Positions 1 to 64,000 of a stretch of DNA of 64,000 nucleotides are shown here, one piece after another. The DNA comes from Amoebophrya sp. A120 (taxonomy: Eukaryota; Protista; Dinoflagellata). The notes beneath the pieces are model-generated. The model was not told where the DNA came from. It made no database searches and saw only the letters and a list, made by a program, of their open reading frames with translations. The stretch covers positions 2,945,161 through 3,009,160 of the forward strand of contig CAJINV010000005.1 in the NCBI GenBank assembly GCA_905178155.1, in the 5' to 3' direction. A program made the translations under genes and the position numbers. How positions within the stretch are numbered: position 1 is the stretch's first letter; every line of letters begins with the position of its first letter.

Positions 1-2030
1 GTTGGCCCTTTAGCACTTCGACCTCGTCGTGGAAATCACCGAGACCGTCCTTGATGGAAACGTGATCCTGCCGGACACGGATCAACTGCCGGTCGGAGCT
101 GTTGAAGTTTTTCTTGTATTGCATAAAAAGTCAGCTACACTACAGAAATCAATTGCTTTGCATTCTTGCACAACGGCGCTCCTGCGCCTGACGTGATGAA
201 CAACATTTTCTGCATGGAGTCCACCTCGTCTTGCTCCCACCACACAAAAACTACTACACAATCCAAAGAAAGATAGAAACAAAAGTTGTCACGTCAAAAT
301 AAGTAAGTAATTATACGCTGCGATCACAGTGGTGACTTTCTGGTTTTCCGATTGCACCTCGGCTAAAAAGGATTCCTTCTCCTTCAATTTCTGCTCCTTT
401 CCCCTCTCGATGTTTTTCTGCACGGCGTACTCCTCGCCGAGCTTGTTCAGCCTCTCGTCCTGCGATTTCATGCTCTGCACGGTTTGCTCCCACTGCTGGA
501 TTAGTCTTTGCCGTTCTTCGTGCAACCGCTTGTATCAACTGCAAAAATGTCTGGGTCTGGACGAAGGTCACAACTTGTAATGCTGTCTGTGGATTCTAAA
601 GAAATTTGTATTGCATGACCGGCAAGACGGGTCGGGTTTGTCCTGCGCGGAGAGGGCATTTCTCATGCGGTAGAGGTATCACAAAGCCCTCTAAAAATCT
701 GTGATGCTACGGCAAGTATTACAGACATCATGGCTCACCCAGAACGTGCATGACAAGTCGAGAAATCTTCCAGACCCAGACATTTTTGCATTTGATAGCT
801 TGAACTCCTCGGCAATTTTGTCCATCTCGATCTGTTGCGACTGCGTCGTCGTCACCTCCTCCTCCACTGCGGCCTTCTTCCCGTTGTTTTCGAGGGTGAG
901 CTTTTCAATCTCCAGGGTCAGCTCGCGGATCTTCTGGTCATCCTGTCGACGATACCTTTTTTTATTGTTTGTAGATTTAGAAGATTCTTGATTTGCAAGA
1001 ATATTGCATGTGTTATTGTGCACACGTGATGCGAAGAGCGCAAAAAAGACCGACTCCGACGTCGTGCTGGAATTATGACAAGCGACTTGTTGTACAAGTT
1101 CAAGTTGTACCTTTCCAGTGCGATTTCATCCTCTTCCTTCTGCCGTGCAGCCAGCGCCCACTGCTCCAATTCCTCTTGGTTCCAGTTCATTTCTAATTTG
1201 AATTGGTCCAACTTCTCGTTGCCCTTGAAAATGTCCGTCTGGATGGCGTTATGCATTGCAAACATGTCTGGGTCTGGAAGAGTTCCAACTTGTGATGCAG
1301 ACTCTGGACCTCCACACAAAAAATTGTATTGCATGAATATCAAGAGCTGCGCACTTCTTGCTTCTACGCAAATAGGCAATTCCTCATGCGGTGGAATAGG
1401 CATTATTAGGCCGGCGCGAATCTTGTAGTGCTTTTGCGTGCATTAGAAACCAATTGCGTGATCCAAAACATGCATGACGAAAAAGTGCCTTTTTCTAGAC
1501 CCAGACATATTTGCGGTTGATAGGTGTTCGCTCGGTCCTTGTAATCTTCAACCACACGCTTCAATCTGACGCATTCACCCTCGAGCCGACCTTTTTTTAA
1601 TGGTATACTGGTACTGCATTTCCCATGCATGAAGACTACTTTTACGCAATCGTGCATGACAAAAAAGAAACATACACGAAACCAACTTGTTCCAAATACC
1701 GACTTGCCGCACGGTCAACTGCCTTAAATGGTCTTCCGTTTCCATTTCTCGTCTTCTCGCGTCCACTAATTGCTGCGTCAACGTGACCTCCTGCTGCACG
1801 TTCTGCAAGTGCTCGGCCATCACCTTTACCCTCTCCGCGTTTTCCCCGATGTGAAAGTCCAACGTGCCCATCTCGCTTTCCGACGCCTTGATGTCCTTGT
1901 CGATCGCCTTCGCGGCATCGGAGGCGAAGGGAGGCAGCGCGTCGCCATCCTGCTCGTAGCCCAGAGCATCATACTCCTCCTCGACGGTGCCCACCGCCGG
2001 CGGCTCGGGATTCAACACCGGGTCCGCCAT
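1..2030 (-). CDS. CCDC39: Coiled-coil domain-containing protein 39 (FAP59, axonemal ruler); 3' end runs off the window; 5 introns seen
   Basis: Spliced translation MADPV...AEHLQNVQQEVTLTQQLVDARRREMETEDHLRQL...KLDQFKLEMNWNQEELEQWALAARQKEEDEIALERYRRQDDQKIRELTLEIEKLT...LHEERQRLIQQWEQTV matches the remembered CCDC39 N-terminal pattern. GT-AG introns at 1591-1699, 956-1110 and 99-316; TIR-element introns at 1250-1522 and 533-797. Confidence 0.9.
533..797. mobile_element. Introner-like TIR element, family A
   Basis: TATCAACTGCAAAAATGTCTGGGTCTGG...CCAGACCCAGACATTTTTGCATTTGATA with 5-bp direct repeat gcttg/gcttg. Removal gives EEFKRLHEERQ. Confidence 0.92.
1250..1522. mobile_element. Introner-like TIR element, family A
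   Basis: TATGCATTGCAAACATGTCTGGGTCTGGAAG...TTCTAGACCCAGACATATTTGCGGTTGATA; direct repeat ggcgt/ggtgt. Removal gives RAN[T/A]IQTDIFK. Confidence 0.88.
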
Positions 2031-2796
2031 TTTAATGGATTTCTCGAAGGTACCTAGGTCTCTTTGCGACGTCGCTTCGGGCAGGAACGAGTACGAGCTC
2101 CTCGCGGGCTACAACTGTCGCAGCTCGGAATTGGTTTTGCGTTGAGCCGTTTCGGGTCGCCTCTCGCTCCAAAAATATTCCGGGACTCGAGTTTAGTACT
2201 TACTACTGTAGGAAGCTCTAGTACCGCAAGCGGCCGTGCGGAGCACGCGACGGCACGCGGATGACCATTCTTATTGGAGTCTTCGACGTTTTGTTGCACC
2301 TATCCTATCTTCGAAAAGCCGGTCTCGTCGTCGAAAAAATTGCAATGCCGCCGCCGCCGCTTCGAGAGCACGACAAATTCAATCATGCACCTGTACTTTC
2401 ACCACCATATCATGCGGCTTTATTTCCCACATGATTTTCGTCGAAATCGACACGGGGCGAACCAAAGACTCACGAAGCAAGTGTTGCTCAACTGCACCGA
2501 CTCACACTCTCTTCGCTCAACTCTACTGCAGTGGACGTTCCTCTGTCACTTAAGAGGACCGCACCGCACAGCAATCACTCGCTCTTCTCCCTGAGACGGA
2601 AAAAAGAACAATGACGAAGAGTATATGAGCAATTCAAAACCTTTAAATATGGCTTGGAGCAAAGCACAGCGGACGAATTTTGGATTCCTTTGCGAGGGCA
2701 GTGTCCCAGAACTATACACTTTCTTGATGCGGCGCACGTACGAAACTTGAATTGATTCAAAGCCGTGTGAAAAGTTTTCATTCACAAAAAGCAAAC

Positions 2797-3585
2797 TCAC
2801 TCCGCCGCAGCCAGCTTCTTTTCGACTTCGATCTGCTTCCGAATCTGTCTCCGCACCTTGTTCGCCTGTTTGGACAGTTTCCGGCTCGCCTGCTCCGCAC
2901 TCGGGAACCCGTTCTCCTCCTGGTATTTTAAATTATTCACCGCCTTGTCCGCCGCGTGGGTCTGTTTTTGCATCTTCCGGATCCCGTCCTTCATCTCCGG
3001 CAGGCGGTCAACGAGCGTTTGGAGCGATTTCGCAATTTCGTTTTCCACCTTGTCCGCCCACAGTCGCCGGTTCTGCTCCAGAGTGGACGCGAACGGGAGC
3101 TCGTGCGGTTTCTTCGCTTTTTTTCGCGGTTTGGGCTCAGGTTTTGGAGGAGCCTGGTCGTCATTTGTAGCTGAGTCTGAAGGACCCGGTGTAGTGGTCG
3201 GCGCTGCTGATGTTGCATCACCTTCAGCAGGCTTGGCTTCCTCTTTCTGGTCAGTTGCTGGTTCATCTGCAGAGGCGTGTTTCTCAGTGTCAGCCGCGTC
3301 GGGTTCTTGGGTTTTGGCTTCTGCGGCGGGCGGACTTTCCTCCGCTGCCGTGGCCGGCTTTTCTCCCTCGTCGCCTTCCGCGAACACGGTCTTGTGCTGG
3401 TGTCCACGGTCGTGTGGGGGTGGTACTGAGGCGGAAGACGATGTTGGCGTCGTCGTAGCTTCGAGCAATTGTCGCCACCAGGAAGAAAAAATTGGCACCT
3501 GCGGACGAGGGGGGTGCTCTTGGCGGAAAGGAGGAAAGTTATCTCCAATGGAGAAACCGTGTACGAAAAATTCACGGAGAGTCAT
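2797..3585 (-). CDS. Hypothetical protein: acidic/Pro-rich middle, coiled-coil basic C-terminus
   Basis: 262-aa ORF with coding-like composition, co-oriented with neighbours; no domain recognised. Confidence 0.55.
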   Translation of the reverse strand: MTLREFFVHGFSIGDNFPPFRQEHPPRPQVPIFSSWWRQLLEATTTPTSSSASVPPPHDRGHQHKTVFAEGDEGEKPATAAEESPPAAEAKTQEPDAADTEKHASADEPATDQKEEAKPAEGDATSAAPTTTPGPSDSATNDDQAPPKPEPKPRKKAKKPHELPFASTLEQNRRLWADKVENEIAKSLQTLVDRLPEMKDGIRKMQKQTHAADKAVNNLKYQEENGFPSAEQASRKLSKQANKVRRQIRKQIEVEKKLAAAE

Positions 3586-4229
3586 GGTTTTTTGATATCT
3601 GCAGTAAGAACTTCAACTTTGCCGCAGTCCGAAGGGATCCCACTTACTGTTCGTTGGTCTTTAGCCAGTCTAGAACTTTAGGCTTCTTGCGATGGTCTTT
3701 TTTTTCCGATACAGCAGGTCGGCAAGGAACATCAAACGAAACAATGAATTGCGAGAAAAACATTCTTGACGCGCGCCGAGGACGATTCGACTTTCACGAT
3801 TTGATGCAACGACTGTGAAGACATCTGCGAAACACGAAAACGATTTTCAGGCGAGAGCAGCTTATCCAACAACCAAACGTTGCCAGGATTCAGTTTTCAG
3901 GAACACAGGTCCAGGCAGGAAAGGGAAACTCAAGCCCCCAGATACGTAAAAATCGAACTGGTAGTCCCCTGAATCCGAAAACACTGGAAGTGGAAGCTTT
4001 TCCTCCTGCGATTACATTGCAGTACCAAGTCCGTCAATCGCTCGAATCTAGGGCGCGACCCGAGCAGATTCTGTGCCCATGTTTACAGTGTCTTCCTTCT
4101 CAGGTCGAGCCAGAAGAGGGCTGTATGCAACGCACTGGTTAACTTTACTACGAAGGAAAGACGGTTTTATATATAAACCTGACTCATTTTCGCTGCTGTT
4201 CATGAGTGCTCGGACTTGGAGCAGCTCCT

Positions 4230-5036
4230 TCAGAAGGGCCAGTTGAAGCCCCAGCCTCCGCCTACGCCCCAGCCTCCGCCTTTGCCTTCCGCGCCTTTTT
4301 TGCGGTCCGCGCCTTTTTTCTCGTCAAGCTTCATTTCGACGGGCATCGCGTCACCATAATACGACCTGTACTTTTTTGTAAACCTTGAGAACGGAACTAT
4401 TTTTGTTTTTGTCCGCAGCGTTTTCTCTGCTTTTTTCTTCCTCGAAGCTTTCTTGTCCTTCGCTGCTTTCTCCGCTTTGTCAAGAGCCCGAAACATCTTC
4501 TCCCCTTCCAGAAAAGGAGCATCAAATTCCCCGACGAAATTCCCGAAAAACTCAGCAGAGTCGCCCTCCACATCGTCAGCACCAAATCCACCGGCGGCGT
4601 TTTCCGAAGCGACAGAGCTGCTCCCTCCAGTAACTCCGTAGCGCCCGAATTTCTCCGCCAAGCGCGACACTGCAGTACTGCTTCGGGGACTCTGCACCGC
4701 GGCGAAGCGGTAGCGACCGCGGTCTTGCCGCAAAACGGTAGGCTTCTGGACGGACCCATCCGAATTCTGTCCGCCGGGGACATGGATTGCGAAAAATTCG
4801 TCAACCGTTTCCAGGACCCGAGGTTCATCCCGTGCTTGCTCGTAGTTGCCTCCCTGCGGATGCATCGGGTCGCCAGGCGCTGCTCCGCCAGAGGATTGCA
4901 GTACCGCGGCTGTGGCAGTAACTTCGAGAGCAGCGACAAACTTGCCTTGCACCTTCATACTCCCCCCACCCCCGGTTCCCGAAAAGTTCCTGCTTGACAA
5001 TGCGCCGCATTTTTGCGCACTAGACAGTTTCGCCAT
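4230..5036 (-). CDS. Hypothetical protein (MAKLSSAQ..., ends GGGWGVGGGWGFNWPF)
   Basis: Uninterrupted ORF from the ATG at 5036; no domain recognised. Confidence 0.5.
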   Translation of the reverse strand: MAKLSSAQKCGALSSRNFSGTGGGGSMKVQGKFVAALEVTATAAVLQSSGGAAPGDPMHPQGGNYEQARDEPRVLETVDEFFAIHVPGGQNSDGSVQKPTVLRQDRGRYRFAAVQSPRSSTAVSRLAEKFGRYGVTGGSSSVASENAAGGFGADDVEGDSAEFFGNFVGEFDAPFLEGEKMFRALDKAEKAAKDKKASRKKKAEKTLRTKTKIVPFSRFTKKYRSYYGDAMPVEMKLDEKKGADRKKGAEGKGGGWGVGGGWGFNWPF

Positions 5037-5972
5037 GATTTTGTTTTTTTGACTTCTGAGTCCTTGAGAATTTCCTGTCGACAACTCAAAAAGTGTGACG
5101 ATAAATGAACCGGAAAGTCGAGAACAACTGGAGATAACGATAAGTCTCGTTCTCCGAGTATCAGTGGAAACCAACAAGAGCAAAGGGTGTCGCGTTCCTA
5201 CCTAGTAAGTAAGTCGCTGACCGAAAAAGAAGAAGAATGAAGATGAAGATGAACTGACTAACTAGATGAAGATGAACTGAAACTGAAAATACGAAAATAA
5301 CACACGTGGTCAAGAAATGATAGCGCATCAAATACCATGTTCTTCACACGAATGCAGATTCTGATTCTTGGACGAGGGGGCGACCGCGACGATAGTCCGG
5401 CGCATAGCACTTATGGCCGCCTACGTAGTTCACTGCCACACTATCATGTGTGAACGCGAGAACGTTTCATATTGTCATCCGGTAATTGAAGAACGAGGTG
5501 TGAATGTCTCTGGTCGGACGAAGGTTCTTGTGTCTACGATTTGTACGCAAGGGATCAGCACGAAAAGGACGATTGGAAATCAGGTCCAGTAGAACACTTC
5601 CAGTGATCTGCTCTTCGGCAACAGAGTTCAAATAGAGCAGTCGACCCAGAGGGGTCTTCCGCTTTCTTACAGGTCAGTGTCGCTTTCATCCGAAAACATA
5701 CTTTCTTACCGGAGGGCAAAAAAACTGTCCCTCGGGCACAGAGACAGATACATCCAAAACAGTACAAGGCTATCGTTTCGGAAGAACCACTTTTTTTTCG
5801 AGCATAGGCATACCAACAATCCGAGAACACTTTACCTGCACGGATGATGTATTTCATTCTTCCAGAGGCAGAAATCATGGATACTACGAACCACTGCATC
5901 CGCAGACAACTTTTCGAAAACATGATCACGCAATCTTTTAGTCCAAACACGAAAATCGTCATGTCCCCATCT

Positions 5973-8900
5973 TCACCCAGAGGACCCACTGTCGCTTGAG
6001 CTCGAGCTCCCGCTATCGGAGGATTGACTGGAGGAGCTGCTCGACGCCTGCTGCTGTTGGCGTCGTCTCTTCGCGGTTTTGCCCCTCTCTGTGGACGACA
6101 GTTGCTGCCGAGGTTTTTTCTGCGGCGGTGCATTGTTAGACCCCGTTTTGGTGGTCGCTGGTCGTTTCTGCGCTGGGGGTGCGGTAGAGGGGGCCTGGGA
6201 GTGTTTGGATCGATAATGACAGCATTTCACTTTGCACTCTTCCTTTGAGAAAAAACAATGTAGTGCAAGCTCCTTAGACAAAACATAATTTGTCAGGCGA
6301 GCTTGAAATGCTCGCCCTCGTCCTGTCGTTGGTTTCCTGAATGTTAACTGTCTGCGCTGGAATGCATTTAGAGCCAGGCTTTTCGAGCGACGCAACACCA
6401 CCCGTTTTAGCAGTGGAGGCAAGCTCAATGTGGGACAAGGAATAGCACGGTTTAGGTCTCTGCGAAGCCACGCGGTGACAAGGAAAGCGGCCAGGGCTAC
6501 AACAGGCACGACTGAAATAAGATTTTCACATTTACCTCTTTCGCCGTCCTGCCCGTAATATTCCTCGCATTTTCTTCGCGGGCACTGGTCCGGTCTTCCC
6601 GCGCGTTCCCTCCCCGCGCACCGCCCTCTCGTGTGCGGATCTCCCTCTCAGACTTCCCTGCATTTATTTCTCGGTCCCGTCCGGCAGTCCCGCGGGCGGA
6701 CCGCTGTGGCTCGGCCGTTCTGTTGTTCTCAGTTTTGTTCCTGTCCCGGTCCCCGGTCGCGCCTGTCCTCGTCGTCGTCGCTGCTGAATTCTTTGCTCCG
6801 GCAGCTGAATTCTTTGCGCCTGCATACTTATTCGTACCACTGTCGTGGTTGTTGTTTCTGTCCCTAGTCGTGCCCCCACTTCCTCGTGCCGGAGGCGAGG
6901 CTTCTTTCAGGTGGTCTCTGTCTTGCCCTCTGTCTTGTCCTCTTTCCCCCCGTCCCCTGCTCTTTTCCTTTTGCTCCACTGCCCTGGTTCTTGGTGCCTG
7001 TTTGTTGTAGTTCCCGTTCCTCGTGGTCGCGCGCCCTCGCTCACTCGCGGAGGACGAAAGGTCCGACTCCTCGTAGCTCTGCGGACTGGGTTTCCGCTTG
7101 TTGCCCCTCTGCTCCGCCCCCGGTCCTCGGGAGTTCACCTGCTTCCGCGTCACGGGCTCCTCGCGGGCGGTGGTGCGGGTCTTGTTCCCTCCCCGGGTCG
7201 TAGTAGTTCTCTGCTCGAAATTTTTCGACCGACTGTCCGCTCGACTCTGCTGTTTCTGTGCAGTTCCGGAGGTCGTCGGGCCATTTTTGGTGGACGTGGT
7301 TGTGGTGTTGAGAGCTTTATTGTGGCCCCGCCCTTGGTGTTGATGTTCCTTGTCCTGCTGATGTGTCGAGGTTTTGATGTTAGCTCCTGATCTGTTGTTA
7401 CTCGCTTTATTCGTCTCTACGAGGGGCTCAGAAGCAGTATTTTTCGTTTTTTTGTTCACTGCAGCCACGGTGCTCGATACCGGTTTGTGGTTGTCCAAAG
7501 CGTTTTTCTTGCCCCCACCAGTTGTCGTGCCTCTTTGACTCTGCACGACCCGCGGCCCCCGCTCCCTCATTTCCGAGCTCTTGCTCTTACTGCTGCTCGG
7601 CGAACTGCTATCCAGGCTGCTGGCCGAACGGTCGGACGGAATCTATGCAAGAAAAAAACTGTGTAAGTGTAGCTCTGTAATGCAAAACATGCAACAGAGT
7701 TACGCCTGTCATGCCAGACAGCCATGAAGTCGTCTTCTCGTGTGTGTTTTCCCTTACAAGCCACGCGTGACAGGTTTACTCAGTGATGTAGAGCAAATTT
7801 GTGATGCTGTCAGCCGAAGATAGTTACACTAACACAGTTTTTTTCCTGGATAGAATCTCAATCTCCTTCACGACTGGAATATAATTCGCGGATGAAACAA
7901 CTACTCCTGCTGCCCGGCCGGCGCTTCTCGCCTGCTTCGCACTCCGGGTCGTGAGTTTCATCTTCGTTTCGTTTCCCGCTGCGGGTCCATTCGTTGTGGT
8001 GACTTTCATGCCATCATTTCTACTGCTTTCGCCGTCGCTTATTGCAAGGAAAAATCCCCCCTCCCCATATTGACGAAGCACGTTTTCGAAGATTTGTGTT
8101 GCTGATTTGAGACCACAAATCGTGCCTGTGTTGGAAGAAAACAACTCCACAGGCTCCACCGCATTATGCAGGCGGTTTGTCATGCTGTTGGGCCTATGGT
8201 GTGGACATTTGTAGTGCTAGGCGCCTAGGTCAAAACCTCTCTACTCAGGCTTGATATGGGTCTGCAGTCCTCTCCAGCAAGACAAATCTCATCTGTGTAC
8301 GCAAATCCAGCATCAGAAACTTCGTTTTGATATGGGGAGGGGGGATTTTTCCTTTTCATATCGCTCCTGTGGTCTTCAATGTCCCTACTCGTCTTCAAGT
8401 TCAAATGATTCTTCAACTCCCGCTGCTCTCGCTCCGCCGCCCGCCGCGCAGCACCATTCGGATTGGGCGAGAGGATGAACCCGCTGTTTCTACTATCCTT
8501 GTTCCCAGTTGTGGTACCACCCCCAGCACCTCGTCGTGTTACGATCGTCGTATTTGTTGTTCCTACTTCACGCTCTACTCCCTCCCGTTTCAGCGGCGTG
8601 CCCCCGCGGCTCGGCCCGCGGGTAATCAACGTCGGAATGCCGCCGGCGCGGAGTCGCTGGAAATCCTCCTCCGGAGAGGAGGTCACCGCCCGGCGCAGAT
8701 TCACCGCCGGGTGCATGTCGTTGCTCAGATTCGGGGACACACGCTTGTCGTTCGAGATGCGCGCCATGCGGTCCCGCTTCGAGAGGAGCACGACCTTTTG
8801 CTGCTTGTTGTCTTCCTGTTCGTTCTGCTGCCGGATGTGGATCGCAGGCACCAGGGTCACCCTGATTTTTTTGCATATCAGTTCCAGTCGTGAGGAATTT

Positions 8901-9515
8901 GGTATTAAATGTAAACGTACTACGTCCTCATGCCTGAATATTTCACAGCTGTCAACATCATGCAAATCAATCTTCACATGCAGAGCAACTACGTGAGTAT
9001 GCTTCTACGTGATCCAATTCTCGTCCAGAACTCAGAGCCAGACAATTCTCATACCTTCCGTTCGCGTCGCCACTCGCCGAGTTTTCCCGGTCCGCCCCGC
9101 GGTCCCGGAGATAGTCCGCGTTTTCCCGTAGAATCACGGGATTATTGCTGGCACTGCCGCCTTCCTTGTTGCTGTTATTCGACGTATTGTTGTTGTTTCC
9201 CAGCAGCTGCACCGTCCTACTTGTTCCGCCCCCGCTCGCATTCCCCCCGCCCCCGCCCGGGGCCCGCTTCAGCGTGACCGCGCCCTTCTTCCCGCCCCCG
9301 CTGCTGGACTGCTCCAGCAGCGGCGGGGTCGTCCGCCGCCACCGGGGCTCATCCTCGTCTAGGTCCGCTTTCGTGGTGTTCCGCGAGGTTAACACGACCG
9401 CGCCCGGGGCCAGAGGCTTCTTCTCCCGGTCGAAGGCTTTCACGGCCTGCCTGAACAAGCGATTCTTATCGTCCTCCCCATCACTGTTGCTGTTCCAAGC
9501 GCCCGCACTGTACAT
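5973..9515 (-). CDS. Multi-exon low-complexity, basic (Arg/Lys/Ser/Thr-rich) protein
   Basis: ORF segments join in frame across GT-AG introns (8862-9054, about 7643-7850, about 6243-6535) and the TIR element at 8040-8360. Confidence 0.6.
8040..8360. mobile_element. Introner-like TIR element, family B
   Basis: TATTGCAAGGAAAAATCCCCCCTCCCCATAT...ATATGGGGAGGGGGGATTTTTCCTTTTCATA; direct repeat tcgct/tcgct. Confidence 0.92.
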
Positions 9516-10213
9516 TGGATCTTTTCGTTTTTAAAGCGATATTTTTGAACGTATCAAGTGTTCTTCGCGAATTTCTGAAGATGTTTTTCCTATAGACTTG
9601 TAGTAAGAGTGTCGTGAAAAATCACAAAACTTGCCCGCTTTACTTAAAGATCTTCCACAAATCGCTAAAACTGTACTGAGTGCTCCGTTGCCGAGGGCAT
9701 CAAGCTCTTTTCCAGAATAAATGCTATCGAGCTACTTAAACTTTTTCTATCCATGGGAGTGGCGGGACATCATCTTCCGCTGCGATAAATGCAACTTTTT
9801 GGACTCTTGAAAACATCGTGCCTAGTTTAACCGTTGCAGCAGAGCAGAACAAGACTAAAGGATCCATCTTTTGAAAGGCAAAAATCGGAAAAGATCCTGG
9901 CCGCTTCAGCTTGAAACGCGGGAACGGTGTGAAAATCCTGATCAAAAAGGGAGACGCAGTTATGACTTGTTCGAGCATGCTTTGTCGACGTCCTTCTTCA
10001 ATAGGGAAACTTCGATGCGATTGATGAACAGCGTGTCAAAAACCAGACGGATCTCGTTAAGCCACCCGCGCAGTGCCGCATTCAGCGATACACTTTGGTA
10101 AACTTGGATCGCTTACAGCAAATAACATGACTCTCTATTGCTATTGCAGACAACTTCTATCCAAATTCACGGCGTTTGATTTCGCTATAAAATGAATTCT
10201 GATAGTACGGTTT

Positions 10214-13200
10214 TCATTCGGGTGGCTTTCGCCACAAGTATTGCATTCCCTCTCTGAGCACCCTGGGGGGTGATTTTTCTTTTCTCCTCCCTCTTCGGCT
10301 CCTATCTCTACTACAGGATCTGTCTAAATTTCTAAGTGCAGGGTCTGCCGTGAGCGCTTTTGTACTCTGATTCCATTTCGGTTTCGCAGAAGATGCAGCT
10401 CCCCCGACAAGTTGATGCGCAGAGGAAGATTTTTGCGTTTGTTCCCTTTCCAGTTGCTTACGGCTCGGGTTCTTCGCTATTAACGTCTTTCTTGAGCAAC
10501 CACTTCCAAGAACCTCTGTTGGCATTGCTTGCTCCCTTAACCTACTCGGAAAAGACACCCTCTCTTCGGCCCGTTTTCGAAATGCAACCGGTCGCGGCTC
10601 GGTTTCGCTACTTTCCGCCTTCTTCCTCGACTTGCTCGACGTCCCAGCATGATCCGCATGCAACCTCTCCCAACAGAAAACTTTTCGCTCCAGCTCCACA
10701 ATCTGCGAATCTATGGTCTCGATCGGACTACTAGGAAGATGATGAAACAACCCTGTAGAATTATTTCCCGCGAATGTGATGTCATCTTCCAACCGCCTTG
10801 ACTTATTGTTGTTCTCATCTGAAAGACGATCTAGTCCTCCAGCAGCGCTAGCATTCTTCGTGTTGACTTCGAACGCCGTGCGCCAGAAATCGAAACGTTC
10901 CGCCTGAGGGATTTGCTTTCTCGGCTGTTCCTCCTTGTCGTTCAACAGTGTAGTTTCCTCCGCCGACAGCTCCGGTGCGACCGTGGCGCAGGAACCAGCT
11001 TCGGAATTGGAAAAAGACTCACCCTCAACTTCAACTTCCACTTCCTCCGGCTCCGAGTAGAATTTCTGTTGCGAGTTGACCAACGGAGCTGCTGATGGTG
11101 CTGTGCTGTTCTTCTCTGTGTGAACGCTTTTCAGAAGCGCACCCTGCAGGTCACCGTCGTCACCCACCGACCTCCGGTTTTGTTCCTGCGAAGTAGTTGT
11201 AACTCCTCTGGGAGGTATTACTGTAGTTATTTCCTTTTTACTCTCTACAACAGCTCCGGTCGTTCTTGTATCTGTATCAGCCTCGTTTTTAGCAGCACTC
11301 TGCGGCTGCTCAGCCCCGATATCGAAGTGGTGCATCAGTGAGGGGACAAAACTGTTCCCCCGCATGGGTTTTTTCACGGGCGCAGAGGCGGCCTTGGGTC
11401 GGAAGGCGTGCATGTGCTCGAAATGCGAGGAAGACTCGTCGGTGTCGTCTATTTGGTGGGTCCTAAACCCTGTTTTTCCGCCGCTGCTGGAGGGTACATT
11501 TGTCGTGCCCGCTGCTTCCGACGCTGACGATTGTGGTCCCAGATTTGTTCTAGCCACCACAGGTTCCGCCACGTTGACCGCTTCCGCTGGTGCCTGCAGC
11601 TGGTGTGAGCCCACACTGGTCCCCGACTGCATTAGCGGCGGCTGCTGCTCTACGGGCGGCCGGCCGGGTCCTGGTACTAGTAAAATCGCCGGTTGTTGTT
11701 CTAGGAGGGCGCGGCCTACTACTTGAGCAGGAATGGGCGGAGTTTTCTTAATAGCATCATTTGTACCATTTTTTCCGACGGCATTCTGTAAGCGTTCTCG
11801 GCCGTTCACAAGACCTCGGCCAGGATCTGGCCCATCGTGGTTCCCATCCATTTCTGAGGAAGGGAGAAAATCTGTAACAGGAGTATTTGTATTGTCCTCC
11901 GGAGCTGGTGCACTAGAGGAAGTATTAAACCCGTTCAATATCGGTTGTTCTTGAGCAAAAATCTTGTTATTTCCCCCGTACAAATTCGGACTCCAACTGG
12001 CACCGTCTACAGGAGCGTCTGCAGCTTCACTTCTGCCTTGTACAATTTGCACTCCTTGAGGTTCTTCCCCCTCCTCCTGCTTCCTCCTTCTGTTCTTCGC
12101 CAACCCCTCTTTCCGCACAACAGCGGGGGCTACGTTCCACTTCCGCGGCGGGTCCTCTACTGTGTTAGTACCACCACCAATAGCCGTTTGTTTCTTGGGT
12201 AACGCGTCGAACAAATTTTTCGCCTCCTTCGGCGCCTCGCTCACGACCGGCGCGGCAAAGGGGAAATGCTGTCGGGGGCTGATCACCGCCTCTTTTTTCG
12301 GTAGCGGCAGGATCTTCGGCCGGACGAAAACCGCTGGCGTGGGCTGGTCGCGGGCGAGGTTTTCCTTTTTGCCGAAGATACTTTCCGCAACTTCCACCTG
12401 CTGGGGGTTCATGACCGGCTCGTCGGCGACTTTAAAGTTCGGGTCAAATTTTCGCCCGTGTTTCTGGTTAAACACACGCATCTCCGTGAACGGCGCGGGC
12501 ATTATATTTTTAGTAGACGGGTTTTCTTTACTATTCTCTTTCTTCGTTGCCAACATCTTCACCGGTTTTTGTTGTTCGCTGTCACTCGTCGAGGACCCGG
12601 ACCACAAAGTATCCCCCCGCTTCTTGAACGGCACACTCAGCGCGCCGGCTTTAGCTTTCGCCCGATTGTGCTTATTTCTGCTGTGCACCGTCGGCGTGAT
12701 CGAATCCCCGATCGACTCGTGCTTCCGTTGGACTTTTATCTTTTGCTCTTTAACATCAGCCTGGACATTTTGTCCCTGCTGCTGTCCTCCTACAGCATCG
12801 TTCTTACTCACGGAACTTTTTCCAGCCTCGATTTCCTGCCAGGTTTCCCTTGTGCTGTTATCGCGGTGGAGCACATTTTCAGGAAGTTCGTTGTCCTCGT
12901 CGAAAACAAAATCTTCGTGCTGCAACTTCTGCTGCGAAAACCTCTCTGGCAGGGACAGCGAAGATTCCTTCGGCGCCGGCAGCATGCCGGACGACGCTTT
13001 CGAGGTAAAGTCCCGGCTTTTCTTGCCCGCCGCCGCACTCGGTGCCGCAGCAGGAGCTCCGTCTTGCGACACAGACACTATACTTGATGTTGTACTCGGT
13101 TTGTTGATGTTCTTGCTGGCCTGGACTTGGGAAGATGATCCTCGTGGAACTACACCACCTGTTCCGTGATGTCCTCCTCCGATTCCCAGCATGTTGTCCA

Positions 13201-16200
13201 CGATTGCGACCTTGGTCGCCGCTTCACTGACCTTCCGAAGCGAAAGAGTAGGTTTCGGCTTATTGTTGTTCAGCCCCATCTTTTCGTTCCACTCCTTTTT
13301 CGACCGTCGGATCGGGTGCACGGTGTTCTTCTCCTGTCGCAACGCGTGCAGCGCGGCCTTGTGCGCGTGCTCGATCTCGTTCGCGATTTCGTCGGATTTG
13401 CTGCCGTCTGCCGGGCCAGCTTCTGCTTTTTCTTGCTTTTCCCGTTTCTTTTTATCCAAGTCCAGCTGAAACAAATGCTCTTTGTCCTTCGGGATCTTCT
13501 CCAGCGGGGATGCAGCTTTAATATTCTGCTTGTTGGAAAAATTGCCATAATTTCCGCCGGCGTCTTCCGGGACGACGTCGAGAGCAGCAGAATTAATATC
13601 CTCTTTATCCCCACTGCCCGACCGGTTGCGCTTTCTCTTCTTCATTTCCTTCTTCATCAAGTCGATACTGTCCGTATCTTTTGAATTTTGGTCCATCAAC
13701 CCGAACTGCTTCCCGAGCATGGATTGCCGGCGCAGCGCCTGCTCGTAGATCAGCGACTCCTGGGACGGCAGCATGCTCAGGCTGAACATCCGCGGAATGT
13801 CGGAGGGTTCTAATGCCGAGTGCCTGTTCTCAAACGGCGACGAAGACCGATCGTTTCGCTTGTTATCTCGATCCGGAATATTAAACACCCCACTGCTCTC
13901 CGCTGCGGAAGACAGCGTTTGGTGCCAGAAATCCTCCGAATTTTTTCCCGCTAAGATCTTTTCGTCAACTTCCTCCCCGACAGCTCCCCTTATCCGCAGC
14001 AGCTGTTCCAAATAAACGCCCGTTTTTCGGTTGGGATTCTGCATCATCTGGTCGATCAACAGCGCCCGGGCAGCGGAGGTGGTCATGTCCTGATCGGTCT
14101 GCGTTTTTTCGAACTCCTCGAGGAGCTTTTGTTTCGCCGCTTGGCTCGCCTTACCCGCGCGAACCGCGTCCTCGTCGTTTGGAACTGTCACATCTTCGTC
14201 CTTCGATCGCGCCCGGCCCTTGACGATCGTCGTGACCTTGTTCAGTTCCGCCAACGCCGTGCGGAGTTCCGGCGAAAACGAGTCCCTTGCGCGACGGTCC
14301 TGGTTTTTATTTTCACGACCAGCTGCGGACGAGGTCGTGGGCGTGGCGGCGGACCTTCGCATTGTCTCGACGTCGACCACATCGGTCGACCTGCTCGCCC
14401 AACTTCTGTTCGGAACAATAGGTCCAGCACCTCCACGCTGTTCTTCCTGGTCTTCATACCCACCTGCTTCCGACGACCGCGGCGGACTCCTGGAGTGCCC
14501 GCGCGCGGAGGAAAGAATTTCGTCCGCCCGCGCTTCGGCTTCGTCTTTCGAAAAGTTTGTGTTGGACGTTCTTGTCAACGTTAACATCAAATTCGGATCG
14601 TACACAAGCGGCTGCGGCCCAGAGGGGGTCAGTAACGCCACGCCGCTGATTTTCGAGGCTTTGAGCAATTGGTGCCGGTTGTAGGCTAATGCGCCGACTT
14701 CCTTGATCGCATTCGTTCCCTTCCTTAGCGCTTGCTGCGACACGTGCGCCCGCAGCTGCGGAATCCCGTGGACGAAGGGGCTTTCCAGCCGCCCGGCCAG
14801 GGTGTAGACTGTGTTCACGCTGGACCGCACCAATCCCGGGTAGTCGGTGTCCTCGTGATTTGGTTGTACTGCTGCACTTCCTTTTCGCTCGGCTTGTCTT
14901 AGGCTCGTCTTCTTCGTCCCACTCGTTCTTGTGACGGTAGAAGTGTGGTTCCGCGATTTGCTCCCGGAGGTTTTTGTGCCGCCTCCTTTTCGCGACGCGG
15001 AGCTCGCTCTGCTGGACAGAGAGCCGGACCTTCTGGTGCTGGAAGTTCTTGTTCCTGCTAGTTTCTTTCCTTCCTTCTGCTCCGGCGCTCCTGCTCCCGC
15101 CGAGCGTTTGGGCGACGAGGAACTTCGTTTACTATTGAGATTTCCCGACGAAATAACCGGGTTCGCGACCACGCTGCCCCGTCCCATGGGTTTTTTCAGG
15201 GACCCCCTGGACACCACCACCTGCTTGGCTTGCTTGGACACGGATGGCACCGCCCTGCCCGCCCGCAGCGCCGACGCCCGAGTTTGCCCGCCCAGGGAGA
15301 CCGCGGACGACCGGGAGGGGGACCGGGAGCTGGGCGATCGGGCCACGGGAGCGGTTGTCGTTGGACCGGAAGTACGAAGATTATAAGACGCTTTAGAGGT
15401 GGTACTCTGGTGCTGTTGATCCTCCGCGCGCATACTTGCAATCGTGGCTGACCCCGTGGTTCGGTGATTATCCACGATGGTAGGTCCGCTTGTTGTAGAC
15501 ACGCGATTTATGGAAGATGCGTTAATGGTGCCCTGCTGTGGTCTATTATCTTCCCCGCCAGTAATTCCTTGGCTCGTTCCCGAGAACCGCACATGATCTT
15601 CCTGGTTTTGCGACCGACCACCTAGGGATAATCTTCCCTGGTGCCCCCATGGTCCAGGGCTACCTGCAGCTTCGGCCGCAGACAACCTGGGATAATTATG
15701 ATGCGCGCCGTCGGAAGAGAACAAAGCGCTTGATGTTCTCTTTTGCTGCTGCTCACCGTTTTTTTTGTTCGACCTTTCAAAAACTCCTGCTCCGTGAAGA
15801 TGAACATCATTGTCCACGTCGACCGAGACACGTTTGTAACTGTGAGCACCTGCACCTCCAGAAGGTCGTCCCAAAAGCGCACTGCCGCCCCGCGAGGGCA
15901 GCTCCCGACTGCTCTGTTCCTGCGGTGGCGTGCCGCCCCCGCTGTGGTGGTCCACGACCGCGCTGGGGAACTTCAGAAATTCGCTCACAGCTCCTGCGTC
16001 GTCCCCACCCGACATGTCGAACGTGGTCCGCGATTCCAGTTGCGCCAACAACTTCTTCTCGCGCTCGCTGCTGCCATTCATCATTTTCGCGGTTGTACTA
16101 CTACTTCCCCCTTGCGGGAAGAAGATACTGCTGCTGCTATTCAACCCCGTCCCCCCCGGAGACGAGGACCACTCGCTCATCGCCCGGAGCAGCGCGTGGT

Positions 16201-19200
16201 GCTCCGGCGACAGAATTCCGCTCACGCCCGTCACCTCCTCCGCTGCGAGGGAATCCCCACCATTCGGACTGCCAGGACTCCGGCTCCGCAGCATACTACT
16301 AGTATCCCGCATCCTCGTGGCAACAGCCTGCTCCTGCTGCATTTGCAGGAGCAGCACGATCCCGTTCAGCACCTGGAGACGGAACTTTTGGTCCTCCGGA
16401 ATGTCCCCGTTCGCGTCCAGCAGCCGGGATTCCAGCAAACTCGCGCGCAGCTCCCGCCGCAGTTCTTCAATCCCCGAGGCGCCGACCGACACGGGCGGCT
16501 TCAAGTCCACGGCCTGAAACGACTCCTTCGTGAATCTCTCCGAAGACCGCGGTTTGTTATTTTCGGCGGAGGACGAGGTCTGCGACGCAACCTGGGTCAG
16601 CAGTTGCACCACGCGGGACCGGAACGCCTGTTCGTCGTCAACCTCGTTGAGGCTGGCGCTTTTGTAAGATTTTTGTTGATCCGGTGCTGCGGCTCCAGCT
16701 TCTTCACGACCCGCTGGTCGTTGAAAGATCCCCCGATCGACGTTCTCCGCAGCTGCTCCAAACATCTGGTTGAAAAAGTACACGCTCGCGGCGGTGTCGT
16801 CCTCCATCTCGCCGAACACCTTGCCGTTCTTCCGCCGCTATCAAATGTAAAAATGTCTGGGTCTGGAAGGATGTAACTTGTGATGCGCATTTCAGAACAC
16901 ACAAAAATCTCTGATGCACAGGCAGCAAAAGCTACTCACTTTCTGTCACCAAAATAGGGGACTTGTCATGCGGATTCGGCATTGCGGAAGGTTCTCGAAA
17001 CCTGTGATGCTAGAGCTGCCATGCCAGACCTTCTGTGTCATGCAGAAACAGCATGACTCTTCCAGACCCAGACATTTTTACATTTGATAGCCGCCCTTGG
17101 GCGATCCTGTGTCGGCTCGCGTTGATTCTCTCCTGCAACCTCTGGTCGATGGGCCCGACCCACTCTTCGCGGGGCTGGGAGGTGGTGGCCGGTCCAAGGT
17201 TTATTTCAGCACTCCTCGTCGCTGCCCCGCCGGTTTTCAGCTTGGTGGTTCGGTGATGCAAAAAGCCTGTAGGCGCCTGATGATCCACCTCCAGAAGCGG
17301 CTTAGAAGGCGGATCGGCGTTGTAAGGTGTTGCACTGGTACCGCTAGGCGTGATGTGCGCCGGCGTCGTATCGGAAGGAAAAATCCCCCCTCCCCATATC
17401 GAACACGAAATTTGTGATGCTGTATTCGAGGTCACAAATCGACTTGTCATGCTAGAAGGCCAAGAGCCGCAGTCGTGGCCTCGTTTGCAGGCAATTTGTC
17501 ATGCTGTTTCCCACTCTCAGATGCCTCCTATCATGCTGAAGATGCAAGGCTTCCCCACGCCACCCAGCACTACAGTCCGCATCTTTTCCCGTGTAGCATG
17601 ACAAAGCTGATTTGTGACAACTCTGCATCACAGATTTCCGTTTTGATATGGGGAGGGGGGATTTTTCCTTTTGATACGTCGTGATGTGCATGGAGCCGAC
17701 ACGCGCGGCGGCGCCCGTAGCCCGCCCGTCGTGGAGGCGATCCGGCGCGAAAAGCTTTCGCGCGCTCTGTTCGGTCGGCTGCGCGAACCGGGGCTTCACT
17801 TTGCTCGCCTGAAGTACTTGGGGTGTCGTGCGACTCAACATCGTGCGGGGAGTCAAGGGCTTGTTCGTGGTGATCGCCCGGGGGCTTGTTCTTTGTTCTC
17901 GTCGGGAAGTGGGGGTCAACGTGCCAGTACCTCCTCTGGGACTTCTCGACGCGAACGCTGATGCAGTCGCCGGACTTATTCTGGGGGAAGCGGTGGAAAC
18001 CGGCCGCGCAGCAGGCGACGCGTGAAAAACACGTGGCGTCGGCGCCTTCCGCGGCGTTCGATCCCGCCGTTGAATCGCGGATAACACACGCAGACTACTA
18101 CTCTTCCCCGCCCTCCCTGCGCGGGGAACAACTCCTTCTTTGCGTGGCGTGCCGTGGAGGCTCCAGGCCTGCCGCGGCGTGTGGTCCTGCGACGACTCTT
18201 CGCGCTGCAGGGCCGCCATCTTGTGGCTGTAGGCGGGACTCGGGGTGCGGTCGGCCAGTTTCGTTGCGTGGTGCACCACGCCCTTCGCCGGAAGTTGCAC
18301 AAAGAACCCACTCGCCGAAGATGGTGGAATATTACCTCGTCCTGGCCCTCCAGTTTTGTTTTTCGCCGCGTGCCGGCGAAAAGCGGCAGGCACGGCAGCA
18401 GGAACACCGGCGGTCGTCGTGTTTTTGTCCCTTGTATTAACGGTGTTGATATAATTGTTAGTAGATGCGACGATCTCCGGGCTAGAAATCATATCGCCGC
18501 GGCTTTCTTCATCTTGCGGTCCAGAGCCACGACCCGTCCCTGTCTTAATTTCTTGTTCCGCATCACTGTTACGTTCTCGCTTGTAGTCGTTCCCGGGCGC
18601 GATCTCCACGGCGACATCCGTTGCGGTCGTGTGCAGCTGTGGAACCTCTAGCGACATGCGCTCAGGAGCAACTGGCGGGCTCTCCTCGCGGGACGCCCGG
18701 GACAGCATCCCACTAAACCTGGGGTTCGGGGGGTCGCTCGGAAGCGACAATCCGGAGATTATACTGGTGTTGGTCTGCGAAAACTGCAATGTGTTTTATT
18801 GTTCGAATAGTAGTTTTAGGGAACGTCAGCGACGCTGGGCACTAGAAAACGTGAGCAAAATAAGTAACACGCCGCACTCAGTTTTCCTGAAACACTGCAA
18901 AAATCCCATTTTTTCAGAGGCTCTGTATCAATTTGCTTTGCAAGCAGCTACATACTTCGCGTACGAAAAAAGCGCGACCGAATCAATATCGAGTATCAAC
19001 ACGGCAATCTTGTTCTACCTACTTACTCACAACAATTTTAACAGAACTAGAAGACCATTATCTTGAAAGCAATTTTCTCCTACTACCTGGCTGCCCTCCC
19101 GTGTGCGCAGTCTTGAAAGGCCGGCCTGCTGCAGCGCCACCGCATCTTCCGGCGCTAACGTGCCCAACGCGACCGCCTCTTCCACAAGTTTGCGCAGCCC

Positions 19201-22200
19201 GGCCATCCGCCGGGCAATATCGTCCAGCTGGCTCGTGGTGCTCAGCGTATTTTCAGCAGCAATATCCAATTGAAAAGCTCTCCCTCAGCAGTGTTGTCCC
19301 AGAAGTGGAAAGAAAGATGTGATGTTGATGACGAGCAAAGCTTTATTTCTTCCACATGGACAGTTATTGCATTTTTCGTCCCGCCTTGCACGACCTACAA
19401 AGCTGTGCCTCTACTTTTTTCATTCTAATTCGGCGCCATTCAGCTTCTACATGACGAGTTTCGCTTTTGCTTGCACCTGCTCTCTACAAGAAAACAAAAA
19501 ACCAAAAGCAAAACAAAATCAAAATGCAACTACAACGCTTCGTCCATTAAATAAACTTCTTGCTTGCACGCATCACAAACATTCCTCTGCTCCCGGGACC
19601 ACAATATAGGAGCGGTTCGTCTCACTTTGGTACGACATGCTGACGGTGCTTCGCAGCTTCTGCTCGTCGTATTGATCTACTGCTTCTGCTAATTGAGGAA
19701 AAATAATCTCTGCCGCGGACTGCAGCCTGGAACTCCGCCGCGCACGCTCGAGCATGTGCAAATGAAACTCCTCCTCGCTGCCGTTTTCCCCCGAAACTAG
19801 ATGCAAGCCGTCGGAGGCACCTCCAGGGCCGTCGTGGACTGCTTCCCCTTCCGGCGACCGCGAGGGTCGTCTACTATGTTGTTGAACCTGCTTCGTGCTG
19901 GTGGTGGTCTCTAGCTGGTGTCCAACTTCGTCTTCTTCTCCGTGCGGCGAGTTGATCACTAGATGGGGTGGGCGGTACTGCAGCCCGTACGGCCGCACGT
20001 TGGTCAGCGCGGCAACCGCGCTCGCGATCGTTTGGTGCTCTGGAGTTTGTAGTTCTTGTTCCGGACCAGCAGTAGAAGTTCTTGGCAGATCATAACTACC
20101 AAGAACAGCAGGACCACCCCCCGTCGAACTCCGACCTTGAAGACTTGTAGTTCCTGCCGGCCCACGAAGCTGGTCCTCACGAGTAGATGATATTCTTTCA
20201 CTAGCGCCCCCAGCCAACACCTCCTGCAGCAGGCTGACCAACTCGGGACGGGTCTTCAATAATTGTTGAAAAAGCCGCTTTTCTTGTTCCGACAGAGGCG
20301 AAGTAGAACTACTAGTACCCGACATCAAACCCGGCGCTGTTTCTGTCCTACTTTTTCGTGCTTCATCTAAACCTTCCGCGGGAGCAGGTCTTCGAGGAAC
20401 AGGAGTCGTACTCATATTTTCCGACGAAAAGAAATCAATGTCTTCCTCGTGCCTCAATTTCCCGGACAGCTGGAGCAGATCCAGCTCGTGCATCGTGTCG
20501 CGAATCGTGTCAATTTGCTCCAGCACCGCGGATCGCCGCTCCTGGTCTTCCTCTCCTTCCATGTGCAGTAGGTGATCTTCGACTCGTCCCGATCTCTTCG
20601 GAGAACCCCGACCACGACTCGGAGCCTCCGCCCCGGCCAACTGTTTGCTGTTCTGAAACAGCTCGGAAAACCGCGCACTGGGACTGGACCTTCTAGAATT
20701 CGCTGCTGCGTTGCTATGTTGATTTGTGGTCGAGGACATCACAACTGGTGGTCCACTCCCGTCGCTGCTCCTCCCGTTCGCCGCCCCGGCGTTCCACGGG
20801 GGCTGCTGGAGCAACTCGCTGGAACTCGACATCGTGCGGAAAGCCTTCGCCGCCTTGGCCAGTGCCGCCGCGGAATGCGCACTGCGGGTCGTCGTGGTCG
20901 TCGCACCAGTCGCCCCCGCCGTGAGAAGGTTCTGGTGGCTCAGGTTGCGCCAGAAACCGGGGCGCGCGCCCGCGCGAGCAGCAGGCGACGCGAAATTAGT
21001 AGAAATTGCCGTTGATGTTGTAGTCGCTTGTTGGGGCAGGTTCAGCAATAAACTTCTATTCGGGTCTGTGGTAACTGCAGGTCCAAAGAGATTTTTTTCG
21101 GAGGAGGACAAAAATAAACCGCCTTTGTTATTATCGCTATTGCCCGACGTCGCAAGACCTCCAGAAAGCTCCTGCAACCGGTCCACCTGCGAGGCCCGGG
21201 CGGTTGCCTGCAACAGCTTTTCCACCTGGTCCAGCCGCGCGTGCAGGTCCCGCATGTGCTTGATCCGCGGCTGCGTGTGCTTCTGGGCCGCCAGCCGGTG
21301 CTTCCCGTATCCTGAGTAAAAACGTACCCACACCAGAGTCAGGATGGGGATTTTGCAACACACACCTAGAAGCTTTGTGAGCCACGCATGACAAGTTGCA
21401 GTCCGTAGTGTAGTGCATGTTAGCAAGGAAAAACGTATCACAAATCCATCTTCTTATCCTGTTTGCAGCATTACAAATTTCAAAACACGACTGGTAATGC
21501 CTCTCATGGAGATGCGCATTACAAGTCTTCCTGTCATCGCAAATCTGCATTACAACTCTGGTGTGGGTACGCTTTTACTCAGGATATCCCGGTGCGCGGC
21601 GTCAAGGGTTTGCTCGGCGGCCGACTCTATCAAATGTAAAAATGTCTGGGTCTGGAAACTTGTGATGCTGGGTGGCGTCTCATGATGAGGCTACAAATGT
21701 TGAGCTGGGCGCCTCAGATGGAAAAAGTCTTCCGAATTTCTTTCAATTTTTTGAGATTTTTTTTTACAAAAAAAATTTGCAATTTTTCGCTTTGCTTTGC
21801 ATTGGGAGAAAGGTTGCGACTCACGTCGTCCGGTGAATTTCTAAGGCGGCTTCGCCTTCCCACCTCCTCTGTTGAGTCGAAGCTGTGTGGTATGCTGCAT
21901 CGATGCCATTCCAAGTGGTATGGTGGACTCGTGAAACACTCACCAAAGCAAGCCTCAACTTTTCCTCACAAAAAGTGCTCATTTTTGGAAGCCAAAAATG
22001 ATCACTTTTGAGCTTCCAAAAAAGTCTCTTGCTTTTCCTCCTCGATTTCGCCTTCCGACCTTGCATACCCAAAAAAAAAGTCTAGAAAAAAGTCTCCTCT
22101 CCCACTTATATTCTCAATTATTGGGGGTCTTTTTCGGTTTCACCTTCTAGAAAATCGAGAGACTTTTTTTTTGAGGTAAAAATGGGAAAGTATGACTTTT

Positions 22201-23135
22201 TTGGAGTTCACTTTTGGCCATCAAAAGTGAGCACTTTTTGTGAGGATACGTCACCACTTCTAAAGGATACCGAAAAAGGTCGCTAGAAGTAGACAAGAAA
22301 GCAGCAATTTGTAATGCGGACAAGCTGCAAATAAAAGCAGTACTAGAACGAGAGGGGTCTAGTAGAATAGTGCAGCCTAGCTTCGCGGCTGGCCAGCGAA
22401 CGTTGTCACCCGACGACGAGTGACCATCAAAATTTTTTTTTTGAAAAAAAAATCTAAAAAAATCAAGAGAAAATCGGGACGGGGGTGCCATCTGAGGTCG
22501 CCCAGCTCAACAAATGCTGGCTCAGCATGACAAGTTTCTCAGCTCCTAGGTGTTCTCTATTCTGCATGACAAACTGCGCTTCTGCATCACAGAGAAACGG
22601 AGCTCTTGGGTAACGTGCATGACAGATTTAAGAGTCATGCCGAACAAGCATGACAAGCATGAATTCTTCCAGACCCAGACATTTTTACATTTGATAGACT
22701 CCCGGGCGACCGCGACCGGGAAGTGGAGGAAGCTTTAGACGCCGCCTTGGACGCGGGTCTCACGGCAACACGACGCGCCTGCGGTTTTGCGTCCTTCGCA
22801 GGACGAGCAGCTCCCTTCGAAGTAGCTTGTGGCTTCGTCGTGGAGGAGGTCTCTTGCGCAGCTGCGCTGGGTTTTGAAGTAGATTCTCCGGGCCCTCGCA
22901 CCTTCGGCGGGATCATGGGACTGCCCTCCGCGGCCTTGCGCCGCACCTCCGCCACCACCGCCAGCAGGCCGCGGGCGCCCGGACCGAGCGGACTAGATTT
23001 CGCTGGTGGTGGCCCGGGGGCGGAAGAGGCAGCACTAACAACGAGGCCCTTGTTCTCGCCACCGGTTGTTGTACCTGCCGGCGTCGTCGCCCCCTTCTGC
23101 GCCGCGAGCGCGCTGCGAAACTTGTCGGCTAGCAT
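10214..23135 (-). CDS. Very large (about 3400 aa if one gene) low-complexity, probably disordered protein; 6.6-kb terminal exon
   Basis: The 2201-aa ORF joins upstream ORFs in frame across TIR elements 16839-17089, 17369-17676, 21308-21586 and 21628-22696 and GT-AG intron 18784-19086. The junction near 19289-19608 is not resolved, so two genes are possible. Confidence 0.65.
16839..17089. mobile_element. Introner-like TIR element, family A
   Basis: 30-bp perfect TIR TATCAAATGTAAAAATGTCTGGGTCTGGAA; direct repeat gccgc/gccgc. Confidence 0.95.
17369..17676. mobile_element. Introner-like TIR element, family B
   Basis: TATCGGAAGGAAAAATCCCCCCTCCCCATATC...GATATGGGGAGGGGGGATTTTTCCTTTTGATA; direct repeat cgtcg/cgtcg. 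Confidence 0.93.
19289..19608. mobile_element. Decayed TIR element or intron
   Basis: Imperfect inverted ends (TGTTGTCCCAGAAG...TGTGATG versus TGTGGTCCCGGGAG...TGTGATG) between two coding segments; no clean direct repeat. Confidence 0.45.
21308..21586. mobile_element. Introner-like TIR element, family C
   Basis: TATCCTGAGTAAAAACGTACCCACACCAGAGT...ACTCTGGTGTGGGTACGCTTTTACTCAGGATA; direct repeat tcccg/tcccg. Confidence 0.94.
21628..22696. mobile_element. Introner-like TIR element, family A (252-bp subfamily), carrying a nested insertion
   Basis: Perfect family A TIRs; direct repeat gactc/gactc. Length 1069 minus 811 (insert) minus 6 (insert duplication) equals 252, the same as the copies at 41849 and 51191. 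Confidence 0.93.
21700..22510. mobile_element. Non-autonomous foldback/MITE-like element nested in an introner
   Basis: TIR TTGAGCTGGGCG(A)CCTCAGATGG at both ends; target duplication caaatg at 21694-21699 and 22511-22516; further internal inverted repeats. Confidence 0.88.
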
Positions 23136-24393
23136 GGAATATAAGCCCTTAGAAGATTTAAGTTATTTGTGATGGGCGAAATGAAGAATCTTCTAGGGCT
23201 CCTCTTCCATGCGCTTGCTTCCGCTGGACGAGCGACTTCTCCTTGAAACCACGTGTAAAAGTTTTCTGTCGATAGCAACTGAGCGTCGCTGCCCGAAGGC
23301 ACTGCGTTTATGATGTTGCGCAAAAGTAGACTTCATAGTAGCATAAAAAGAAGAGAAAAAGCGACGTCAATTGCTACAATAAATTCAATGAGCGGGACCG
23401 CGACCTGCCACAAAACTATTCATAACAACTGGAAAACTGTAGCAAGTTCAGAACATAGAGTACCTACCTTTCTAAAACACAATTGTATCATCCCGCCTTC
23501 ACTTTTTCCGGGCAGTCCGTGGGTCGCACGGGCCGAAGTAAAAAATTTCTATCATCTACTACTACTTCGTATGGTTTATCTCAGCAGGCAGGAATCTGCC
23601 TGTGCCCAGGAAATAAATCATGTTAATGTAGAGTAAAAAAATTTTCTCTGGTGTAGCTGTAGCAAAATAGACGGGGGGAAGCTAAATTCTACTGTAAAAT
23701 GAATATACGTCCAGGGGGAACTCTGTAGTACACAGGGGGAACTACTGTGGCGAAAAGACGGAAGGTGACATATCAAAAAAGCGGGTGGTGGTAGGAGAAC
23801 CTCAAATGTTTTTTGGTACGAAATGGACGACGCTTGCATCTGAAACAATAGCGTTTGCTTCAGGAACGAAAAGTCTAACCGAACGAAGACGGAGCAAAAT
23901 CCTTTACATGACCGACCAACCGTTCTGGAGAACACGAAAATGACCGAAGCAGAAACTTCATTAAACCAAGCACCACAGTACGAGGAAATGTGGCTTGCAG
24001 ATGAACCGACGAACGAGGAAGCGAAAAGATATCTTCAGAACGACACGACATTGGAATTCTCTTGGACGACAGAAAACAGAAAAGACGCAGCAAAAATGAC
24101 GACTGCACAAGGGCTTCTTTGGGCAGTGGAATTTGGTCTGTTTCTCTTGTTCTCTAAATGGCCAGCACGCGCCTCTAGTGATCCTAGCGAACCGAATCAA
24201 AGTGGTAGGTAAACACAGTGAAAAGCACAAGCACGAGCGAACAACTCCACATGGATCTTATTTTATCATCAATCTTCATGCTCGCGAAGATTCGCTTTGC
24301 GTTTAAGTTTAAAACTACCAGCGTTGTAATATTATGATTCAGGTGGTCATGGTCTCTACTCCTGCATTTTGGTTCATCGCAGCAGTAGTTCGT

Positions 24394-27388
24394 TTATGCA
24401 AGAAGCGCTTCGTCAAAGGCGTCGTCATCGAGTAGCCCTTCCAGGTCGTCGGCATCCAGACCACTCAGTTCGCTGTCGTCGTTGGTTCCTTCCTCGTCAT
24501 TGTTCTCTTCCCCGTTCATGTTATCCTGCGCTTCGTCGTACACAATGCAGGCGGTCTGCGCCGCCTCGTCGGTCTTTGCGCGCGCGGCCGCGCGTTCCCG
24601 GGCGGTGCAGAGCAGGAGATCCAGCTTGCCCTGTTTTTTTTTGCAACCGATGAAAAATATTTCATGTGCGACAAGGAAACAAAAAACCTGCTTGGTTGTA
24701 GGCACGTCAAAGCGTTTATTCGCGTCATACATCATGTTCGGCATGGCCAATAAATCCACATCATGCGCACCATCATATACAACAAGATCCCGAGAACGCC
24801 TCACCTTTCCTTATGCTTACAAACACACATCATTTCCCAATATAAAAAACTTCTCGTCACCTGTATCCTCTGCAACGGCTCCGCCGCCTGCAGTCGCTCC
24901 TCGAGCGATTTGTACAGCGGCTCGAGTCGGTCCTTCAGTTCCGGGTTGCTCAGCAGGTAGCTGCAGTGCGTGGTGAGCACGCACCGCATCCAGTCCAGCA
25001 CCGTGTTCGCCCGGTGCGGCTGCGTGGACAGCAGTTTTTGGCACTCGAAAAACCACTCGAAGGCTTCCTTGCTGGTGAGCTCCCCGGTACTGCGCTTGAT
25101 CACCTTCGAGTCGATCTGCGACAGCACGGTGGCCAGGGCTGTGGTGTCGTGTGTGGGTTGACAAATGACAAGTATAAACACGACCTCCTACACGTACGCC
25201 ATAGAAAGCAATACAAAACTACAGAAAATGACATTAAGGGTGAAAGGAAAAACTTTCTATGAGGGCAAAATAAATACCTTTCGCGTCCTTTGACTTCAGA
25301 TACTGCTTCACGCTGGACACCACGGTGATCATGCCCGCGGCCCCTGCTCCCGTTGCGCTGCTGCTTGCCGCTTTCTCGTTCAAAATTTCCACTTTTTCCC
25401 GCTCGACCGCTTCTTCCTTGTCCTTCATGTACTTCACCGTGGCCTCATCGATCAGCGACCCGCCCACGCCTCCTCCTGCCCCCGCCGCCGTGGGTCGCGT
25501 CTTGGCCTGCTTCGCCGCGACCTCCAGAATCTGCACCTTGGCTGGCTTGGACAAGTCCGGCTGCTGCTCTTCGCCTTGCTTAAGATGATCGCGTGTCCGC
25601 TTGTTGCTATTTGTCAGGTCTTTGCTGTGATGTTCCCCTGTTGCTCCAAGAACAGTCGAGCTACTTCCTACTTCCAGATCGATTTTTTTCTTCGTATTGG
25701 AAGTTTCGGCAACCAAAAACTCCGGCAGGACGAGACTGCCCCGGGCGAGGGTGATTTTTGCGACTGCATGTTGCTGGGAAAGCAGCTGGAGGCCGAGAAT
25801 CTGTCAGTCGTGTTTGTTAATATATCAACGTCCGTCATCTTCATCATCATATCAATCGGTCCGTCGTGAGAAGAAGTCAGTACTCATCCAGTTGGTTTTC
25901 GTCAAACGGGTCGTTGTAAATGCTAGATCTCTTAACAAAGAACGCCAGCACTTCTAGCTTTAGCTTTTATACATCGAAAAAAAAGGTCCAGAACTACATC
26001 ATACCGGCTTGGCGGCATTTCCGGCGCAGATCTCCGCGTCGGGCATGGCCGGCGCGTTCGCCGCAGCCTTGGACACGTCGTTCCAGACAAACCCCCGCTG
26101 TCCGTCCGCGGTCAGGGCGACGAAGCAGTTTGCTTGTCTCGTCGTGTTCTTTGTCTCACCACTTGATGTTCCTACCGCATGTTCTTGATGCTGGTGTTCT
26201 ACGGCAACGATTCTGCGCAGCGGCAGCTGCAGACCGGTGCTCAGCGTGGTGGCGAACGCCTCGTCGTTGTAGTCGTACAGGGAGACGCTCTCCGTGGAAT
26301 CGCAGGCCGCGATTTTGGAGCCACTCACCGCCACACTGGTGCACGCGTGCACCGGGGCGGTAAATTTGGACGTGCACGTGCCGTCCGACACGGCGTAAAC
26401 CTGGGTAGTTGTCGTTCTTCTTTAAATGCGATCTACCGTGTTGGTGTCCACTGCATGACAAATAAACCTTTCTTCAACTCTTTGCACCATCACAAGTGGG
26501 ATGCTCTACCAAGCCTGTCATGCATCTTGTACGACGTGTTCGTGTGCGGGAAAAAATAGAAATTTGTAGTGTGCAAAATCGAAATCAGTATGAGAAAATC
26601 CTCTAGTACCCGAATCTTCGTCGCGCAAACGGTCACCAAACGCTCTGCGTTTGCCGCCATCTGCAGCACCACGTCCTTTTTCGTCTTGATCGTCTGCTTC
26701 ACCTGCAGACTGTCCACATCCGCTTCCACAACCCGTCCCTTGGTGGCGACGAAAACGCTGTTACGCCCCGCGTGCGCTGCCAAGCAGGTGGCCTCCGCGT
26801 TGGCGAGCTGTGATTTATTTTTAGGCCAAGGTGCATCTTCCAAATACTTAATCAAAATGAGTACCAAAATGCAAGATGCGGTCGGGGTGAACAAAAGTTG
26901 CACAACATCCTGGCGTGACATTTATCGATTGGTACTGAGCGCATGCTTGTCTGCTTTGCATTGACAAGATACGCGCAAAGACCAGACGAGTCCTGCTGTG
27001 CACGATTACAAAAATGTCCGATCTGATATGAGAAGTTGTTCCTGGTCCCACCCAATTATACCTCAGTGAAGGTCCCGAGCAGGTTTGCTTTTTCGTCCGT
27101 GAACTCCCAGAATTGCAGGTGTCCGGAGGTTTTGCAGCCCAGGACGAGAATGTGCCGGCTCCCGATCCAGTACCAACCGGCGAGTTGCGGATTGTAAATC
27201 TCCGCCGCGTCCGTGTGGGCGAAGAGGCATTTCTGGTCCCGGGTGCTCCAGACCTTGAACTGGTTTTTCTGGGCGTGCGTCAGGGAAAACTGCCCGCACG
27301 GCGAGAACCGCACCGTAGCGTCGGTTGCAGGAGGTAGTACCCTGTTCCCGGCGGACGCGGGGGCTCTACTGGAAGCGCTGGCCGACAT
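24394..27388 (-). CDS. WDR43: WD40-repeat small-subunit processome protein with C-terminal Utp12-type domain (WDR43/UTP5)
   Basis: N-terminal WD-like segment RFSPCGQF...FKVWST; C-terminal WMRCVLTTHCSYLLSNPELKDRLEPLYKSLEERLQAAEPLQRIQGKLDLLL plus an acidic tail. Five GT-AG introns (for example 24631-24860 and 25801-26003). Confidence 0.8.
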
Positions 27389-28388
27389 GCTGGTGGTGTG
27401 AGTAGTTCGAGGTTGGACACAAGTGAGACGATGGTGCGGCAGGGTGTATAATGGCGTGAACTTCGTATGTCGGTGTTGTAGTTCTAGTTTAAGTGTGGTC
27501 TTTGTCTAAATACCATCAGCAAGGAAGTCCCACATAATCGGTTGTAGAAACAGTGAATCGCTGTCAGCACCATGCGCTCCAGCTAGATAGTTCGTTCCTG
27601 TTCGGATAGAGGTGGCACTAAAATTACGGATGACCGTAGGCAATCATGCGCAGGTCAAGGGTGATTTTGAAACCATCTTTTTCTTTGTCCTTCTATTTCA
27701 GAACCTTCATCAGCATTCGAAGATCATTTACTTCAGTGGATCTAAATCTTTCTCGAGGATCCTCGCGTCTGTTGCAGTTTGGACCTTTTGCCACGATATC
27801 GCGACCCATGGCGCAGTTTCTTGTGAGCATCGATCCTTTGTGAGCGATCAGGCATGTCAACGTCGGGATCTACTTCGTAATGTCTTCAAGAACTTCACAG
27901 CGCGATCTTGCAATGAATTTCGTACAGAGACCATTTTCGTACTCGTGACAGGGCACCACTTTGTAGTAACCCTGAGAGGTGCGATAGTATCCTCCTGTCC
28001 TTAGAAAGTAGTCGGTGAGTGTGTCTGCGCAGCCACGGTAGTACACTTCTTTTCATACAATCTTTATACGGTGAAAATCATCCGAGGGTTAAATAAATCT
28101 TACAAAGACGCAACTCTTTACTTACTATCACGCTTCGGGTGCTCACAATACTAGCCGCAGTAGTGGTACAAGACTTCTTAAGTGACAGATGATATGCTAT
28201 GAAACGCAAATAACAATTTAAATTTTCCTTCAAGAAAGAAACACGACAAACATCACATTGATTTTGATCTTCATTTTGAGTATTTAAATGGGGCGCACGC
28301 ATAAATAACAGCAACTGCTTATTCTTTGCGCTAAGAGCATTAGTTTGCGGAAGTACGACTCGGGAGCGGGAAGAGAGCAGCACCCCAT

Positions 28389-29978
28389 TCAAATCATCTG
28401 CTCGAACTCTTCCGGTGTCACGACTTTCACTATAATCCCCTTGTTTCCCAGCTCCTGCACCTTTTTGTACTTGGTCTGGCCAGCAAAGGCGCCCCGGACC
28501 AAAAAGGTAGTTTTCCCAGACACGGCGGAGGTAACGCGACCGCCCTGCGCTTCGATCGCCTTCTTGAAGCGCGTCTCTTCCCCGGGCATCAGCCCCGAGA
28601 ACACCACGGTCGCATTCCGCAGCTCGTGGCCTGGCCCCGAACCAGCGCCGGGATCGGCCCCCTTTTTCGCGTCCGCGGTACACCCGCCCGCCGCCGGCTT
28701 TTTAGAGAGCAGGTCCAGCGTCGCCGCTGCCGCTCCGGGAGTTTCGTATCCAGTGCTAAAAGGTATCTATTGGTCGAGACGAACATAAAGCTCCACAACT
28801 ATTTTGTTGCGCAAGACGCAATACATAAGGTCGAAAAGACATCATCTCGTGGTTTGCTGTGTGTATATAGGAATTTTTTGCTGCGTGCACACAAGATGAA
28901 CTATCCCGTGCCCACAGGAACTACCCGCCCCACACCACTAGCACTACAAGCACTACTATCCCGACCACGACCTCGACAGGTATTCATTGCACTGGATAGC
29001 TCGAAACCCAAGACGATTTCCAAAGAGCCGCCGTCCGCCTGGTCGTGCAGCGCATCGATGGGCGTGAAGCGCCCGCCTTTCTGCCCGTACGGCCCAAACG
29101 TCGCGTGCACGTTTTCCCACCACTGGACCGGACCGCCGGCGCCCCGCACGTAGGGGGTGGACGCCGACGTTCTTCGCCGCTTTGCGCCGGCACCGGATGT
29201 CAGCCGCAAGCGCAGCTCCGTCGCAGTGTCGCCCACCGGTTCGACCGAGCTAACGCCAGAGAGCGGCACCTCCATCCGCCACAAGTTGCCCCCCGGTTGG
29301 TTCTTCAGAGTGCCTGCGTTTCATTGCGAAGGTGAGGGTAATAGTTCTGGCCGTACATCAGGAAAGAAACCGACCCGGAGAAGATTTGCGGGAGGAAAAT
29401 CCGTATATACATATCACTATCTTCAGAGAAGTTTTTTCATTAATTAGTCACAGACGAGAGATGAAGAAACATCTCAGTTTATTCGCAGTACCGTAGTATA
29501 AGAACAAGCGGCCCTTCGCGGTACTTTCGTCTACCGTGTCCGAGTTGTCAACCTTTTTTCCCCAGTCGATGCGGTTGATTTCCACCACGAATTTTTTCGC
29601 ACTCATCATCCTACAGAAAAGTATGTTCAGCATGACAAATCGTCTGCGTGGCTCTGTCTAAATCGCCAAAAGGAATTACAAAGTGCATTCTGTGTAGCGG
29701 CAGGCTGCCTTTCTTGTGGTCTCCGCATTACTCAGTTTTCAGAGAAGCGAACACACTAGCAACACGAACTTATTTTTCCTCAGTCTCGGTGTACTTTTCC
29801 GTGAGATATTTGTGGTCAAACTCATACTCGTCTCATACCGTCCCTTCTGCCGCGTGCCGTAGAACTCGTTGACGCACATGCCCCGTTGCCGACTGTGGGT
29901 GAACTTCACCTCCGAGCCGGATTTTCCCGCAACGAACTCCAGGTCCTCGCCCACGCGGCACACGGTGAGATAAACCAT
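28389..29978 (-). CDS. Protein with C-terminal BRCT domain (RFC1/LigA-type)
   Basis: LRNATVVFSGLMPGEETRFKKAIEAQGGRVTSAVSGKTTFLVRGAFAGQTKYKKVQELG...VVTPEEFEQMI*. In frame with the upstream exon after removing 28747-28998; 5' exon structure is tentative. Confidence 0.7.
28747..28998. mobile_element. Older introner-like TIR element (A-related ends)
   Basis: 10-bp perfect TIR TATCCAGTGC; 252 bp long; direct repeat tttcg/gctcg; removal restores the frame into the BRCT domain. Confidence 0.75.
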
Positions 29979-30547
29979 AGCGATGCAATGATGTTTACGG
30001 TGTAAAGGAGATTTAGCAGGTGAAATTTTGTCCGGTCTCGATCGTTATCCTTAAGTATGTCGAAGAAAAATTGAGAGCCAAGAGAGGCTGCGTTCAGTAC
30101 GCTTTAATTCTAATGGTTTGGGTTTGACTTGCTTTCCTTCTACGGTGCGTGAACGAGGCTGAAGTGATAGGACCAGGCGCCAGAATTTTCAATTTCTCAC
30201 GTCTTGCAGTGCGAGCGTGCGGTGAATTTGAGACGAATTGATTCCGACATCGAGCATGACGAATTAGCGAAATAACCACGACTACCGAACTAAAGGTAAA
30301 GTCTCAAACTTGCCGACGACGGGCTAGAACAATAAATACTTAACACACAGCGAATATTATTCTTGCATTGAAAACGATTTTCCGAGCGAGGGATTACAAG
30401 TACGACGAGGAATGAAATGCAGACGCATGGAGTCTCAGAGTCCTGTTCTGGGACAATACACGGCGGGAACGTCTGCACAGCCAGCACCATATTTTTTTCA
30501 TACACCATAAAGACCATCTCAACCTGTGCGATGATACGGAGGAATGA

Positions 30548-30656
30548 AGCGCTTCCCTTGCTCGAGAACGGGAATGCGACAGGAGCGTCGAGCACCCGGG
30601 CGTTGACTACTACAAATATTTTACAGATTCTCTATGTTTTACAACTCAAGACCACG
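30548..30656. repeat. Dispersed intergenic repeat, copy 1
   Basis: AGCGCTTCCC..TCGAGAACGGGAATGCG..GAGCACCCGGGCGTTGA..CAACTCAAGACCACG is shared with 36997-37125. Confidence 0.75.
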
Positions 30657-33123
30657 ACAAAAATCCAAATGTGTAGAGTTCAAGCGTTTTGCAAAGGTAA
30701 TCACGGGGCGAAGGGCTCTGAGGTCTAGCGAAAATGTGCATAAAAAGTGAGATGCTCCATACACACTGAGCATTCAACTATCTCCGAACATGAAATGTAC
30801 TCAACGCTTTTTATCGTCCTCTTCCGCAAAGCGGAAACGAGACCTCGTCTGTAAAGCTTAAGTAAAACTTTTTGATTTCAGGGTGAAAGGTGAAAGGTGT
30901 TAACAAGAGGAAAACTTTCTGCAAATGCTGACTTATTGTCTTAGCGAAAATATTTCGACATCAAAACAATCAAAAATAGAAAAGCAGCTGAACAACACGT
31001 TGAAATGGAATTACGGTCCAATGCCACTTCTTACATTCCTTCATACCTCCCCACGCCCAAATCTTCATTCCTCGCAGGCACGAATGATCCGTTGTGTGAT
31101 TGAAAAGTGCCCTCGTCCCGAACCGAAATTAATTCCAACATCTGAAACTGATACTGGGCTCAGAGCCTCGTCACAAGTCTGATTCACATACGCCAATGAA
31201 TCGCTTCTGCTCATTTTCTACTGGTACTACTCATGTGGGCTTCTGCTTTTCTTTTTATAACATATTTATATATTCATGCAATGATCGACCAGACCAATTC
31301 TAGTTTAATAGCCGGGGAAGATGAACAAGGTGGCCGGAGATGGGGACACTATTTGCTATGGTACGTGCGGGGGAAGTTCCAACCCAAGAGCCGCATATGC
31401 TGCTATCTATCCAGCTTGTAAACACGTGCTAGCGTTAGAGGTGGTGAATTTTTGGTGAACTTTTCATGAGAATCAATCGACGCTAAGCACTAGCAGGAAA
31501 AGGTGATAATAGCTGTGCAAACTACCCACACCAGGATACAAGCGAAGAAAAGCGCGAAAAAAAAAGCGCATGACTCCGCTCCTCCTTTTCGATAAACTGT
31601 AGGCCAAGATATGAAATCCTCCTTCAGGATCTTCAGCCAAACAAAATTCCCACCGACCTAAATTGAATGCTCATGCAAATCACGGGCTAAATTTGTTGGC
31701 CAAATTTTGAGTCAGGATGTTGATCGAGATGAATGAATATGAGGCCCATTCCCATTGTGAGTCCCGGTCTGTAGTCGTAATGTGACGATCACTATGAATG
31801 TGGTCTGATGTACGAAGTTTCATGGTGCTTCAAGACAGAGTTTGATTGTCCCTCCACACCGAATTTTTACCCCCGCAGGCTGTTGCGTTAGTCGCCACAG
31901 ATTGACTGCAACGAGAAACGCCCTAAGACTAGGCCTAGTTCCGTTCTACATCAAAGATGGCCAGCATTCACTTCGCCCGCGTTTCTCTGCGTTGTTGATT
32001 GTCTTCACCGTATCAAATTCGGTAACATAAACAGAATTGCGCTAGTACCTCTATGCCACGTCCCCGTCTAAAGAGCGAGAAAGGCCCCGAAGCTGCGGAC
32101 CCTTTCGTTCATTTTTACACGCGCCCTTCTTGCGGATTCATTTGTCTCCATGAGCGGCGGGCTCTTATGCGTGCATCACTAATCCGCGACCGAGCGTTTT
32201 GCGGGGGCGTCACGCTGAGGCTCCCTCGGAAGCAGTAACGACGGTTGGGGGTGTGATGCCGACGCGGACGCGGCAGCGGCGAAGCGCTAAAAATGCACAT
32301 GCGCGCCTTACGTTCCATTCCCCGGAGGCACGTCAATGTTGCATCTTGTCACTATGTTGCTTGACCTGTGGAGAAGAAACAGTGCACCTGTAGCTGGCGC
32401 AAACTGTCAGTCTTTTCTTCGCTTTGAACCTCCTTTGAGAGTTTCCTCGGAAGCGAAAAAGACGACAACTAAGTTCTGCTATTGCCTCGCGACGAAGCGC
32501 CGCCCGCTGCAAATACTTCGAAGTACTCACGGTCACCCCCACAGCAAAAGCGCGAGCGTGCACTAGAACGCAAAAAAACTTCATGTGTGCGCAGAGCCCA
32601 AAACAGCGAGCGCTGCTGTTCCTGCATCAGCGTCGTCTTTCATATGCTTTACGTAGGGACGAAACCAGTTACACAGCCGCAAGCAGCTGGTCACACAGTG
32701 CCGACATCATGCGCACGCGCACGAGTTTCAATATCGCGCACTACCAAATCACTAGTATCAAAAATTGACCACCTCATATTTATACTAACGATTCTCCAAG
32801 ACGTAATCCTTCCGCTCCTCCTCCAAGGTATGTTTGTGAAAAATGCCGCAGCCCCACCCTGAAAAGAACGCACACCAAGAGTGTTGCTCTCCGACCCCGT
32901 CTCGCCAGTGGAGTAATACCAATACCGGCCGCCGGCTGGTGTAGTGAGTTAGAGTTTGAAGCGGCTTTCTTCTCTTCAAGCCAAAAAACGACGCAACCTG
33001 GATTCGCGCCACGCCCCCGCGCCTAATGCTATGCACGACGGAAGGGCGGCCGAAACAAGTCGCGGCCCAAAGTCGCCATCCATTACGGCCCGAAACACAA
33101 AGCCTTCCTCGCGTGCTATGACC

Positions 33124-33170
33124 CTGCCTGGGCCTCTGCCTGGGCCTCTGCCTGGGCCTCTGCCTGGGCC
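33124..33170. repeat. 12-bp tandem repeat CTGCCTGGGCCT, about 4 copies
   Basis: Read directly from the sequence. Confidence 0.9.
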
Positions 33171-34401
33171 GGCCCCTTGGGCGTCCCAAATCGGGCCCCC
33201 CCCCGTAGCAAGCGGCGTGGCTTTTAGCTTTCGGCGGGGCCAGCTTTTTTTGGTCTTTTGTTGTTCTGTTGAACGGTCTCGCCTTTTGGCTTGCCCCCGC
33301 ATTGAAAGTGGCCGGCCTGCTTCGCGGCTTTTTTGGCCTCCGGCTCTTGACGAAAATGAGGCCCGGACCATGCGGGCGCGCTGTATTTCCCCCGTCGCAA
33401 TTTTTTTGTCGTCCTTTTTTGGCCGCCCCGAGTCGGCAGAATCTAACGCGGCGGGCGCCTCAACAGAAGGGCGCCGCATTTGCCGGCTCAGCTGTCTCGT
33501 TTTTCCAAACGGTGAGCCGTACTTTCCGCGGTCGATTCGGTCGGTGCCAGGTAACCCAGACCCACGTAAGAACTACGACTTTTCTACGTGTAAAAACCCT
33601 TCCGGCCATTTTGCTGGCTGTCGGCCAACAAAACCGCTAGATTTATTAGAACGCTCGTGACCTCACGAAATGTACATACGAAATCTGGGCATTTTATCTT
33701 TCGGCCATAGAGAAGAAAACCGTCTGCCGCGCCAGTGCAAGGCTTGGCCTTTTTTTTGCAAGGTCACTCAAGGTAGTGACTCGGGCAACAGAGGCAAGCA
33801 AATATTCAGTCTTCTTGTCCGAAGGCGGGAGCTGGGACATTTTTCGCTACGATATCTCTCCCGTGCCGCTGCTTCTGGGTTGAAAGTATCAGCTAGGTGT
33901 GAAATTATTACATCGCCTACGCGGCTTCCCCGGGTCGCCAATGAATAGCCTTGAACTTCGCCGTAACTCCCTTACTAAAGTGTGGGATCAAGGTCCGAGA
34001 ACACCCTTGAGGGCAGCTACATTTTTCGTCGTGCGCGTCACTGTTACGACACCTAACATCTACGTATTGGCACGAGAGGCAGGACGCCTCTGCTAGCGCG
34101 GTCCCGTCCGCGAGCCCCCTGGAGAGGTCCGCTGGGTGACCGAGAGTCTGCGGCGCTACGCGCACTTGTCCAGGCCGAAAAGATCGCCTCGTCGAGTCAG
34201 GGGGCTAGCGCGCCGCCTCGCAGGCAGTCACACGCGTCCCTACCGTGTGAGCGGCTGGGCAGCTGCGCCTGCGTAGCTCATGTGGCAGCGGGCAGAAGAG
34301 AAAAAAACCTCGGAAGGCATCCTCTTCGCTGGATGAGCGAGGCCGGACACCTGAGCCCGCCGGAGCGGGCCGCTTCTGAACTGCGGGATTCGAAGCCCCT
34401 T

Positions 34402-36381
34402 CTATGATTCTTCCTGTACGACCTTCCAGAGAACGGGCAGATCTCGCATGGTTTGAGTTTTTTGAATTTGTGCACGCACGAAATGTGGACGAGGAACACC
34501 GGGAACACGAATAGCTAAATTCATGTTTGTGTTTGATCTCGACTGAAGATGAGTTACGGTTAGTTCGTCGTCTCTTTCGTATCGACGGCACACGCCCGCA
34601 GTATTCGGGCCTCCGCCCGTGGGACCACTAGTCGCGATTTGCCCAGGGGATGGAGACATTTGTAAAAACGCCACTGTCTTCGCTTCCCCAGCACCCCCGC
34701 AGTACCGCACCACCTCCGGGTACTGCAGTTTCCCGTCTTCCGACGTGTCCACATCCTTCATCGGAACATTCCTTGTCTATCGCGAGGAAAGAGTGTCCGC
34801 ACCTGTTCTGACCCTTGCGGTTTTTACTTTGCTGCCGCTGCAGCCATCAAAAACCACATCATGCTCCGTTTCGCACGTAACTCAGTAACGCAACTGATAG
34901 CACGATACCGGAGCGCGAGATCTGCGATGCAAATTCAATTCAGGAAAATGCAAAAGTAGATAACACTGCCAAGGTAAATAGAGGTGATGGACCCTTCATC
35001 TCTTTGATACCGTCTCGTCCTCTCCGGCCAACACGCCGTCGGCGTTCAAGTCCAGCTCGACAAACCGCCCCTCGACGCCGCTTTCACTGGCTTGCTGCAA
35101 GGACCGCAGGGTCATGCCGTCCGCCAAGCCCTGCGCGTACATGATCACCAGATTGCTCGGAAGGTTGTACTTCATGCTGATATGCATTGCACAACTACCG
35201 CACTTACAAAAGAAAAAAATGTGTCCGAGTAAACAGTATGGTGCAAAATTGGGCCGCATAAAGGTGGTTTTTTCCATGCAAAGTTACCATCTATTCTAGT
35301 GCGATACTTCTGCACGGGATAGCTGATTTTCGCCAACAACTGCGTCCGCTCCTCGGGATTCGTGCTGTTGTGGAACCCCAACAGATCGGCTTCAAACTCC
35401 GCTTCCGAGTACTTGCGCTGGATCGGCATCGAGGAAGTGACGTTTCCCTGCAAGAGTTCCCCCGGTGGCGAAGCGCTCGGTGCGTCGATGGTTCCATCTC
35501 GGGGATCAGCAGTAGCTTCGTCCCCACTTGTTGCCACCGCGTCGGATGCGGGTGCTGCGTTTGCGCTGGTAGTTGTCGACGTTTTCATCGTGTTTTTCTG
35601 CAAAGCGGAAACGAGGTTTTCGTCCGTGCGTTTGCTGGTGGTAGCATCTGGAATATGGTGGGTTTCTTTCTGTTTCTTGCGATTGGTAATGCAAGTGGGT
35701 GAAACCTCGAAGTTTCTGATTTTAATGCGGGGGCGGATTTTTGTTGAAAAGAAACGGAGTGCTGTTTTGCTTGATGCACGAACGAAACGGATTTCACATC
35801 AAAATACCATCGTCAGCCGTTCCCACTACTTCCTGCATCTCCTGCGGTCCACCTTCCGGACTGAATTCCCCTTCCTCGTCAGTCACCACAGCTCCCTTTT
35901 CCCCATCGAGATTTTCCGTCAGCACATCACGATTTTCTCCGTGTTGTAAAGCGGATGACGTGGGGTTTTTGTGGCTGGTGGCCAACAGCGAAATGATATC
36001 TTGCAATTTGGGTTTGACGCAATGAATTTTTTGACGCAATGTTAGGATTTCACTCCGGGGACAGATGAGCTAGTGCTGCCACGGAAAAATGCAGATCGTG
36101 CACTACACTGAAGATACTCACACCTCCGCAGTACTGGAACAATCATAATTTTCTATACCCGCATCTCCAACCGTTTTGTCCGTCTGCCCGGCCACGCTTG
36201 CCCCCGTTTCCGCGGCACTGGCATCGGCTCCCTCCGCGCTTCCTTGCTGGACCGGACCCCGGAGATGAACCTGCTTCGCGGACACGGAGGTCAGGCCCGA
36301 GAAAAGAACAGCCGCACACACGGAAACCGCCCCTGAACCGCGCCTGCAAAAATGCAACGCACTCCTGTTGCACCAAACCAT
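34402..36381 (-). CDS. Putative secreted EF-hand-containing protein, multi-exon
   Basis: Hydrophobic N-terminus (AVSVCAAVLFSGLTSVSA); EF-hand-like loops FVELDLNADGVL and DVDTSEDGKLQYPEV. Exon structure and stop codon are tentative. Confidence 0.55.
34778..35009. mobile_element. Decayed introner-like element that can now be read as a GT-AG intron
   Basis: TATC...GATA ends with imperfect TIR; direct repeat ttgtc/ccgtc. On the sense strand it reads ACG|GTATC...GATAG|ACA. Confidence 0.6.
35181..35306. mobile_element. Possible introner relic inside GT-AG intron 35177-35307
   Basis: TATGC...CGATA ends lie just inside in-frame GT/AG sites; TIR weak and no direct repeat. Confidence 0.35.
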
Positions 36382-36996
36382 TGTGGTGAGCCTTTGTTGG
36401 GTCTTTTTTCTTCCCCTCACGGAGTACCGCAGGAAAAAAAAGCTGTGTGCACTTTTCAAACTGTGTCAGAAAATCGCCAAATCACTTTGAGGACCCCTTT
36501 CTTAGGGCAAGCACTAAAACGAAATGTCCCAAAACCCCTAGCAGTCCTCCCCTATGCTAGCAAGATGATGATGATGATGATGAATGCTCACGCTTCACGT
36601 CACTTACGCGCATCACGAATAGACGTGTAGTTCGCGCATTTTTAATTTTGTCACGACGAAGTTCATTTATCTACCCCAACGACTTTTTCACGAAAACCGA
36701 ATTCCGGGAAGAGCACGACTTGGATTTTTCTTTTTCTTACTACGACGAATAAACCACTCTGATGCTTTCTACGTAGTAGACTTTCCACGAAGGCGGTCAA
36801 AAATAATCGGCCACGACTTTCATCTCCAGAAAAAACCGACAAATGACGACGAAGACGATATTCGCAACTTCTAGAAACTCACACGATACTCCGATGCAAA
36901 GACTAAGACACGTACCAACTGCATGCAGAAGAAGATCTACCAGAACCTACACAATAGCGTCTCGAACTGTACTTACCATAATAGAGAACAAAACTG

Positions 36997-37125
36997 AGCG
37001 CTTCCCGATGTCGAGAACGGGAATGCGCCAAGCAGAGTGCGGAGCACCCGGGCGTTGAGCACACACAACTTCTTCTGGCAATACTCTTTTGTTTTACTGC
37101 TTCTCTACTACAACTGAAGACCACG
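36997..37125. repeat. Dispersed intergenic repeat, copy 2
   Basis: Homologous to 30548-30656. Confidence 0.75.
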
Positions 37126-37470
37126 GGTCTTCGTGCGTTGAATCTTTCTCAGAAGCAACAACTCTGGCACAGGATGAATTTTTGGTCGTCAAGGTCATCA
37201 AGAAAAGTGTCGTCGGGAAGCACAACTACTAGCGTTTGTTGTTCCAAAAGTTTGAAGTAGCAACGCAGTAGGCGCTTCTGAAAATAAAGGCTCTGACGTG
37301 GCTCCTGTACATGTCGCTACAACAACAAATCTGTAGGCCCTTATAACAAGTGTCGCTGGGTGAGGCTGCAGGTCGGGTCGCTGGGTAAGTAGTTCATCTT
37401 CGTCGGTTTCTATCTTGCAGTAGGGACGAACAAGATGTTGAAGCACCTCCAACCAAAACTCTGTCACATC

Positions 37471-38805
37471 TCACCTGCGGGAGATCAGATCTCGGACCGC
37501 GTTGACACCCTCAATGGCTTGGTGCTGCTTGTTTTGATTCGCACTGCCGCCGGACCGCTCTTCCCTGTTGCTGCTGTCCTTCGAGCTGTTCATTCGACTG
37601 TACTCGGACCCCAGCGCCTTCGCCGACACCGCGTTCAAGGGCCGGCGGATGCGGAAGCTGAGCGGCAGTACCCCGGACTTCTTCACTTCGCCCATGATTT
37701 TCACCAGCTCCTTAATGTCCGCCGCGTCTGTTCCGTTAACGTCCACGATCTGGTCGCCGATGCGCCACCCGAAAAACGCTGCGTCCGGGTGTTCGAACTC
37801 CACTACGCGCTTGTCGTTCGACAGCTTCAGGCCCAGGGACTGCTTCGGGCCTGGGATAAAGAGTTCATTGCAATAATACAGTTCTTCATTCGGGCTTATT
37901 TCTCGCCGCGACGAGGATTATAGATACTGCATTTACCAATTTCACTTTCGCCATCATCTTATTTCATTTGCATCACGACAAGAACCACACTATACCTAGG
38001 AAGTTGTGCACCACCACGCAGCCGTCCTCCTCCTCCCCGATCGCCTCTGCAGGTGATCCCGCGCCGCTGGTTTTCTCCTCCCGTCTACTCCGCTCGCGGT
38101 CGCGGTTTCGCGACTTCGACCGGGACCGGGATCGGGAGCGTCTTCGCGAGTCCCGTCGTGACCTGGACCGCCGGTGGCTGCGTCGTCGCGCGCGCCGTGA
38201 CCGCGAGTGGTCTCGGTCCCTCTCTCGGTCACGCCCGCCCCGCCGGCCGTTGTCGCGGAGCGAGGCCATGAGCGCGCGGCTGTCCGTGAACCTGCCGGCG
38301 CCGTAACTGGATTTGGCACTGAAGATGAGGGGGTGTGATATATCTTAGTTTTGGGAAAAAAGCGAAAACCTGGTGGTGTTCATCTGGAAGTCAGTGTAGA
38401 AACGCATCTTTTTCTCTCGCATGAAGTTTGGTGTACCAGTCGACTTACTTATTTTGATTGAAATTCTATGCAATCGACCAGAACCATCCCGCTTCAACGA
38501 GTTATAATCGTATAAACATAGCTGCAAAAAAAAATTTATACTCGTCCGTTCCCACGCGAACGTTCCCGTCCCCCTTCGAATCCGTTTTCGGTGGCATGCC
38601 CATGCGGTACCGCCCCTGCAGCTGGACGCCGTGCATCATAACCAGGCCCTGGGTCATGGCCTTCATGGCCAGCTCCGCGCTCTCGGAGGACTTGAATTTC
38701 ACGTAAGCCACGTCTTTGTCGCGGTCCATGTAAGGTGGTATCCAGCACACATCAACCTCCCCGTACTGCGACATAAGGGTTTTCAGGCCCACGCGGTTGG
38801 AAAAT
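37471..38805 (-). CDS. RRM + RS-rich + PDZ domain protein (SR-like); start codon not located
   Basis: RRM LKTLMSQYGEVDVCWI...VAYVKFKSSESAELAMKAM; RS tract RRSRSRRDSRRRSRSRSRSKSR; PDZ-like SLGLKL...AAFFGWRIGDQIVDVNG...LSFRIRR. Joined by two GT-AG introns. Confidence 0.7.
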
Positions 38806-40432
38806 CTGATTTAGAGTTTTTTTGCTTGATGTTCTGCTACTAGCAACATAAAACAAAGTTGATCCCTGCGTTCACGATATGACTGTCGGCCTGCAAGATC
38901 AATACCTCAAATCATCATCCGAAGATCACGTCATCTGCGCTAATCCTTCTTTCGACTTTTATGAAACTGAAAAAAAACGAAAGCCATTATACTCCGCTAT
39001 GCCCTGCGTTATCTCCAAGACTAGTGGATTCAGAGCCATTTTGTCGCTGTTCTTGTCTGCTATGCGGGTTTGATGGACCGCGTCGTTTATCGTCGCTTGA
39101 TTCGTTGAAACTAATCGACTACTCGTCGTGGTTCAGATTTCGCGATTGCTGGTTGTATTCCGGGCTTGCTTGTCGCAAGGGGGTTGCGAAGATAATGCTA
39201 TCCCAGCGGTCCTCGCCCCGATAATGGTGGCTTTAGCGAGGTTCGGCTGTTTTGTTCTCGTTTGGTCTGTTCCCGAGTTTGTTGGAAATTATAGCCTGCT
39301 ACCTCAGTCGTGGGGTACTACTAGATCTGACTAGTAGAACAGTGAAAAGCTAAAGCGCTCCTTCGCGTCTCTGCTTTTGCAGTGCCCCGGGGAAGATTGC
39401 GACCTGGTGCGAAAAGAGGCTATGGACGTTTCCATTTTCACTTCGAAGTAGGCGTTGGAACGGATCCAATTGCGGTGTACATATACTACACGTAACAACG
39501 TGGATAGAAAATATATGTAAGTTTTTTCACGACTTAAGAATTCCGTGTGGAGACTACCAGCCAAGTCTGTTTTTTTTCTACCTAAACACGAATTCACAGC
39601 AAAACAGAAGCGGGCAGCAGTTACGGTTCGTGTGAAACAGGAAGCTCCTGCGTGGTCTCTTTAAGTATTCATTGTGATTCAGAAAAAAAAAACACAAAGG
39701 ATCAACGCATTCCTCTTCAGTTTTCAGATCAAAAGTCACAGAAAAATGTCGTCGCCGCTTTGGTGCGGATGACTGCGCATTTCAAAATCTTCGGAACGGA
39801 GATGGATTTCACCTCATTTATGGTTAACAGCTCCAAACCGGTTCGAGGTCACGGCGCCCATTTTGCGTCAGAACGGTGGAACAGTACTCCTCGAAAAGGA
39901 TATTTCTACCGCCGCCGCAGGAATTTTTTCTGTCTCCAACTTTCCTCTGACTTTACTTCGCCAAAAAGAAGATCGTGGTCTTAAATTCACATTTTTACTG
40001 TCACAAAAGTTTAGCATACTCAAACATGCTCCTGTTGCGAAAGGACTCTTTCTTCAGGGGAACTCTTATCTAAAGAACCTCGAGGCATTTGTCTGGTGTT
40101 ATCTATCATTGTTTAAAACAAAAAAGAACAAAATCCCGGTTGCGCACAGGATTCTGCCCTATTGAAGCTTTATCAGTTCATTGATTTATAACTGCTTATC
40201 GATAAACTGCAAGAACTTTAGTGTATTTTTAGTTGATCCATTGATCTCAAAAAGCAGCCGCAGAAATGAAGAAGAAGAAGAACAGGATACTTGTACAATG
40301 TACAACTACTGAATTGGTGAATTAATTTGAAAAAATCTGGACTGCTGCAGAAACCAGGCCGTTTAACTACCACGCTGTCCCACGCACTTAACATCTTCGA
40401 CACAGGGCACCTCTTCCCACTTCCCGTCGTGG

Positions 40433-42951
40433 TCACAGCTCCACCTTCGGCGGAGGTTTTTTCACCCCGCTACTGCTGCTGCCTGGCAGTTGCTTTTTCG
40501 CCTTCTCCGCGAAATACAGCCACGCCCCGATCGGCCACTCGACTTCGGAGCCGTTGATTTCTTCCGTGAAAGTGATGTTGCTGCATTCGTCGCAACCGTT
40601 GGTGTACATGTGAAGCAGCGTGTAGATGTAGTGCAGTTCGAAGCACCGGTGCGGGAGTTTGGACTTGCTCGTGTACTCGTGTCCCTCCTTGACCTTGCTC
40701 TGCCACTCCAGCAAGCACAGCTTCTCCGCTATCACACAGAAGAAAACTGGCATAATGCAAAAATAGATACGCAAAAAAATCTGCGTTGCATATCTGAAAC
40801 AGCATGCTGTGGGGCCAAGCATGGCAGATTTTTCTGTGTATTTATTTTTGCATTACAAATATGCCCTGCCAGCTTTTTTCTGTGGCATATCCGCCGCTTG
40901 CTTTACCGATTTGAGCTTCGGTGCGGGAAACTCCTTGAGATAATCGAGTTCCGGGTAGTGCTGCTGCAAAAGCCACCGCGCAAAATGCGTCACGTACATG
41001 TAGCCGCTGGGTTATGGCGAGAAAAAAAGTTTTCACTAGTATCATCATGATGATCCGGCACTTTTAAAATCTTACTTTTTCCATCATATCCGAAAATAAG
41101 GCACTCGTCCGTGGTGTAGCCGATTGTCTGTACACTAATTACTTTACACGCACGATGTAGTCGCACTTTCATGGCGCCGCGCATGACAAGCATATTCGTA
41201 AGTAATTAAGTTGCGGACTATGCAGGAGGATACGAGAAAACTATCCCGAAGCATACGACCGCGATAAATTTCAAGTTCTTGTTCTTCAGTTTTTTCCAGT
41301 CTTTCTGCATGTGGTGCGGTGACCCCTTATCGTGTTCCATCGCCGCGCGCACGAGATCTGTTTTTTTGCGAAAATGTACCGTTATTCATTCGCCCCTCAT
41401 CTCGCTGTATAATCAAAGCAATTCCGGCGGCAACAACAGCAGAGGACCTGTAAGAGTAGTTGCATACTGATTTCTGAAAAAGCAACACTTCAACGCAAAG
41501 TTCACGCACCTGCGCAGGGCTTCCCGCCACTCGAACTACTACCCGCGCTGCTGCTTTCGAAGCCGGAGAAGTAGCAGCTTTTCCTTTCTGCTGCCGTGAA
41601 GAGTTTGTTGACTCGTTCGCGAGTGAGTTCCATCCCGGATTCCGGGAAAGAGCGGATAAAGCTGTTTTGCCTCGTGATCCGGTTGCAGTCGTTCGGAATG
41701 GCAATCTGGGTGCTAGAACCGCCCAGGTCCAGGATTCCGTGCCGTTCGCAGGGCTGCCCAACGTTTTGCATCTGCTTCACCAGGTAGTTCACGCCCATCA
41801 GGGCGAAAAACCCCTCCTGTTCGCCCTCGATGGTTTCCGTGTTCAAGATATCAAATGTAAAAATGTCTGGGTCTGGAAGAATTCATGTTTGTCATGCTTG
41901 TCTGGCATGACTCTTAAATCTGTCATGCACGTTACCCAAGAGCTCCGTTTTTCTGTGATGCAGAAGCGCAGTTTGTCATGCAGACTAGGCAACACCTAGG
42001 AGCTCAGAAACTTGTCATGCTGAGCCAGGATTTGTAGCCTCATCATGAGACGCCACCCAGCATCACAAGTTTCCAGACCCAGACACTTTTACATTTGATA
42101 CAACAGCTGGAACTGCAACTTGTCTGTTGAAATAAGATCATCAGTCCACGGATTACAAAGTCAAGGCACCACTTATCTTTTAAATTTTTTCTTCGCGAAG
42201 GTGACATCATGATCATACATCATCTTCGGTCTTTGCATATTTATCGGACAACATTAAGTCCGATCGGAAATGGAGGGCACCAAACGTCGCAAGTATAAAA
42301 AAATTATCAAAATTTAGAACCCGCTACATCCCCCCGGAAGTAGTCGTTCAGCCCGCTGCTTACGCTCTTCCACACCCCTTCTCGCTTGCTGGAGGGCAAC
42401 AGCCGCATGCCCGCGGTCCCGAATATCTTCACCCCGATCGCCCTACCGTAGTACTTCGGCCCCTCCTCCTTCATGAACTTCGCGAACAGCCACTGCAACG
42501 GCTGCAGCGCCCCCTCTGGTTTCTCGGCGAAGGAGCTGAGTCCCGGCTTCTTCTTGCCGACAATTTTGGAGTGGAGTAGAACGCCATCGGTGTTGCTGTG
42601 AAACACGTACCTGGACAGAATAGTACGGATTTTTATGTAGTACAGGTGTTGAAGATTTTCTTTTGCCGCGTTTATTTCCTAAGGACGTCTCTGGCAATGC
42701 GGCACTTGACCGCCATGGCATTCTTGCGAGACGCGGTAGCATTGAAAAGATCATAGAACGATGAAAACTATCTTCCGAGACAGCTGCTTTGAAATTTCCA
42801 CTGCGAAGAGCGATGGTATGTCAAGAAAGTACATTCGCGATCCCGTGCTCCCCGCGTCTATGATGATTTCCACTTTTTCCGCTTGTGCCAGCACCGCGCG
42901 CGCCGCCGAGAAAGCAGCCACCGCGATCCGCGTCGGGAAAAGCCGCAACAT
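40433..42951 (-). CDS. GDA1/CD39-family nucleoside di/triphosphatase (apyrase) with signal peptide and C-terminal KVEL
   Basis: ACR1 IIIDAGSTGSR, ACR2 FGTAGMRLL, ACR3 IEGEQEGFFALMGVNY, ACR4 GILDLGGSSTQIA, ACR5 WPIGA. Confidence 0.9.
40730..40889. mobile_element. Introner-like TIR element, family D
   Basis: TATCACACAGAAGAAAACTGGCA...TGCCAGCTTTTTTCTGTGGCATA; direct repeat tccgc/tccgc. Removal gives KQAAEKLC. Confidence 0.88.
41040..41232. mobile_element. Decayed TIR element within a probable GT-AG intron
   Basis: TATCATCATGATGATCCGGCACTT versus reverse complement TATCCTCCTGCATAGTCCGCAACTT; direct repeat lost. Confidence 0.5.
41849..42100. mobile_element. Introner-like TIR element, family A (252-bp subfamily)
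   Basis: Family A TIRs; direct repeat caaga/caaca; near-identical in reverse complement to the 21628 element. Confidence 0.94.
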
Positions 42952-43998
42952 GATGGCGACTACTGGTCAGCACGACTACACCGTTTATTTTTCCAATTCC
43001 CAATCTCTTCCCGGCCCGAATGTGCCCAAGACGTACCGGGCGCTTGCTGGAAATCAAGCTGTCCTCCCGTCGACCGATCGTCTTCTAGGCGGACTACTGC
43101 CGGCTCATCCGTGCCGCAGCTCGACGACCGGGTGAGTGTCGGGAAAAGATCAAGGCAAGAAGGTCCTTTTTCTTTACTTTCAAGGGCTCTCGACCCACAT
43201 ATAATGCCCACGTGGGACGACACGGAAAGAAAAACCGACTACGCGGCGGCCCATTTTCTCTCCTTCGCGGCTTCAGCTTCGAAAAATGAAGATCACGCAA
43301 AGTTGGGAGTGAAGACAAAATCGCAATAGCAAAATAAAGTTGTACTGGCTACTGTACTTTAAACCACATGCTGACTCGATGAACTAGCGGCGCACTGAAT
43401 GTTGACGGATTCTTATCGAAAAGCTTCACGGACTTTTGATCAACGAAATATCTCCATTGGCAGTGAGCCCGGAAAGGAAAACGAGAAAAGGATCCTTCTG
43501 CAGATCTAGGATGGCAAGGAAGCAAAAGGGTGCGAACAGTGCTGATTTTTACGAGCGCGCGATCGCGGTGGATCCTTCCCTTGGCCACTAGTACGGCGCA
43601 CGGTTGCACTGCGGGAGAAGAAAGGGCGACACGCGTTGGCTTTTTCTCAGCGGCCTATCTACTCGCACGCGGATGAGCGTCGGCCTGCCTTGCCGCTGCG
43701 AGACGCGCTCACGGGCGCCAATCACGCTGGGCCGCGCGCGATTTTCCTGCACCCGGACGCGACAGCGGTGCCCGATCTTGTTGGTTTTCGATTCGTCGCA
43801 TTTTGCGGCCTGTTTCGATCGTCGCGAGCCCGCTCCCTCTTTCGGGTTGGCAATGGCGACAAAGCTCGGGGGCCCGGCGCAAGCATATGGCAGGGTCCTG
43901 CCAGCCCGCGATCGCGACGCATATGCGGAGTCTTCGCATCGTATTCCTTAGGGTAATGCACCGCTTCCCGTCGATGCGAGGAGTGTAGAACGACCTGA

Positions 43999-44024
43999 GG
44001 GGGGGGGGGGGGGGGGGGGGGGGG
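43999..44024. repeat. Poly-G tract (26 nt)
   Basis: Read directly from the sequence. Confidence 0.9.
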
Positions 44025-45852
44025 CTGCCATGCAAGGGGCCAACTACTGGGTGAACCAGTAGTGTGATTGCCGGTGAGGTAGGTAGTTTCTGCATTTTCT
44101 GGAAGGAAGGCAATGCACCACCCCCACCGCCCCTATTGCTTTGCACGGATCCAATCACATGAATGAAATCCATCAAACTGGACACCTCAATGCATCTGGT
44201 TGCCATATCTGGGGCAGTTTTTACCATCCTCCCAAGATCAATAATTTTCACAAAAAGTTTCACCGTGGTAATATACTGTTTTTTCACGGGTTGCGTTATG
44301 TCTTAAGGGCATGCATTTCATTAATTTCCAGCTTTTGTCCATGCACATGACCAAAATGAAGACACATAAGTAAAATTGAGGATTTGTTAAAAATAAGGTA
44401 AAAATTAAAAAAATTCGTGAGTGGAAAAAAAATCAATAAATCAAGTAAAAGCTGTCAACTATCAAGACTACCCCAGGTATTATGCGTTTTTTATTCATAT
44501 ACCAAGGTAGTTTCTTGTAAATTAATGGCTTTTTCTGATAATATAAAAAATCTGAAAAATTTTTTAAAAGTCAAAAAATGGAAATCAGGCAAGACTGAAT
44601 ATTAAAAAACAACGAAAAACGCCCTGAATGAAGTGAATTTGCAAGTTTCCGGCCTTTTGAAGGTATTTTATACCGTGAACATTCTTCCAATTCGTGATAT
44701 TTCCAGAAATTCCATTACGGGAAAAATTTTAAAAAAGTGCACAGATAAGATATCTCACGCCAAATATAATATTGATAGTTAGTCGCTTAAGTGTTTATCA
44801 TTATATGAGGATGTTGGTTAATTCAGGAAAGCCAACTTAATATATTACAACAATTTCAAACTAACTTGAAAAATTTGAAAATTTTTGAACAAATCCACAT
44901 GAAGCAAGTACCTTTCAAACTCTGGCCGATGAAACTTATAAAAGGTATGACTCTGCGCGTTTCAACGCACATTCCACCTGCGAAATTAGAAATGGTCAGC
45001 CCTTTTGCATTGTGCGCAATTTGGCAAAATCTAGAAAAATACTTACCCCCCCACCCCCCTGCTTCTTTTCTAGTATTCTCTTCCAGGATGGGAAATGGCC
45101 TCCGTCGACCCAAAAGGGGCGCGCACCCAAAAGAGGGGGGGGCTTTCCTAATCCTATCCTGGACTGGATCGGCATGCCAGGCCCGCATGGTGCGCACACG
45201 CCTACTGCGCGCATTCTCGCCCGTCGTCACTCTTGCAAGGACGGCCCTGGGCCGCCTCCGCCGATGAAGTGAGGGCGCAAAACCAGGCACGCCGCGCCCT
45301 ATCATCGCGCTGCACCGAAGCCCGCCGCCGGTTCTTCCCGCGCGAGCCGGCGCTGGTTACGCAGTGGCCCGATGGCACGAAGGGGCCGCGGCGATGCCGC
45401 CAAGTTCGCCAAGCGACCGCGGGCGGACCTTCGCAAGGGGGGCGGGTAGCCGTGTCGACAGGTTAACCGCGCGGGCGGCGCCCGAAGCTGCGCGCGGATT
45501 CCGCGCCGGATCGCCTTGGACAAGTTCGATCGAGGCGGGCCCAGACACCGGGCCTGTGGGCTTGGCAAAAGGCCTACCAAGTTTGCCGCTGCCCATTTCC
45601 AAATGCGCGGCCGCGTCGCCGTATTTTCACAACGCGGCGCGGGGCGCTCCTGCTTGCGCTGCGGACTATGCCGCAACCAGAGGGCCTCCGGCGATTTCGG
45701 TGGCGCGCCGATGTACTTCCGCCCCTCTATCGCGAAAAAAAGCGGACGCTCGAGGGCTTTCGACGCGCGGCATTTGCTGAGCGATTTTGGAAAAGCACTT
45801 ATTAGGGCGGGGGCGGTCATACTCCGGCGCCCCGAAACGTGGTTTCTCCATA

Positions 45853-47835
45853 ATGGCCTCGCTCCGCCCAGCGGGGGCGACCTCGGAGCAGGAAAACCGC
45901 GCCGCCGACCTCGATCGAAGCCGGACGGCGGTGAGAGAGAAACTGCTGAAGGACTTGCTCAGCTCGGACGAGGACAAAGCCGGCCCTTCCCCGGCGGCCG
46001 CGCATAAGAACGCGGAGGCTTCCGAGCAGCTGGACTCCCGTTCCGCAGCCGGGCCGCACCGCGAGCACGACTGCGACCCCGGCAACCCTTGTCCCCCAGC
46101 TTCGAGCAGTGCGTGCCCCTCGGGAAAAACACCTACGTCGCGGCTCCCGAACGAAGGCGAACTATCTTCGTCCTCACGATCAGAGAAGTCGCAACCCGCC
46201 GGGGTTCCTCCCCCGGCCGCAATCGCCGACCGGCTCGAAGCCGCGCTCTTTGAGCAGAATCCCGGCAGCGCCTACCTCCCCCGTGTATCAAGGTGAAACG
46301 TGCCCGGCCCCCGGAAGTCGGGCATTTTTCTGAAATACAAAGTTTTTCAATGGATCTTTTCTTGCGGGAGACGACCATCAGTCTGCCCGATGTAGATTCT
46401 AGGCGAGCAGAGTATCTTCTGCATGATAAGCCCGGCTGTTGCCGGATTTTTATATTTTTTGCATAGACAGACTCTTGCTCTGCTGTATCGAAAACTTGTG
46501 TAGATGCTGCATGCAACATAACAAGTGTCCCCATTGGAAAGCTTTGCGATGTTGTTTCGCGTTCGGGGGTAGAGGCGTTTCTCAATGCCATAGCGTGCGC
46601 GCGAAGTCCTCGCGGGATTGCGCCAGCCGCACCTGCAGCACGTCCGGAAGCAGCTGTTGTCAGGCGCGGTCGATCCAGCCGTGGTGGCCGGTTGGGACGC
46701 GAAGAAATTTTGGAATCCGCAAAAGCGGCGCGCGGGGGCGGGGAAAGTGAACGGCAGCGAAGCAACGAGCGGTAGCGAGTCTTCTCCGGATCTTGTTCGG
46801 GAAGCGAATCGAAGTCGCGAAGAGAATCGAAGTGGAAACCCTAGAGTCGATTCATCCGCAGAGGACCGCAGCGGGGGGACGAGCGGCAGGCAGCAAGAGG
46901 ACCACGCCAATCCGAAAGGGAGTGCGGTCGACGGGGAAAGCGACAAGAAAGCGCAGCAGAAGCAAGAAAGCCGGGCGCAGAAGAAGCGGAAGCACATTCA
47001 GGATAGCTTTCCGCACTTCGACCCCAACTTGGCCTGTGAACAGTGCGAAACTATCGGATATCAACCGCATGCGAAAACTTTACTTCTTTATTAGGTGGCC
47101 TGCAGAGAACTACATGACGCGCTGCTCGTTTCAAAAATCACTTTGCAAGCGAGCATTTTTATGCTATGGGGGCAACATCCATGTATTGATTCGTTATTCG
47201 TCGTATGGTCTTTCAGATTCACGAAGTGGTTTTTTATTTTTTGTGCATACCGACGTCCGCTACGCGATTCTACGAGACACGTGGATGTGGCCGCGGTGTG
47301 GCGGTTATCAAATGCAAAAGTGTCTGGGTCTGGAAGGTTGCAAGGTTTGTCATGCTAGTCTGGCATGACTCTGCACTCTGTATTGCGTGGCCACCAAGAG
47401 GCCCGCTTGCCTGTCATGCAAGAGCGCAGTTTCTCATGCGAAATACGCAGCACAAGAGCACGAAAAAACTTGTCATGCTTGGCGGTGCATTACAGGGCAC
47501 TTACTTTTCACGGACTTGCATCATAAGTTTCCAGACCCAGACAGATTTGCATTTGATAGCGGCAGAGGCGGAATGATGTCTGCAGACACTGGGAGGACAC
47601 TTATCATTCGGGAAATACTAGATTGATATCCTGTTTGTGAAGATGCAGAGGTATGAGAACGCGGAGAGCCTCGGGCGAGTTGACTGTGCCCATATCGCAT
47701 GGCTTATGCTCAGGTTTAGTTTGCATTCGTTTTTGCATCACAAACATGATTAAATCTTGTATGTTTTGCCGAATAACGTTAATGCTGTATTGCGAAGCTT
47801 GTCAGCACGAGGGCGTGCATCACAGTTTTGCGTAA
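45853..47835 (+). CDS. Divergent TFIIS-like protein: central domain plus C-terminal Zn ribbon
   Basis: After removing four TIR introns: AIADRLEAALFEQNPGSAYLPRAREVLAGLRQPHLQHVRKQLLSGAVDPAVVAGW (TFIIS central-domain-like) and LACEQCET.DVRY...SADTGRTLMLYCEACQH (Zn ribbon). Confidence 0.7.
46286..46592. mobile_element. Introner-like TIR element (diverged, C-like)
   Basis: TATCAAGGTGAAACG..CCCCCG versus CGGGGG..CGTTTCTCAATGCCATA; direct repeat ccgtg/gcgtg; removal restores the frame. Confidence 0.8.
47059..47249. mobile_element. Decayed introner-like intron
   Basis: TATCA...GCATA ends; removing the element plus 5 nt restores the Zn-ribbon frame; direct repeat only 2/5. Confidence 0.5.
47306..47558. 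mobile_element. Introner-like TIR element, family A
   Basis: TATCAAATGCAAAAGTGTCTGGGTCTGGAA...TTCCAGACCCAGACAGATTTGCATTTGATA; direct repeat gcggt/gcggc. Confidence 0.92.
47602..47775. mobile_element. Older introner-like TIR element
   Basis: TATCATTCGGGAAATACTAGATTGATATCCTGTTTGTGA versus reverse complement TATTCGGCAAAACATACAAGATTTAATCATGTTTGTGA; direct repeat acact/acgtt. Removal gives RTLMLYCEAC. Confidence 0.7.
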
Positions 47836-48005
47836 ATGATAACACTTTATGCTGTTTAAATTATAAACAAAGCATTGGCAACGCATTGAGAAAAAAACCA
47901 TAGCGCCACCGAGGAAAAACCATTTGACAAAACATGACACAACGTTTCGACATGAAGGGTGCTCTTGCGATAGCGAGCCGGCGCAAAAACAAAGCGAAAA
48001 AGTTA

Positions 48006-49218
48006 CCTAAGCGAGGCAGTACAGAAGCACTACTTAAGCGAAGCACCACTTAAGCGAAGCACTTCTTAGGCGAAGCACTACGTAAGCGAAGCACTAGGCA
48101 GTGCCTAAGCGAGGCACTACTTAAGCGAGGCAGTGCTGAAGTGAGGCACTACTCAAGCGAGGCAGTGCTGAAGCGAGGCACTACTTAAGCGGGGCACTAC
48201 TTAAGCGAGGCACTACTTCAGCGAGCCAGTGCCTAAGCGAGGCACTACTGAGGCGAGCCAGTGCTGAAGCGAGGCACTACCCAAGCGAGGCACTACTTAA
48301 GCGAGGCACTACTTAAGCGAGGCAGTGCTGAAGCGAGACAGTGCCTAAGCGAGGCACTACTTAAGCGAGGCACTGCTGAAGCGAGGCACTACTTGGGCGA
48401 GGCAGTTCTGAAGCGAGGCAGTGCTGAAGCGAGGCACTACTTAAGCGAGGCAGTGCCTAAGGGAGGCACTACTAACTTAAGCGAGGCAGTGCCGAAGCGA
48501 GGCACTACTTAGGCGAGGCAGTGCTGAAGCGAGGCACTACTTAAGCGAGGCAGTGCTGAAGCGAGGCACTACTTAAGCGAGGCAGTGCTGAAGCGAGGCA
48601 CTACTTAAGCGAGGCACTACTTAAGCGAGGCACTACTTAAGCGAGGCACTACTTAAGCGGGGCACTACTTAAGCGAGGCACTACTTAAGCGAGGTAGTGC
48701 CTAAGCAAGGCACTACTTAAGCGAGGCAGTGCTGAAGCGAGGCACTACCCAAGCGAGGCACTACTTAAGCGAGGCACTACTTAAGCGAGGTAGTGCCTAA
48801 GCGAGGCACTACTTAAGCGAGGCACTACTGAAGCGCGGCAGTGCTGAAGCGAGGCACTACTTAAGCGAGGCAGTGCTGAAGCGCGGCACTAATTAAGCGA
48901 GGCAGTGCCTAAGCGAGGCACTACTTAAGCGAGGCAGTGCTGAAGCGCGGCACTAATTAAGCGAGGCAGTGCCTAAGCGAGGCACTACTTAAGCGAGGCA
49001 GTGCTGAAGCGAGGCACTACTCAAGCGAGGCACTACTTAAGTGAGGCAGTACTTAAGCGGGGCACTACGTAAGCGAGGCACTACTTCTTAAGCGAGGCAG
49101 TTCCTAAGCGAGGCAGTGTTGAAGAAGGTGGAGCACTGTGGGCGAGGCACTACCTAGGCGAAGCACTATGTAAGCGAGGCACTTTACTACGCAAAAACGC
49201 GGCACTGCCTAAGCGAAG
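48006..49218. repeat. 16-bp variant minisatellite, about 75 units: AAGCGAGGCA plus CTACTT, GTGCTG or GTGCCT
   Basis: Read directly from the sequence; units degenerate at both edges. Confidence 0.95.
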
Positions 49219-50109
49219 TGCTTCGGTTTTTGCACGAAGTATTAAGTAGTTCAAGTTCCTCCGGCCTCTCGGTCTCTTCGATTTATTAGCCTAGGACTAA
49301 ACAAAACTGTGCAAACCACCTCAGCCCGCAGCTTTATAATTTTTGTATGGATCATTACGTCCTCGGTTCATAGCGGCTGCTGATTTCGGTATAATACCGG
49401 AAGAAAACAACTCTCATGCGGCCGAAGTTTTGCCATGCGATGTAGTTTACTGGTCGGTGTATTTCCCTGCACAATCTGGAACTCGAAGGCTCGATGAAAA
49501 AAGTTCTGAATGCACGTGAGCCAGATCGGAGATTCGGTTGTTGCACGATCGAATGTCAGTTTCTCGGATGCCATCACTGCTGAGTCCATGACCTTAAGCG
49601 TTCTACTTTTACTAATGCCACCCTCTGCACACAGCCTCGCGCAGGTTTGATGATGATCATAATCTATTTGTTGATCTGCAGACTGAGCTGAAAAGCCACT
49701 TGTGATGGAGGTGCGCCACAACAAAATTTGACCACCACCCAAAGAAGTTACCTTTTACCGCACGCGACGAGAGTTGTTTGTTCACGTATAGAAGTTGTAC
49801 GAGGATGTAGTAATTGCAGCTCAACAAATTATTCCGATAACGTATTCCTGATACGATATAACTTCAGAATATGCACTTTGTGTCTAAAAATACACTGACC
49901 TGGTAGAAAGAAGTACATCCAGCGCTTGTTGCACCAGCCCGCCACAGCGTTGCCCTCGTCTGAGATGCGGCGCCTTGAGCGGGACGTCGTTGCGGGCTCC
50001 TGTAAATAGATAAGCAGTCATTTCATTATTAATCACATCTAAACTGCCTTTATTTGCCAGAAGATGGAAGGCCGGGAGCCTGTTAGAAAAAATCTTTTTA
50101 CTTCGCACC

Positions 50110-53100
50110 ATGATTGATTCTTCCCCGCGCAACATGAGCTACGATGCAGATGATGACGATGTCGTTTACAACGACGACAAGGATCTCGAGGCGGCTTTTA
50201 CGGTGGCGGAACAAGAAGACGGCTCTGATATAACCTCGTCCAGCCGGCATCTGAAGTCCCTCGTGGAGGAGGACATTTTTTCCCAGACGCAGGTAACCGC
50301 CGCCCGGCGCAAGAAGCTCGCCCTGGAGTGGAGCCACCTCTCGTTCAATGTCAAGGGCCGGCGCATTCTGCACGACTGCTACGGGAAGGTCTACCCCGGC
50401 CAGGTGACCGCCCTGATCGGCCCCTCCGGGGCGGGCAAGAGCACGCTGATGAACCTGCTAGCGGCCCGGCAGGGCTGGGGACCACGGTTTCGGAGCGAGA
50501 GTCAAGAAGCGAAGAGCAAAATTTTTGCAGGATCATCCGGAATAAAGCAAGCCGACCAGGAACAAACAAAAGTACTATCCACTTTCGCGGAGCCGGAAAA
50601 AGAAAAGCGGCTGAAGCAGCAGCTTCTCGTTCATCCGGGCGATGATGAAATGAATGGCGCTGAAGTAGAAGAGGAGTCCGAGTCACAGGACCCGGATCCT
50701 GAGGGCGACGAGGACGAAAACGAAGATGATAAAGATTTTGATATCAAGATGGATCTGGGAACTACCAAGAAACGACAAGCAACGACCACCAGCAGAACCA
50801 GTAGCTCTAGAAGTACTCGTTCCACGAAGATCACCACCGGCATTCTTCCCGGGGCGCAGATCCTGTACGGGCGCAAGCCGGTGAGCTTTGAGGAGCTAAA
50901 GTCCTCGGTGGGGTACGTGATGCAGCAGGAGGCGCTGATGGAGATTATCATGCAGAAACAAGCAGGCAAGGCATATTTGTGACCCAGAAAGGAGTTAACA
51001 GGCAAAATGAGCCCATAGCAGGATCCTGTTTAGGATGCGCAGTGCAGATTTTTCTGTGTATTAATTTTTGCATGACAACCATGCCCTGTGCCTACTTTTT
51101 TCTGTGCGATAGAGACGGAGACCGTCGAAGAACAAATCCGGTTCGCGGCGGCGTTGCGGACCCCCCTGCTGAACGTGCCGCCGAATGCGGTATCAAATGC
51201 AAAAGTGTCTGGCTCTGGAAACTTGTGATGCTGGGTGGCGTATCATGAGGAGGCCACAAGTTCTGGCTCAGCATGACAAGTTGCTGAGCTTCTAGGTGTT
51301 GCCTATTCTGCATGACAAACTGCGTTTCTGCATGACAGAAAAATGGCGCTCTTGGGTAACGTGCGTGACAGATTTGAGAGTCATGCCAGACAAGCATGGC
51401 AAACATGCACGCTTCCAGACCCAGACATTTTTACATTTGATATGCGGTGAAGCGGAGCAACTGCAAAAAAACCCGGTACTCCGAGGAAAACGCGGAAAAC
51501 GTGCTCGAAACCCTGGGGCTGCAGAGCGCGCGCGCCACGAGGACCGGTGCGCTCTCCGGGGGGCAGAAGAAGCGGGTCTCCGTGGGCGTGGAGTTGGTCA
51601 CGAGACCGGCGATTGTCTTTCTAGACGAACCCTCCACGGGCTTGGACAGCTACAGCACGCTCCGGCTCTTCTCTATCAAATGCAAATATGTCTGGATCTG
51701 GCAAGGGTGAACCTGTATTGCGTGTTTCGCATTCCTAAAAAATCTGTATGGCATAAGCAGCAGATAAAGCACCACACTTTCGTCATGCAAAAATGCACAC
51801 TCAGTCATGGCCACTAAGCACTACAAGTTTCAAGACCCAGACATATTTGCATTTGATATTCTCCCACCTGCGCCAGTACGCGGTGGAGCAGAACGCGATC
51901 GTATCGTGAGAAAAAAATGTTACAGTTACACGTTTGTTGGAGTTTCTGCAACACAAATTTTCTCTGTGTGGCAGAGAGAACTTGGAATGCGAAGATCATA
52001 AAGGGAAAACAGGAAGGAAACGAGGCTCCCAAGCATTTCCTGCATGAGAAAGGTTGTCTGTGTTGCCGCTCTTGCAACACAATGTGTAACTGTAACACTT
52101 TTTTCTTGCGATAGATCGTGGTGTGCACGGTGCACCAACCGAGCTCGGAGGTTTTTGACTACTTCGACCGTGTGATCTGCATGCGACAGGGGGCGGTGCT
52201 GTTCCAGGGGTGGAACGGAAAGGCGGCAAGGGCGTATTTGCGCGAAAACGGGCTGTCCGCGACGTCGATGATGCAGCAGGAAGAACAGGGAGGGAACGAC
52301 AAGAGCGCTGCTCGAATGAACAGTAGTATGAGTCCGCCGGAAGACGTTTTATCCTGAGTAAAAACTACTACGTGGCCACTTCTTCCGCAGAGGTGGGACG
52401 CAGGTGATTTTGAACACTGCTAATGCGCATCCGAATGTTGAGAGGCATCTTTAGTCGTGTAGATCTGGCGTTACAGATGTAATGCTCTAGGTAAACAGGG
52501 TAGTATACGAGTTTTTGGGCTTTGATGTGAAGATCATGCCGCCTAATTTTTTTACCTGCACTACTACACAGCATGCGTAAAGAAACTTGTCAACATGCAA
52601 AGGCCCCAAAAGTTCTGGACTTGTCTTGCAGACACCACTGCCCGTTTTGACGATAGAGTCCTTGTGGGCGGGACGTTTTTACTCAGGAAAAACCAAACCG
52701 CGATCGCTATCCCTCCATTCGGCGGCCTTTGGACTCGGAGTCACCAGCAACACAAATTCTGTGCAAATAACAACAACTACCCGGCTAACGCAGCAAAAAA
52801 CTTTCCTGGACGAGATGCACGGGGCTGAGAAATCCAAGCTCGTCGTCTGGAACACAATCAAAGGGTTCCTCGACCCGATGGAATTCAACGGGGTCCGAGG
52901 GATTCCCGAGGGGGTGAACATCGCTTCCTGGCTCCTCCTCCTGGCGCAAATGGTCGACGAGGAGACCGCGATGCGTTATCGTGTTTAAAAAATTCGTCCC
53001 CATCCCATAGTTGTAATGCAAATCTGCATGCTGATAATGTTTCTCATGCGGAGCCCCATGAGAAGCATTGTCTAGTCGCGTTTTGGATTTTGTCATGCTC

Positions 53101-55191
53101 CAATCAGCATGATAGTGCTAGATCTGTGATGCTGCTGAACTACCTCTGAAACAGTACTACACTCCGAGTTCAGATTTGTCATGCAAAACAGTCAAAACTT
53201 GTGGACTTGTCCAGCCGATTTTTCCCCATCTTGACTCTGGGGCGGTGGGGACGTTTTTCCATAGGATATGCGTTTGGCGTTGCTCACGTCCCGTGTCTAC
53301 GAGCGCACCGAGCACCCGGTGCTACCGGTTGACCCAGAAACGGGTCGAAGTAAACACCTTCTCCCGATGCTGATGCGCAACAGCTTGTTCGGGGGGGAGC
53401 TGGACCTGTTCAGTGATGGGAACAATTCAACCACATCCGGCTCGACCCCCTCGTCGAACAAAAGCGGATCGGGGTTCGAACCGAGACCCAATCTCTTACT
53501 GGAGCAGACGGCCGAGATCAAGTGCAACCTCGACGTGGGGCTCGTGCCCAACCTGCTGCGCCAGAAGCATTTGAGCGAACAGTACCTGCGGAACTTAAGT
53601 GGCTATTTGGCGGCCGACGACATGGGCAAGCAGGAGGTGTATGACCAACCGCCACCGGCCGCGGGCGCAAACTTGGGAAATTTCTCCTGCCAGTTCCGCA
53701 TTCTGGCGTACCGGGAATTGACCCACCTGTGTCGCTCGCGCGGGATGCTGCTGGCGCGACTGCTGATTCCGGCGATTCAAATCTTTTTCTACGGGATCAT
53801 CTTTTTCCTGGCCGGCCGGCAGCTGCTGTCCGGGTCCGTGACCGGGTTTCCCGGGCTGGAGTGGCTCGGGGTGGCCCGAGAAGATAACATAACCGGGAAT
53901 AATAAACTCGAGACGGAGCAGCAGTGGAACAAAAAGTTGATGGAAGTGTTCGGCGCCACGGGGCAGCCGTTCTACACGTTGACCACGCAGTCGGCCGGGC
54001 AGTTGATCCTGACCATTCCGCGAGAGCGGGTGCTGTTTCTGCGGGAATACTCGTCCGGGATGTACAGCATCACGACCTACCTGTTGGCGAAGCTCAGCGT
54101 GGAGCTGCTGGTGATTTTCGCCCAGTCGGTGCTTCTGCTTCTCCTGCAGTGGATCCTGGTCGGGTTCGCCGCCGAACTGATTCCCGCGTTTTTCGGCCTG
54201 CTCCTCATGAACTCGCTGGCGTCCGGGTCTTTAGGGATGTTCATTTCCTGCCTGGTTGCCGACTACGGGTATCCTGGGTAAAAACGTACCCACACCAGAG
54301 TGTTAATGCAGATTTGCAAAAACAGGAAGACTTGTAATGCGCATCACATGAGAGCCATTTCCAATCGTGTTTTGGAATTTGTGATGCTGTGAACAGGATG
54401 AGCCGATGAATCTGTGATGCGGCTGCACTGGCTAACCTGCACTACACTGCAAAGTGCAACTTGTCAGGCGTGACTCACAAAACTCCTAGGTTTGTTGCAA
54501 AATCCCCATCCTGGCTCTGGTGTGGGTACGTTTTTCCTCAGGATAACGGGGAGGTTGCTCTCTACATCCAGCCCATTTTTTTCCTCACGCTCAGCTCCGC
54601 GTTGTCCGGCAATTTTCGGCCCATCACGGAGATTCCCTGGGCGCTGCGGTTATGCATTGCAAATATGTCTGGGTCTGGAAGGATGCAACGTTTGTCATGC
54701 ACATTTCGCATGACTCCTGGTCCTGACGTCTGTGATGCATGCCCTAGCATCACAGATTTCGCGAGGGCTACTTCATGCCTATACCGCATGAGAAACGCCC
54801 TCTCGGCGTGGCAAAAATTGGACCCGTTTTGCTGTTCATGCAATACAGATTTTTGTAGTATTCACATGCAGCATCACAAGTTACATGCCTCCAGACATCC
54901 AGGTATATTTGCACTGGATAGCAGTGGACGGGGTACATTTTCCCCACGGCGTTCATGACGAAGACGCTGGATTTCTTACTCTATCAAAACGTGGAAAACC
55001 AGCTGTGGCCGGGCGAAGTGAGTGACCAAGCCCGGGACGTGCTGATCGCGGCTCGGGACAAGAGATTCGAAAAAAGGGCGCTGTCCAGCGAGATTTTGCT
55101 CACGAACTTTTTCGGGCTGGCGGCACTCTTTGTTGGCTACCGGGTGCTGGCGGGGATCGTTCTCCGGGTAAACAGCAGGACGATGTACTGA
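50110..55191 (+). CDS. ABCG (White-family) half-transporter, paralog 1; 8 TIR-derived introns
   Basis: Walker A GPSGAGKST; Q-loop GYVMQ; signature LSGGQKKRVSVG; Walker B VFLDEPSTGLD; CTVHQP; membrane domain with ERVLFLREYSSGMY. Confidence 0.92.
50946..51111. mobile_element. Introner-like TIR element, family D
   Basis: TATCATGCAGAAACAAGCAGGCA...TGCCTACTTTTTTCTGTGCGATA; direct repeat gagat/gagac; related to 40730-40889. Confidence 0.85.
51191..51442. mobile_element. Introner-like TIR element, family A (252-bp subfamily)
   Basis: Family A TIRs; direct repeat tgcgg/tgcgg. Confidence 0.95.
51674..51858. mobile_element. Introner-like TIR element, family A (185-bp variant)
   Basis: TATCAAATGCAAATATGTCTGG...CCAGACATATTTGCATTTGATA; direct repeat ttctc/ttctc. 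Removal gives TLRLFSHLRQYA. Confidence 0.93.
51902..52113. mobile_element. Introner-like TIR element, family E
   Basis: TATCGTGAGAAAAAAATGTTACAGTTACAC...GTGTAACTGTAACACTTTTTTCTTGCGATA; direct repeat gatcg/gatcg. Confidence 0.92.
52350..52690. mobile_element. Family C element with damaged right end and no matching direct repeat
   Basis: TATCCTGAGTAAAAAC...GTTTTTACTCAGGAAA. Confidence 0.7.
52977..53268. mobile_element. Introner-like TIR element, family C
   Basis: TATCG..CGTCCCCA...TGGGGACGTTTTTCCATAGGATA; direct repeat tgcgt/tgcgt; body homologous to 61134-61412. Confidence 0.88.
54270..54545. mobile_element. Introner-like TIR element, family C
   Basis: TATCCTGGGTAAAAACGTACCCACACCAGAG...CTCTGGTGTGGGTACGTTTTTCCTCAGGATA; direct repeat acggg/acggg. 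Confidence 0.94.
54651..54920. mobile_element. Introner-like TIR element, family A
   Basis: TATGCATTGCAAATATGTCTGGGTCTGGAAG...ATATTTGCACTGGATA; direct repeat gcggt/gcagt. Confidence 0.88.
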
Positions 55192-56209
55192 ACCATCGGA
55201 AAGATGAGCAGGACCGCACTAGAATCGAATGGAAGTAGAGGAAACGATCGTGTCCGAGCCTGGCGTGCTCCGCTTTCTCCTGTGTGTAGTGTTTCGTAGT
55301 ACATGCAAAATATTGTCATTGAAAAGAGTATGAGTAAGTGCTAGTAGCGTATATTACAACATCAGAAGTACTTCGAGTTGTAGAGTGAATATCTTACCGA
55401 TGAACTGCGAAACGCAACAAAAATGAGTACCTGCGAAACGCAAAAACACTGAAAATTAGTGACCGCAGCTGTTGCTGCGCGCACAGAAGGAGAGTCGACC
55501 AGAAGTACGCAATGAATGGACGAACAAGCGAGGATAATATGTAGATTTTGCATTCTTCGATTCACGTCGTGCACACGACGGCAGTTTCCCGTGAGGCGCC
55601 ACAACCTTTTCTCTTCTTACGGGCGGACCGCAGATGAAGTTCCGGTGGCGAGGATTTGTTGCGCCGATCTTCACCACAGGATCGACTCCAACACTTTCAG
55701 ATGCGGAAATGTACTTTAAGTACCACAATGATCAATGTGCCGAAGAGGATCTGATAAGGAGGATCTGTCTACCTGCAACGCTCGTGGTTTGCCATGCCAT
55801 CATCGGACCTTGCTCAGCGGGAAGAAAAACGCGCATGCGAAAAAGAGTCTCGGTTCTGATCTCGCACCTTTGAGACCTGCTCAGCAAAGGCGGAATTTCG
55901 GTGTCCACAAGATGTTGGTCTGTTGAGAAGAGGATCGAAGACAAGTGGGTCATCTGTGATTTCTGAAGGTTCTGAATCGATTACTTACTTTTTAAACTAA
56001 CATCTAGTACAGAGCAAAAATCCGTATACCAGCTTTGATGCGCTCGCATTTCAACAGGTCAAGTTTGTTATTTTCTAGCGTTTTTTTATTTTTCTCTTTG
56101 TCTTCCACGGCGCAAACGCGACACTTTCTATTGATCGATGAACTGGTTCGATATTCAGGATATTACAGTCGCATAGACCGCGTCGGCCCCACCGCCGACG
56201 CACATCACT

Positions 56210-59200
56210 ATGGAGGGCGGCACGCTGTCCTATCCGGATGGCGGGGACCACCCGAAATATTTCATTAACAAGTGCGCCGAAGAGCAGGCCGAGGTGGATG
56301 CAAAGCATTGCGAGGAAGAACGGGTCCAAACGCTCGAGCTGCTCACCCGGCGCAACCGCAGCAGCTCTTTGCGCGGGGTTTCTCTCGCATTAAGCACGGC
56401 GACTGCGGCGCAAAAGGGAGAAACTGCGGGGCCGCGAGGAGGACTTCTACCGGGCGGCAATATTGCACCGGCGCAGCAGCAGCAGGACGTCACTACACGA
56501 AGGAAAACGCCACATCAATCGCCCAGGACTGCTAGTCCGCCGCAGAGCAATCTTTTCGACATAGATCAAGACGATGGTGCTGTCGACCGATTGGAAAGTT
56601 TACGCAGGATCAGCGACGACTTGGTTCACCTCACGGGAGGAGCAGATGATGAACACGTCGGCGACCAGCTGCCGTTAATATTGCCTCCCCTTGCCATCGG
56701 GGACGAGGAAAGCGAAGACTCGGCTCTGCTTCGCTGGCTATGAAATGCAAAAGCATCGTACTAGTATAAATCGCATGACAAATTCCCTCAGCATGAAAAA
56801 TGGAATTTGTAATGCGGATTTAGGTTAAGATGGAGATTTGTAATGCATGATTGCGATTACTACGAGTGCGATACTTTTGCACAGGATACTGGCACCGGGC
56901 GAACAAATTGATGTTCGAATTTCGCAACATCTCCTTCGAAGCAGCTATCACGATGAAAAATCCCCCCTCCCCAAATCAAAACGAAGTTTCTGATGCTGGA
57001 TTTGCGTACACAAATCAGGTTTGTCTTGCTGGCGAGGATTTCAGGCCCATATGAAGCCTGAGTAGATAGGTTTTGGCCTAGGCGCTTAGCATGACAGACG
57101 TCTACGCTGTAGCTAAAACAGCATGACAAACCGGCTGTAGAATGCGGCGGAGCTTGTGGAGTTGCCTTCGTGCAACACAGAGACGATTTGTGGTCACAAA
57201 TCAGCAACGCAAATTTTCGAAAACGTGCCTTGTCAACATGGGGAGGGGGGATTTTTCCTCTCAATAGCAGCTGGCTCATCATCTTCCTCCGGAAAGAAAA
57301 CGTCAACGGCTGCAACCGGGATATCAAATGTAAAAATGTCTGGGTCTGGAAGAATCCAAGATTTGTGATGCAGGTTTTCCATGACCCATGAGGTCTGAAA
57401 TGCGAGACCCAGCATGACAGATTTTTTGAGGTCTCGATCATGCCTTTCCTGCATGAGAAACTCCCTCTCAACTTGGTCAAAAGCGGACAGCTTTTGGCAC
57501 TCACGCAACACAGATTTTTGCATCATTTAGATTTAGCATGACAAGTTCTAATCTTCCAGACCCAGACATTTTTGCAATCCATACGGGAACCGGAAAAGCA
57601 AAAAGCCGAAGAAACTCATCCTCGACAATTGCTTCGGGTGTTTCCGTATCAAATGTAAAAATGTCTGGGTCTGGAAACTTGTGATGCTGGGTGGCGTATC
57701 ATGAGGAAGCCATAAGTGCTGGCTCAGCATGACAAGTTTCTGAGCTTCTAGGTGTTGCCTATTCTGCATGACAAACTGCGTTTTTGCATGACAGGAAATT
57801 GGGGCTCTTGGGTAACCTGCATGACAGGTTTAAGAGTCATGCCAGAGAAGCATGACAAGTCGCGCATTCTTCCAGACCCAGACATTTTTACACTTGATAT
57901 TCCGGCCCGGCGAGGTGACCGCGTTGATCGGACCGTCGGGCGCGGGGAAGTCCAGTTTGATGAACCTGCTCGCCGTATGCCCAGTGAAAACTACGCTCCC
58001 GCCCCAGCAGATTTGTGATCTTGTGCAGATTATTCGCTGTATTTATTCTTGCGCGAATATAATTTGTATTGCGCCTGCTCGTCTCTATGAGATCGAGATG
58101 CATGATCGTGGCCGTGAAGTAGATTTGTGGCATTTGTAAAATACTGTATTAACAGGCGTTGCCGAAATTGTGAAGATGCGGATATCGTTTCTAATCACTA
58201 CAACTAAGACCGAAGTGGTCGTGCATGCGTCAGCACTTCTACTCTAGACTTCTGGATTTTTCATTTCTGTAGCAAGATGACTAGGTGCTGGTGGGGACGC
58301 TTTTCCTGAGGATACGCCGCGCGGGTAAAGGGGTTGGAAAAGCTCAGGAAAAACGCGGTTCGGTACGGCGAGCGCGGGGTCACCGGTCCGGAACTGCAGG
58401 ACTCGGTGGCGTACGTCCTGCAAGACGACGTTTTCTTTCCGCACCAGACGGTGCGGGAAACTTTGGATTTCTACGCCCGGCTCCGCCTGCCCCCCTCCAC
58501 CAGCTACGAGCAGAGACGGGAGAACGTGGAGGAGGTGTTGCGAACCTTGCAGTTGTCCCACATCGCGGATCAACTGGTCGGGGACCAGAGCCTGAAAACC
58601 ATCTCCGGCGGGGAGCGGAAGCGCGTGGCCGTCGGGTGCGAGCTGATCCGGCGCCCGACGGTGCTGATGCTGGATGAGCCGACGAGCGGGCTGGATTCGT
58701 TGTCCGCGTTGAAACTGCTGGTGTACCTGAAAGAGATCGCGGTGGCGCAGCACGCGATCATCGTCTGTACCCTTCATCAGCCGGAGGCGCAGGTTTGGGA
58801 CCAGGTGGACCGGGTGCTGTGCATGCGGGAAGGCCGAGTCTTGTTCCAGGGCTGGACGCGGGAGACCAGCGGGCTCGATCGGGGTCTCAGTCCGGCGGGG
58901 CGGGAAGATGAGACCGCTAAAGAACTTGCAAGTAGCCCGAATACAACGAGTGGTCAAAATGGAAGTAGTAGTCCTACAAGGACTTCGAGACGAGTAGCAG
59001 CTCTGGGACGAGCTATCATAGAAGTAGACACAGGAGCGCCGGGAATAAGTCCTGCGCCGTTTGGACGAGATAATCCATCTCCCACCAGTGGATCGCGCGG
59101 GCACACCAGCTCCGGTAGTGCAAAAAAGGATCTCAGCGTCATATGCAACTTCCTGCAGACGATCGGGCATCCAATGCCAGCTGGCTACGGCTGCAGCGAT

Positions 59201-62126
59201 TGGCTGGTTTATTTGGCACAGACAGTGAGCGATGCGGAGGCGGATTTCATTTGCGAGCAGACAGCGGCCGTGTTCGAAATTAGCTTCCCACCTGTAGATG
59301 AGGAGGAGGCGGGGATACCTTTGATTCCTCCACCCGATGACGGCGACGTTGCTGCCTTGAGTTCTCCGGAGCAGAGCCTCCACGGGCGCAAGAGTGCGGC
59401 GTCCGGGAGCACTAGTGCTTTTCGCGGCTCGCCTGTGAATGATTCGTCTGAGAAGGACTGGAAGATCAGCGTCACCAGCGGGCAGCCAAGAGTCTCCTCA
59501 GACCAGAACAACCGACACATCGAGACGACCCCGCAGTCTGTGCCTAGCAGTTACCCGGCTAGAGGCAGCAACGACGCGCTCCCAGGTGGAGCCAGGGGCT
59601 CCAATGTGCTGCACCTCCCACGACCGCGTTTTAACACGATAAAATCAGAAATTCACCACCCGACCGGGTCTCGATTGGTGCGAGCGCAGTCGACACTGTC
59701 GCAGGTGGAGTTGCAGCCAGTTAGGAATTTGATAAGAGCGGTAAGCTTGATCAAGGACAACAGGAAAGTTGGCTGCCCGTTGACCGCGCTGCAGCGGGCG
59801 CACGCACAAAGACCGCGAAATCGAAGGACGGGGTATAATCTCCACCATGAACAAGAGGTCTATCCGCGGGGACAAGGAGACACTAGCAGCCCAGAGACCG
59901 ATGAAGCAGATGAGAGTTCGAGTACCCATCTTCTGGCTGCGGTAAGACATGAAGGGTCTTCGGAGCTAAATGGGCACCGTGGGCAAGAAGAAGACAAATC
60001 CTATGTGCGCAAATCCCTGCCCCCGTTCTTCACAAATCAGTTTCCCGCGCTGCTTGCGCGCATCCTCCGGGAGGATTGGCGGCGAAAAACCCCGATGCTG
60101 ATGCGGTTTCTTTCCCCGGCGGTGCAAACGGCCATTATGGGCGCGGTGTTTTGGCAGATGGGCACGGACTTGTACAACGGCAGAACCGTAACGGGAGAGC
60201 AATTGCAAACAGAAGCAGACTTCGCGTCCGCGATCGTGAATTTGAACGGCGCGACGTTGAACACCTACACGGTGCTGCTCTTCACGGCCGCGGGCCAACA
60301 GGTGAGTTCTTTGGGCCGGGAACGGCCAATGTTCTTGCGGGAGTACACCAGCGGGATGTATTCTCTGTGGACCTACTTGCTGGTGCGGATGATCGCGGAA
60401 ATTGTCGTGATGGTATAATAGTCTTGATTTGCCCACCAACCTCACGTGAAAAAAATCGATTTTCATAAACTTAAGTCCGCTCGGGGGGAGGAGGTTTTGC
60501 GTTCTAACGCAGATGTTGTTGTCCACAGGCGCGGGGGTCAGCTATTCTTGATGTGCTGTACAACGACATCGCTAGGTGTTAAACAGGAACATTTTTGTAA
60601 ACAAATGAGCGGGACGAGCTGGGGCAACAAGCGTAAGTCTAAAATGTACACAGGACGAGCAGTCATCCAAGAACTACTTAATATAATTGCGTGCAACTAC
60701 ACAAATTCACTTTCATTATCACAGCCACTCCAAGTCGGCCTGATCTACATCATCCTCTACTTCACGCTGGGTCTCTATGGAAGCGTCAGAATCGAAATCG
60801 ACAAAGTCGAAAAATTTGTAATGCATAAGATCGATACCAGTTGGACCCAGGTCCTATAGTCGGCGCATGACAAATTTTCCCCGCGCCGGAAGCGAGTTTG
60901 TCATGCTGTTTAGGGCAAAAGAGCTCCCTGCTGTCATGCTAGTCAGCAGCCCAACACTTGACCCTTGCCAGGACTAGAATCCGCCTCCCTTGCATCCTCT
61001 GCAATAGAGTCGCTTTTTGTGTGGCATTTTATGCATTACAGATAATTTCGACTTTGTCAATTTCGATTCTGACACTTCCATAGTCTCGGCGCACACACCG
61101 CCCCCTGGTGGATCATGCTGTCCATGTTCCTGATATCATTTGTAAAAACGTCCCCACCCCAGAGTTGCAATGCAAATCTGCATGCTGAAAACGTTTCTCA
61201 TGCGGAGACACATGAGAAGCAGCCTCTAGTCGTGTTTTTGGATTTGTGGTGCTAGAATCAGCATGATGTGCTAGATCTGTGATGCTGCTGAACAAGCCAA
61301 ACATGATTACACTACGAGGCCAAACTTGTCATGCGCAACAGCAAAAGCTGACAGATTTGTCTAGCAGATTTTCTACCTTGACTCTGGTGTGGGGACGTTT
61401 TTACTCAGGATACCTGACCGGTCTTGCCGGCGGCTCCATCGGCCTCTTCCTCGCCTCCGCGACGGCCAACCTGCCCGGAACCGCGATCGTTTGGGCGCCG
61501 TTTGTGCTCACGACGATCCCCAACAGTTTTGCCAATCCGTTTCGCCCCATCTCGCAGATTCCGAAATTCATATCCTGGCTGCAGTGGCTCGTACCGATCC
61601 GCTTCGCGTATAACCTCCAGGGGTGGTTTTTGTTCTCCGAGCTGGGCAAGGATCTAAAATTCGCGGCAACGGATCCAGCCCGGTATCCGATGCAAATATG
61701 TCTGGGGCTGGAAGGATGCAACTTGTCACGCTAGTGCCTTCGGACTGTAAGTACATAAAATCTGTCTTGCATGCGAACTGCAAAAGAGATCCAGTTTTTG
61801 CTACGCGGAGAGGGCATTTTTCGTCCGGTATGGGCATATCGGAAAGCCCTCGCAGAATCTGGGATGCTAAAGGGCATGCAACACAGACATTATGAGCCGT
61901 GGGTAATATGCATGACAAGCCTGGCACTCATCCAGACCACCCAGACATACTTGCAATGCATACGCGGGCCGACATCGCGATTGCGGCGAGAGACTCCTTC
62001 TTCGAAAGTGAGTCCACTGTGTCGGATATCGGATTGTATCTAGGCGCGATTGTGGCCTTGCTGTTTGGCTTTCGGTTGTTCGCGGGCTCTTTTCTGCTGT
62101 GCAACAGCCAGAAAATGACGAGGTGA
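56210..62126 (+). CDS. ABCG (White-family) half-transporter, paralog 2; 8 TIR introns plus one GT-AG intron (60413-60724)
   Basis: Walker A GPSGAGKSS; AYVLQDD; ISGGERKRVAVG; LMLDEPTSGLD; CTLHQP; ERPMFLREYTSGMY. Start codon tentative. Confidence 0.92.
56739..56888. mobile_element. Introner-like TIR element, family F
   Basis: TATGAAATGCAAAAGCATCGTACTAGTA...TACGAGTGCGATACTTTTGCACAGGATA; direct repeat ctggc/ctggc. Confidence 0.85.
56946..57266. mobile_element. Introner-like TIR element, family B
   Basis: TATCACGATGAAAAATCCCCCCTCCCCA...TGGGGAGGGGGGATTTTTCCTCTCAATA; direct repeat gcagc/gcagc; reverse-complement homolog of 8040-8360. Confidence 0.92.
57322..57583. mobile_element. Introner-like TIR element, family A
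   Basis: Family A TIRs; direct repeat cggga/cggga. Confidence 0.92.
57647..57899. mobile_element. Introner-like TIR element, family A (252/253-bp subfamily)
   Basis: Family A TIRs; direct repeat ttccg/ttccg. Removal gives CFGCFRPGEVTALIGPSGAGKS. Confidence 0.95.
57976..58314. mobile_element. Introner-like TIR element, diverged family C
   Basis: TATGCCCAGTGAAAAC..CCCCAGCA...TGCTGGTGGGGACGCTTTTCCTGAGGATA; direct repeat cgccg/cgccg. Removal gives NLLAARVKG. Confidence 0.85.
60776..61082. mobile_element. Introner-like TIR element, family G (TIR about 50 bp)
   Basis: TATGGAAGCGTCAGAATCGAAATCGACAAAGTCGAAA...TTTCGACTTTGTCAATTTCGATTCTGACACTTCCATA; direct repeat gtctc/gtctc. Confidence 0.93.
61134..61412. 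mobile_element. Introner-like TIR element, family C
   Basis: TATCATTTGTAAAAACGTCCCCAC...GTGGGGACGTTTTTACTCAGGATA; direct repeat cctga/cctga. Confidence 0.92.
61684..61962. mobile_element. Introner-like TIR element, family A
   Basis: TATCCGATGCAAATATGTCTGGGGCTGGAAG...CCAGACATACTTGCAATGCATA; direct repeat cccgg/cgcgg. Confidence 0.87.
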
Positions 62127-62944
62127 AGAAGGTTTTTGGAGTCGAAGCGGAAGGTTTTGCGGATTTTGAATAAAACTCCTGCAGTTTGGTTTGCACGACA
62201 CTGTAATTTTTTTTGTGATCAGCTTGACGAGCGTACTGTTTAGAATCTCGTGAAGGGGAAATCGAGTAAAGGAGAAACAAGAAAAGGCGTGACTGTCTGA
62301 AGTGCCTTGAACTTCTAACACCATGCGCAGGAGTTAGAAGAAAAAAAGAGAGTCCGAGGAGCTGACAGCTGTAGCTTTAAATTTGTTCAGTGTGATCCTC
62401 CACCCGTGATATTTAGATACCCTTGGTCCGCAGGCACAGTAGAGATGAACGATCTTCAAATTCCCAGTTCACTTCTAAAGATCTGGCTCTCGATCGTGCA
62501 AAATTCCAGTTCAGTTTTAAAGATCTGACAACTGCAGTGCTATACGGCGAAAGCACCCTGATCGATGCCAAGAGATCTTCCGCGTTCTAAATCGGAAAGC
62601 GCGAGGATCTGTCGTTGGTGCAAGGTAACATTCCAAAGCCAAACGATCTAGATCACGAGGATCCGCGGACGATCTGTAAAAATATCCACGTTGATGGAGA
62701 TGTAAATATGGTCAAGTGGAAGATCATGTTGCTGTCTTTATGTTCTCGCAAACTACCATAGATTCATGATCTAAGGACGCACTGCAATTGGAAACAAAGG
62801 TCACCAAAACTTCGAAACACTCTTCAAAACTCCTTCACAATCACGCGCAAAACACAGGGACCCTTTGAATCGGATTTTCTTCCTGATTCAAACACTCTAC
62901 ACGGGACGTGATTTAGGTTTTATCTCCACACAAAAAAACACAAG

Positions 62945-64000
62945 ATGCCGAAGGCTGAGATGAAGGGCAAGAAGTCTGCTGCGCAGAAGAAGAAGCTGCC
63001 GCAGGCCCCGCTGGGCGCTCCGGTCATCAAGGGAAACAAGAAGAACCCCCTGATTGAGAAGAAGGCCCGCAACTACCGCATCGGTGGCGACATCCAGCCC
63101 AAGCGCAACCTGACCCGCTTCGTCAAATGGCCGCAGTACATCCGTTTGCAGCGCCAGAAGCGCATCTTCATGCAGCGCGCCAAGGTACAGGAGCGTGATG
63201 TGATGTGCTGTCTGGCATAATTTAAAAACACACATGTAGATTTGAACGCAAAGTTCTTTTGAGAGCAGATTTATATTTTTCTGCCTCGCATGGCGTGAAA
63301 TGCGTTTTGATGCATGACAGAGTGTGCCGCTCATGCTAAAACCGCAATACCAAACTTTCTATCCAGGTCCCGCCCAGCGTTGCTCAGTTCAACCACACCA
63401 TGGACAAGTCTCAGTTCACGCAGCTGCACCGTCTGTGCAAGAAGATCGCTCCGGAGACCAAGGCCGACAAGAAGCAGCGCCTCAAGGACATGGCTGGTAT
63501 TTACTTTACTATAGCTTATTTGAAGCATTACTTACTACTTGCGCGCATGAGCATAACAGAGAGAGATTTTGATGCCAGAAGGACTGCACGAGAAGCTTTT
63601 TTTTTCTGTCTCGAGCGCTATCAATTTGTACGCTCTTAAGTAGACATAGCGACGTGTTTTGGAATCTATATCCTCGTTCTATCTATGTACAACTACTATC
63701 CCAAAATTGCCCACAGGCAAGGACAAGGAGACCGAAAACAAGTGCCCGCCGACCATCAAGTTCGGTATCAACCACGTTACGGAACTGGTCGAGTCCAAGA
63801 AGGCCAAGCTCGTCATCATCTCCCACGATGTCGACCCGATTGAGCTCGTCGTGTGGCTCCCGGCGCTGTGCCGCAAGAAGAACGTGCCGTTCTGCATCAT
63901 CAAGTCCAAGTCCCGCCTCGGCCAGCTCGTCGGCCAGAAGACCTGCGCCGCCGCCTGCATCGTCAACGTCGCGAAGGAGGACCAGAAGGAACTGGTATCG
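62945..64000 (+). CDS. RPL7A: 60S ribosomal protein L7a (eL8); 3' end runs off the window
   Basis: [39 protein letters not shown]...KVPPSVAQF...[44 protein letters not shown] introns 63185-63366 and 63497-63716. Confidence 0.97.

What the first reader, a model, noticed from the sequence alone, without database searches (positions are those of the whole stretch)
533..61962. Multi-family transposon-introns with one end rule: 5-bp direct repeat, TAT...ATA, no GT-AG needed
Seen: about 28 clear elements of 150-340 bp in at least 7 TIR families with unrelated TIR bodies, family A having 12 copies. All sit inside coding sequence, start TAT, end ATA and are flanked by a 5-bp direct repeat. Deleting the element plus one repeat copy restores conserved motifs, including the ABC Walker A region, CCDC39 and apyrase. 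The repeat at 51674 (TTCTC) has no G, so no register gives GT-AG. Established: IR/DR-bearing non-canonical introns (introners) are reported in Amoebophrya, and their excision machinery is not, to my knowledge, identified. Inference: removal is guided by the terminal RNA stem and the TAT/ATA ends, and one mobilising enzyme class making 5-bp duplications serves all families. No transposase is encoded in this window.
Basis: partly seen in the sequence, partly recalled or inferred. Interest (0 to 1): 0.9.

Follow-up and report, generated by a model that had tools for sequence, protein, structure and literature searches.

The report
Transposon introns cut by fixed ruler
These are the already described hairpin-ended mobile introns of the marine parasite Amoebophrya; transcript data show them removed without normal splice signals, and natural mutants place the cuts one base before and four bases after the hairpin, a rule that likely reflects a loosened spliceosome measuring from the RNA stem.

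Summary
In detail: 30 elements bounded by TAT…ATA (28 clear, 2 degenerate), almost all with a 5-bp repeat, in 8 end families plus 3 singletons. None has GT-AG in any equivalent register. Transcript-like contigs lack all 16 elements of two ABCG genes plus exactly 5 nt, while DNA contigs carry them. The elements themselves are known: Farhat et al. 2021 described TAT-starting IR/DR introners in Amoebophrya A120 and left the border position unknown. Three things here were not found in print. (1) Mismatched repeats fix the cut: intron = N-TAT…ATA-NNNN. One element with no repeat is cut at exactly that place, so the repeat is not needed. (2) That register gives a 5' end NUAU, matching the host's commonest predicted canonical donor GUAU; the 5' U is never mutated (0 vs 7 at the 3' end). 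(3) All families share an internal motif, RAAYYTGTVATGC, often spaced 31-32 bp, which points to one mobiliser. Spliceosome versus endonuclease/ligase is unresolved (about 55:35). No transposase was found.

The parts
533..797 (-). family A element in CCDC39 gene; repeat GCTTG exact
1250..1522 (-). family A element in CCDC39; mismatched repeat, orthologues show the upstream copy kept at position 3
7644..7852 (-). element, end cluster 4
   Evidence: frame only
8040..8360 (-). element, end cluster 2
   Evidence: frame only
16839..17089 (-). family A element
   Evidence: frame only
17369..17676 (-). element, end cluster 2
   Evidence: frame only
21308..21586 (-). element, end cluster 3
   Evidence: frame only
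21628..22696 (-). family A element enlarged by a nested insert
21700..22510 (.). nested unrelated TIR element (ends TTGAG…CTCAA, 6-bp duplication); no Pfam hit in two ORFs
35181..35321 (.). element, end cluster 1; gene strand uncertain
40730..40889 (-). element, end cluster 11, in GDA1/CD39 apyrase gene
41849..42100 (-). family A element in apyrase gene; repeat mismatch is synonymous
46286..46592 (+). degenerate element missed by the first scan; 1-mismatch repeat; no internal motif
   Evidence: frame only
47306..47558 (+). family A element; coding context unverified
47602..47841 (+). singleton element; coding context unverified
50946..51111 (+). element in ABCG gene 1; GAGAT/GAGAC; transcript keeps the downstream copy at position 5 (k<=4)
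51191..51442 (+). family A element, removed from transcript contigs
51674..51858 (+). family A element, repeat TTCTC without G, removed from transcript contigs (3 of 4 runs)
51902..52113 (+). element, end cluster 7, removed (3 of 4 runs)
52350..52690 (+). key natural mutant: flanks CGTTT/AACCA (no repeat), right end AAA; unique joint 52348->52695, intron 52349-52694
52977..53268 (+). element, end cluster 3, removed
54270..54545 (+). element, end cluster 3, removed
54651..54920 (+). family A element; GCGGT/GCAGT; transcript keeps the upstream copy at position 3 (k>=3)
56739..56888 (+). element, end cluster 1, ABCG gene 2; removal inferred from contig piece lengths
   Evidence: table 8
56946..57266 (+). 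element, end cluster 2; removal inferred from contig piece lengths
   Evidence: table 8
57322..57583 (+). family A element, removed
57647..57899 (+). family A element just before Walker A, removed
57976..58314 (+). singleton element just after Walker A, removed
60413..60723 (+). ordinary GT-AG intron starting GTAT, removed in the same contigs (internal control)
60776..61082 (+). element, end cluster 6, removed
61134..61412 (+). element, end cluster 3, removed
61684..61962 (+). family A element; CCCGG/CGCGG; transcript keeps the upstream copy at position 2 (k>=2)

Best explanation
These are Amoebophrya introner elements that are removed from transcripts at one fixed geometry, N-TAT…ATA-NNNN, likely by a loosened spliceosome that reads the 5' end as N-U-A-U and measures the 3' cut from the predicted terminal RNA stem. 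Shown: the element plus 5 nt is missing from transcript-like contigs, no GT-AG is available, the repeat is dispensable in one case, and both orientations occur. Well supported but resting on few sites: the 1-nt/4-nt register. Because exactly 5 flanking bases leave with the element, a 5-bp target duplication restores the host message at any site and in either orientation. Inferred: the identity of the splicing machine. Also inferred: that all families are non-autonomous DNA transposons moved by one transposase, probably of the integrase-like DDE class, binding the shared subterminal motif.
For: Removal: 14 element joints listed, each element+5 nt, in 3-4 of 4 runs, plus 2 inferred from piece lengths; the joined exons give open frames of about 1000 and 1100 codons. 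Register (k = bases of the upstream 5-mer kept in the exon): RNA gives k<=4 (50946), k>=3 (54651), k>=2 (61684), k=4 uniquely (52350); the intersection over 14 joints is {4}. Orthologues give k>=3 at 1250 (T in 3 of 4 close relatives, V in 1, A in none) and k>=4 in a Rab gene of locus L057 (Ala in 4 of 4). Spliceosome hints: predicted AT-rich GT-AG introns begin GTAT in 12 of 25 against 5.7% of internal GT sites; the first TIR base is mutated 0 times at the intron 5' end and 7 times at the 3' end among 303 strand-assigned of 404 pairs (p=0.016); all 18 'predominant' non-canonical sites in Farhat Table S4 have T second; U1 and snRNP27 were undetected but most other parts present, and loss of SNRNP27K goes with +4 U donors (PMC10581693 abstract). 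Stem: z -2.7 to -9.9 in 16 of 16. One mobiliser: motif in 406 of 411 elements and all 12 families, 14 vs 1 per kb; modal same-direction spacing 31-32 bp in 9 of 12 families; orientation to gene 328:328.
Against: No AG, no branch-point consensus seen, and no covariation between first and last intron base (chi-square p=0.18, n=166). The predicted stem pairs the UAU itself in 13 of 16 folds, so it would have to be unwound. Five of the 7 3'-end mutations are A->G and keep a U-G wobble, so the asymmetry could reflect pairing; only 2 break the pair. The three partial RNA constraints alone would fit k=4 by chance about 28% of the time; the exact value leans on one junction plus the Rab test. The codon-likelihood test on 44 mismatched repeats was inconclusive. 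The canonical-intron set is ab initio, 25 kept of 200 noisy predictions, and may hold degenerate elements. Table S4 may reflect aligner preference. Transcript evidence is contigs from 1 study and 2 samples, with RNA status guessed by the tool. No transposase or autonomous copy was found.
Confidence: 0.55

Rival explanations
1. Same elements and same fixed register, but removal is by a dedicated non-spliceosomal endonuclease plus ligase that recognises the closing stem with 1-nt and 4-nt overhangs, as proposed for euglenid nonconventional introns.
For: Strong terminal stems; no AG, no +1/-1 covariation, random repeat composition; orientation independence. Euglena introns have a similar offset code, N3CDG…CHGN5-6|R, and are released as circles. 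The 5'/3' asymmetry is partly explained by G-U wobble.
Against: The register lands on the host's own GTAT donor pattern; two pair-breaking 3' mutants exist and no 5' one; the Euglena signature is absent; Fritillaria shows a U2 spliceosome can handle such introns.
Confidence: 0.35
2. No single register: the cut slides within the direct repeat from element to element, and k=4 is a coincidence of a few sites.
For: Only 6 informative sites. Published tables give varied duplication lengths and splice modes for A120 families (22 of 58 rows seen); Farhat Fig. 3 legend calls the splice sites variable.
Against: All 6 informative sites, from 4 end families and 2 genomes, agree with k=4. Published variability is expected from aligner ambiguity inside repeats.
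Confidence: 0.08
3. The elements are excised from DNA (like ciliate internal eliminated sequences) and the contigs lacking them are DNA.
For: One repeat copy is retained; runs X1-X4 are only guessed to be RNA. Most joints of the DNA-type run X5 were not displayed.
Against: The same contigs skip a GT-AG intron and stop near gene ends. X5 has unbranched contigs running through elements 50946, 52350 and 57976 at depth 22-25. At 52350 there is no repeat to recombine.
Confidence: 0.02

Closest known systems
Introner elements / non-canonical introns of Amoebophrya sp. A120 (Farhat et al. 2021, PMC7789003; Gozashti et al. 2025, PMC12130899)
   Same: IRs starting TAT, 7 variable bases, then AAA; 3-5-nt direct repeats (5 bp in Fig. 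S19 legend); about 240 nt; many families; RNA-supported; no transposase found in A120.
   Different: Nothing in kind. Added here: uniform 5-bp duplication, fixed cut 1 nt before and 4 nt after the stem, dispensable repeat, invariant U at +2, shared internal motif. Those papers leave the border unknown or list mixed modes.
Euglenid nonconventional introns (Nomura et al. 2025, PMC12501133)
   Same: End-to-end stem, cuts at fixed unequal distances from a paired motif, no GT-AG, suspected MITE origin.
   Different: Signature N3CDG…CHGN5-6|R against N-TAT…ATA-N4; euglenid introns are released as circles; product unknown here.
Fritillaria borealis MITE-derived non-canonical introns (review PMC11282704; bioRxiv 2025.08.15.670264)
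   Same: TIR/TSD-bearing introns without GT-AG, reported as spliceosome-excised.
   Different: They have preferred ends (AG-AC/AG-AT) and duplicated U2AF; here the 3' end is free sequence.
Ginger2/Tdd integrase-like DNA transposons (PMC2836005)
   Same: TIRs; TDD-4/5 make 5-bp duplications; an A120 TIR introner family with integrase-like ORFs is reported.
   Different: Ginger termini are TGTNR, not TAT; no coding copy was found here.

Membership tests
Amoebophrya A120-type introner | Terminal IR starting TAT, then 7 variable bases, then AAA | tested here: met
   TAT was the scan criterion; A at positions 11-13 in 184-199 of 211 ends was not
Amoebophrya A120-type introner | 3-5-nt direct repeat at the boundary | tested here: met
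   28 of 28 clear elements within 1 mismatch at 5 bp; 355 of 380 in fetched loci, with score thresholds that favour matching repeats
Amoebophrya A120-type introner | Repeated in families | tested here: met
   12 end clusters of 3 or more among 411 elements
Amoebophrya A120-type introner | Removed from transcripts without GT-AG | tested here: met
   14 joints listed and 2 inferred of 16; 0 of 30 with GT-AG
MITE / non-autonomous TIR DNA transposon | TIRs, constant duplication length, no coding capacity, random orientation | tested here: met
MITE / non-autonomous TIR DNA transposon | Cognate autonomous element with transposase | tested here: inconclusive
   None in the window or in ORFs of the few long or unpaired copies scanned; the whole genome was not available
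MITE / non-autonomous TIR DNA transposon | Empty orthologous DNA site | not tested
   Orthologous proteins have no extra residues, but their DNA was not seen
U2 spliceosomal intron | GT-AG ends | tested here: not met
   0 of 30; 156 of 166 in fetched loci have no GT-AG register
U2 spliceosomal intron | U at +2 and host-like donor positions +2 to +4 | tested here: met
   with the wobble caveat
U2 spliceosomal intron | Branch point, lariat, snRNP dependence | not testable with these tools
   No raw RNA reads covered these genes
Euglenid nonconventional intron | Stem joining the two ends | tested here: met
   predicted folds
Euglenid nonconventional intron | N3CDG…CHGN5-6|R signature | tested here: not met
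   Ends are N-TAT…ATA-N4
Euglenid nonconventional intron | Release as full-length circle | not testable with these tools
   needs dedicated RNA libraries
Ginger2/Tdd transposon | TGTNR termini | tested here: not met
   TAT termini against PMC2836005 passages
Programmed DNA elimination (IES-like) | Element absent from a DNA form of the locus | tested here: not met
   Unbranched DNA-type contigs through three elements; joint list was truncated

The most novel reading that the evidence does not exclude
Amoebophrya runs a U1-less spliceosome in which an intron-encoded RNA stem replaces G+1, the AG and the usual bridging, with cuts set 1 nt before and 4 nt after the stem.
Probability: 0.4. Interest if true: 0.85.

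Novelty: already known. Interest (0 to 1): 0.58.

Why it matters
How tens of thousands of Amoebophrya introns are removed without GT-AG has been open since 2021, and the border itself was reported as unknown. A fixed border lets one design lariat or circle RT-PCR, re-annotate junctions, and build reporter mutants. The shared internal motif is a bait for the missing transposase. If a spliceosome does the work, it shows the machine can drop both terminal guanines and use RNA geometry instead.

Tried and rejected
No whole genome was held, so no genome-wide search for autonomous copies. The run search listed no holder on record as RNA. Raw RNA runs X8-X10 covered only element ends, not these exons: no use for junctions. 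My first guess that 52350 sat inside a GT-AG intron ending at 52794 was refuted. Family A end pattern in viral contigs: 0 matches. Codon-likelihood and AT/GC direction tests on mismatched repeats: inconclusive. Enrichment of G at +1 or AG at the end, and +1/-1 covariation: not seen beyond chance. Unfiltered ab initio intron prediction (200 calls) was mostly noise; only the 25 AT-rich, motif-poor ones were counted. A third orthologue test (L059) returned only the locus's own fragment. Long copies (L010, L026, L036/L038, L074, window 21628) look like ordinary elements with inserts; ORFs scanned from four of them gave no Pfam hit. Rfam: 0 hits in the window. A 2026 review of non-canonical splicing does not mention Amoebophrya. 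No folding or complex jobs were run, as no candidate enzyme was in hand.

Full report
OBSERVATION. A scan for TAT…ATA with a 5-bp flanking repeat found 27 hits at end-alignment score 26 or more, against 1 in 20 Markov shuffles. In 22 the repeat is exact and in 6 it has one mismatch; lengths 3, 4 and 6-10 never give an exact repeat. Two degenerate copies, 46286 and 52350, bring the total to 30. They fall into 8 end families and 3 singletons, family A having 12. None of the 30 has GT-AG in a register that gives the same product. Flanking exons hit CCDC39, GDA1/CD39 and ABC transporter models. The nearest named relative of the CCDC39 protein is from Amoebophrya sp. A25 at 82%.

REMOVAL FROM RNA. 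Contigs of four runs (RNA by the tool's guess; 1 study, 2 samples) were laid on 50100-62200, which holds 16 of the 30 elements. Fifteen of 19 joints were displayed: 14 skip an element plus exactly 5 nt and one skips a GT-AG intron. Piece lengths in the same contig account for the other two elements (231 nt = 52+50+58+71). Joined exons give open ABCG frames of about 1000 and 1100 codons. The contigs behave as transcripts, since they also skip the GT-AG intron and stop near gene ends. A DNA-type run has unbranched contigs through elements 50946, 52350 and 57976. The other 14 elements were not tested against RNA.

WHERE THE CUT LIES. With an exact repeat the junction is ambiguous, but mismatches resolve it. 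Let k be the number of bases of the upstream 5-mer that stay in the exon. RNA gives k<=4 at 50946, k>=3 at 54651 and k>=2 at 61684. At 52350 the flanks share no base and the right end reads AAA, and the joint is unique at k=4. The intersection over 14 joints is {4}. Two independent protein tests agree. At 1250, close CCDC39 relatives have Thr (3 of 4; Val in 1; never Ala), so k>=3. In a Rab gene of locus L057, from a related genome, 4 of 4 orthologues have Ala rather than Asp, so k>=4. The intron is therefore N-TAT…ATA-NNNN, and the repeat is not needed for splicing in at least one case. This rests on six sites; a codon-likelihood test on 44 further mismatched repeats was inconclusive.

LARGER SAMPLE. 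A metagenome scan with the family A end pattern returned 173 loci on JACKZZ contigs and 380 distinct elements. Gene strand came from a codon model; neighbours agreed 85 to 1. Repeat composition is close to random. 156 of 166 have no GT-AG register, and the 8 that are GT-AG at k=4 are about what chance gives. First and last intron bases do not covary. Related copies lie with or against the gene equally often, 328 to 328 pairs, so any signal must work on both strands.

WHICH MACHINE. At k=4 the 5' end is N-U-A-U. Predicted AT-rich canonical introns begin GTAT in 12 of 25, against 5.7% of internal GT sites (25 kept of 200, ab initio), and the RNA-confirmed one does too. Among 404 end pairs, 26 have a terminal mutation and 18 of these could be given a strand. 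The first TIR base is changed 0 times at the 5' end and 7 times at the 3' end; positions 2 and 3 score 2:2 and 5:2 (p=0.016). Against over-reading: 5 of the 7 keep a U-G wobble. Farhat et al. found most spliceosome parts but not U1 or snRNP27, and loss of SNRNP27K is linked to +4 U donors in yeasts (abstract). That U+2 is the near-invariant spliceosomal base is recalled knowledge. Against the spliceosome: no AG, no visible branch signal, and a stem that pairs the UAU in 13 of 16 folds. Euglena offers a precedent for a separate, stem-guided route. I put the odds at 55:35.

ONE MOBILISER. The end families are not independent. A motif RAAYYTGT[CGA]ATGC, spotted by eye in the window (98 hits in 7,864 bp of elements, 19 in 56,136 bp outside), occurs in 406 of 411 elements and all 12 families of three or more. 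Density is 14.0 against 1.0 per kb (overlapping loci counted more than once). 308 of 669 same-direction spacings are 30-33 bp, about three helical turns, and first copies cluster 33-35 or 41-49 bp from an end. This fits subterminal transposase sites (inference). Common descent, or an RNA-binding site (the motif often contains UGCAUG, recalled as the RBFOX element), are not excluded. A 5-bp duplication and ends one base away from TGT…ACA suggest an integrase-like DDE enzyme: TDD-4/5 make 5-bp duplications, and an A120 TIR introner with integrase-like ORFs is reported. No transposase was found in 145 of 223 window ORFs of 100 aa or more or in the long copies scanned.

WHAT IS KNOWN. Farhat et al. 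2021 (PMC7789003; abstract, sections 10-12, 16, 32, supplement part 2 and passages of Tables S4-S7) describe these elements: TAT start, A-run, 3-5-nt repeats, 29,850 copies in A120. They state that the border is unknown and no splicing signature is clear, although all nine predominant A120 sites in Table S4 have T second. Gozashti et al. 2025 (PMC12130899; passages, SI passages, 22 of 58 A120 dataset rows) list mixed duplication lengths and modes. Also seen: PMC12501133 (abstract, discussion); PMC12005148, PMC11282704, PMC2836005 (passages); PMC10581693, PMC11098459, bioRxiv 2025.08.15.670264 (abstracts); PMC13149111 (term search only). Searches listed no paper giving the fixed register or the internal motif. 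Figures (Farhat Fig. 3, S19-S25 logos), two unsearched Gozashti files, bioRxiv supplements, theses and subscription journals were not visible and could hold part of this.

VERDICT. Real, and already known as a system. The likely new content is the cut rule, the dispensable repeat, the invariant U and the shared motif, which make the open questions of splicing machine and transposase directly testable. Interest 0.58.

Noticed in passing
window 21700-22510: An 811-bp TIR element of another kind (ends TTGAG…CTCAA, 6-bp duplication) is nested in a family A copy; the 1069-bp host keeps perfect ends and its removal keeps an open frame.
   Followed up: partly
window about 48020-49200: Long tandem array of a roughly 16-17-bp unit upstream of the first ABCG gene.
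   Followed up: no
window 57499-57583, reads of X8 and contigs of X1-X3: An abundant RNA from another locus carries a family A end joined to unlike sequence on its inner side: possibly a half element that cannot be spliced and stays in the transcript (only 30 loose letters seen).
   Followed up: no
loci L001-L173: At k=4, 71 of 148 elements fall between codons (phase 0), an excess like that of ordinary introns; may reflect target preference or the codon model.
   Followed up: no
Farhat Table S4: All nine predominant A25 non-canonical sites start TT, and A25 repeats start TTA, so the N-U-A donor rule may hold in a second species with different ends.
   Followed up: no
L026 505-1608: A 1104-bp element with its own TIR family, exact 5-bp repeat and the shared motif; interior is low-complexity, no Pfam hit.
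   Followed up: partly
window about 44000-45080: A run of about 26 G followed by an AT-rich kilobase between divergent genes; two ORFs overlapping its end gave no Pfam hit.
   Followed up: no
window 10217-16837 (-), 24804-25187 (-), 28392-28766 (-): A 2207-codon ORF with no Pfam hit; Utp12 and BRCT domain hits in two other genes.
   Followed up: no
window 60383-60753: Low-depth contigs in X2 and X3 retain all or most of the ordinary GT-AG intron.
   Followed up: no

Follow-up and report, generated by a model that had tools for sequence, protein, structure and literature searches.

The 64,000-nt window of the Amoebophrya sp. A120 genome analysed here raises one question: why does a single short motif, TGT[C/G/A]ATGC, recur both in introner elements of several families and in canonical GT-AG introns? 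A first-pass annotation had proposed a shared cis-element acting as a transposase-binding site, an intron-defining site, or a self-pairing module. A120 is reported to carry ~30,000 introners in roughly 2,000 families, for which the genome paper, in the portion available, describes neither a transposase nor a unifying signal (PMC7789003). Introners have been published previously; the shared internal motif was not found in the literature searched. We analysed the window together with 642 kb of related loci (~0.7 Mb sampled), which were chosen by the family-A TIR, so that family A is over-represented.

The window contains 89 exact copies of the motif, both strands together (48, 26, and 15 by variant), and one copy of the T variant; GCATGACA is its top-count 8-mer, the satellite at 48–49 kb excepted. 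Seventy-four of the 89 copies fall within 25 elements bearing a TIR and a TSD. The other 15 are located in two D-type elements below the detection threshold (five copies; 52478, 53012–53177), an RNA-confirmed, non-canonical decayed element (one; 41181), GT-AG introns (five; 1654, 26453, 26516, 29630, 63312), a predicted intron (one; 19570), and unclassified non-coding DNA (three; 32252, 47735, 47817). The 252-bp element, credited with about six to seven copies by the first-pass annotation, carries six exact copies and one with one mismatch, and is spliced, as the element plus 5 nt, out of a minus-strand GDA1/CD39 gene. Among the canonical introns named at the outset, that at 26401–26609 stands on RNA, that of CCDC39 stands on a gap-free alignment to the orthologue of Amoebophrya sp. 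A25 (the nearest named relative sequence, 75%), and those at 29611–29838 and near 63185–63366 are predictions, while the supposed intron at 7676–7810 lies inside a TIR element. The described scarcity of the motif in long exons is borne out: exons hold 18 copies in 256 kb, the same as shuffled sequences.

Table 1. Introner elements and motif-bearing introns of the 64-kb window.
Feature	Coordinates	Strand	Details
Family-A introner, 252 bp, 30-bp TIR	41849..42100		sites 41890, 41921, 41954, 41974, 42013 (+), 42060 (-)
Family-A element in CCDC39	533..797		duplication GCTTG; 3 exact sites
Family-A element in CCDC39	1250..1522		A25 orthologue aligns without gaps, implying exact removal
GT-AG intron of CCDC39, without TIR	1591..1699	-	one exact site (1654); homology basis
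Family-C TIR element	7644..7852		duplication GAATC
Family-B element	8040..8360		
Family-A element	16839..17089		duplication GCCGC
Family-B element	17369..17676		5 exact sites
Family-D element	21308..21586		
Family-A element	21628..22696		foreign TIR insertion (21713-22496) nested inside
GT-AG intron, without TIR	26401..26609	-	two exact sites (26453, 26516); RNA-confirmed
Predicted GT-AG intron	29611..29838	-	one site (29630); prediction only
Family-E element	35181..35321		no exact internal site
Family-F element	40730..40889		spliced as element + 5 nt; non-canonical ends
GT..CC intron, decayed element	41009..41256	-	RNA-confirmed
Family-A element	47306..47558		
Four elements, ABC-transporter gene	50946..52113		F 50946-51111, A 51191-51442, A 51674-51858, C 51902-52113
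Family-D element	52977..53268		duplication TGCGT; 4 exact sites; second D-like element starts 52350
Family-D and family-A elements	54270..54920		D 54270-54545, A 54651-54920
Four elements	56739..57899		E 56739-56888, B 56946-57266, A 57322-57583, A 57647-57899
Three elements	60776..61962		G 60776-61082, D 61134-61412, A 61684-61962
Predicted GT-AG intron of RPL7A	63185..63366	+	one site (63312); prediction; reading frame consistent

The introners of the window are of the A120 type, with TAT…ATA ends and a 5-bp duplication. Those of strain A25 have TTA ends. Across 442 elements, the inverted repeat comprises TAT, itself imposed by the element search, followed by seven variable bases and at least three A (A at positions 11–13 in 787–833 of 884 ends). 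The duplication is exactly 5 bp in 241 of 303 pairs with strong TIRs and 6 bp in none, shows no sequence preference, and falls within the 3–5-nt direct repeat at exon/intron borders of A120-type introners. The TIRs, initially called unrelated, are only partly so, as all begin TAT(C/G)N6AAAA and come with the 5-bp duplication. A candidate outward-facing copy of the site within the TIR, at position 4, was rejected as a partial resemblance, scoring in 10–62% of ends in 3 of 15 groups.

Of 430 elements belonging to 30 TIR groups, 415 contain the 13-bp site RRYYTGTVWTGCW in exact form, and the site appears in all 15 groups with at least two members; about four copies per element occur in nearly every TAT…ATA introner with a 5-bp duplication. 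Its density is 12.1/kb in elements versus 0.07/kb in exons and 0.13/kb in intergenic DNA, the latter two being at chance. With TIRs and sites masked, the 11 interior clusters are almost mutually unalignable, and cross-hits of their profiles are merely scattered; one recent ancestral family therefore does not explain the shared site, and the proposal of a shared cis-element is supported. Divergence from consensus is 0.034 in the core, 0.117 in other interior sequence (a 3.4-fold conservation of the core over its surroundings), and 0.049 in TIR positions 15–30, and T occupies the variable position of the motif in only 7 of 1795 cases.

Inward-facing sites are phased at ~10.5 bp from the element ends (best period 10.45–10.6), with the first sites at 33–34 and 41–45 bp from the end. 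The phasing (R=0.46) was reached by 0 of 300 cluster-shift nulls and 0 of 2000 per-site-class nulls, with P=0.012 when the maximum over periods is taken; bootstrapping gives the period a wide interval (9.45–12.2, with 73% of replicates in 10–11) that still allows 11 bp. Phasing of outward-facing sites is not significant (35 of 300 nulls). Same-strand neighbours show a spacing peak at 31–33 bp, corresponding to three helical turns. The 287 exonic elements are oriented 142/145, and their sites divide 605/607 between sense and antisense. Intergenic copies (n=66) have the same site density as exonic copies (17.1 vs 17.2/kb), and private mutations strike the core alike in exonic and intergenic copies (ratios 0.61 and 0.62). 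The site is thus repeated, conserved, positioned relative to the ends, and independent of the host transcription strand, as is a subterminal transposase-binding repeat.

Since the site is phased, lacks strand bias, and shows no pairing covariation, it behaves like a duplex-DNA protein site, and predicted DNA binding of the transposase type is the best fit of the three functions originally offered. Judged from sequence, the site is probably the subterminal duplex-DNA binding site of a single transposase, or of a DNA-binding partner, that moves all families, and the GT-AG copies would be relics. Specifically, several protomers may load onto one helical face of the element and bring its ends together, and the enzyme would cleave at TA and integrate the element with a stagger of 5 bp, like an integrase-like enzyme of the IS3EU/GingerRoot kind.

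Published A120 introners resemble these elements in their inverted repeat starting TAT-N7-AAA, short direct repeat, non-canonical splice sites, size, and many families, whereas the available portions of both papers describe no shared internal motif, phasing, or canonical-intron motif (PMC7789003; PMC12130899). The accessible part of PMC12130899 lists A120 family 38, of 810 bp, as 'Ginger, 5-bp TSD, TA/TA termini'; the Roy 2023 preprint never mentions Amoebophrya. IS3EU/GingerRoot elements, in the source excerpts, share TA…TA termini and the lack of target sequence preference, but GingerRoot has a 6-bp TSD and 100–150-bp TIRs, against 5 bp and ~30 bp here, and these elements are not reported as introns, nor is a transposase seen here (PMC10045372, PMC6839031). 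The TG…CA termini of Ginger2/TDD are not matched, whereas its 4–5-bp TSD (6 bp in another source) is. The subterminal repeats of CACTA En/Spm, bound by TNPA, are likewise a ~12-bp motif asymmetrically repeated inside both ends and a cis-determinant of non-autonomous copies, but CACTA termini and the 3-bp TSD are absent here; moreover, CACTA families keep the TIR but differ in the repeats, whereas here the repeat is constant and TIR positions 15–30 vary (PMC2613891). Multiple transposase sites whose spacing follows the DNA helix are documented for TnsB in Tn7-like/CAST ends, an analogy only, as those ends are bacterial, terminate in TG, and have the first site ~8 bp from the end rather than 33–45 bp (PMC10201428, as far as available).

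Pfam scans of ~0.7 Mb yielded no transposase family for the 245 ORFs of the loci at E<=1e-8 and none for the 44 ORFs of the window, long ORFs are absent from eight long elements, and no autonomous element was found in the ~0.7 Mb sampled. Viral contigs gave no match to the TIR pattern or to the TIR-plus-doublet pattern. The motif-triplet pattern matched 97 prokaryotic and two viral stretches, of which those among the matches listed are unrelated tandem repeats, and blastn to the elements gave hits for 0 of the 99 loci. Farhat 2021, in its available part, likewise finds no transposase in A120 and rules out mobilisation by a general transposase (PMC7789003); the site shared by these elements suggests, to the contrary, a single common factor.

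RNA junctions cover 24000–43400, from runs presumed to be RNA (at least 15 of 22 joints listed), and introns elsewhere are assigned by sequence, homology, or prediction; raw-read runs X9 and X10 contributed no exon coverage. Three splice junctions of elements, in RNA-type contigs, have non-canonical ends, and the T at their second intron base agrees with Table S4 of PMC7789003, as excerpted. Splicing would take out the element plus 5 nt, cutting 1–2 nt before TAT and 4–3 nt after ATA. The decayed intron at 41009–41256 retains TAT…ATA and one site and has lost its duplication, yet it is removed as element plus 5 nt. What guides splicing is likely the terminal hairpin together with TAT, not the motif.

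Predicted GT-AG introns are enriched in motif copies relative to intergenic DNA. The 150 that lack element homology (of which at least one, 41007–41233, is a mis-called non-canonical element; a gene-finder setting that over-called introns was left out) contain 34 copies in 28.3 kb, versus 10 in 78.9 kb of intergenic DNA (ninefold, p=3e-12). These copies are spread over 25 of the 150 introns, and 52 more predicted GT-AG introns show plain homology to elements. Doublets at 31–33 bp (5, against 0.34 expected), GTAT donors (19/32 vs 39/118, p=0.008), and residual end repeats (0.19 vs 0.04 of introns) are signs of relics. In roughly a fifth of the predicted GT-AG introns, the motif is likely a remnant of an older element, its ends having been reshaped into canonical splice sites. 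The suggestion that motif-bearing canonical introns descend from old introners is likely correct though unproven, but neutral decay misfits part of the data: a simulation at ~20% divergence reproduces the number of sites and the residual repeats, whereas its doublet fraction is 0.04 versus 0.16 observed and it predicts retained 5′ AAA/3′ TTT at 0.33/0.37 versus 0.03/0.09. Canonical introns lack inward polarity of sites and an ATA signal 7 to 5 nt upstream of the acceptor (1/150), their end-to-end pairing is not significant (p=0.38), and masked element profiles detect 1 of the 150.

Because simple neutral decay under-predicts doublets and over-predicts TIR remnants, there is room for a host role. 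A host or domesticated DNA-binding protein on chromatin could be used by the elements and mark introns for co-transcriptional splicing, with some canonical introns keeping the site under selection. The phasing and lack of strand bias, the retention of doublets, and of a YY context in 27 of 34 core hits, after TIR traces have gone and beyond what neutral decay predicts, intergenic DNA at chance, and the reported absence of U1 snRNA (PMC7789003, as far as available) all agree with such a protein. We nevertheless consider it unlikely, as the site is absent from 9 of 11 RNA-confirmed GT-AG introns, among the junctions listed, and from 118 of the 150 predicted ones, the decayed one-site element is still spliced exactly, and exonic copies are no more conserved than intergenic copies. 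A combined reading, in which one protein (the transposase of the introners or its domesticated descendant) recognises a helically phased code on the chromosome and was itself co-opted to mark introns, and GT-AG doublets come under host selection after loss of the inverted repeats, appears doubtful.

It is very unlikely that a splicing factor recognises UGUVAUGC, or the complementary sequence, as a signal in single-stranded RNA. Exact copies in non-homologous GT-AG introns are 26 sense versus 8 antisense (p=0.003 against 1:1), but TGT is itself commoner on the sense strand of these introns (619 vs 389), and against this background the bias is not significant (p=0.15). Moreover, exonic elements are randomly oriented and their sites evenly divided between strands, even in a family with 4.3 extra sites on one strand (13/14 orientations), and phasing is not expected of single-stranded RNA. 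The pattern expected of an intronic RNA signal, a sense-strand bias together with occurrence in most introns at a set distance from a splice site, is not seen; an intron-defining role as a general RNA signal is not supported, given the site-free RNA-confirmed introns.

Pairing of opposite-strand copies, which would fold intron RNA or excised single-stranded DNA and lengthen the TIR hairpin, has scarcely any probability. The predicted fold of 41840–42110 does bring opposed sites into pairs (z −7.9 with TIR, −1.7 without), and the interiors of some families are structured (z −5.7 to −7.5), but partners match at the variable letter at chance (82/208 vs 85; 135/317 vs 123), and in a 37-member family a partner is possible for 4 of 163 sites and interiors fold like shuffles. 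The self-pairing module is not supported, given the lack of covariation and one family with nearly all sites on one strand. Least probable is mere inheritance from one old ancestor, or a mutational sink, devoid of current function: the shared termini and duplication make common ancestry likely, but core conservation and unalignable interiors largely refute this account, and the sites are phased and exclude T.

With the site read as the binding site of one transposase, its recurrence across families would unite the approximately 2,000 families reported under a single mobilisation system. The site provides DNA bait with which to isolate the protein and a signature to guide searches for the autonomous element. 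With it one can also trace the route from transposon through non-canonical intron to ordinary GT-AG intron, on which the decayed, exactly spliced intron at 41009–41256 is an intermediate. If the phased-code reading were true, introns would be defined partly on DNA, in an organism reported, in the available part of the genome paper, to lack U1 snRNA (PMC7789003).

The CCDC39 protein encoded at the start of the window shares 75% identity over its full length with that of Amoebophrya sp. A25, the nearest named relative in a search with its first exon. The genes of the window are densely populated by introners with TAT at the start, ATA at the end and a 5-bp duplication on either side. Ends and duplication match the A120 introner signature in Farhat 2021 (PMC7789003), so that the strain may be A120. 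A scan with the family-A terminal inverted repeat (TIR) yielded 141 loci outside the window (642 kb once overlaps were removed); window and loci together hold 442 elements, of which 430 were analysed after 12 long or nested ones were left out. Family letters A–G are labels of this analysis, loosely after those of the first-pass annotation. Across the 442 elements, the ends read TAT(C/G)N6AAAA followed by ~16 family-specific bases. The duplication shows no sequence preference, and 241 of the 303 strong-TIR pairs have it at exactly 5 bp. TIR positions 4–8, at which left and right ends are often unlike (identity 0.46–0.80), form a fixed-length spacer of loose sequence; positions 11–13 agree at 0.95–0.96. 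Predicted exons, 46% of bases, contain 287 of the 371 classified elements (window and loci L001–L074), an excess that may reflect targeting or detection bias.

Three RNA junctions remove the element plus 5 nt exactly, and orthologue alignment gives the same exact removal for two CCDC39 elements. Specifically, the cut falls 1–2 nt before TAT and 4–3 nt after ATA; the NT donors of A120 introners in Table S4 of PMC7789003 are consistent with its one-base option.

Features of the window and of two related loci (L011, L012)
Location	Feature	Observation
7676–7810	Part of a TIR element	Claimed in the first-pass annotation as a canonical intron
21713–22496	Foreign TIR element	4-bp AAAT duplication; nested inside a family-A introner; one copy in 706 kb
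21958–22251	Second TIR pair	Inside the foreign TIR element
41009–41256	Decayed element, RNA-confirmed	Exact removal persists though the duplication is lost; one site left
41847–41880	Raw RNA run with 91 reads	Reads match only the family-A TIR, which has a different flank and continues into TTGTCATGC; the run covers no exon of the examined stretch; the reads come from this element at a second locus or from a different organism
41849–42100	252-bp family-A introner	Six exact motif copies and one near copy, in line with the ~6–7 claimed
43500–46000	G-run, AT-rich block and GC-rich block	Minus-strand genes left, plus-strand genes right; no Pfam matches
48000–49200	Intergenic tandem satellite	Unit ~16 bp, AAGCGAGGCACTACTT and variants
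L011:1602–2033	Family-G element	A TAT...ATA element of about 111 bp, flanked by a duplication of its own, is nested inside
L012:2635–6090	C-5 cytosine DNA methylase gene	Pieces

The proposed recurrence of TGT[C/G/A]ATGC is borne out by 89 exact copies in the window against one copy of the T variant; 74 lie inside 25 TIR elements and the remaining 15 outside that set. In window and loci combined, 415 of 430 elements contain an exact copy. They represent all 15 TIR groups that have at least two members, and 11 of the 15 singletons; the full 13-bp site has the consensus RRYYTGTVWTGCW. Once TIRs and sites are masked, the profile of each of 11 interior clusters recovers members of its own cluster (in the two largest often only a part); cross-cluster matches are only scattered and reversed-control matches number 0. 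The families therefore share termini and site, and little else.

The 287 exonic elements are oriented 142/145 relative to the gene, with 605 sense and 607 antisense sites, and a family carrying 4.3 more sites on one strand is inserted 13/14 in either orientation. Inward-facing sites are grouped 33–34, 42–45, 53–57, 63–66 and 72–77 bp from the element end, with a best period of 10.5 (bootstrap interval 9.45–12.2) that 0 of 300 cluster-shift nulls reached; stricter tests gave P = 0.012 and 0/2000 nulls. Outward-facing sites exhibit no significant phasing (35/300 nulls), and same-strand neighbour spacing is maximal at 31–33 bp. Departures from consensus run at 0.034 in the core and at 0.117 in the rest of the interior; for private changes the figures are 0.020 and 0.030, and exonic and intergenic copies give the same ratio. 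Some element interiors fold well, but the suggested self-pairing module is not supported: partner matches are at chance (82/208 vs 85; 135/317 vs 123), and in one family just 4 of 163 sites have a potential partner. Strand independence, inward phasing, core conservation and chance-level pairing together point, at the level of sequence, to a target of a protein that binds duplex DNA.

Exons, introns and intergenic DNA were assigned by a small self-trained gene finder, with the loci as its training set, which placed 9 of 11 RNA-confirmed GT-AG introns exactly, although these had seeded its first round, and called one non-canonical intron GT-AG in error. Exact copies per kb (shuffles in brackets) are 12.1 (0.28) in elements, 9.1 in 52 predicted GT-AG introns with element homology, 1.20 (0.18) in 150 without, 0.13 (0.10) in intergenic DNA without element homology and 0.07 (0.08) in exons. 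The enrichment of GT-AG introns over intergenic DNA anticipated by the first-pass annotation holds (34 copies in 28.3 kb vs 10 in 78.9 kb, p = 3e-12), and the 34 copies are confined to 25 of the 150 introns. RNA-type contigs at 24000–43400 gave 14 usable junctions among the 15 listed of 22, one being a repeat artefact; 11 are GT-AG and 3 non-canonical. Among these RNA-confirmed GT-AG introns, only 1/11 has an exact copy and 2/11 a matrix site. The site marks a minority of canonical introns. Predicted GT-AG introns have T-rich 5′ and A-rich 3′ ends without a polypyrimidine tract, the reverse of the elements' AAAA/TTTT polarity.

Descent of site-bearing canonical introns from elements is favoured by 31–33-bp doublets in predicted GT-AG introns without homology (5 vs 0.34 expected), by GTAT donors (19/32 introns with the site vs 39/118 without) and by residual end repeats, commoner in introns with the site. 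The 26:8 sense excess of sites is compatible with the TGT bias that these introns show overall (p = 0.15). Three features speak against simple decay: the A/T tracts of the TIR have nearly vanished from site-bearing introns (0.03 and 0.09, where simulation gives ~0.35), doublets occur at roughly four times the simulated frequency, and sites no longer have an inward polarity. This leaves active remodelling of the ends, donors from unsampled families, or retention of the site by the host. Host marking of introns at the DNA level, the main rival, is unlikely but worth weighing. Less probable still is co-option, in which a DNA-binding protein reading phased sites on the chromosome would mark introns and host selection would keep the GT-AG doublets; we hold it there because remodelled ends, unsampled donors and host retention are inseparable.

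The architecture, conservation, phasing and strand independence of the site are direct observations. In the transposase reading, the sites would load several protomers of one transposase onto one helical face, as demonstrated experimentally for Tn7-like ends (PMC10201428) and by analogy with CACTA TNPA repeats (PMC2613891). Going by TA...TA ends as described in PMC10045372 and PMC6839031, an IS3EU/GingerRoot-like integrase may move the elements; the 6-bp TSD (target-site duplication) of IS3EU/GingerRoot is absent from them, so they are not placed in that group. In the supplement of Gozashti 2025 (PMC12130899), A120 family 38 is given as Ginger-like with a 5-bp TSD. No transposase was found among 245 ORFs of the loci.

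Introners themselves are already known. No account of a shared phased internal site came up in literature searches on these introners, nor in the text and a part of the supplementary files of PMC7789003 and PMC12130899, figures such as Fig. S25 aside. The motif is a real, functional-looking DNA element, and its best reading, which we consider reasonably probable from sequence, is a binding site of transposase type, common to the families, of which canonical introns carry relic copies.

Follow-up and report, generated by a model that had tools for sequence, protein, structure and literature searches.

A gene of the marine parasite Amoebophrya sp. A120 has as its first intron an introner of family A that is split by a second element. 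We think that this insert is probably a non-autonomous DNA transposon, and that the whole 1,074 nt are removed as one intron in which the insert travels as a passenger. The evidence comes from the complete 64-kb stretch of DNA that was analysed (the window), from sequencing runs, from metagenome_contigs, which include a relative that shares these introner families, and from the literature.

Structure of the insert

The insert, a non-coding element of 811 bp with a GC content of 0.42, occupies 21700..22510 with no strand assigned; if its duplication is 4 bp, it is 813 bp long (21699-22511). As the earlier note had described, it has its own terminal inverted repeats (TIRs) of about 22 bp, namely 22 nt at 21700..21721 on the forward strand and 23 nt at 22488..22510 on the reverse strand, which pair exactly apart from a single extra base on the right. 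Adjoining them are T/A-rich subterminal arms at 21722..21778 (forward) and 22430..22487 (reverse), with which the pairing reaches about position 80 from either end (80% over the whole arm of 79-81 nt). Further in is an inverted block whose left half (21963..22001, forward) is separated from the left end by 263 nt and whose right half (22208..22246, reverse) is separated from the right end by 264 nt; CCTCACAAAAAGTGCTCA of the insert has its complement at 22228-22245. With positions counted from the ends, the inverted-pairing score observed at 1-23, 24-80 and 256-310 was matched by none of 1000 shuffles in each case, and the extra internal pairs that had been noted, both subterminal arms and inner block, are therefore real. 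At positions 81-255 and 311-405 the score was no better than chance (652/1000 and 499/1000 shuffles), and since the first of these stretches is at chance, long homologous arms running throughout the insert are ruled out. The inner block is not a third nested element, because it has no flanking duplication of its own and is placed symmetrically.

The longest stop-free frames in the insert are 123 and 119 aa. Pfam gave no family at the curated cut-off for 27 of its 29 frames and three weak matches below it; the two frames omitted from that scan were 21630-21713, which is mostly host introner, and 21680-21742, which encodes 20 aa. All five Rfam matches on 21500-22800 fell below their respective gathering scores. 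Three features of a MITE, or non-autonomous TIR transposon, are present in the insert: terminal inverted repeats, a target-site duplication and no coding capacity.

The insertion site

The host introner is split into a left part of 72 nt (21628..21699) and a right part of 180 nt (22517..22696), each including a 30-nt terminal repeat, and is flanked by a 5-bp duplication, GACTC, at 21623..21627 (forward) and 22697-22701. When the insert and one copy of the flanking repeat were removed in silico, 252 bp remained that are identical at 242 of 252 positions to a sibling at 41849-42100. The interrupted copy had been called otherwise intact, and indeed no base was lost; all 252 are kept and merely split. 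These observations support the conclusion that a family A introner was in place and intact before the insert entered it.

The host copy is itself a typical A120 introner. It carries TATCAAATGTAAAAA at both ends (TAT, seven bases, a run of A), and GACTC lies over the exon borders as a direct repeat within the 3-5 nt expected of such elements; it resembles the introner elements described for A120 in this signature, in its direct repeat of 5 nt and in having non-canonical ends (PMC7789003). Family A is repeated, with window siblings up to 242/252 identical to the emptied host copy and 146 loci in the relative. The 30 terminal pairs of the host introner have a mean predicted pairing probability of 0.98 with the insert in place, against 0.90 in an empty sibling, and the insert is predicted to fold as a closed hairpin of its own.

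Immediately outside the insert are two exact copies of CAAATG, at 21694..21699 and 22511..22516 (both forward), which are likely its target-site duplication. The filled site exceeds the empty one by 817 bp, and three divisions fit equally well: 811+6, with ends TT..AA; 813+4, with ends G..C and the duplication AAAT; and 815+2, with ends TG..CA and the duplication AA. A single copy does not fix the length at 6, 4 or 2 bp. The duplication of 6 bp (possibly 7) that had been proposed thus stands as an exact CAAATG pair within a maximal flanking repeat of 7 nt, and not as a settled length. Every one of the 20 introners with TAT..ATA ends that the window was found to contain has a 5-bp duplication (15 exact, 5 with one mismatch); the ends and the duplication of the insert accordingly differ from those of the window's introners, as had been claimed.

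Comparison with known elements

Polintons end in AG..CT, unlike the insert. A 6-bp duplication, as the insert would have under the 811+6 reading, is found in IS3EU/GingerRoot and Polinton elements (PMC10045372). The insert does not fit IS3EU/GingerRoot, given that IS3EU ends in TA..TA and GingerRoot in TA..TA or TG..CA, as against TT..AA in the insert at 6 bp, where TG..CA goes with a duplication of 2 bp (PMC10045372). Sola1 has as its hallmark a 4-bp AWWT duplication, and the Sola1 MITEs tabulated have G as their first base and measure 194-709 bp, with one partial copy longer (PMC3845634). The insert combines AAAT with G..C ends only under 813+4, one of three readings; its terminal sequences are unlike those of the Sola1 MITEs, and no transposase links them.

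For the introner families of A120 we draw on the survey of Gozashti et al. 2025. The 58 A120 rows of its Dataset S2 include long families of 627, 730, 784, 808-811, about 1,190 and 1,619 bp (PMC12130899). One family there, fam12 (331 introns, 252-260 bp), agrees with family A in length alone, and another, fam196, has in common with the insert a length of 810-811 bp and terminal inverted repeats (PMC12130899). Given a published A120 family of 811 bp, the insert could be an introner in its own right, one of a second kind and possibly of fam196, that landed in another introner; the two are perhaps removed sequentially, inner first, as a non-canonical twintron. We regard this reading as tentative and on balance doubtful. 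Fam196 consists of four introns (811/811/810 bp), classed as TIR DNA of unknown family, with GT at one 5' splice site and other sequences at three, and AC at three 3' splice sites and another sequence at one (PMC12130899); under the 813+4 reading the insert starts with GT and ends with AC on both strands, and its predicted closed hairpin would suit an introner. The insert is nevertheless matched to fam196 by length alone, and similar lengths recur, as in fam38 (808-810 bp, TA/TA ends, 5-bp duplication); the automated duplication length of fam196 is 2, and its terminal repeat is 54-57 nt, compared with about 80 nt in the insert (PMC12130899). The weak Pfam labels of fam196 are absent from the 27 insert frames, a comparison of low power because weak matches were dropped. 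Were the insert an introner at other sites, there would still be no sign that it is removed first here.

Nested or merged introners have been reported in Micromonas, where the element inside is likewise an introner (PMC3879977); in A120 the element inside may or may not be one, and the host introner is without usable GT-AG ends. We consider it unlikely that a second kind of Amoebophrya introner, lacking TAT..ATA ends, sits inside the first as a twintron of two non-canonical hairpin introns removed in turn. Were that so, the splicing machinery would cut at the base of any long stem with a short flanking direct repeat, whatever the end sequence. The mRNA would be identical for one-step and two-step removal.

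Probable removal of the composite intron

The host gene (10214..23135, reverse strand) has seven coding exons and encodes 3,438 aa; protein searches found no relatives of this protein, and the four pieces scanned contained no Pfam family. Its first coding exon is 22697..23135 (reverse), with the ATG at 23135. Intron 1, consisting of introner and insert, is a gap of 1,074 nt at 21623..22696 (reverse) that can slide by 5 nt. A second exon of only 36 nt (21587..21622, reverse) separates it from intron 2, a family B introner of 279 bp at 21308..21586 with a 5-bp duplication, TCCCG. The seven-exon model, with introner and insert skipped as one gap, reproduces letter for letter the deposited 3,438-aa protein of Amoebophrya sp. 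A120 (P0001).

The frame stays open when the introner and one duplication copy are removed exactly. If the intron is kept, translation stops at residue 166; use of a cryptic GT..AG pair shifted by one base (1,073 nt) would bring a stop at residue 213. Exon borders in the A120 annotation were drawn from transcript and protein alignments (PMC7789003), and because the host protein has no relative that we could find, the 1,074-nt gap probably derives from a transcript. In run X3, which we guess to be RNA, record 4 (460 nt, depth 4.8) matches 22697-23014 with no other letters and no gaps, and the 142 letters ahead of this match do not continue along the genome. This record agrees with exact removal but not with use of the GT..AG pair, although the record and the deposited model are possibly not independent. 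On the strength of the frame stop and of this contig border, removal of 1,073 nt by the canonical GT-AG route was rejected, and the cryptic pair appears to be unused. Four downstream introns of the same gene are also skipped in X3, and 21882-22349 has no depth in that run. The raw RNA runs X9-X11 touched only introner-like ends and had no depth on exons of the host gene, and so have no bearing on its expression either way.

We conclude that introner and insert, 1,074 nt together, are likely cut out of the mRNA exactly. The earlier note had made excision of the enlarged intron conditional on expression of the gene. Expression is now supported; the deposited protein skips the gap, and a probable RNA contig indicates indirectly that it is skipped; the exact joint 21622-22697 itself is absent among the 15 X3 joints listed. 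Since the spliced contig is not linked to a DNA molecule that bears the insert, the RNA could also come from an allele or sub-population with a plain 252-bp introner, the composite allele being spliced poorly or not at all. X3 does contain a joint 21692-22510, which gives family A sequence without an interruption (depth 658, in 3 contigs). The numerous siblings, with matches of up to 96% here, would however be expected to yield such a joint, and the eight listed X3 pieces differ from the window by no letter and give no sign of two alleles; we think this explanation improbable.

Possible recognition of the intron by its ends

Our preferred reading remains that of a transposon carried along in an introner. 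A transposase made elsewhere, cutting with a stagger of 6 (or 4) bases, would have inserted the element into an already settled introner; in A120, no transposase was found by Farhat et al. (PMC7789003). The insertion would have been tolerated because the 30-nt terminal repeats and the 5-bp duplication of the introner were left untouched. The outer introner stem is predicted still to form and to enclose the insert, itself folded into a hairpin, which would hold the exon borders as close as in a 252-nt copy. A hairpin that joins the exon borders has already been proposed for A120 introns (PMC7789003).

The length tolerance of the host introner fits end-defined recognition without proving it, and since all 252 of its bases are retained, the case tests tolerance of length and not whether the interior is dispensable. 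That a four-fold longer intron should point to end-defined recognition, as had been suggested, is a compatible but overstated argument: with A120 introner families of 627-1,619 bp already catalogued, such a length is no surprise. A tested precedent comes from Euglena, whose non-conventional introns range from dozens to thousands of bases. Synthetic introns showed that their removal depends both on the motifs at the ends and on pairing between the ends; that is another lineage with another end motif, CAG..CTG (PMC12501133, PMC11282704). We found no comparable test for Amoebophrya in the literature.

Introns that lack GT-AG ends number in the tens of thousands in A120, whose introns include 1,121 MITE-like families and in which no U1 RNA was detected (PMC7789003). 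The intron analysis in that work was limited to 40-1000 bp, which places the 1,074-nt intron outside its range, and the sections available to us make no mention of a nested element (PMC7789003). The pipeline of the family survey filters out secondary insertions into existing introns, so that a nested case would not be listed (PMC12130899). Nor did we find a nested element in an Amoebophrya introner described in the literature searched, whose scope took in few subscription journals and only part of the supplements.

Insertions in other family A introners

The insert occurs once in the 64-kb window. An exact-match scan of metagenome_contigs for its terminal repeat gave no hits, and BLAST of the insert against the 146 family A loci of the relative gave a best E of 0.17. 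Among 75 assessable family A copies in that relative, four closed and two open-ended cases of foreign DNA were seen (about 5-8%), and removing the insert from the four closed cases brings their length back to 253-279 bp. These four inserts have no terminal inverted repeats and are flanked by direct repeats of 8-21 bp; hence DNA also enters family A introners by other routes. Across the relative's long copies, the reading frames obtained after removal measure 98-274 aa and do not decide whether these copies are spliced. The observations support the view that family A introners repeatedly take up foreign DNA. Of the proposal that the introner is a neutral landing site for an ordinary MITE, the late arrival of the insert and the repeated uptake are supported; the ordinary MITE, like a class apart from introners, is only a candidate reading, given the single copy in the window, the absence of matches in metagenome_contigs and the published introner family of 811 bp.

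It is known, and not unusual, for introns to carry passengers, and both long A120 introner families (0.6-1.6 kb) and nested introners (in Micromonas) are already published. Introners with insertions are nonetheless natural mutants in which the ends are kept while length and interior change, and they bear on how A120 removes introns without GT-AG ends. They have fallen beyond the 40-1000 bp limit of one study (PMC7789003) or been filtered out of another (PMC12130899). A single example is not very informative; at about 5-8% of family A copies, however, such introners could be gathered across the genome as a test of which features the machinery reads.

Run X1 contains 0.85 of the sampled words of 20500-24000, against a maximum of 0.76 without the insert; this is weak support, as X1 may be the window's own source. 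It speaks against the insert being an assembly error or an isolated palindromic fragment taken up during the repair of a break rather than a transposon, an explanation to which we give little credence. The single copy found so far, and the relative's four closed inserts with their longer direct repeats and no TIRs, would agree with it. Yet the exact flanking repeat directly abuts the 22/23-nt inverted repeat, three symmetric blocks each lie beyond 1000 shuffles, and the host introner has lost no base. In run X8 the word share was small, 0.07, and it carries no weight here.

Structure of the nested element

The insert occupies 21700-22510 (811 bp) and has terminal inverted repeats of 22 nt on the left and 23 nt on the right, the difference being one extra base, with CAAATG immediately outside each end; its position is the one given in the earlier note. 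Without the insert and one copy of the repeat, the flanks join into a 252-bp family A introner (21628-21699 plus 22517-22696) that is identical at 242/252 positions to the copy at 41849-42100. This host introner has its own 5-bp duplication, GACTC, and the TAT + 7 + AAA end that Farhat et al. gave as the signature of Amoebophrya A120 introners (PMC7789003). Each of the 20 TAT..ATA introners catalogued in the window carries a 5-bp duplication (exact in 15, with one mismatch in 5), and only the host copy is interrupted, the other 19 measuring 185-321 bp. The claim that the ends and the duplication of the insert differ from those of the window's introners therefore holds.

Because the target reads CA..TG, three symmetric readings of the duplication are compatible with the site: the filled site exceeds the empty one by 817 bp, which fits 811+6, 813+4 (ends GT..AC, duplication AAAT) or 815+2. 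We infer that the 6-bp reading requires the fewest coincidences. The 4-bp reading would match the AWWT duplication that is the hallmark of Sola1 (PMC3845634), whereas the 6-bp duplications of IS3EU and GingerRoot accompany ends TA..TA or TG..CA (PMC10045372), neither of which the 6-bp reading yields. Since a single copy cannot decide among the three, we assign the insert to no superfamily.

An alignment of the left half of the insert to the reverse-complemented right half revealed symmetry in three blocks, at positions 1-23, 24-80 and 256-310, each of which lay beyond 1000/1000 shuffles; positions 81-255 and 311-405 were at chance level in the same test. No separate duplication accompanies the inner block, which begins 263 nt and 264 nt from the respective ends; it is therefore part of the insert's build rather than a third insertion. 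A short AAAAGT-like motif occurs 13 times, and 12 of these copies lie in inverted arrangement in the inner part (21963-22246), where they may be protein-binding sites placed at a fixed distance from either end. The longest stop-free frames measure 123 and 119 aa, none of the 27 frames scanned reached the Pfam cut-off, and an Rfam search over 21500-22800 gave no match at threshold. The window holds a single copy of the insert.

Probable removal of the composite intron

The host gene lies on the minus strand and starts at 23135. Its frame opens when the composite intron (22696-21623, 1,074 nt) and a family B introner are skipped, and stops at residue 166 if the composite intron is kept or if the insert alone is removed. 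The GACTC duplication also supplies a coding-strand GT..AG pair (21627-22699), one base off the exact borders; we rejected its use, as the frame then stops at residue 213 and a contig start at 22697 does not fit. With four further introns the model encodes 3,438 aa identical to P0001, a protein deposited as Amoebophrya sp. A120. Because exon borders in that annotation came from transcript and protein alignments (PMC7789003), and protein searches found no relative of the host protein, the 1,074-nt gap was probably derived from a transcript.

Run X3 consists of contigs that we guess to be RNA, and shows the joints of the four further introns. Its record 4, a single contig of depth 4.8 that may depend on the deposited model, matches 22697-23014 with 0 differences and 0 gaps, begins at the first base past the introner and has 142 further letters that do not run on along the genome; such a start agrees with exact removal but not with use of the GT..AG pair. 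Within the insert, X3 depth is nil over 21882-22349. Excision of the enlarged intron, as proposed earlier, thus agrees with the gap in P0001 and with the contig start, but its own joint is absent among the 15 of 19 X3 joints listed. Raw RNA runs X9-X11 left the exons of the host gene uncovered.

Of the six introns of the gene (10214-23135), four are TAT..ATA introners; the other two are a GT-AG intron and an intron with unusual ends. Pfam scans of four pieces of the protein found no family. A 375-nt intron at 19259-19633, skipped in X3, has listed ends GC..AC on the plus strand with one letter of slide, and is not an introner copy by self-comparison of the window. X9 and X11 reads (97 and 424) on 16835-17089 and 21308-21350 match introner ends only and then run into other sequence; some libraries labelled as this species are therefore rich in introner RNA, unspliced or excised, that comes from other loci.

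Recognition and origin

Most likely, a transposase made elsewhere put the insert into an already settled introner whose ends stayed untouched, and introner and insert are cut out as one unit. In folding, the 30 terminal pairs of the host introner are predicted to form with a mean probability of 0.98 (0.90 for a sibling lacking an insert), and the insert would make a hairpin enclosed by this outer pairing. As modelled, the composite intron would fit recognition by ends, which Farhat et al. already suggested for A120 (PMC7789003) and which has been demonstrated experimentally for Euglena introns (PMC12501133). The earlier note's case for end-defined recognition agrees with this predicted pairing but falls short of proof, because every host base remains, the insert collapses on itself, and removal in two steps, insert first and introner second, would give the same mRNA.

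The terminal repeat has 0 exact matches in metagenome_contigs, a set that includes a relative whose introners of families A, B and C reach about 95% similarity to those of the window, and the insert matched that relative's 146 loci no better than E 0.17. Run X1 contains a 0.85 share of the region's sampled words, against a maximum of 0.76 without the insert, which speaks weakly against an assembly error. Among published A120 families (Dataset S2, PMC12130899), fam196 comprises 4 introns of 810-811 bp with terminal inverted repeats, 3/4 ending in AC, and is a lead for the insert, compared by length only; fam38 measures 808-810 bp, and its ends differ. The weak Pfam labels of fam196 are absent from the 27 insert frames, although this test has low power. 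That two non-canonical introners are nested here as a twintron, a reading to which fam196 would lend itself, strikes us as unlikely.

Catalogued A120 introner families reach 627 to 1,619 bp (PMC12130899), so a 1.07-kb non-canonical intron is within range; the first study was restricted to introns of 40-1000 bp (PMC7789003). Nested introners have been reported in Micromonas (PMC3879977), to be compared with an element nested in an introner here, and secondary insertion into introns is frequent enough that introner pipelines filter it out (PMC12130899). The literature searched gave no account of a nested element inside an Amoebophrya introner, and passages of PMC12005148 and bioRxiv 10.1101/2020.10.14.339549 provide context without a nested case. 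The nested element in A120 is real, and the composite intron is of value as a single natural length mutant among these non-canonical introns.

Nesting in a relative

Among the matches listed for the first 80 of the relative's 146 loci, those with full flanks, at least 65 distinct family A copies are complete at both ends and show a duplication, exact in 63 and with no more than one mismatch in the rest, and 61 of the 65 are 240-283 bp long. Twenty further left ends were found, of which 9 ran off the contig end and 1 belonged to a copy already counted; dropping these 10 leaves 75 assessable copies, and 4 to 6 of them, within the same matches and loci, carry foreign DNA. Four inserts are closed, with direct repeats of 8 bp in L036 (571-1051; emptied copy 253 bp), 13 bp in L037 (minus strand, 631 bp from 808; 279 bp), 19 bp in L059 (minus strand, 972 bp from 559; 262 bp) and 21 bp in L006 (1501-2755; 258 bp), and none of the four has terminal inverted repeats. 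In L020 and L039 the left end is followed by foreign DNA without a right end within range, and the copy in L070 has an internal duplication. A T run opens the inserts of L059 and L039, as would be expected of reversed retro-insertion. All 6 foreign-DNA junctions lie on or beside a short TGTCATG-like internal repeat of family A; this may mark a preferred cut site, or may be chance, since the repeat is dense in the element.

Other repeats in the window

Three short palindromic elements have no TAT..ATA ends (7651-7845, 40753-40855 and 51918-52097); the one spanning 51902-52113 is matched at 93% in L019 and therefore belongs to a repeat family. At 52345-52695, two family B-like ends lie ~340 bp apart; the right one is damaged, and a 5-bp duplication is not clearly discernible. 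A 1.2-kb stretch at 48004-49222, purine-rich on the plus strand and with up to 16 self-matches, is probably a tandem coding repeat. An exact 15-bp inverted repeat, at about chance level in 64 kb, flanks two family A introners at 57290-58441, its arms 1.15 kb apart.
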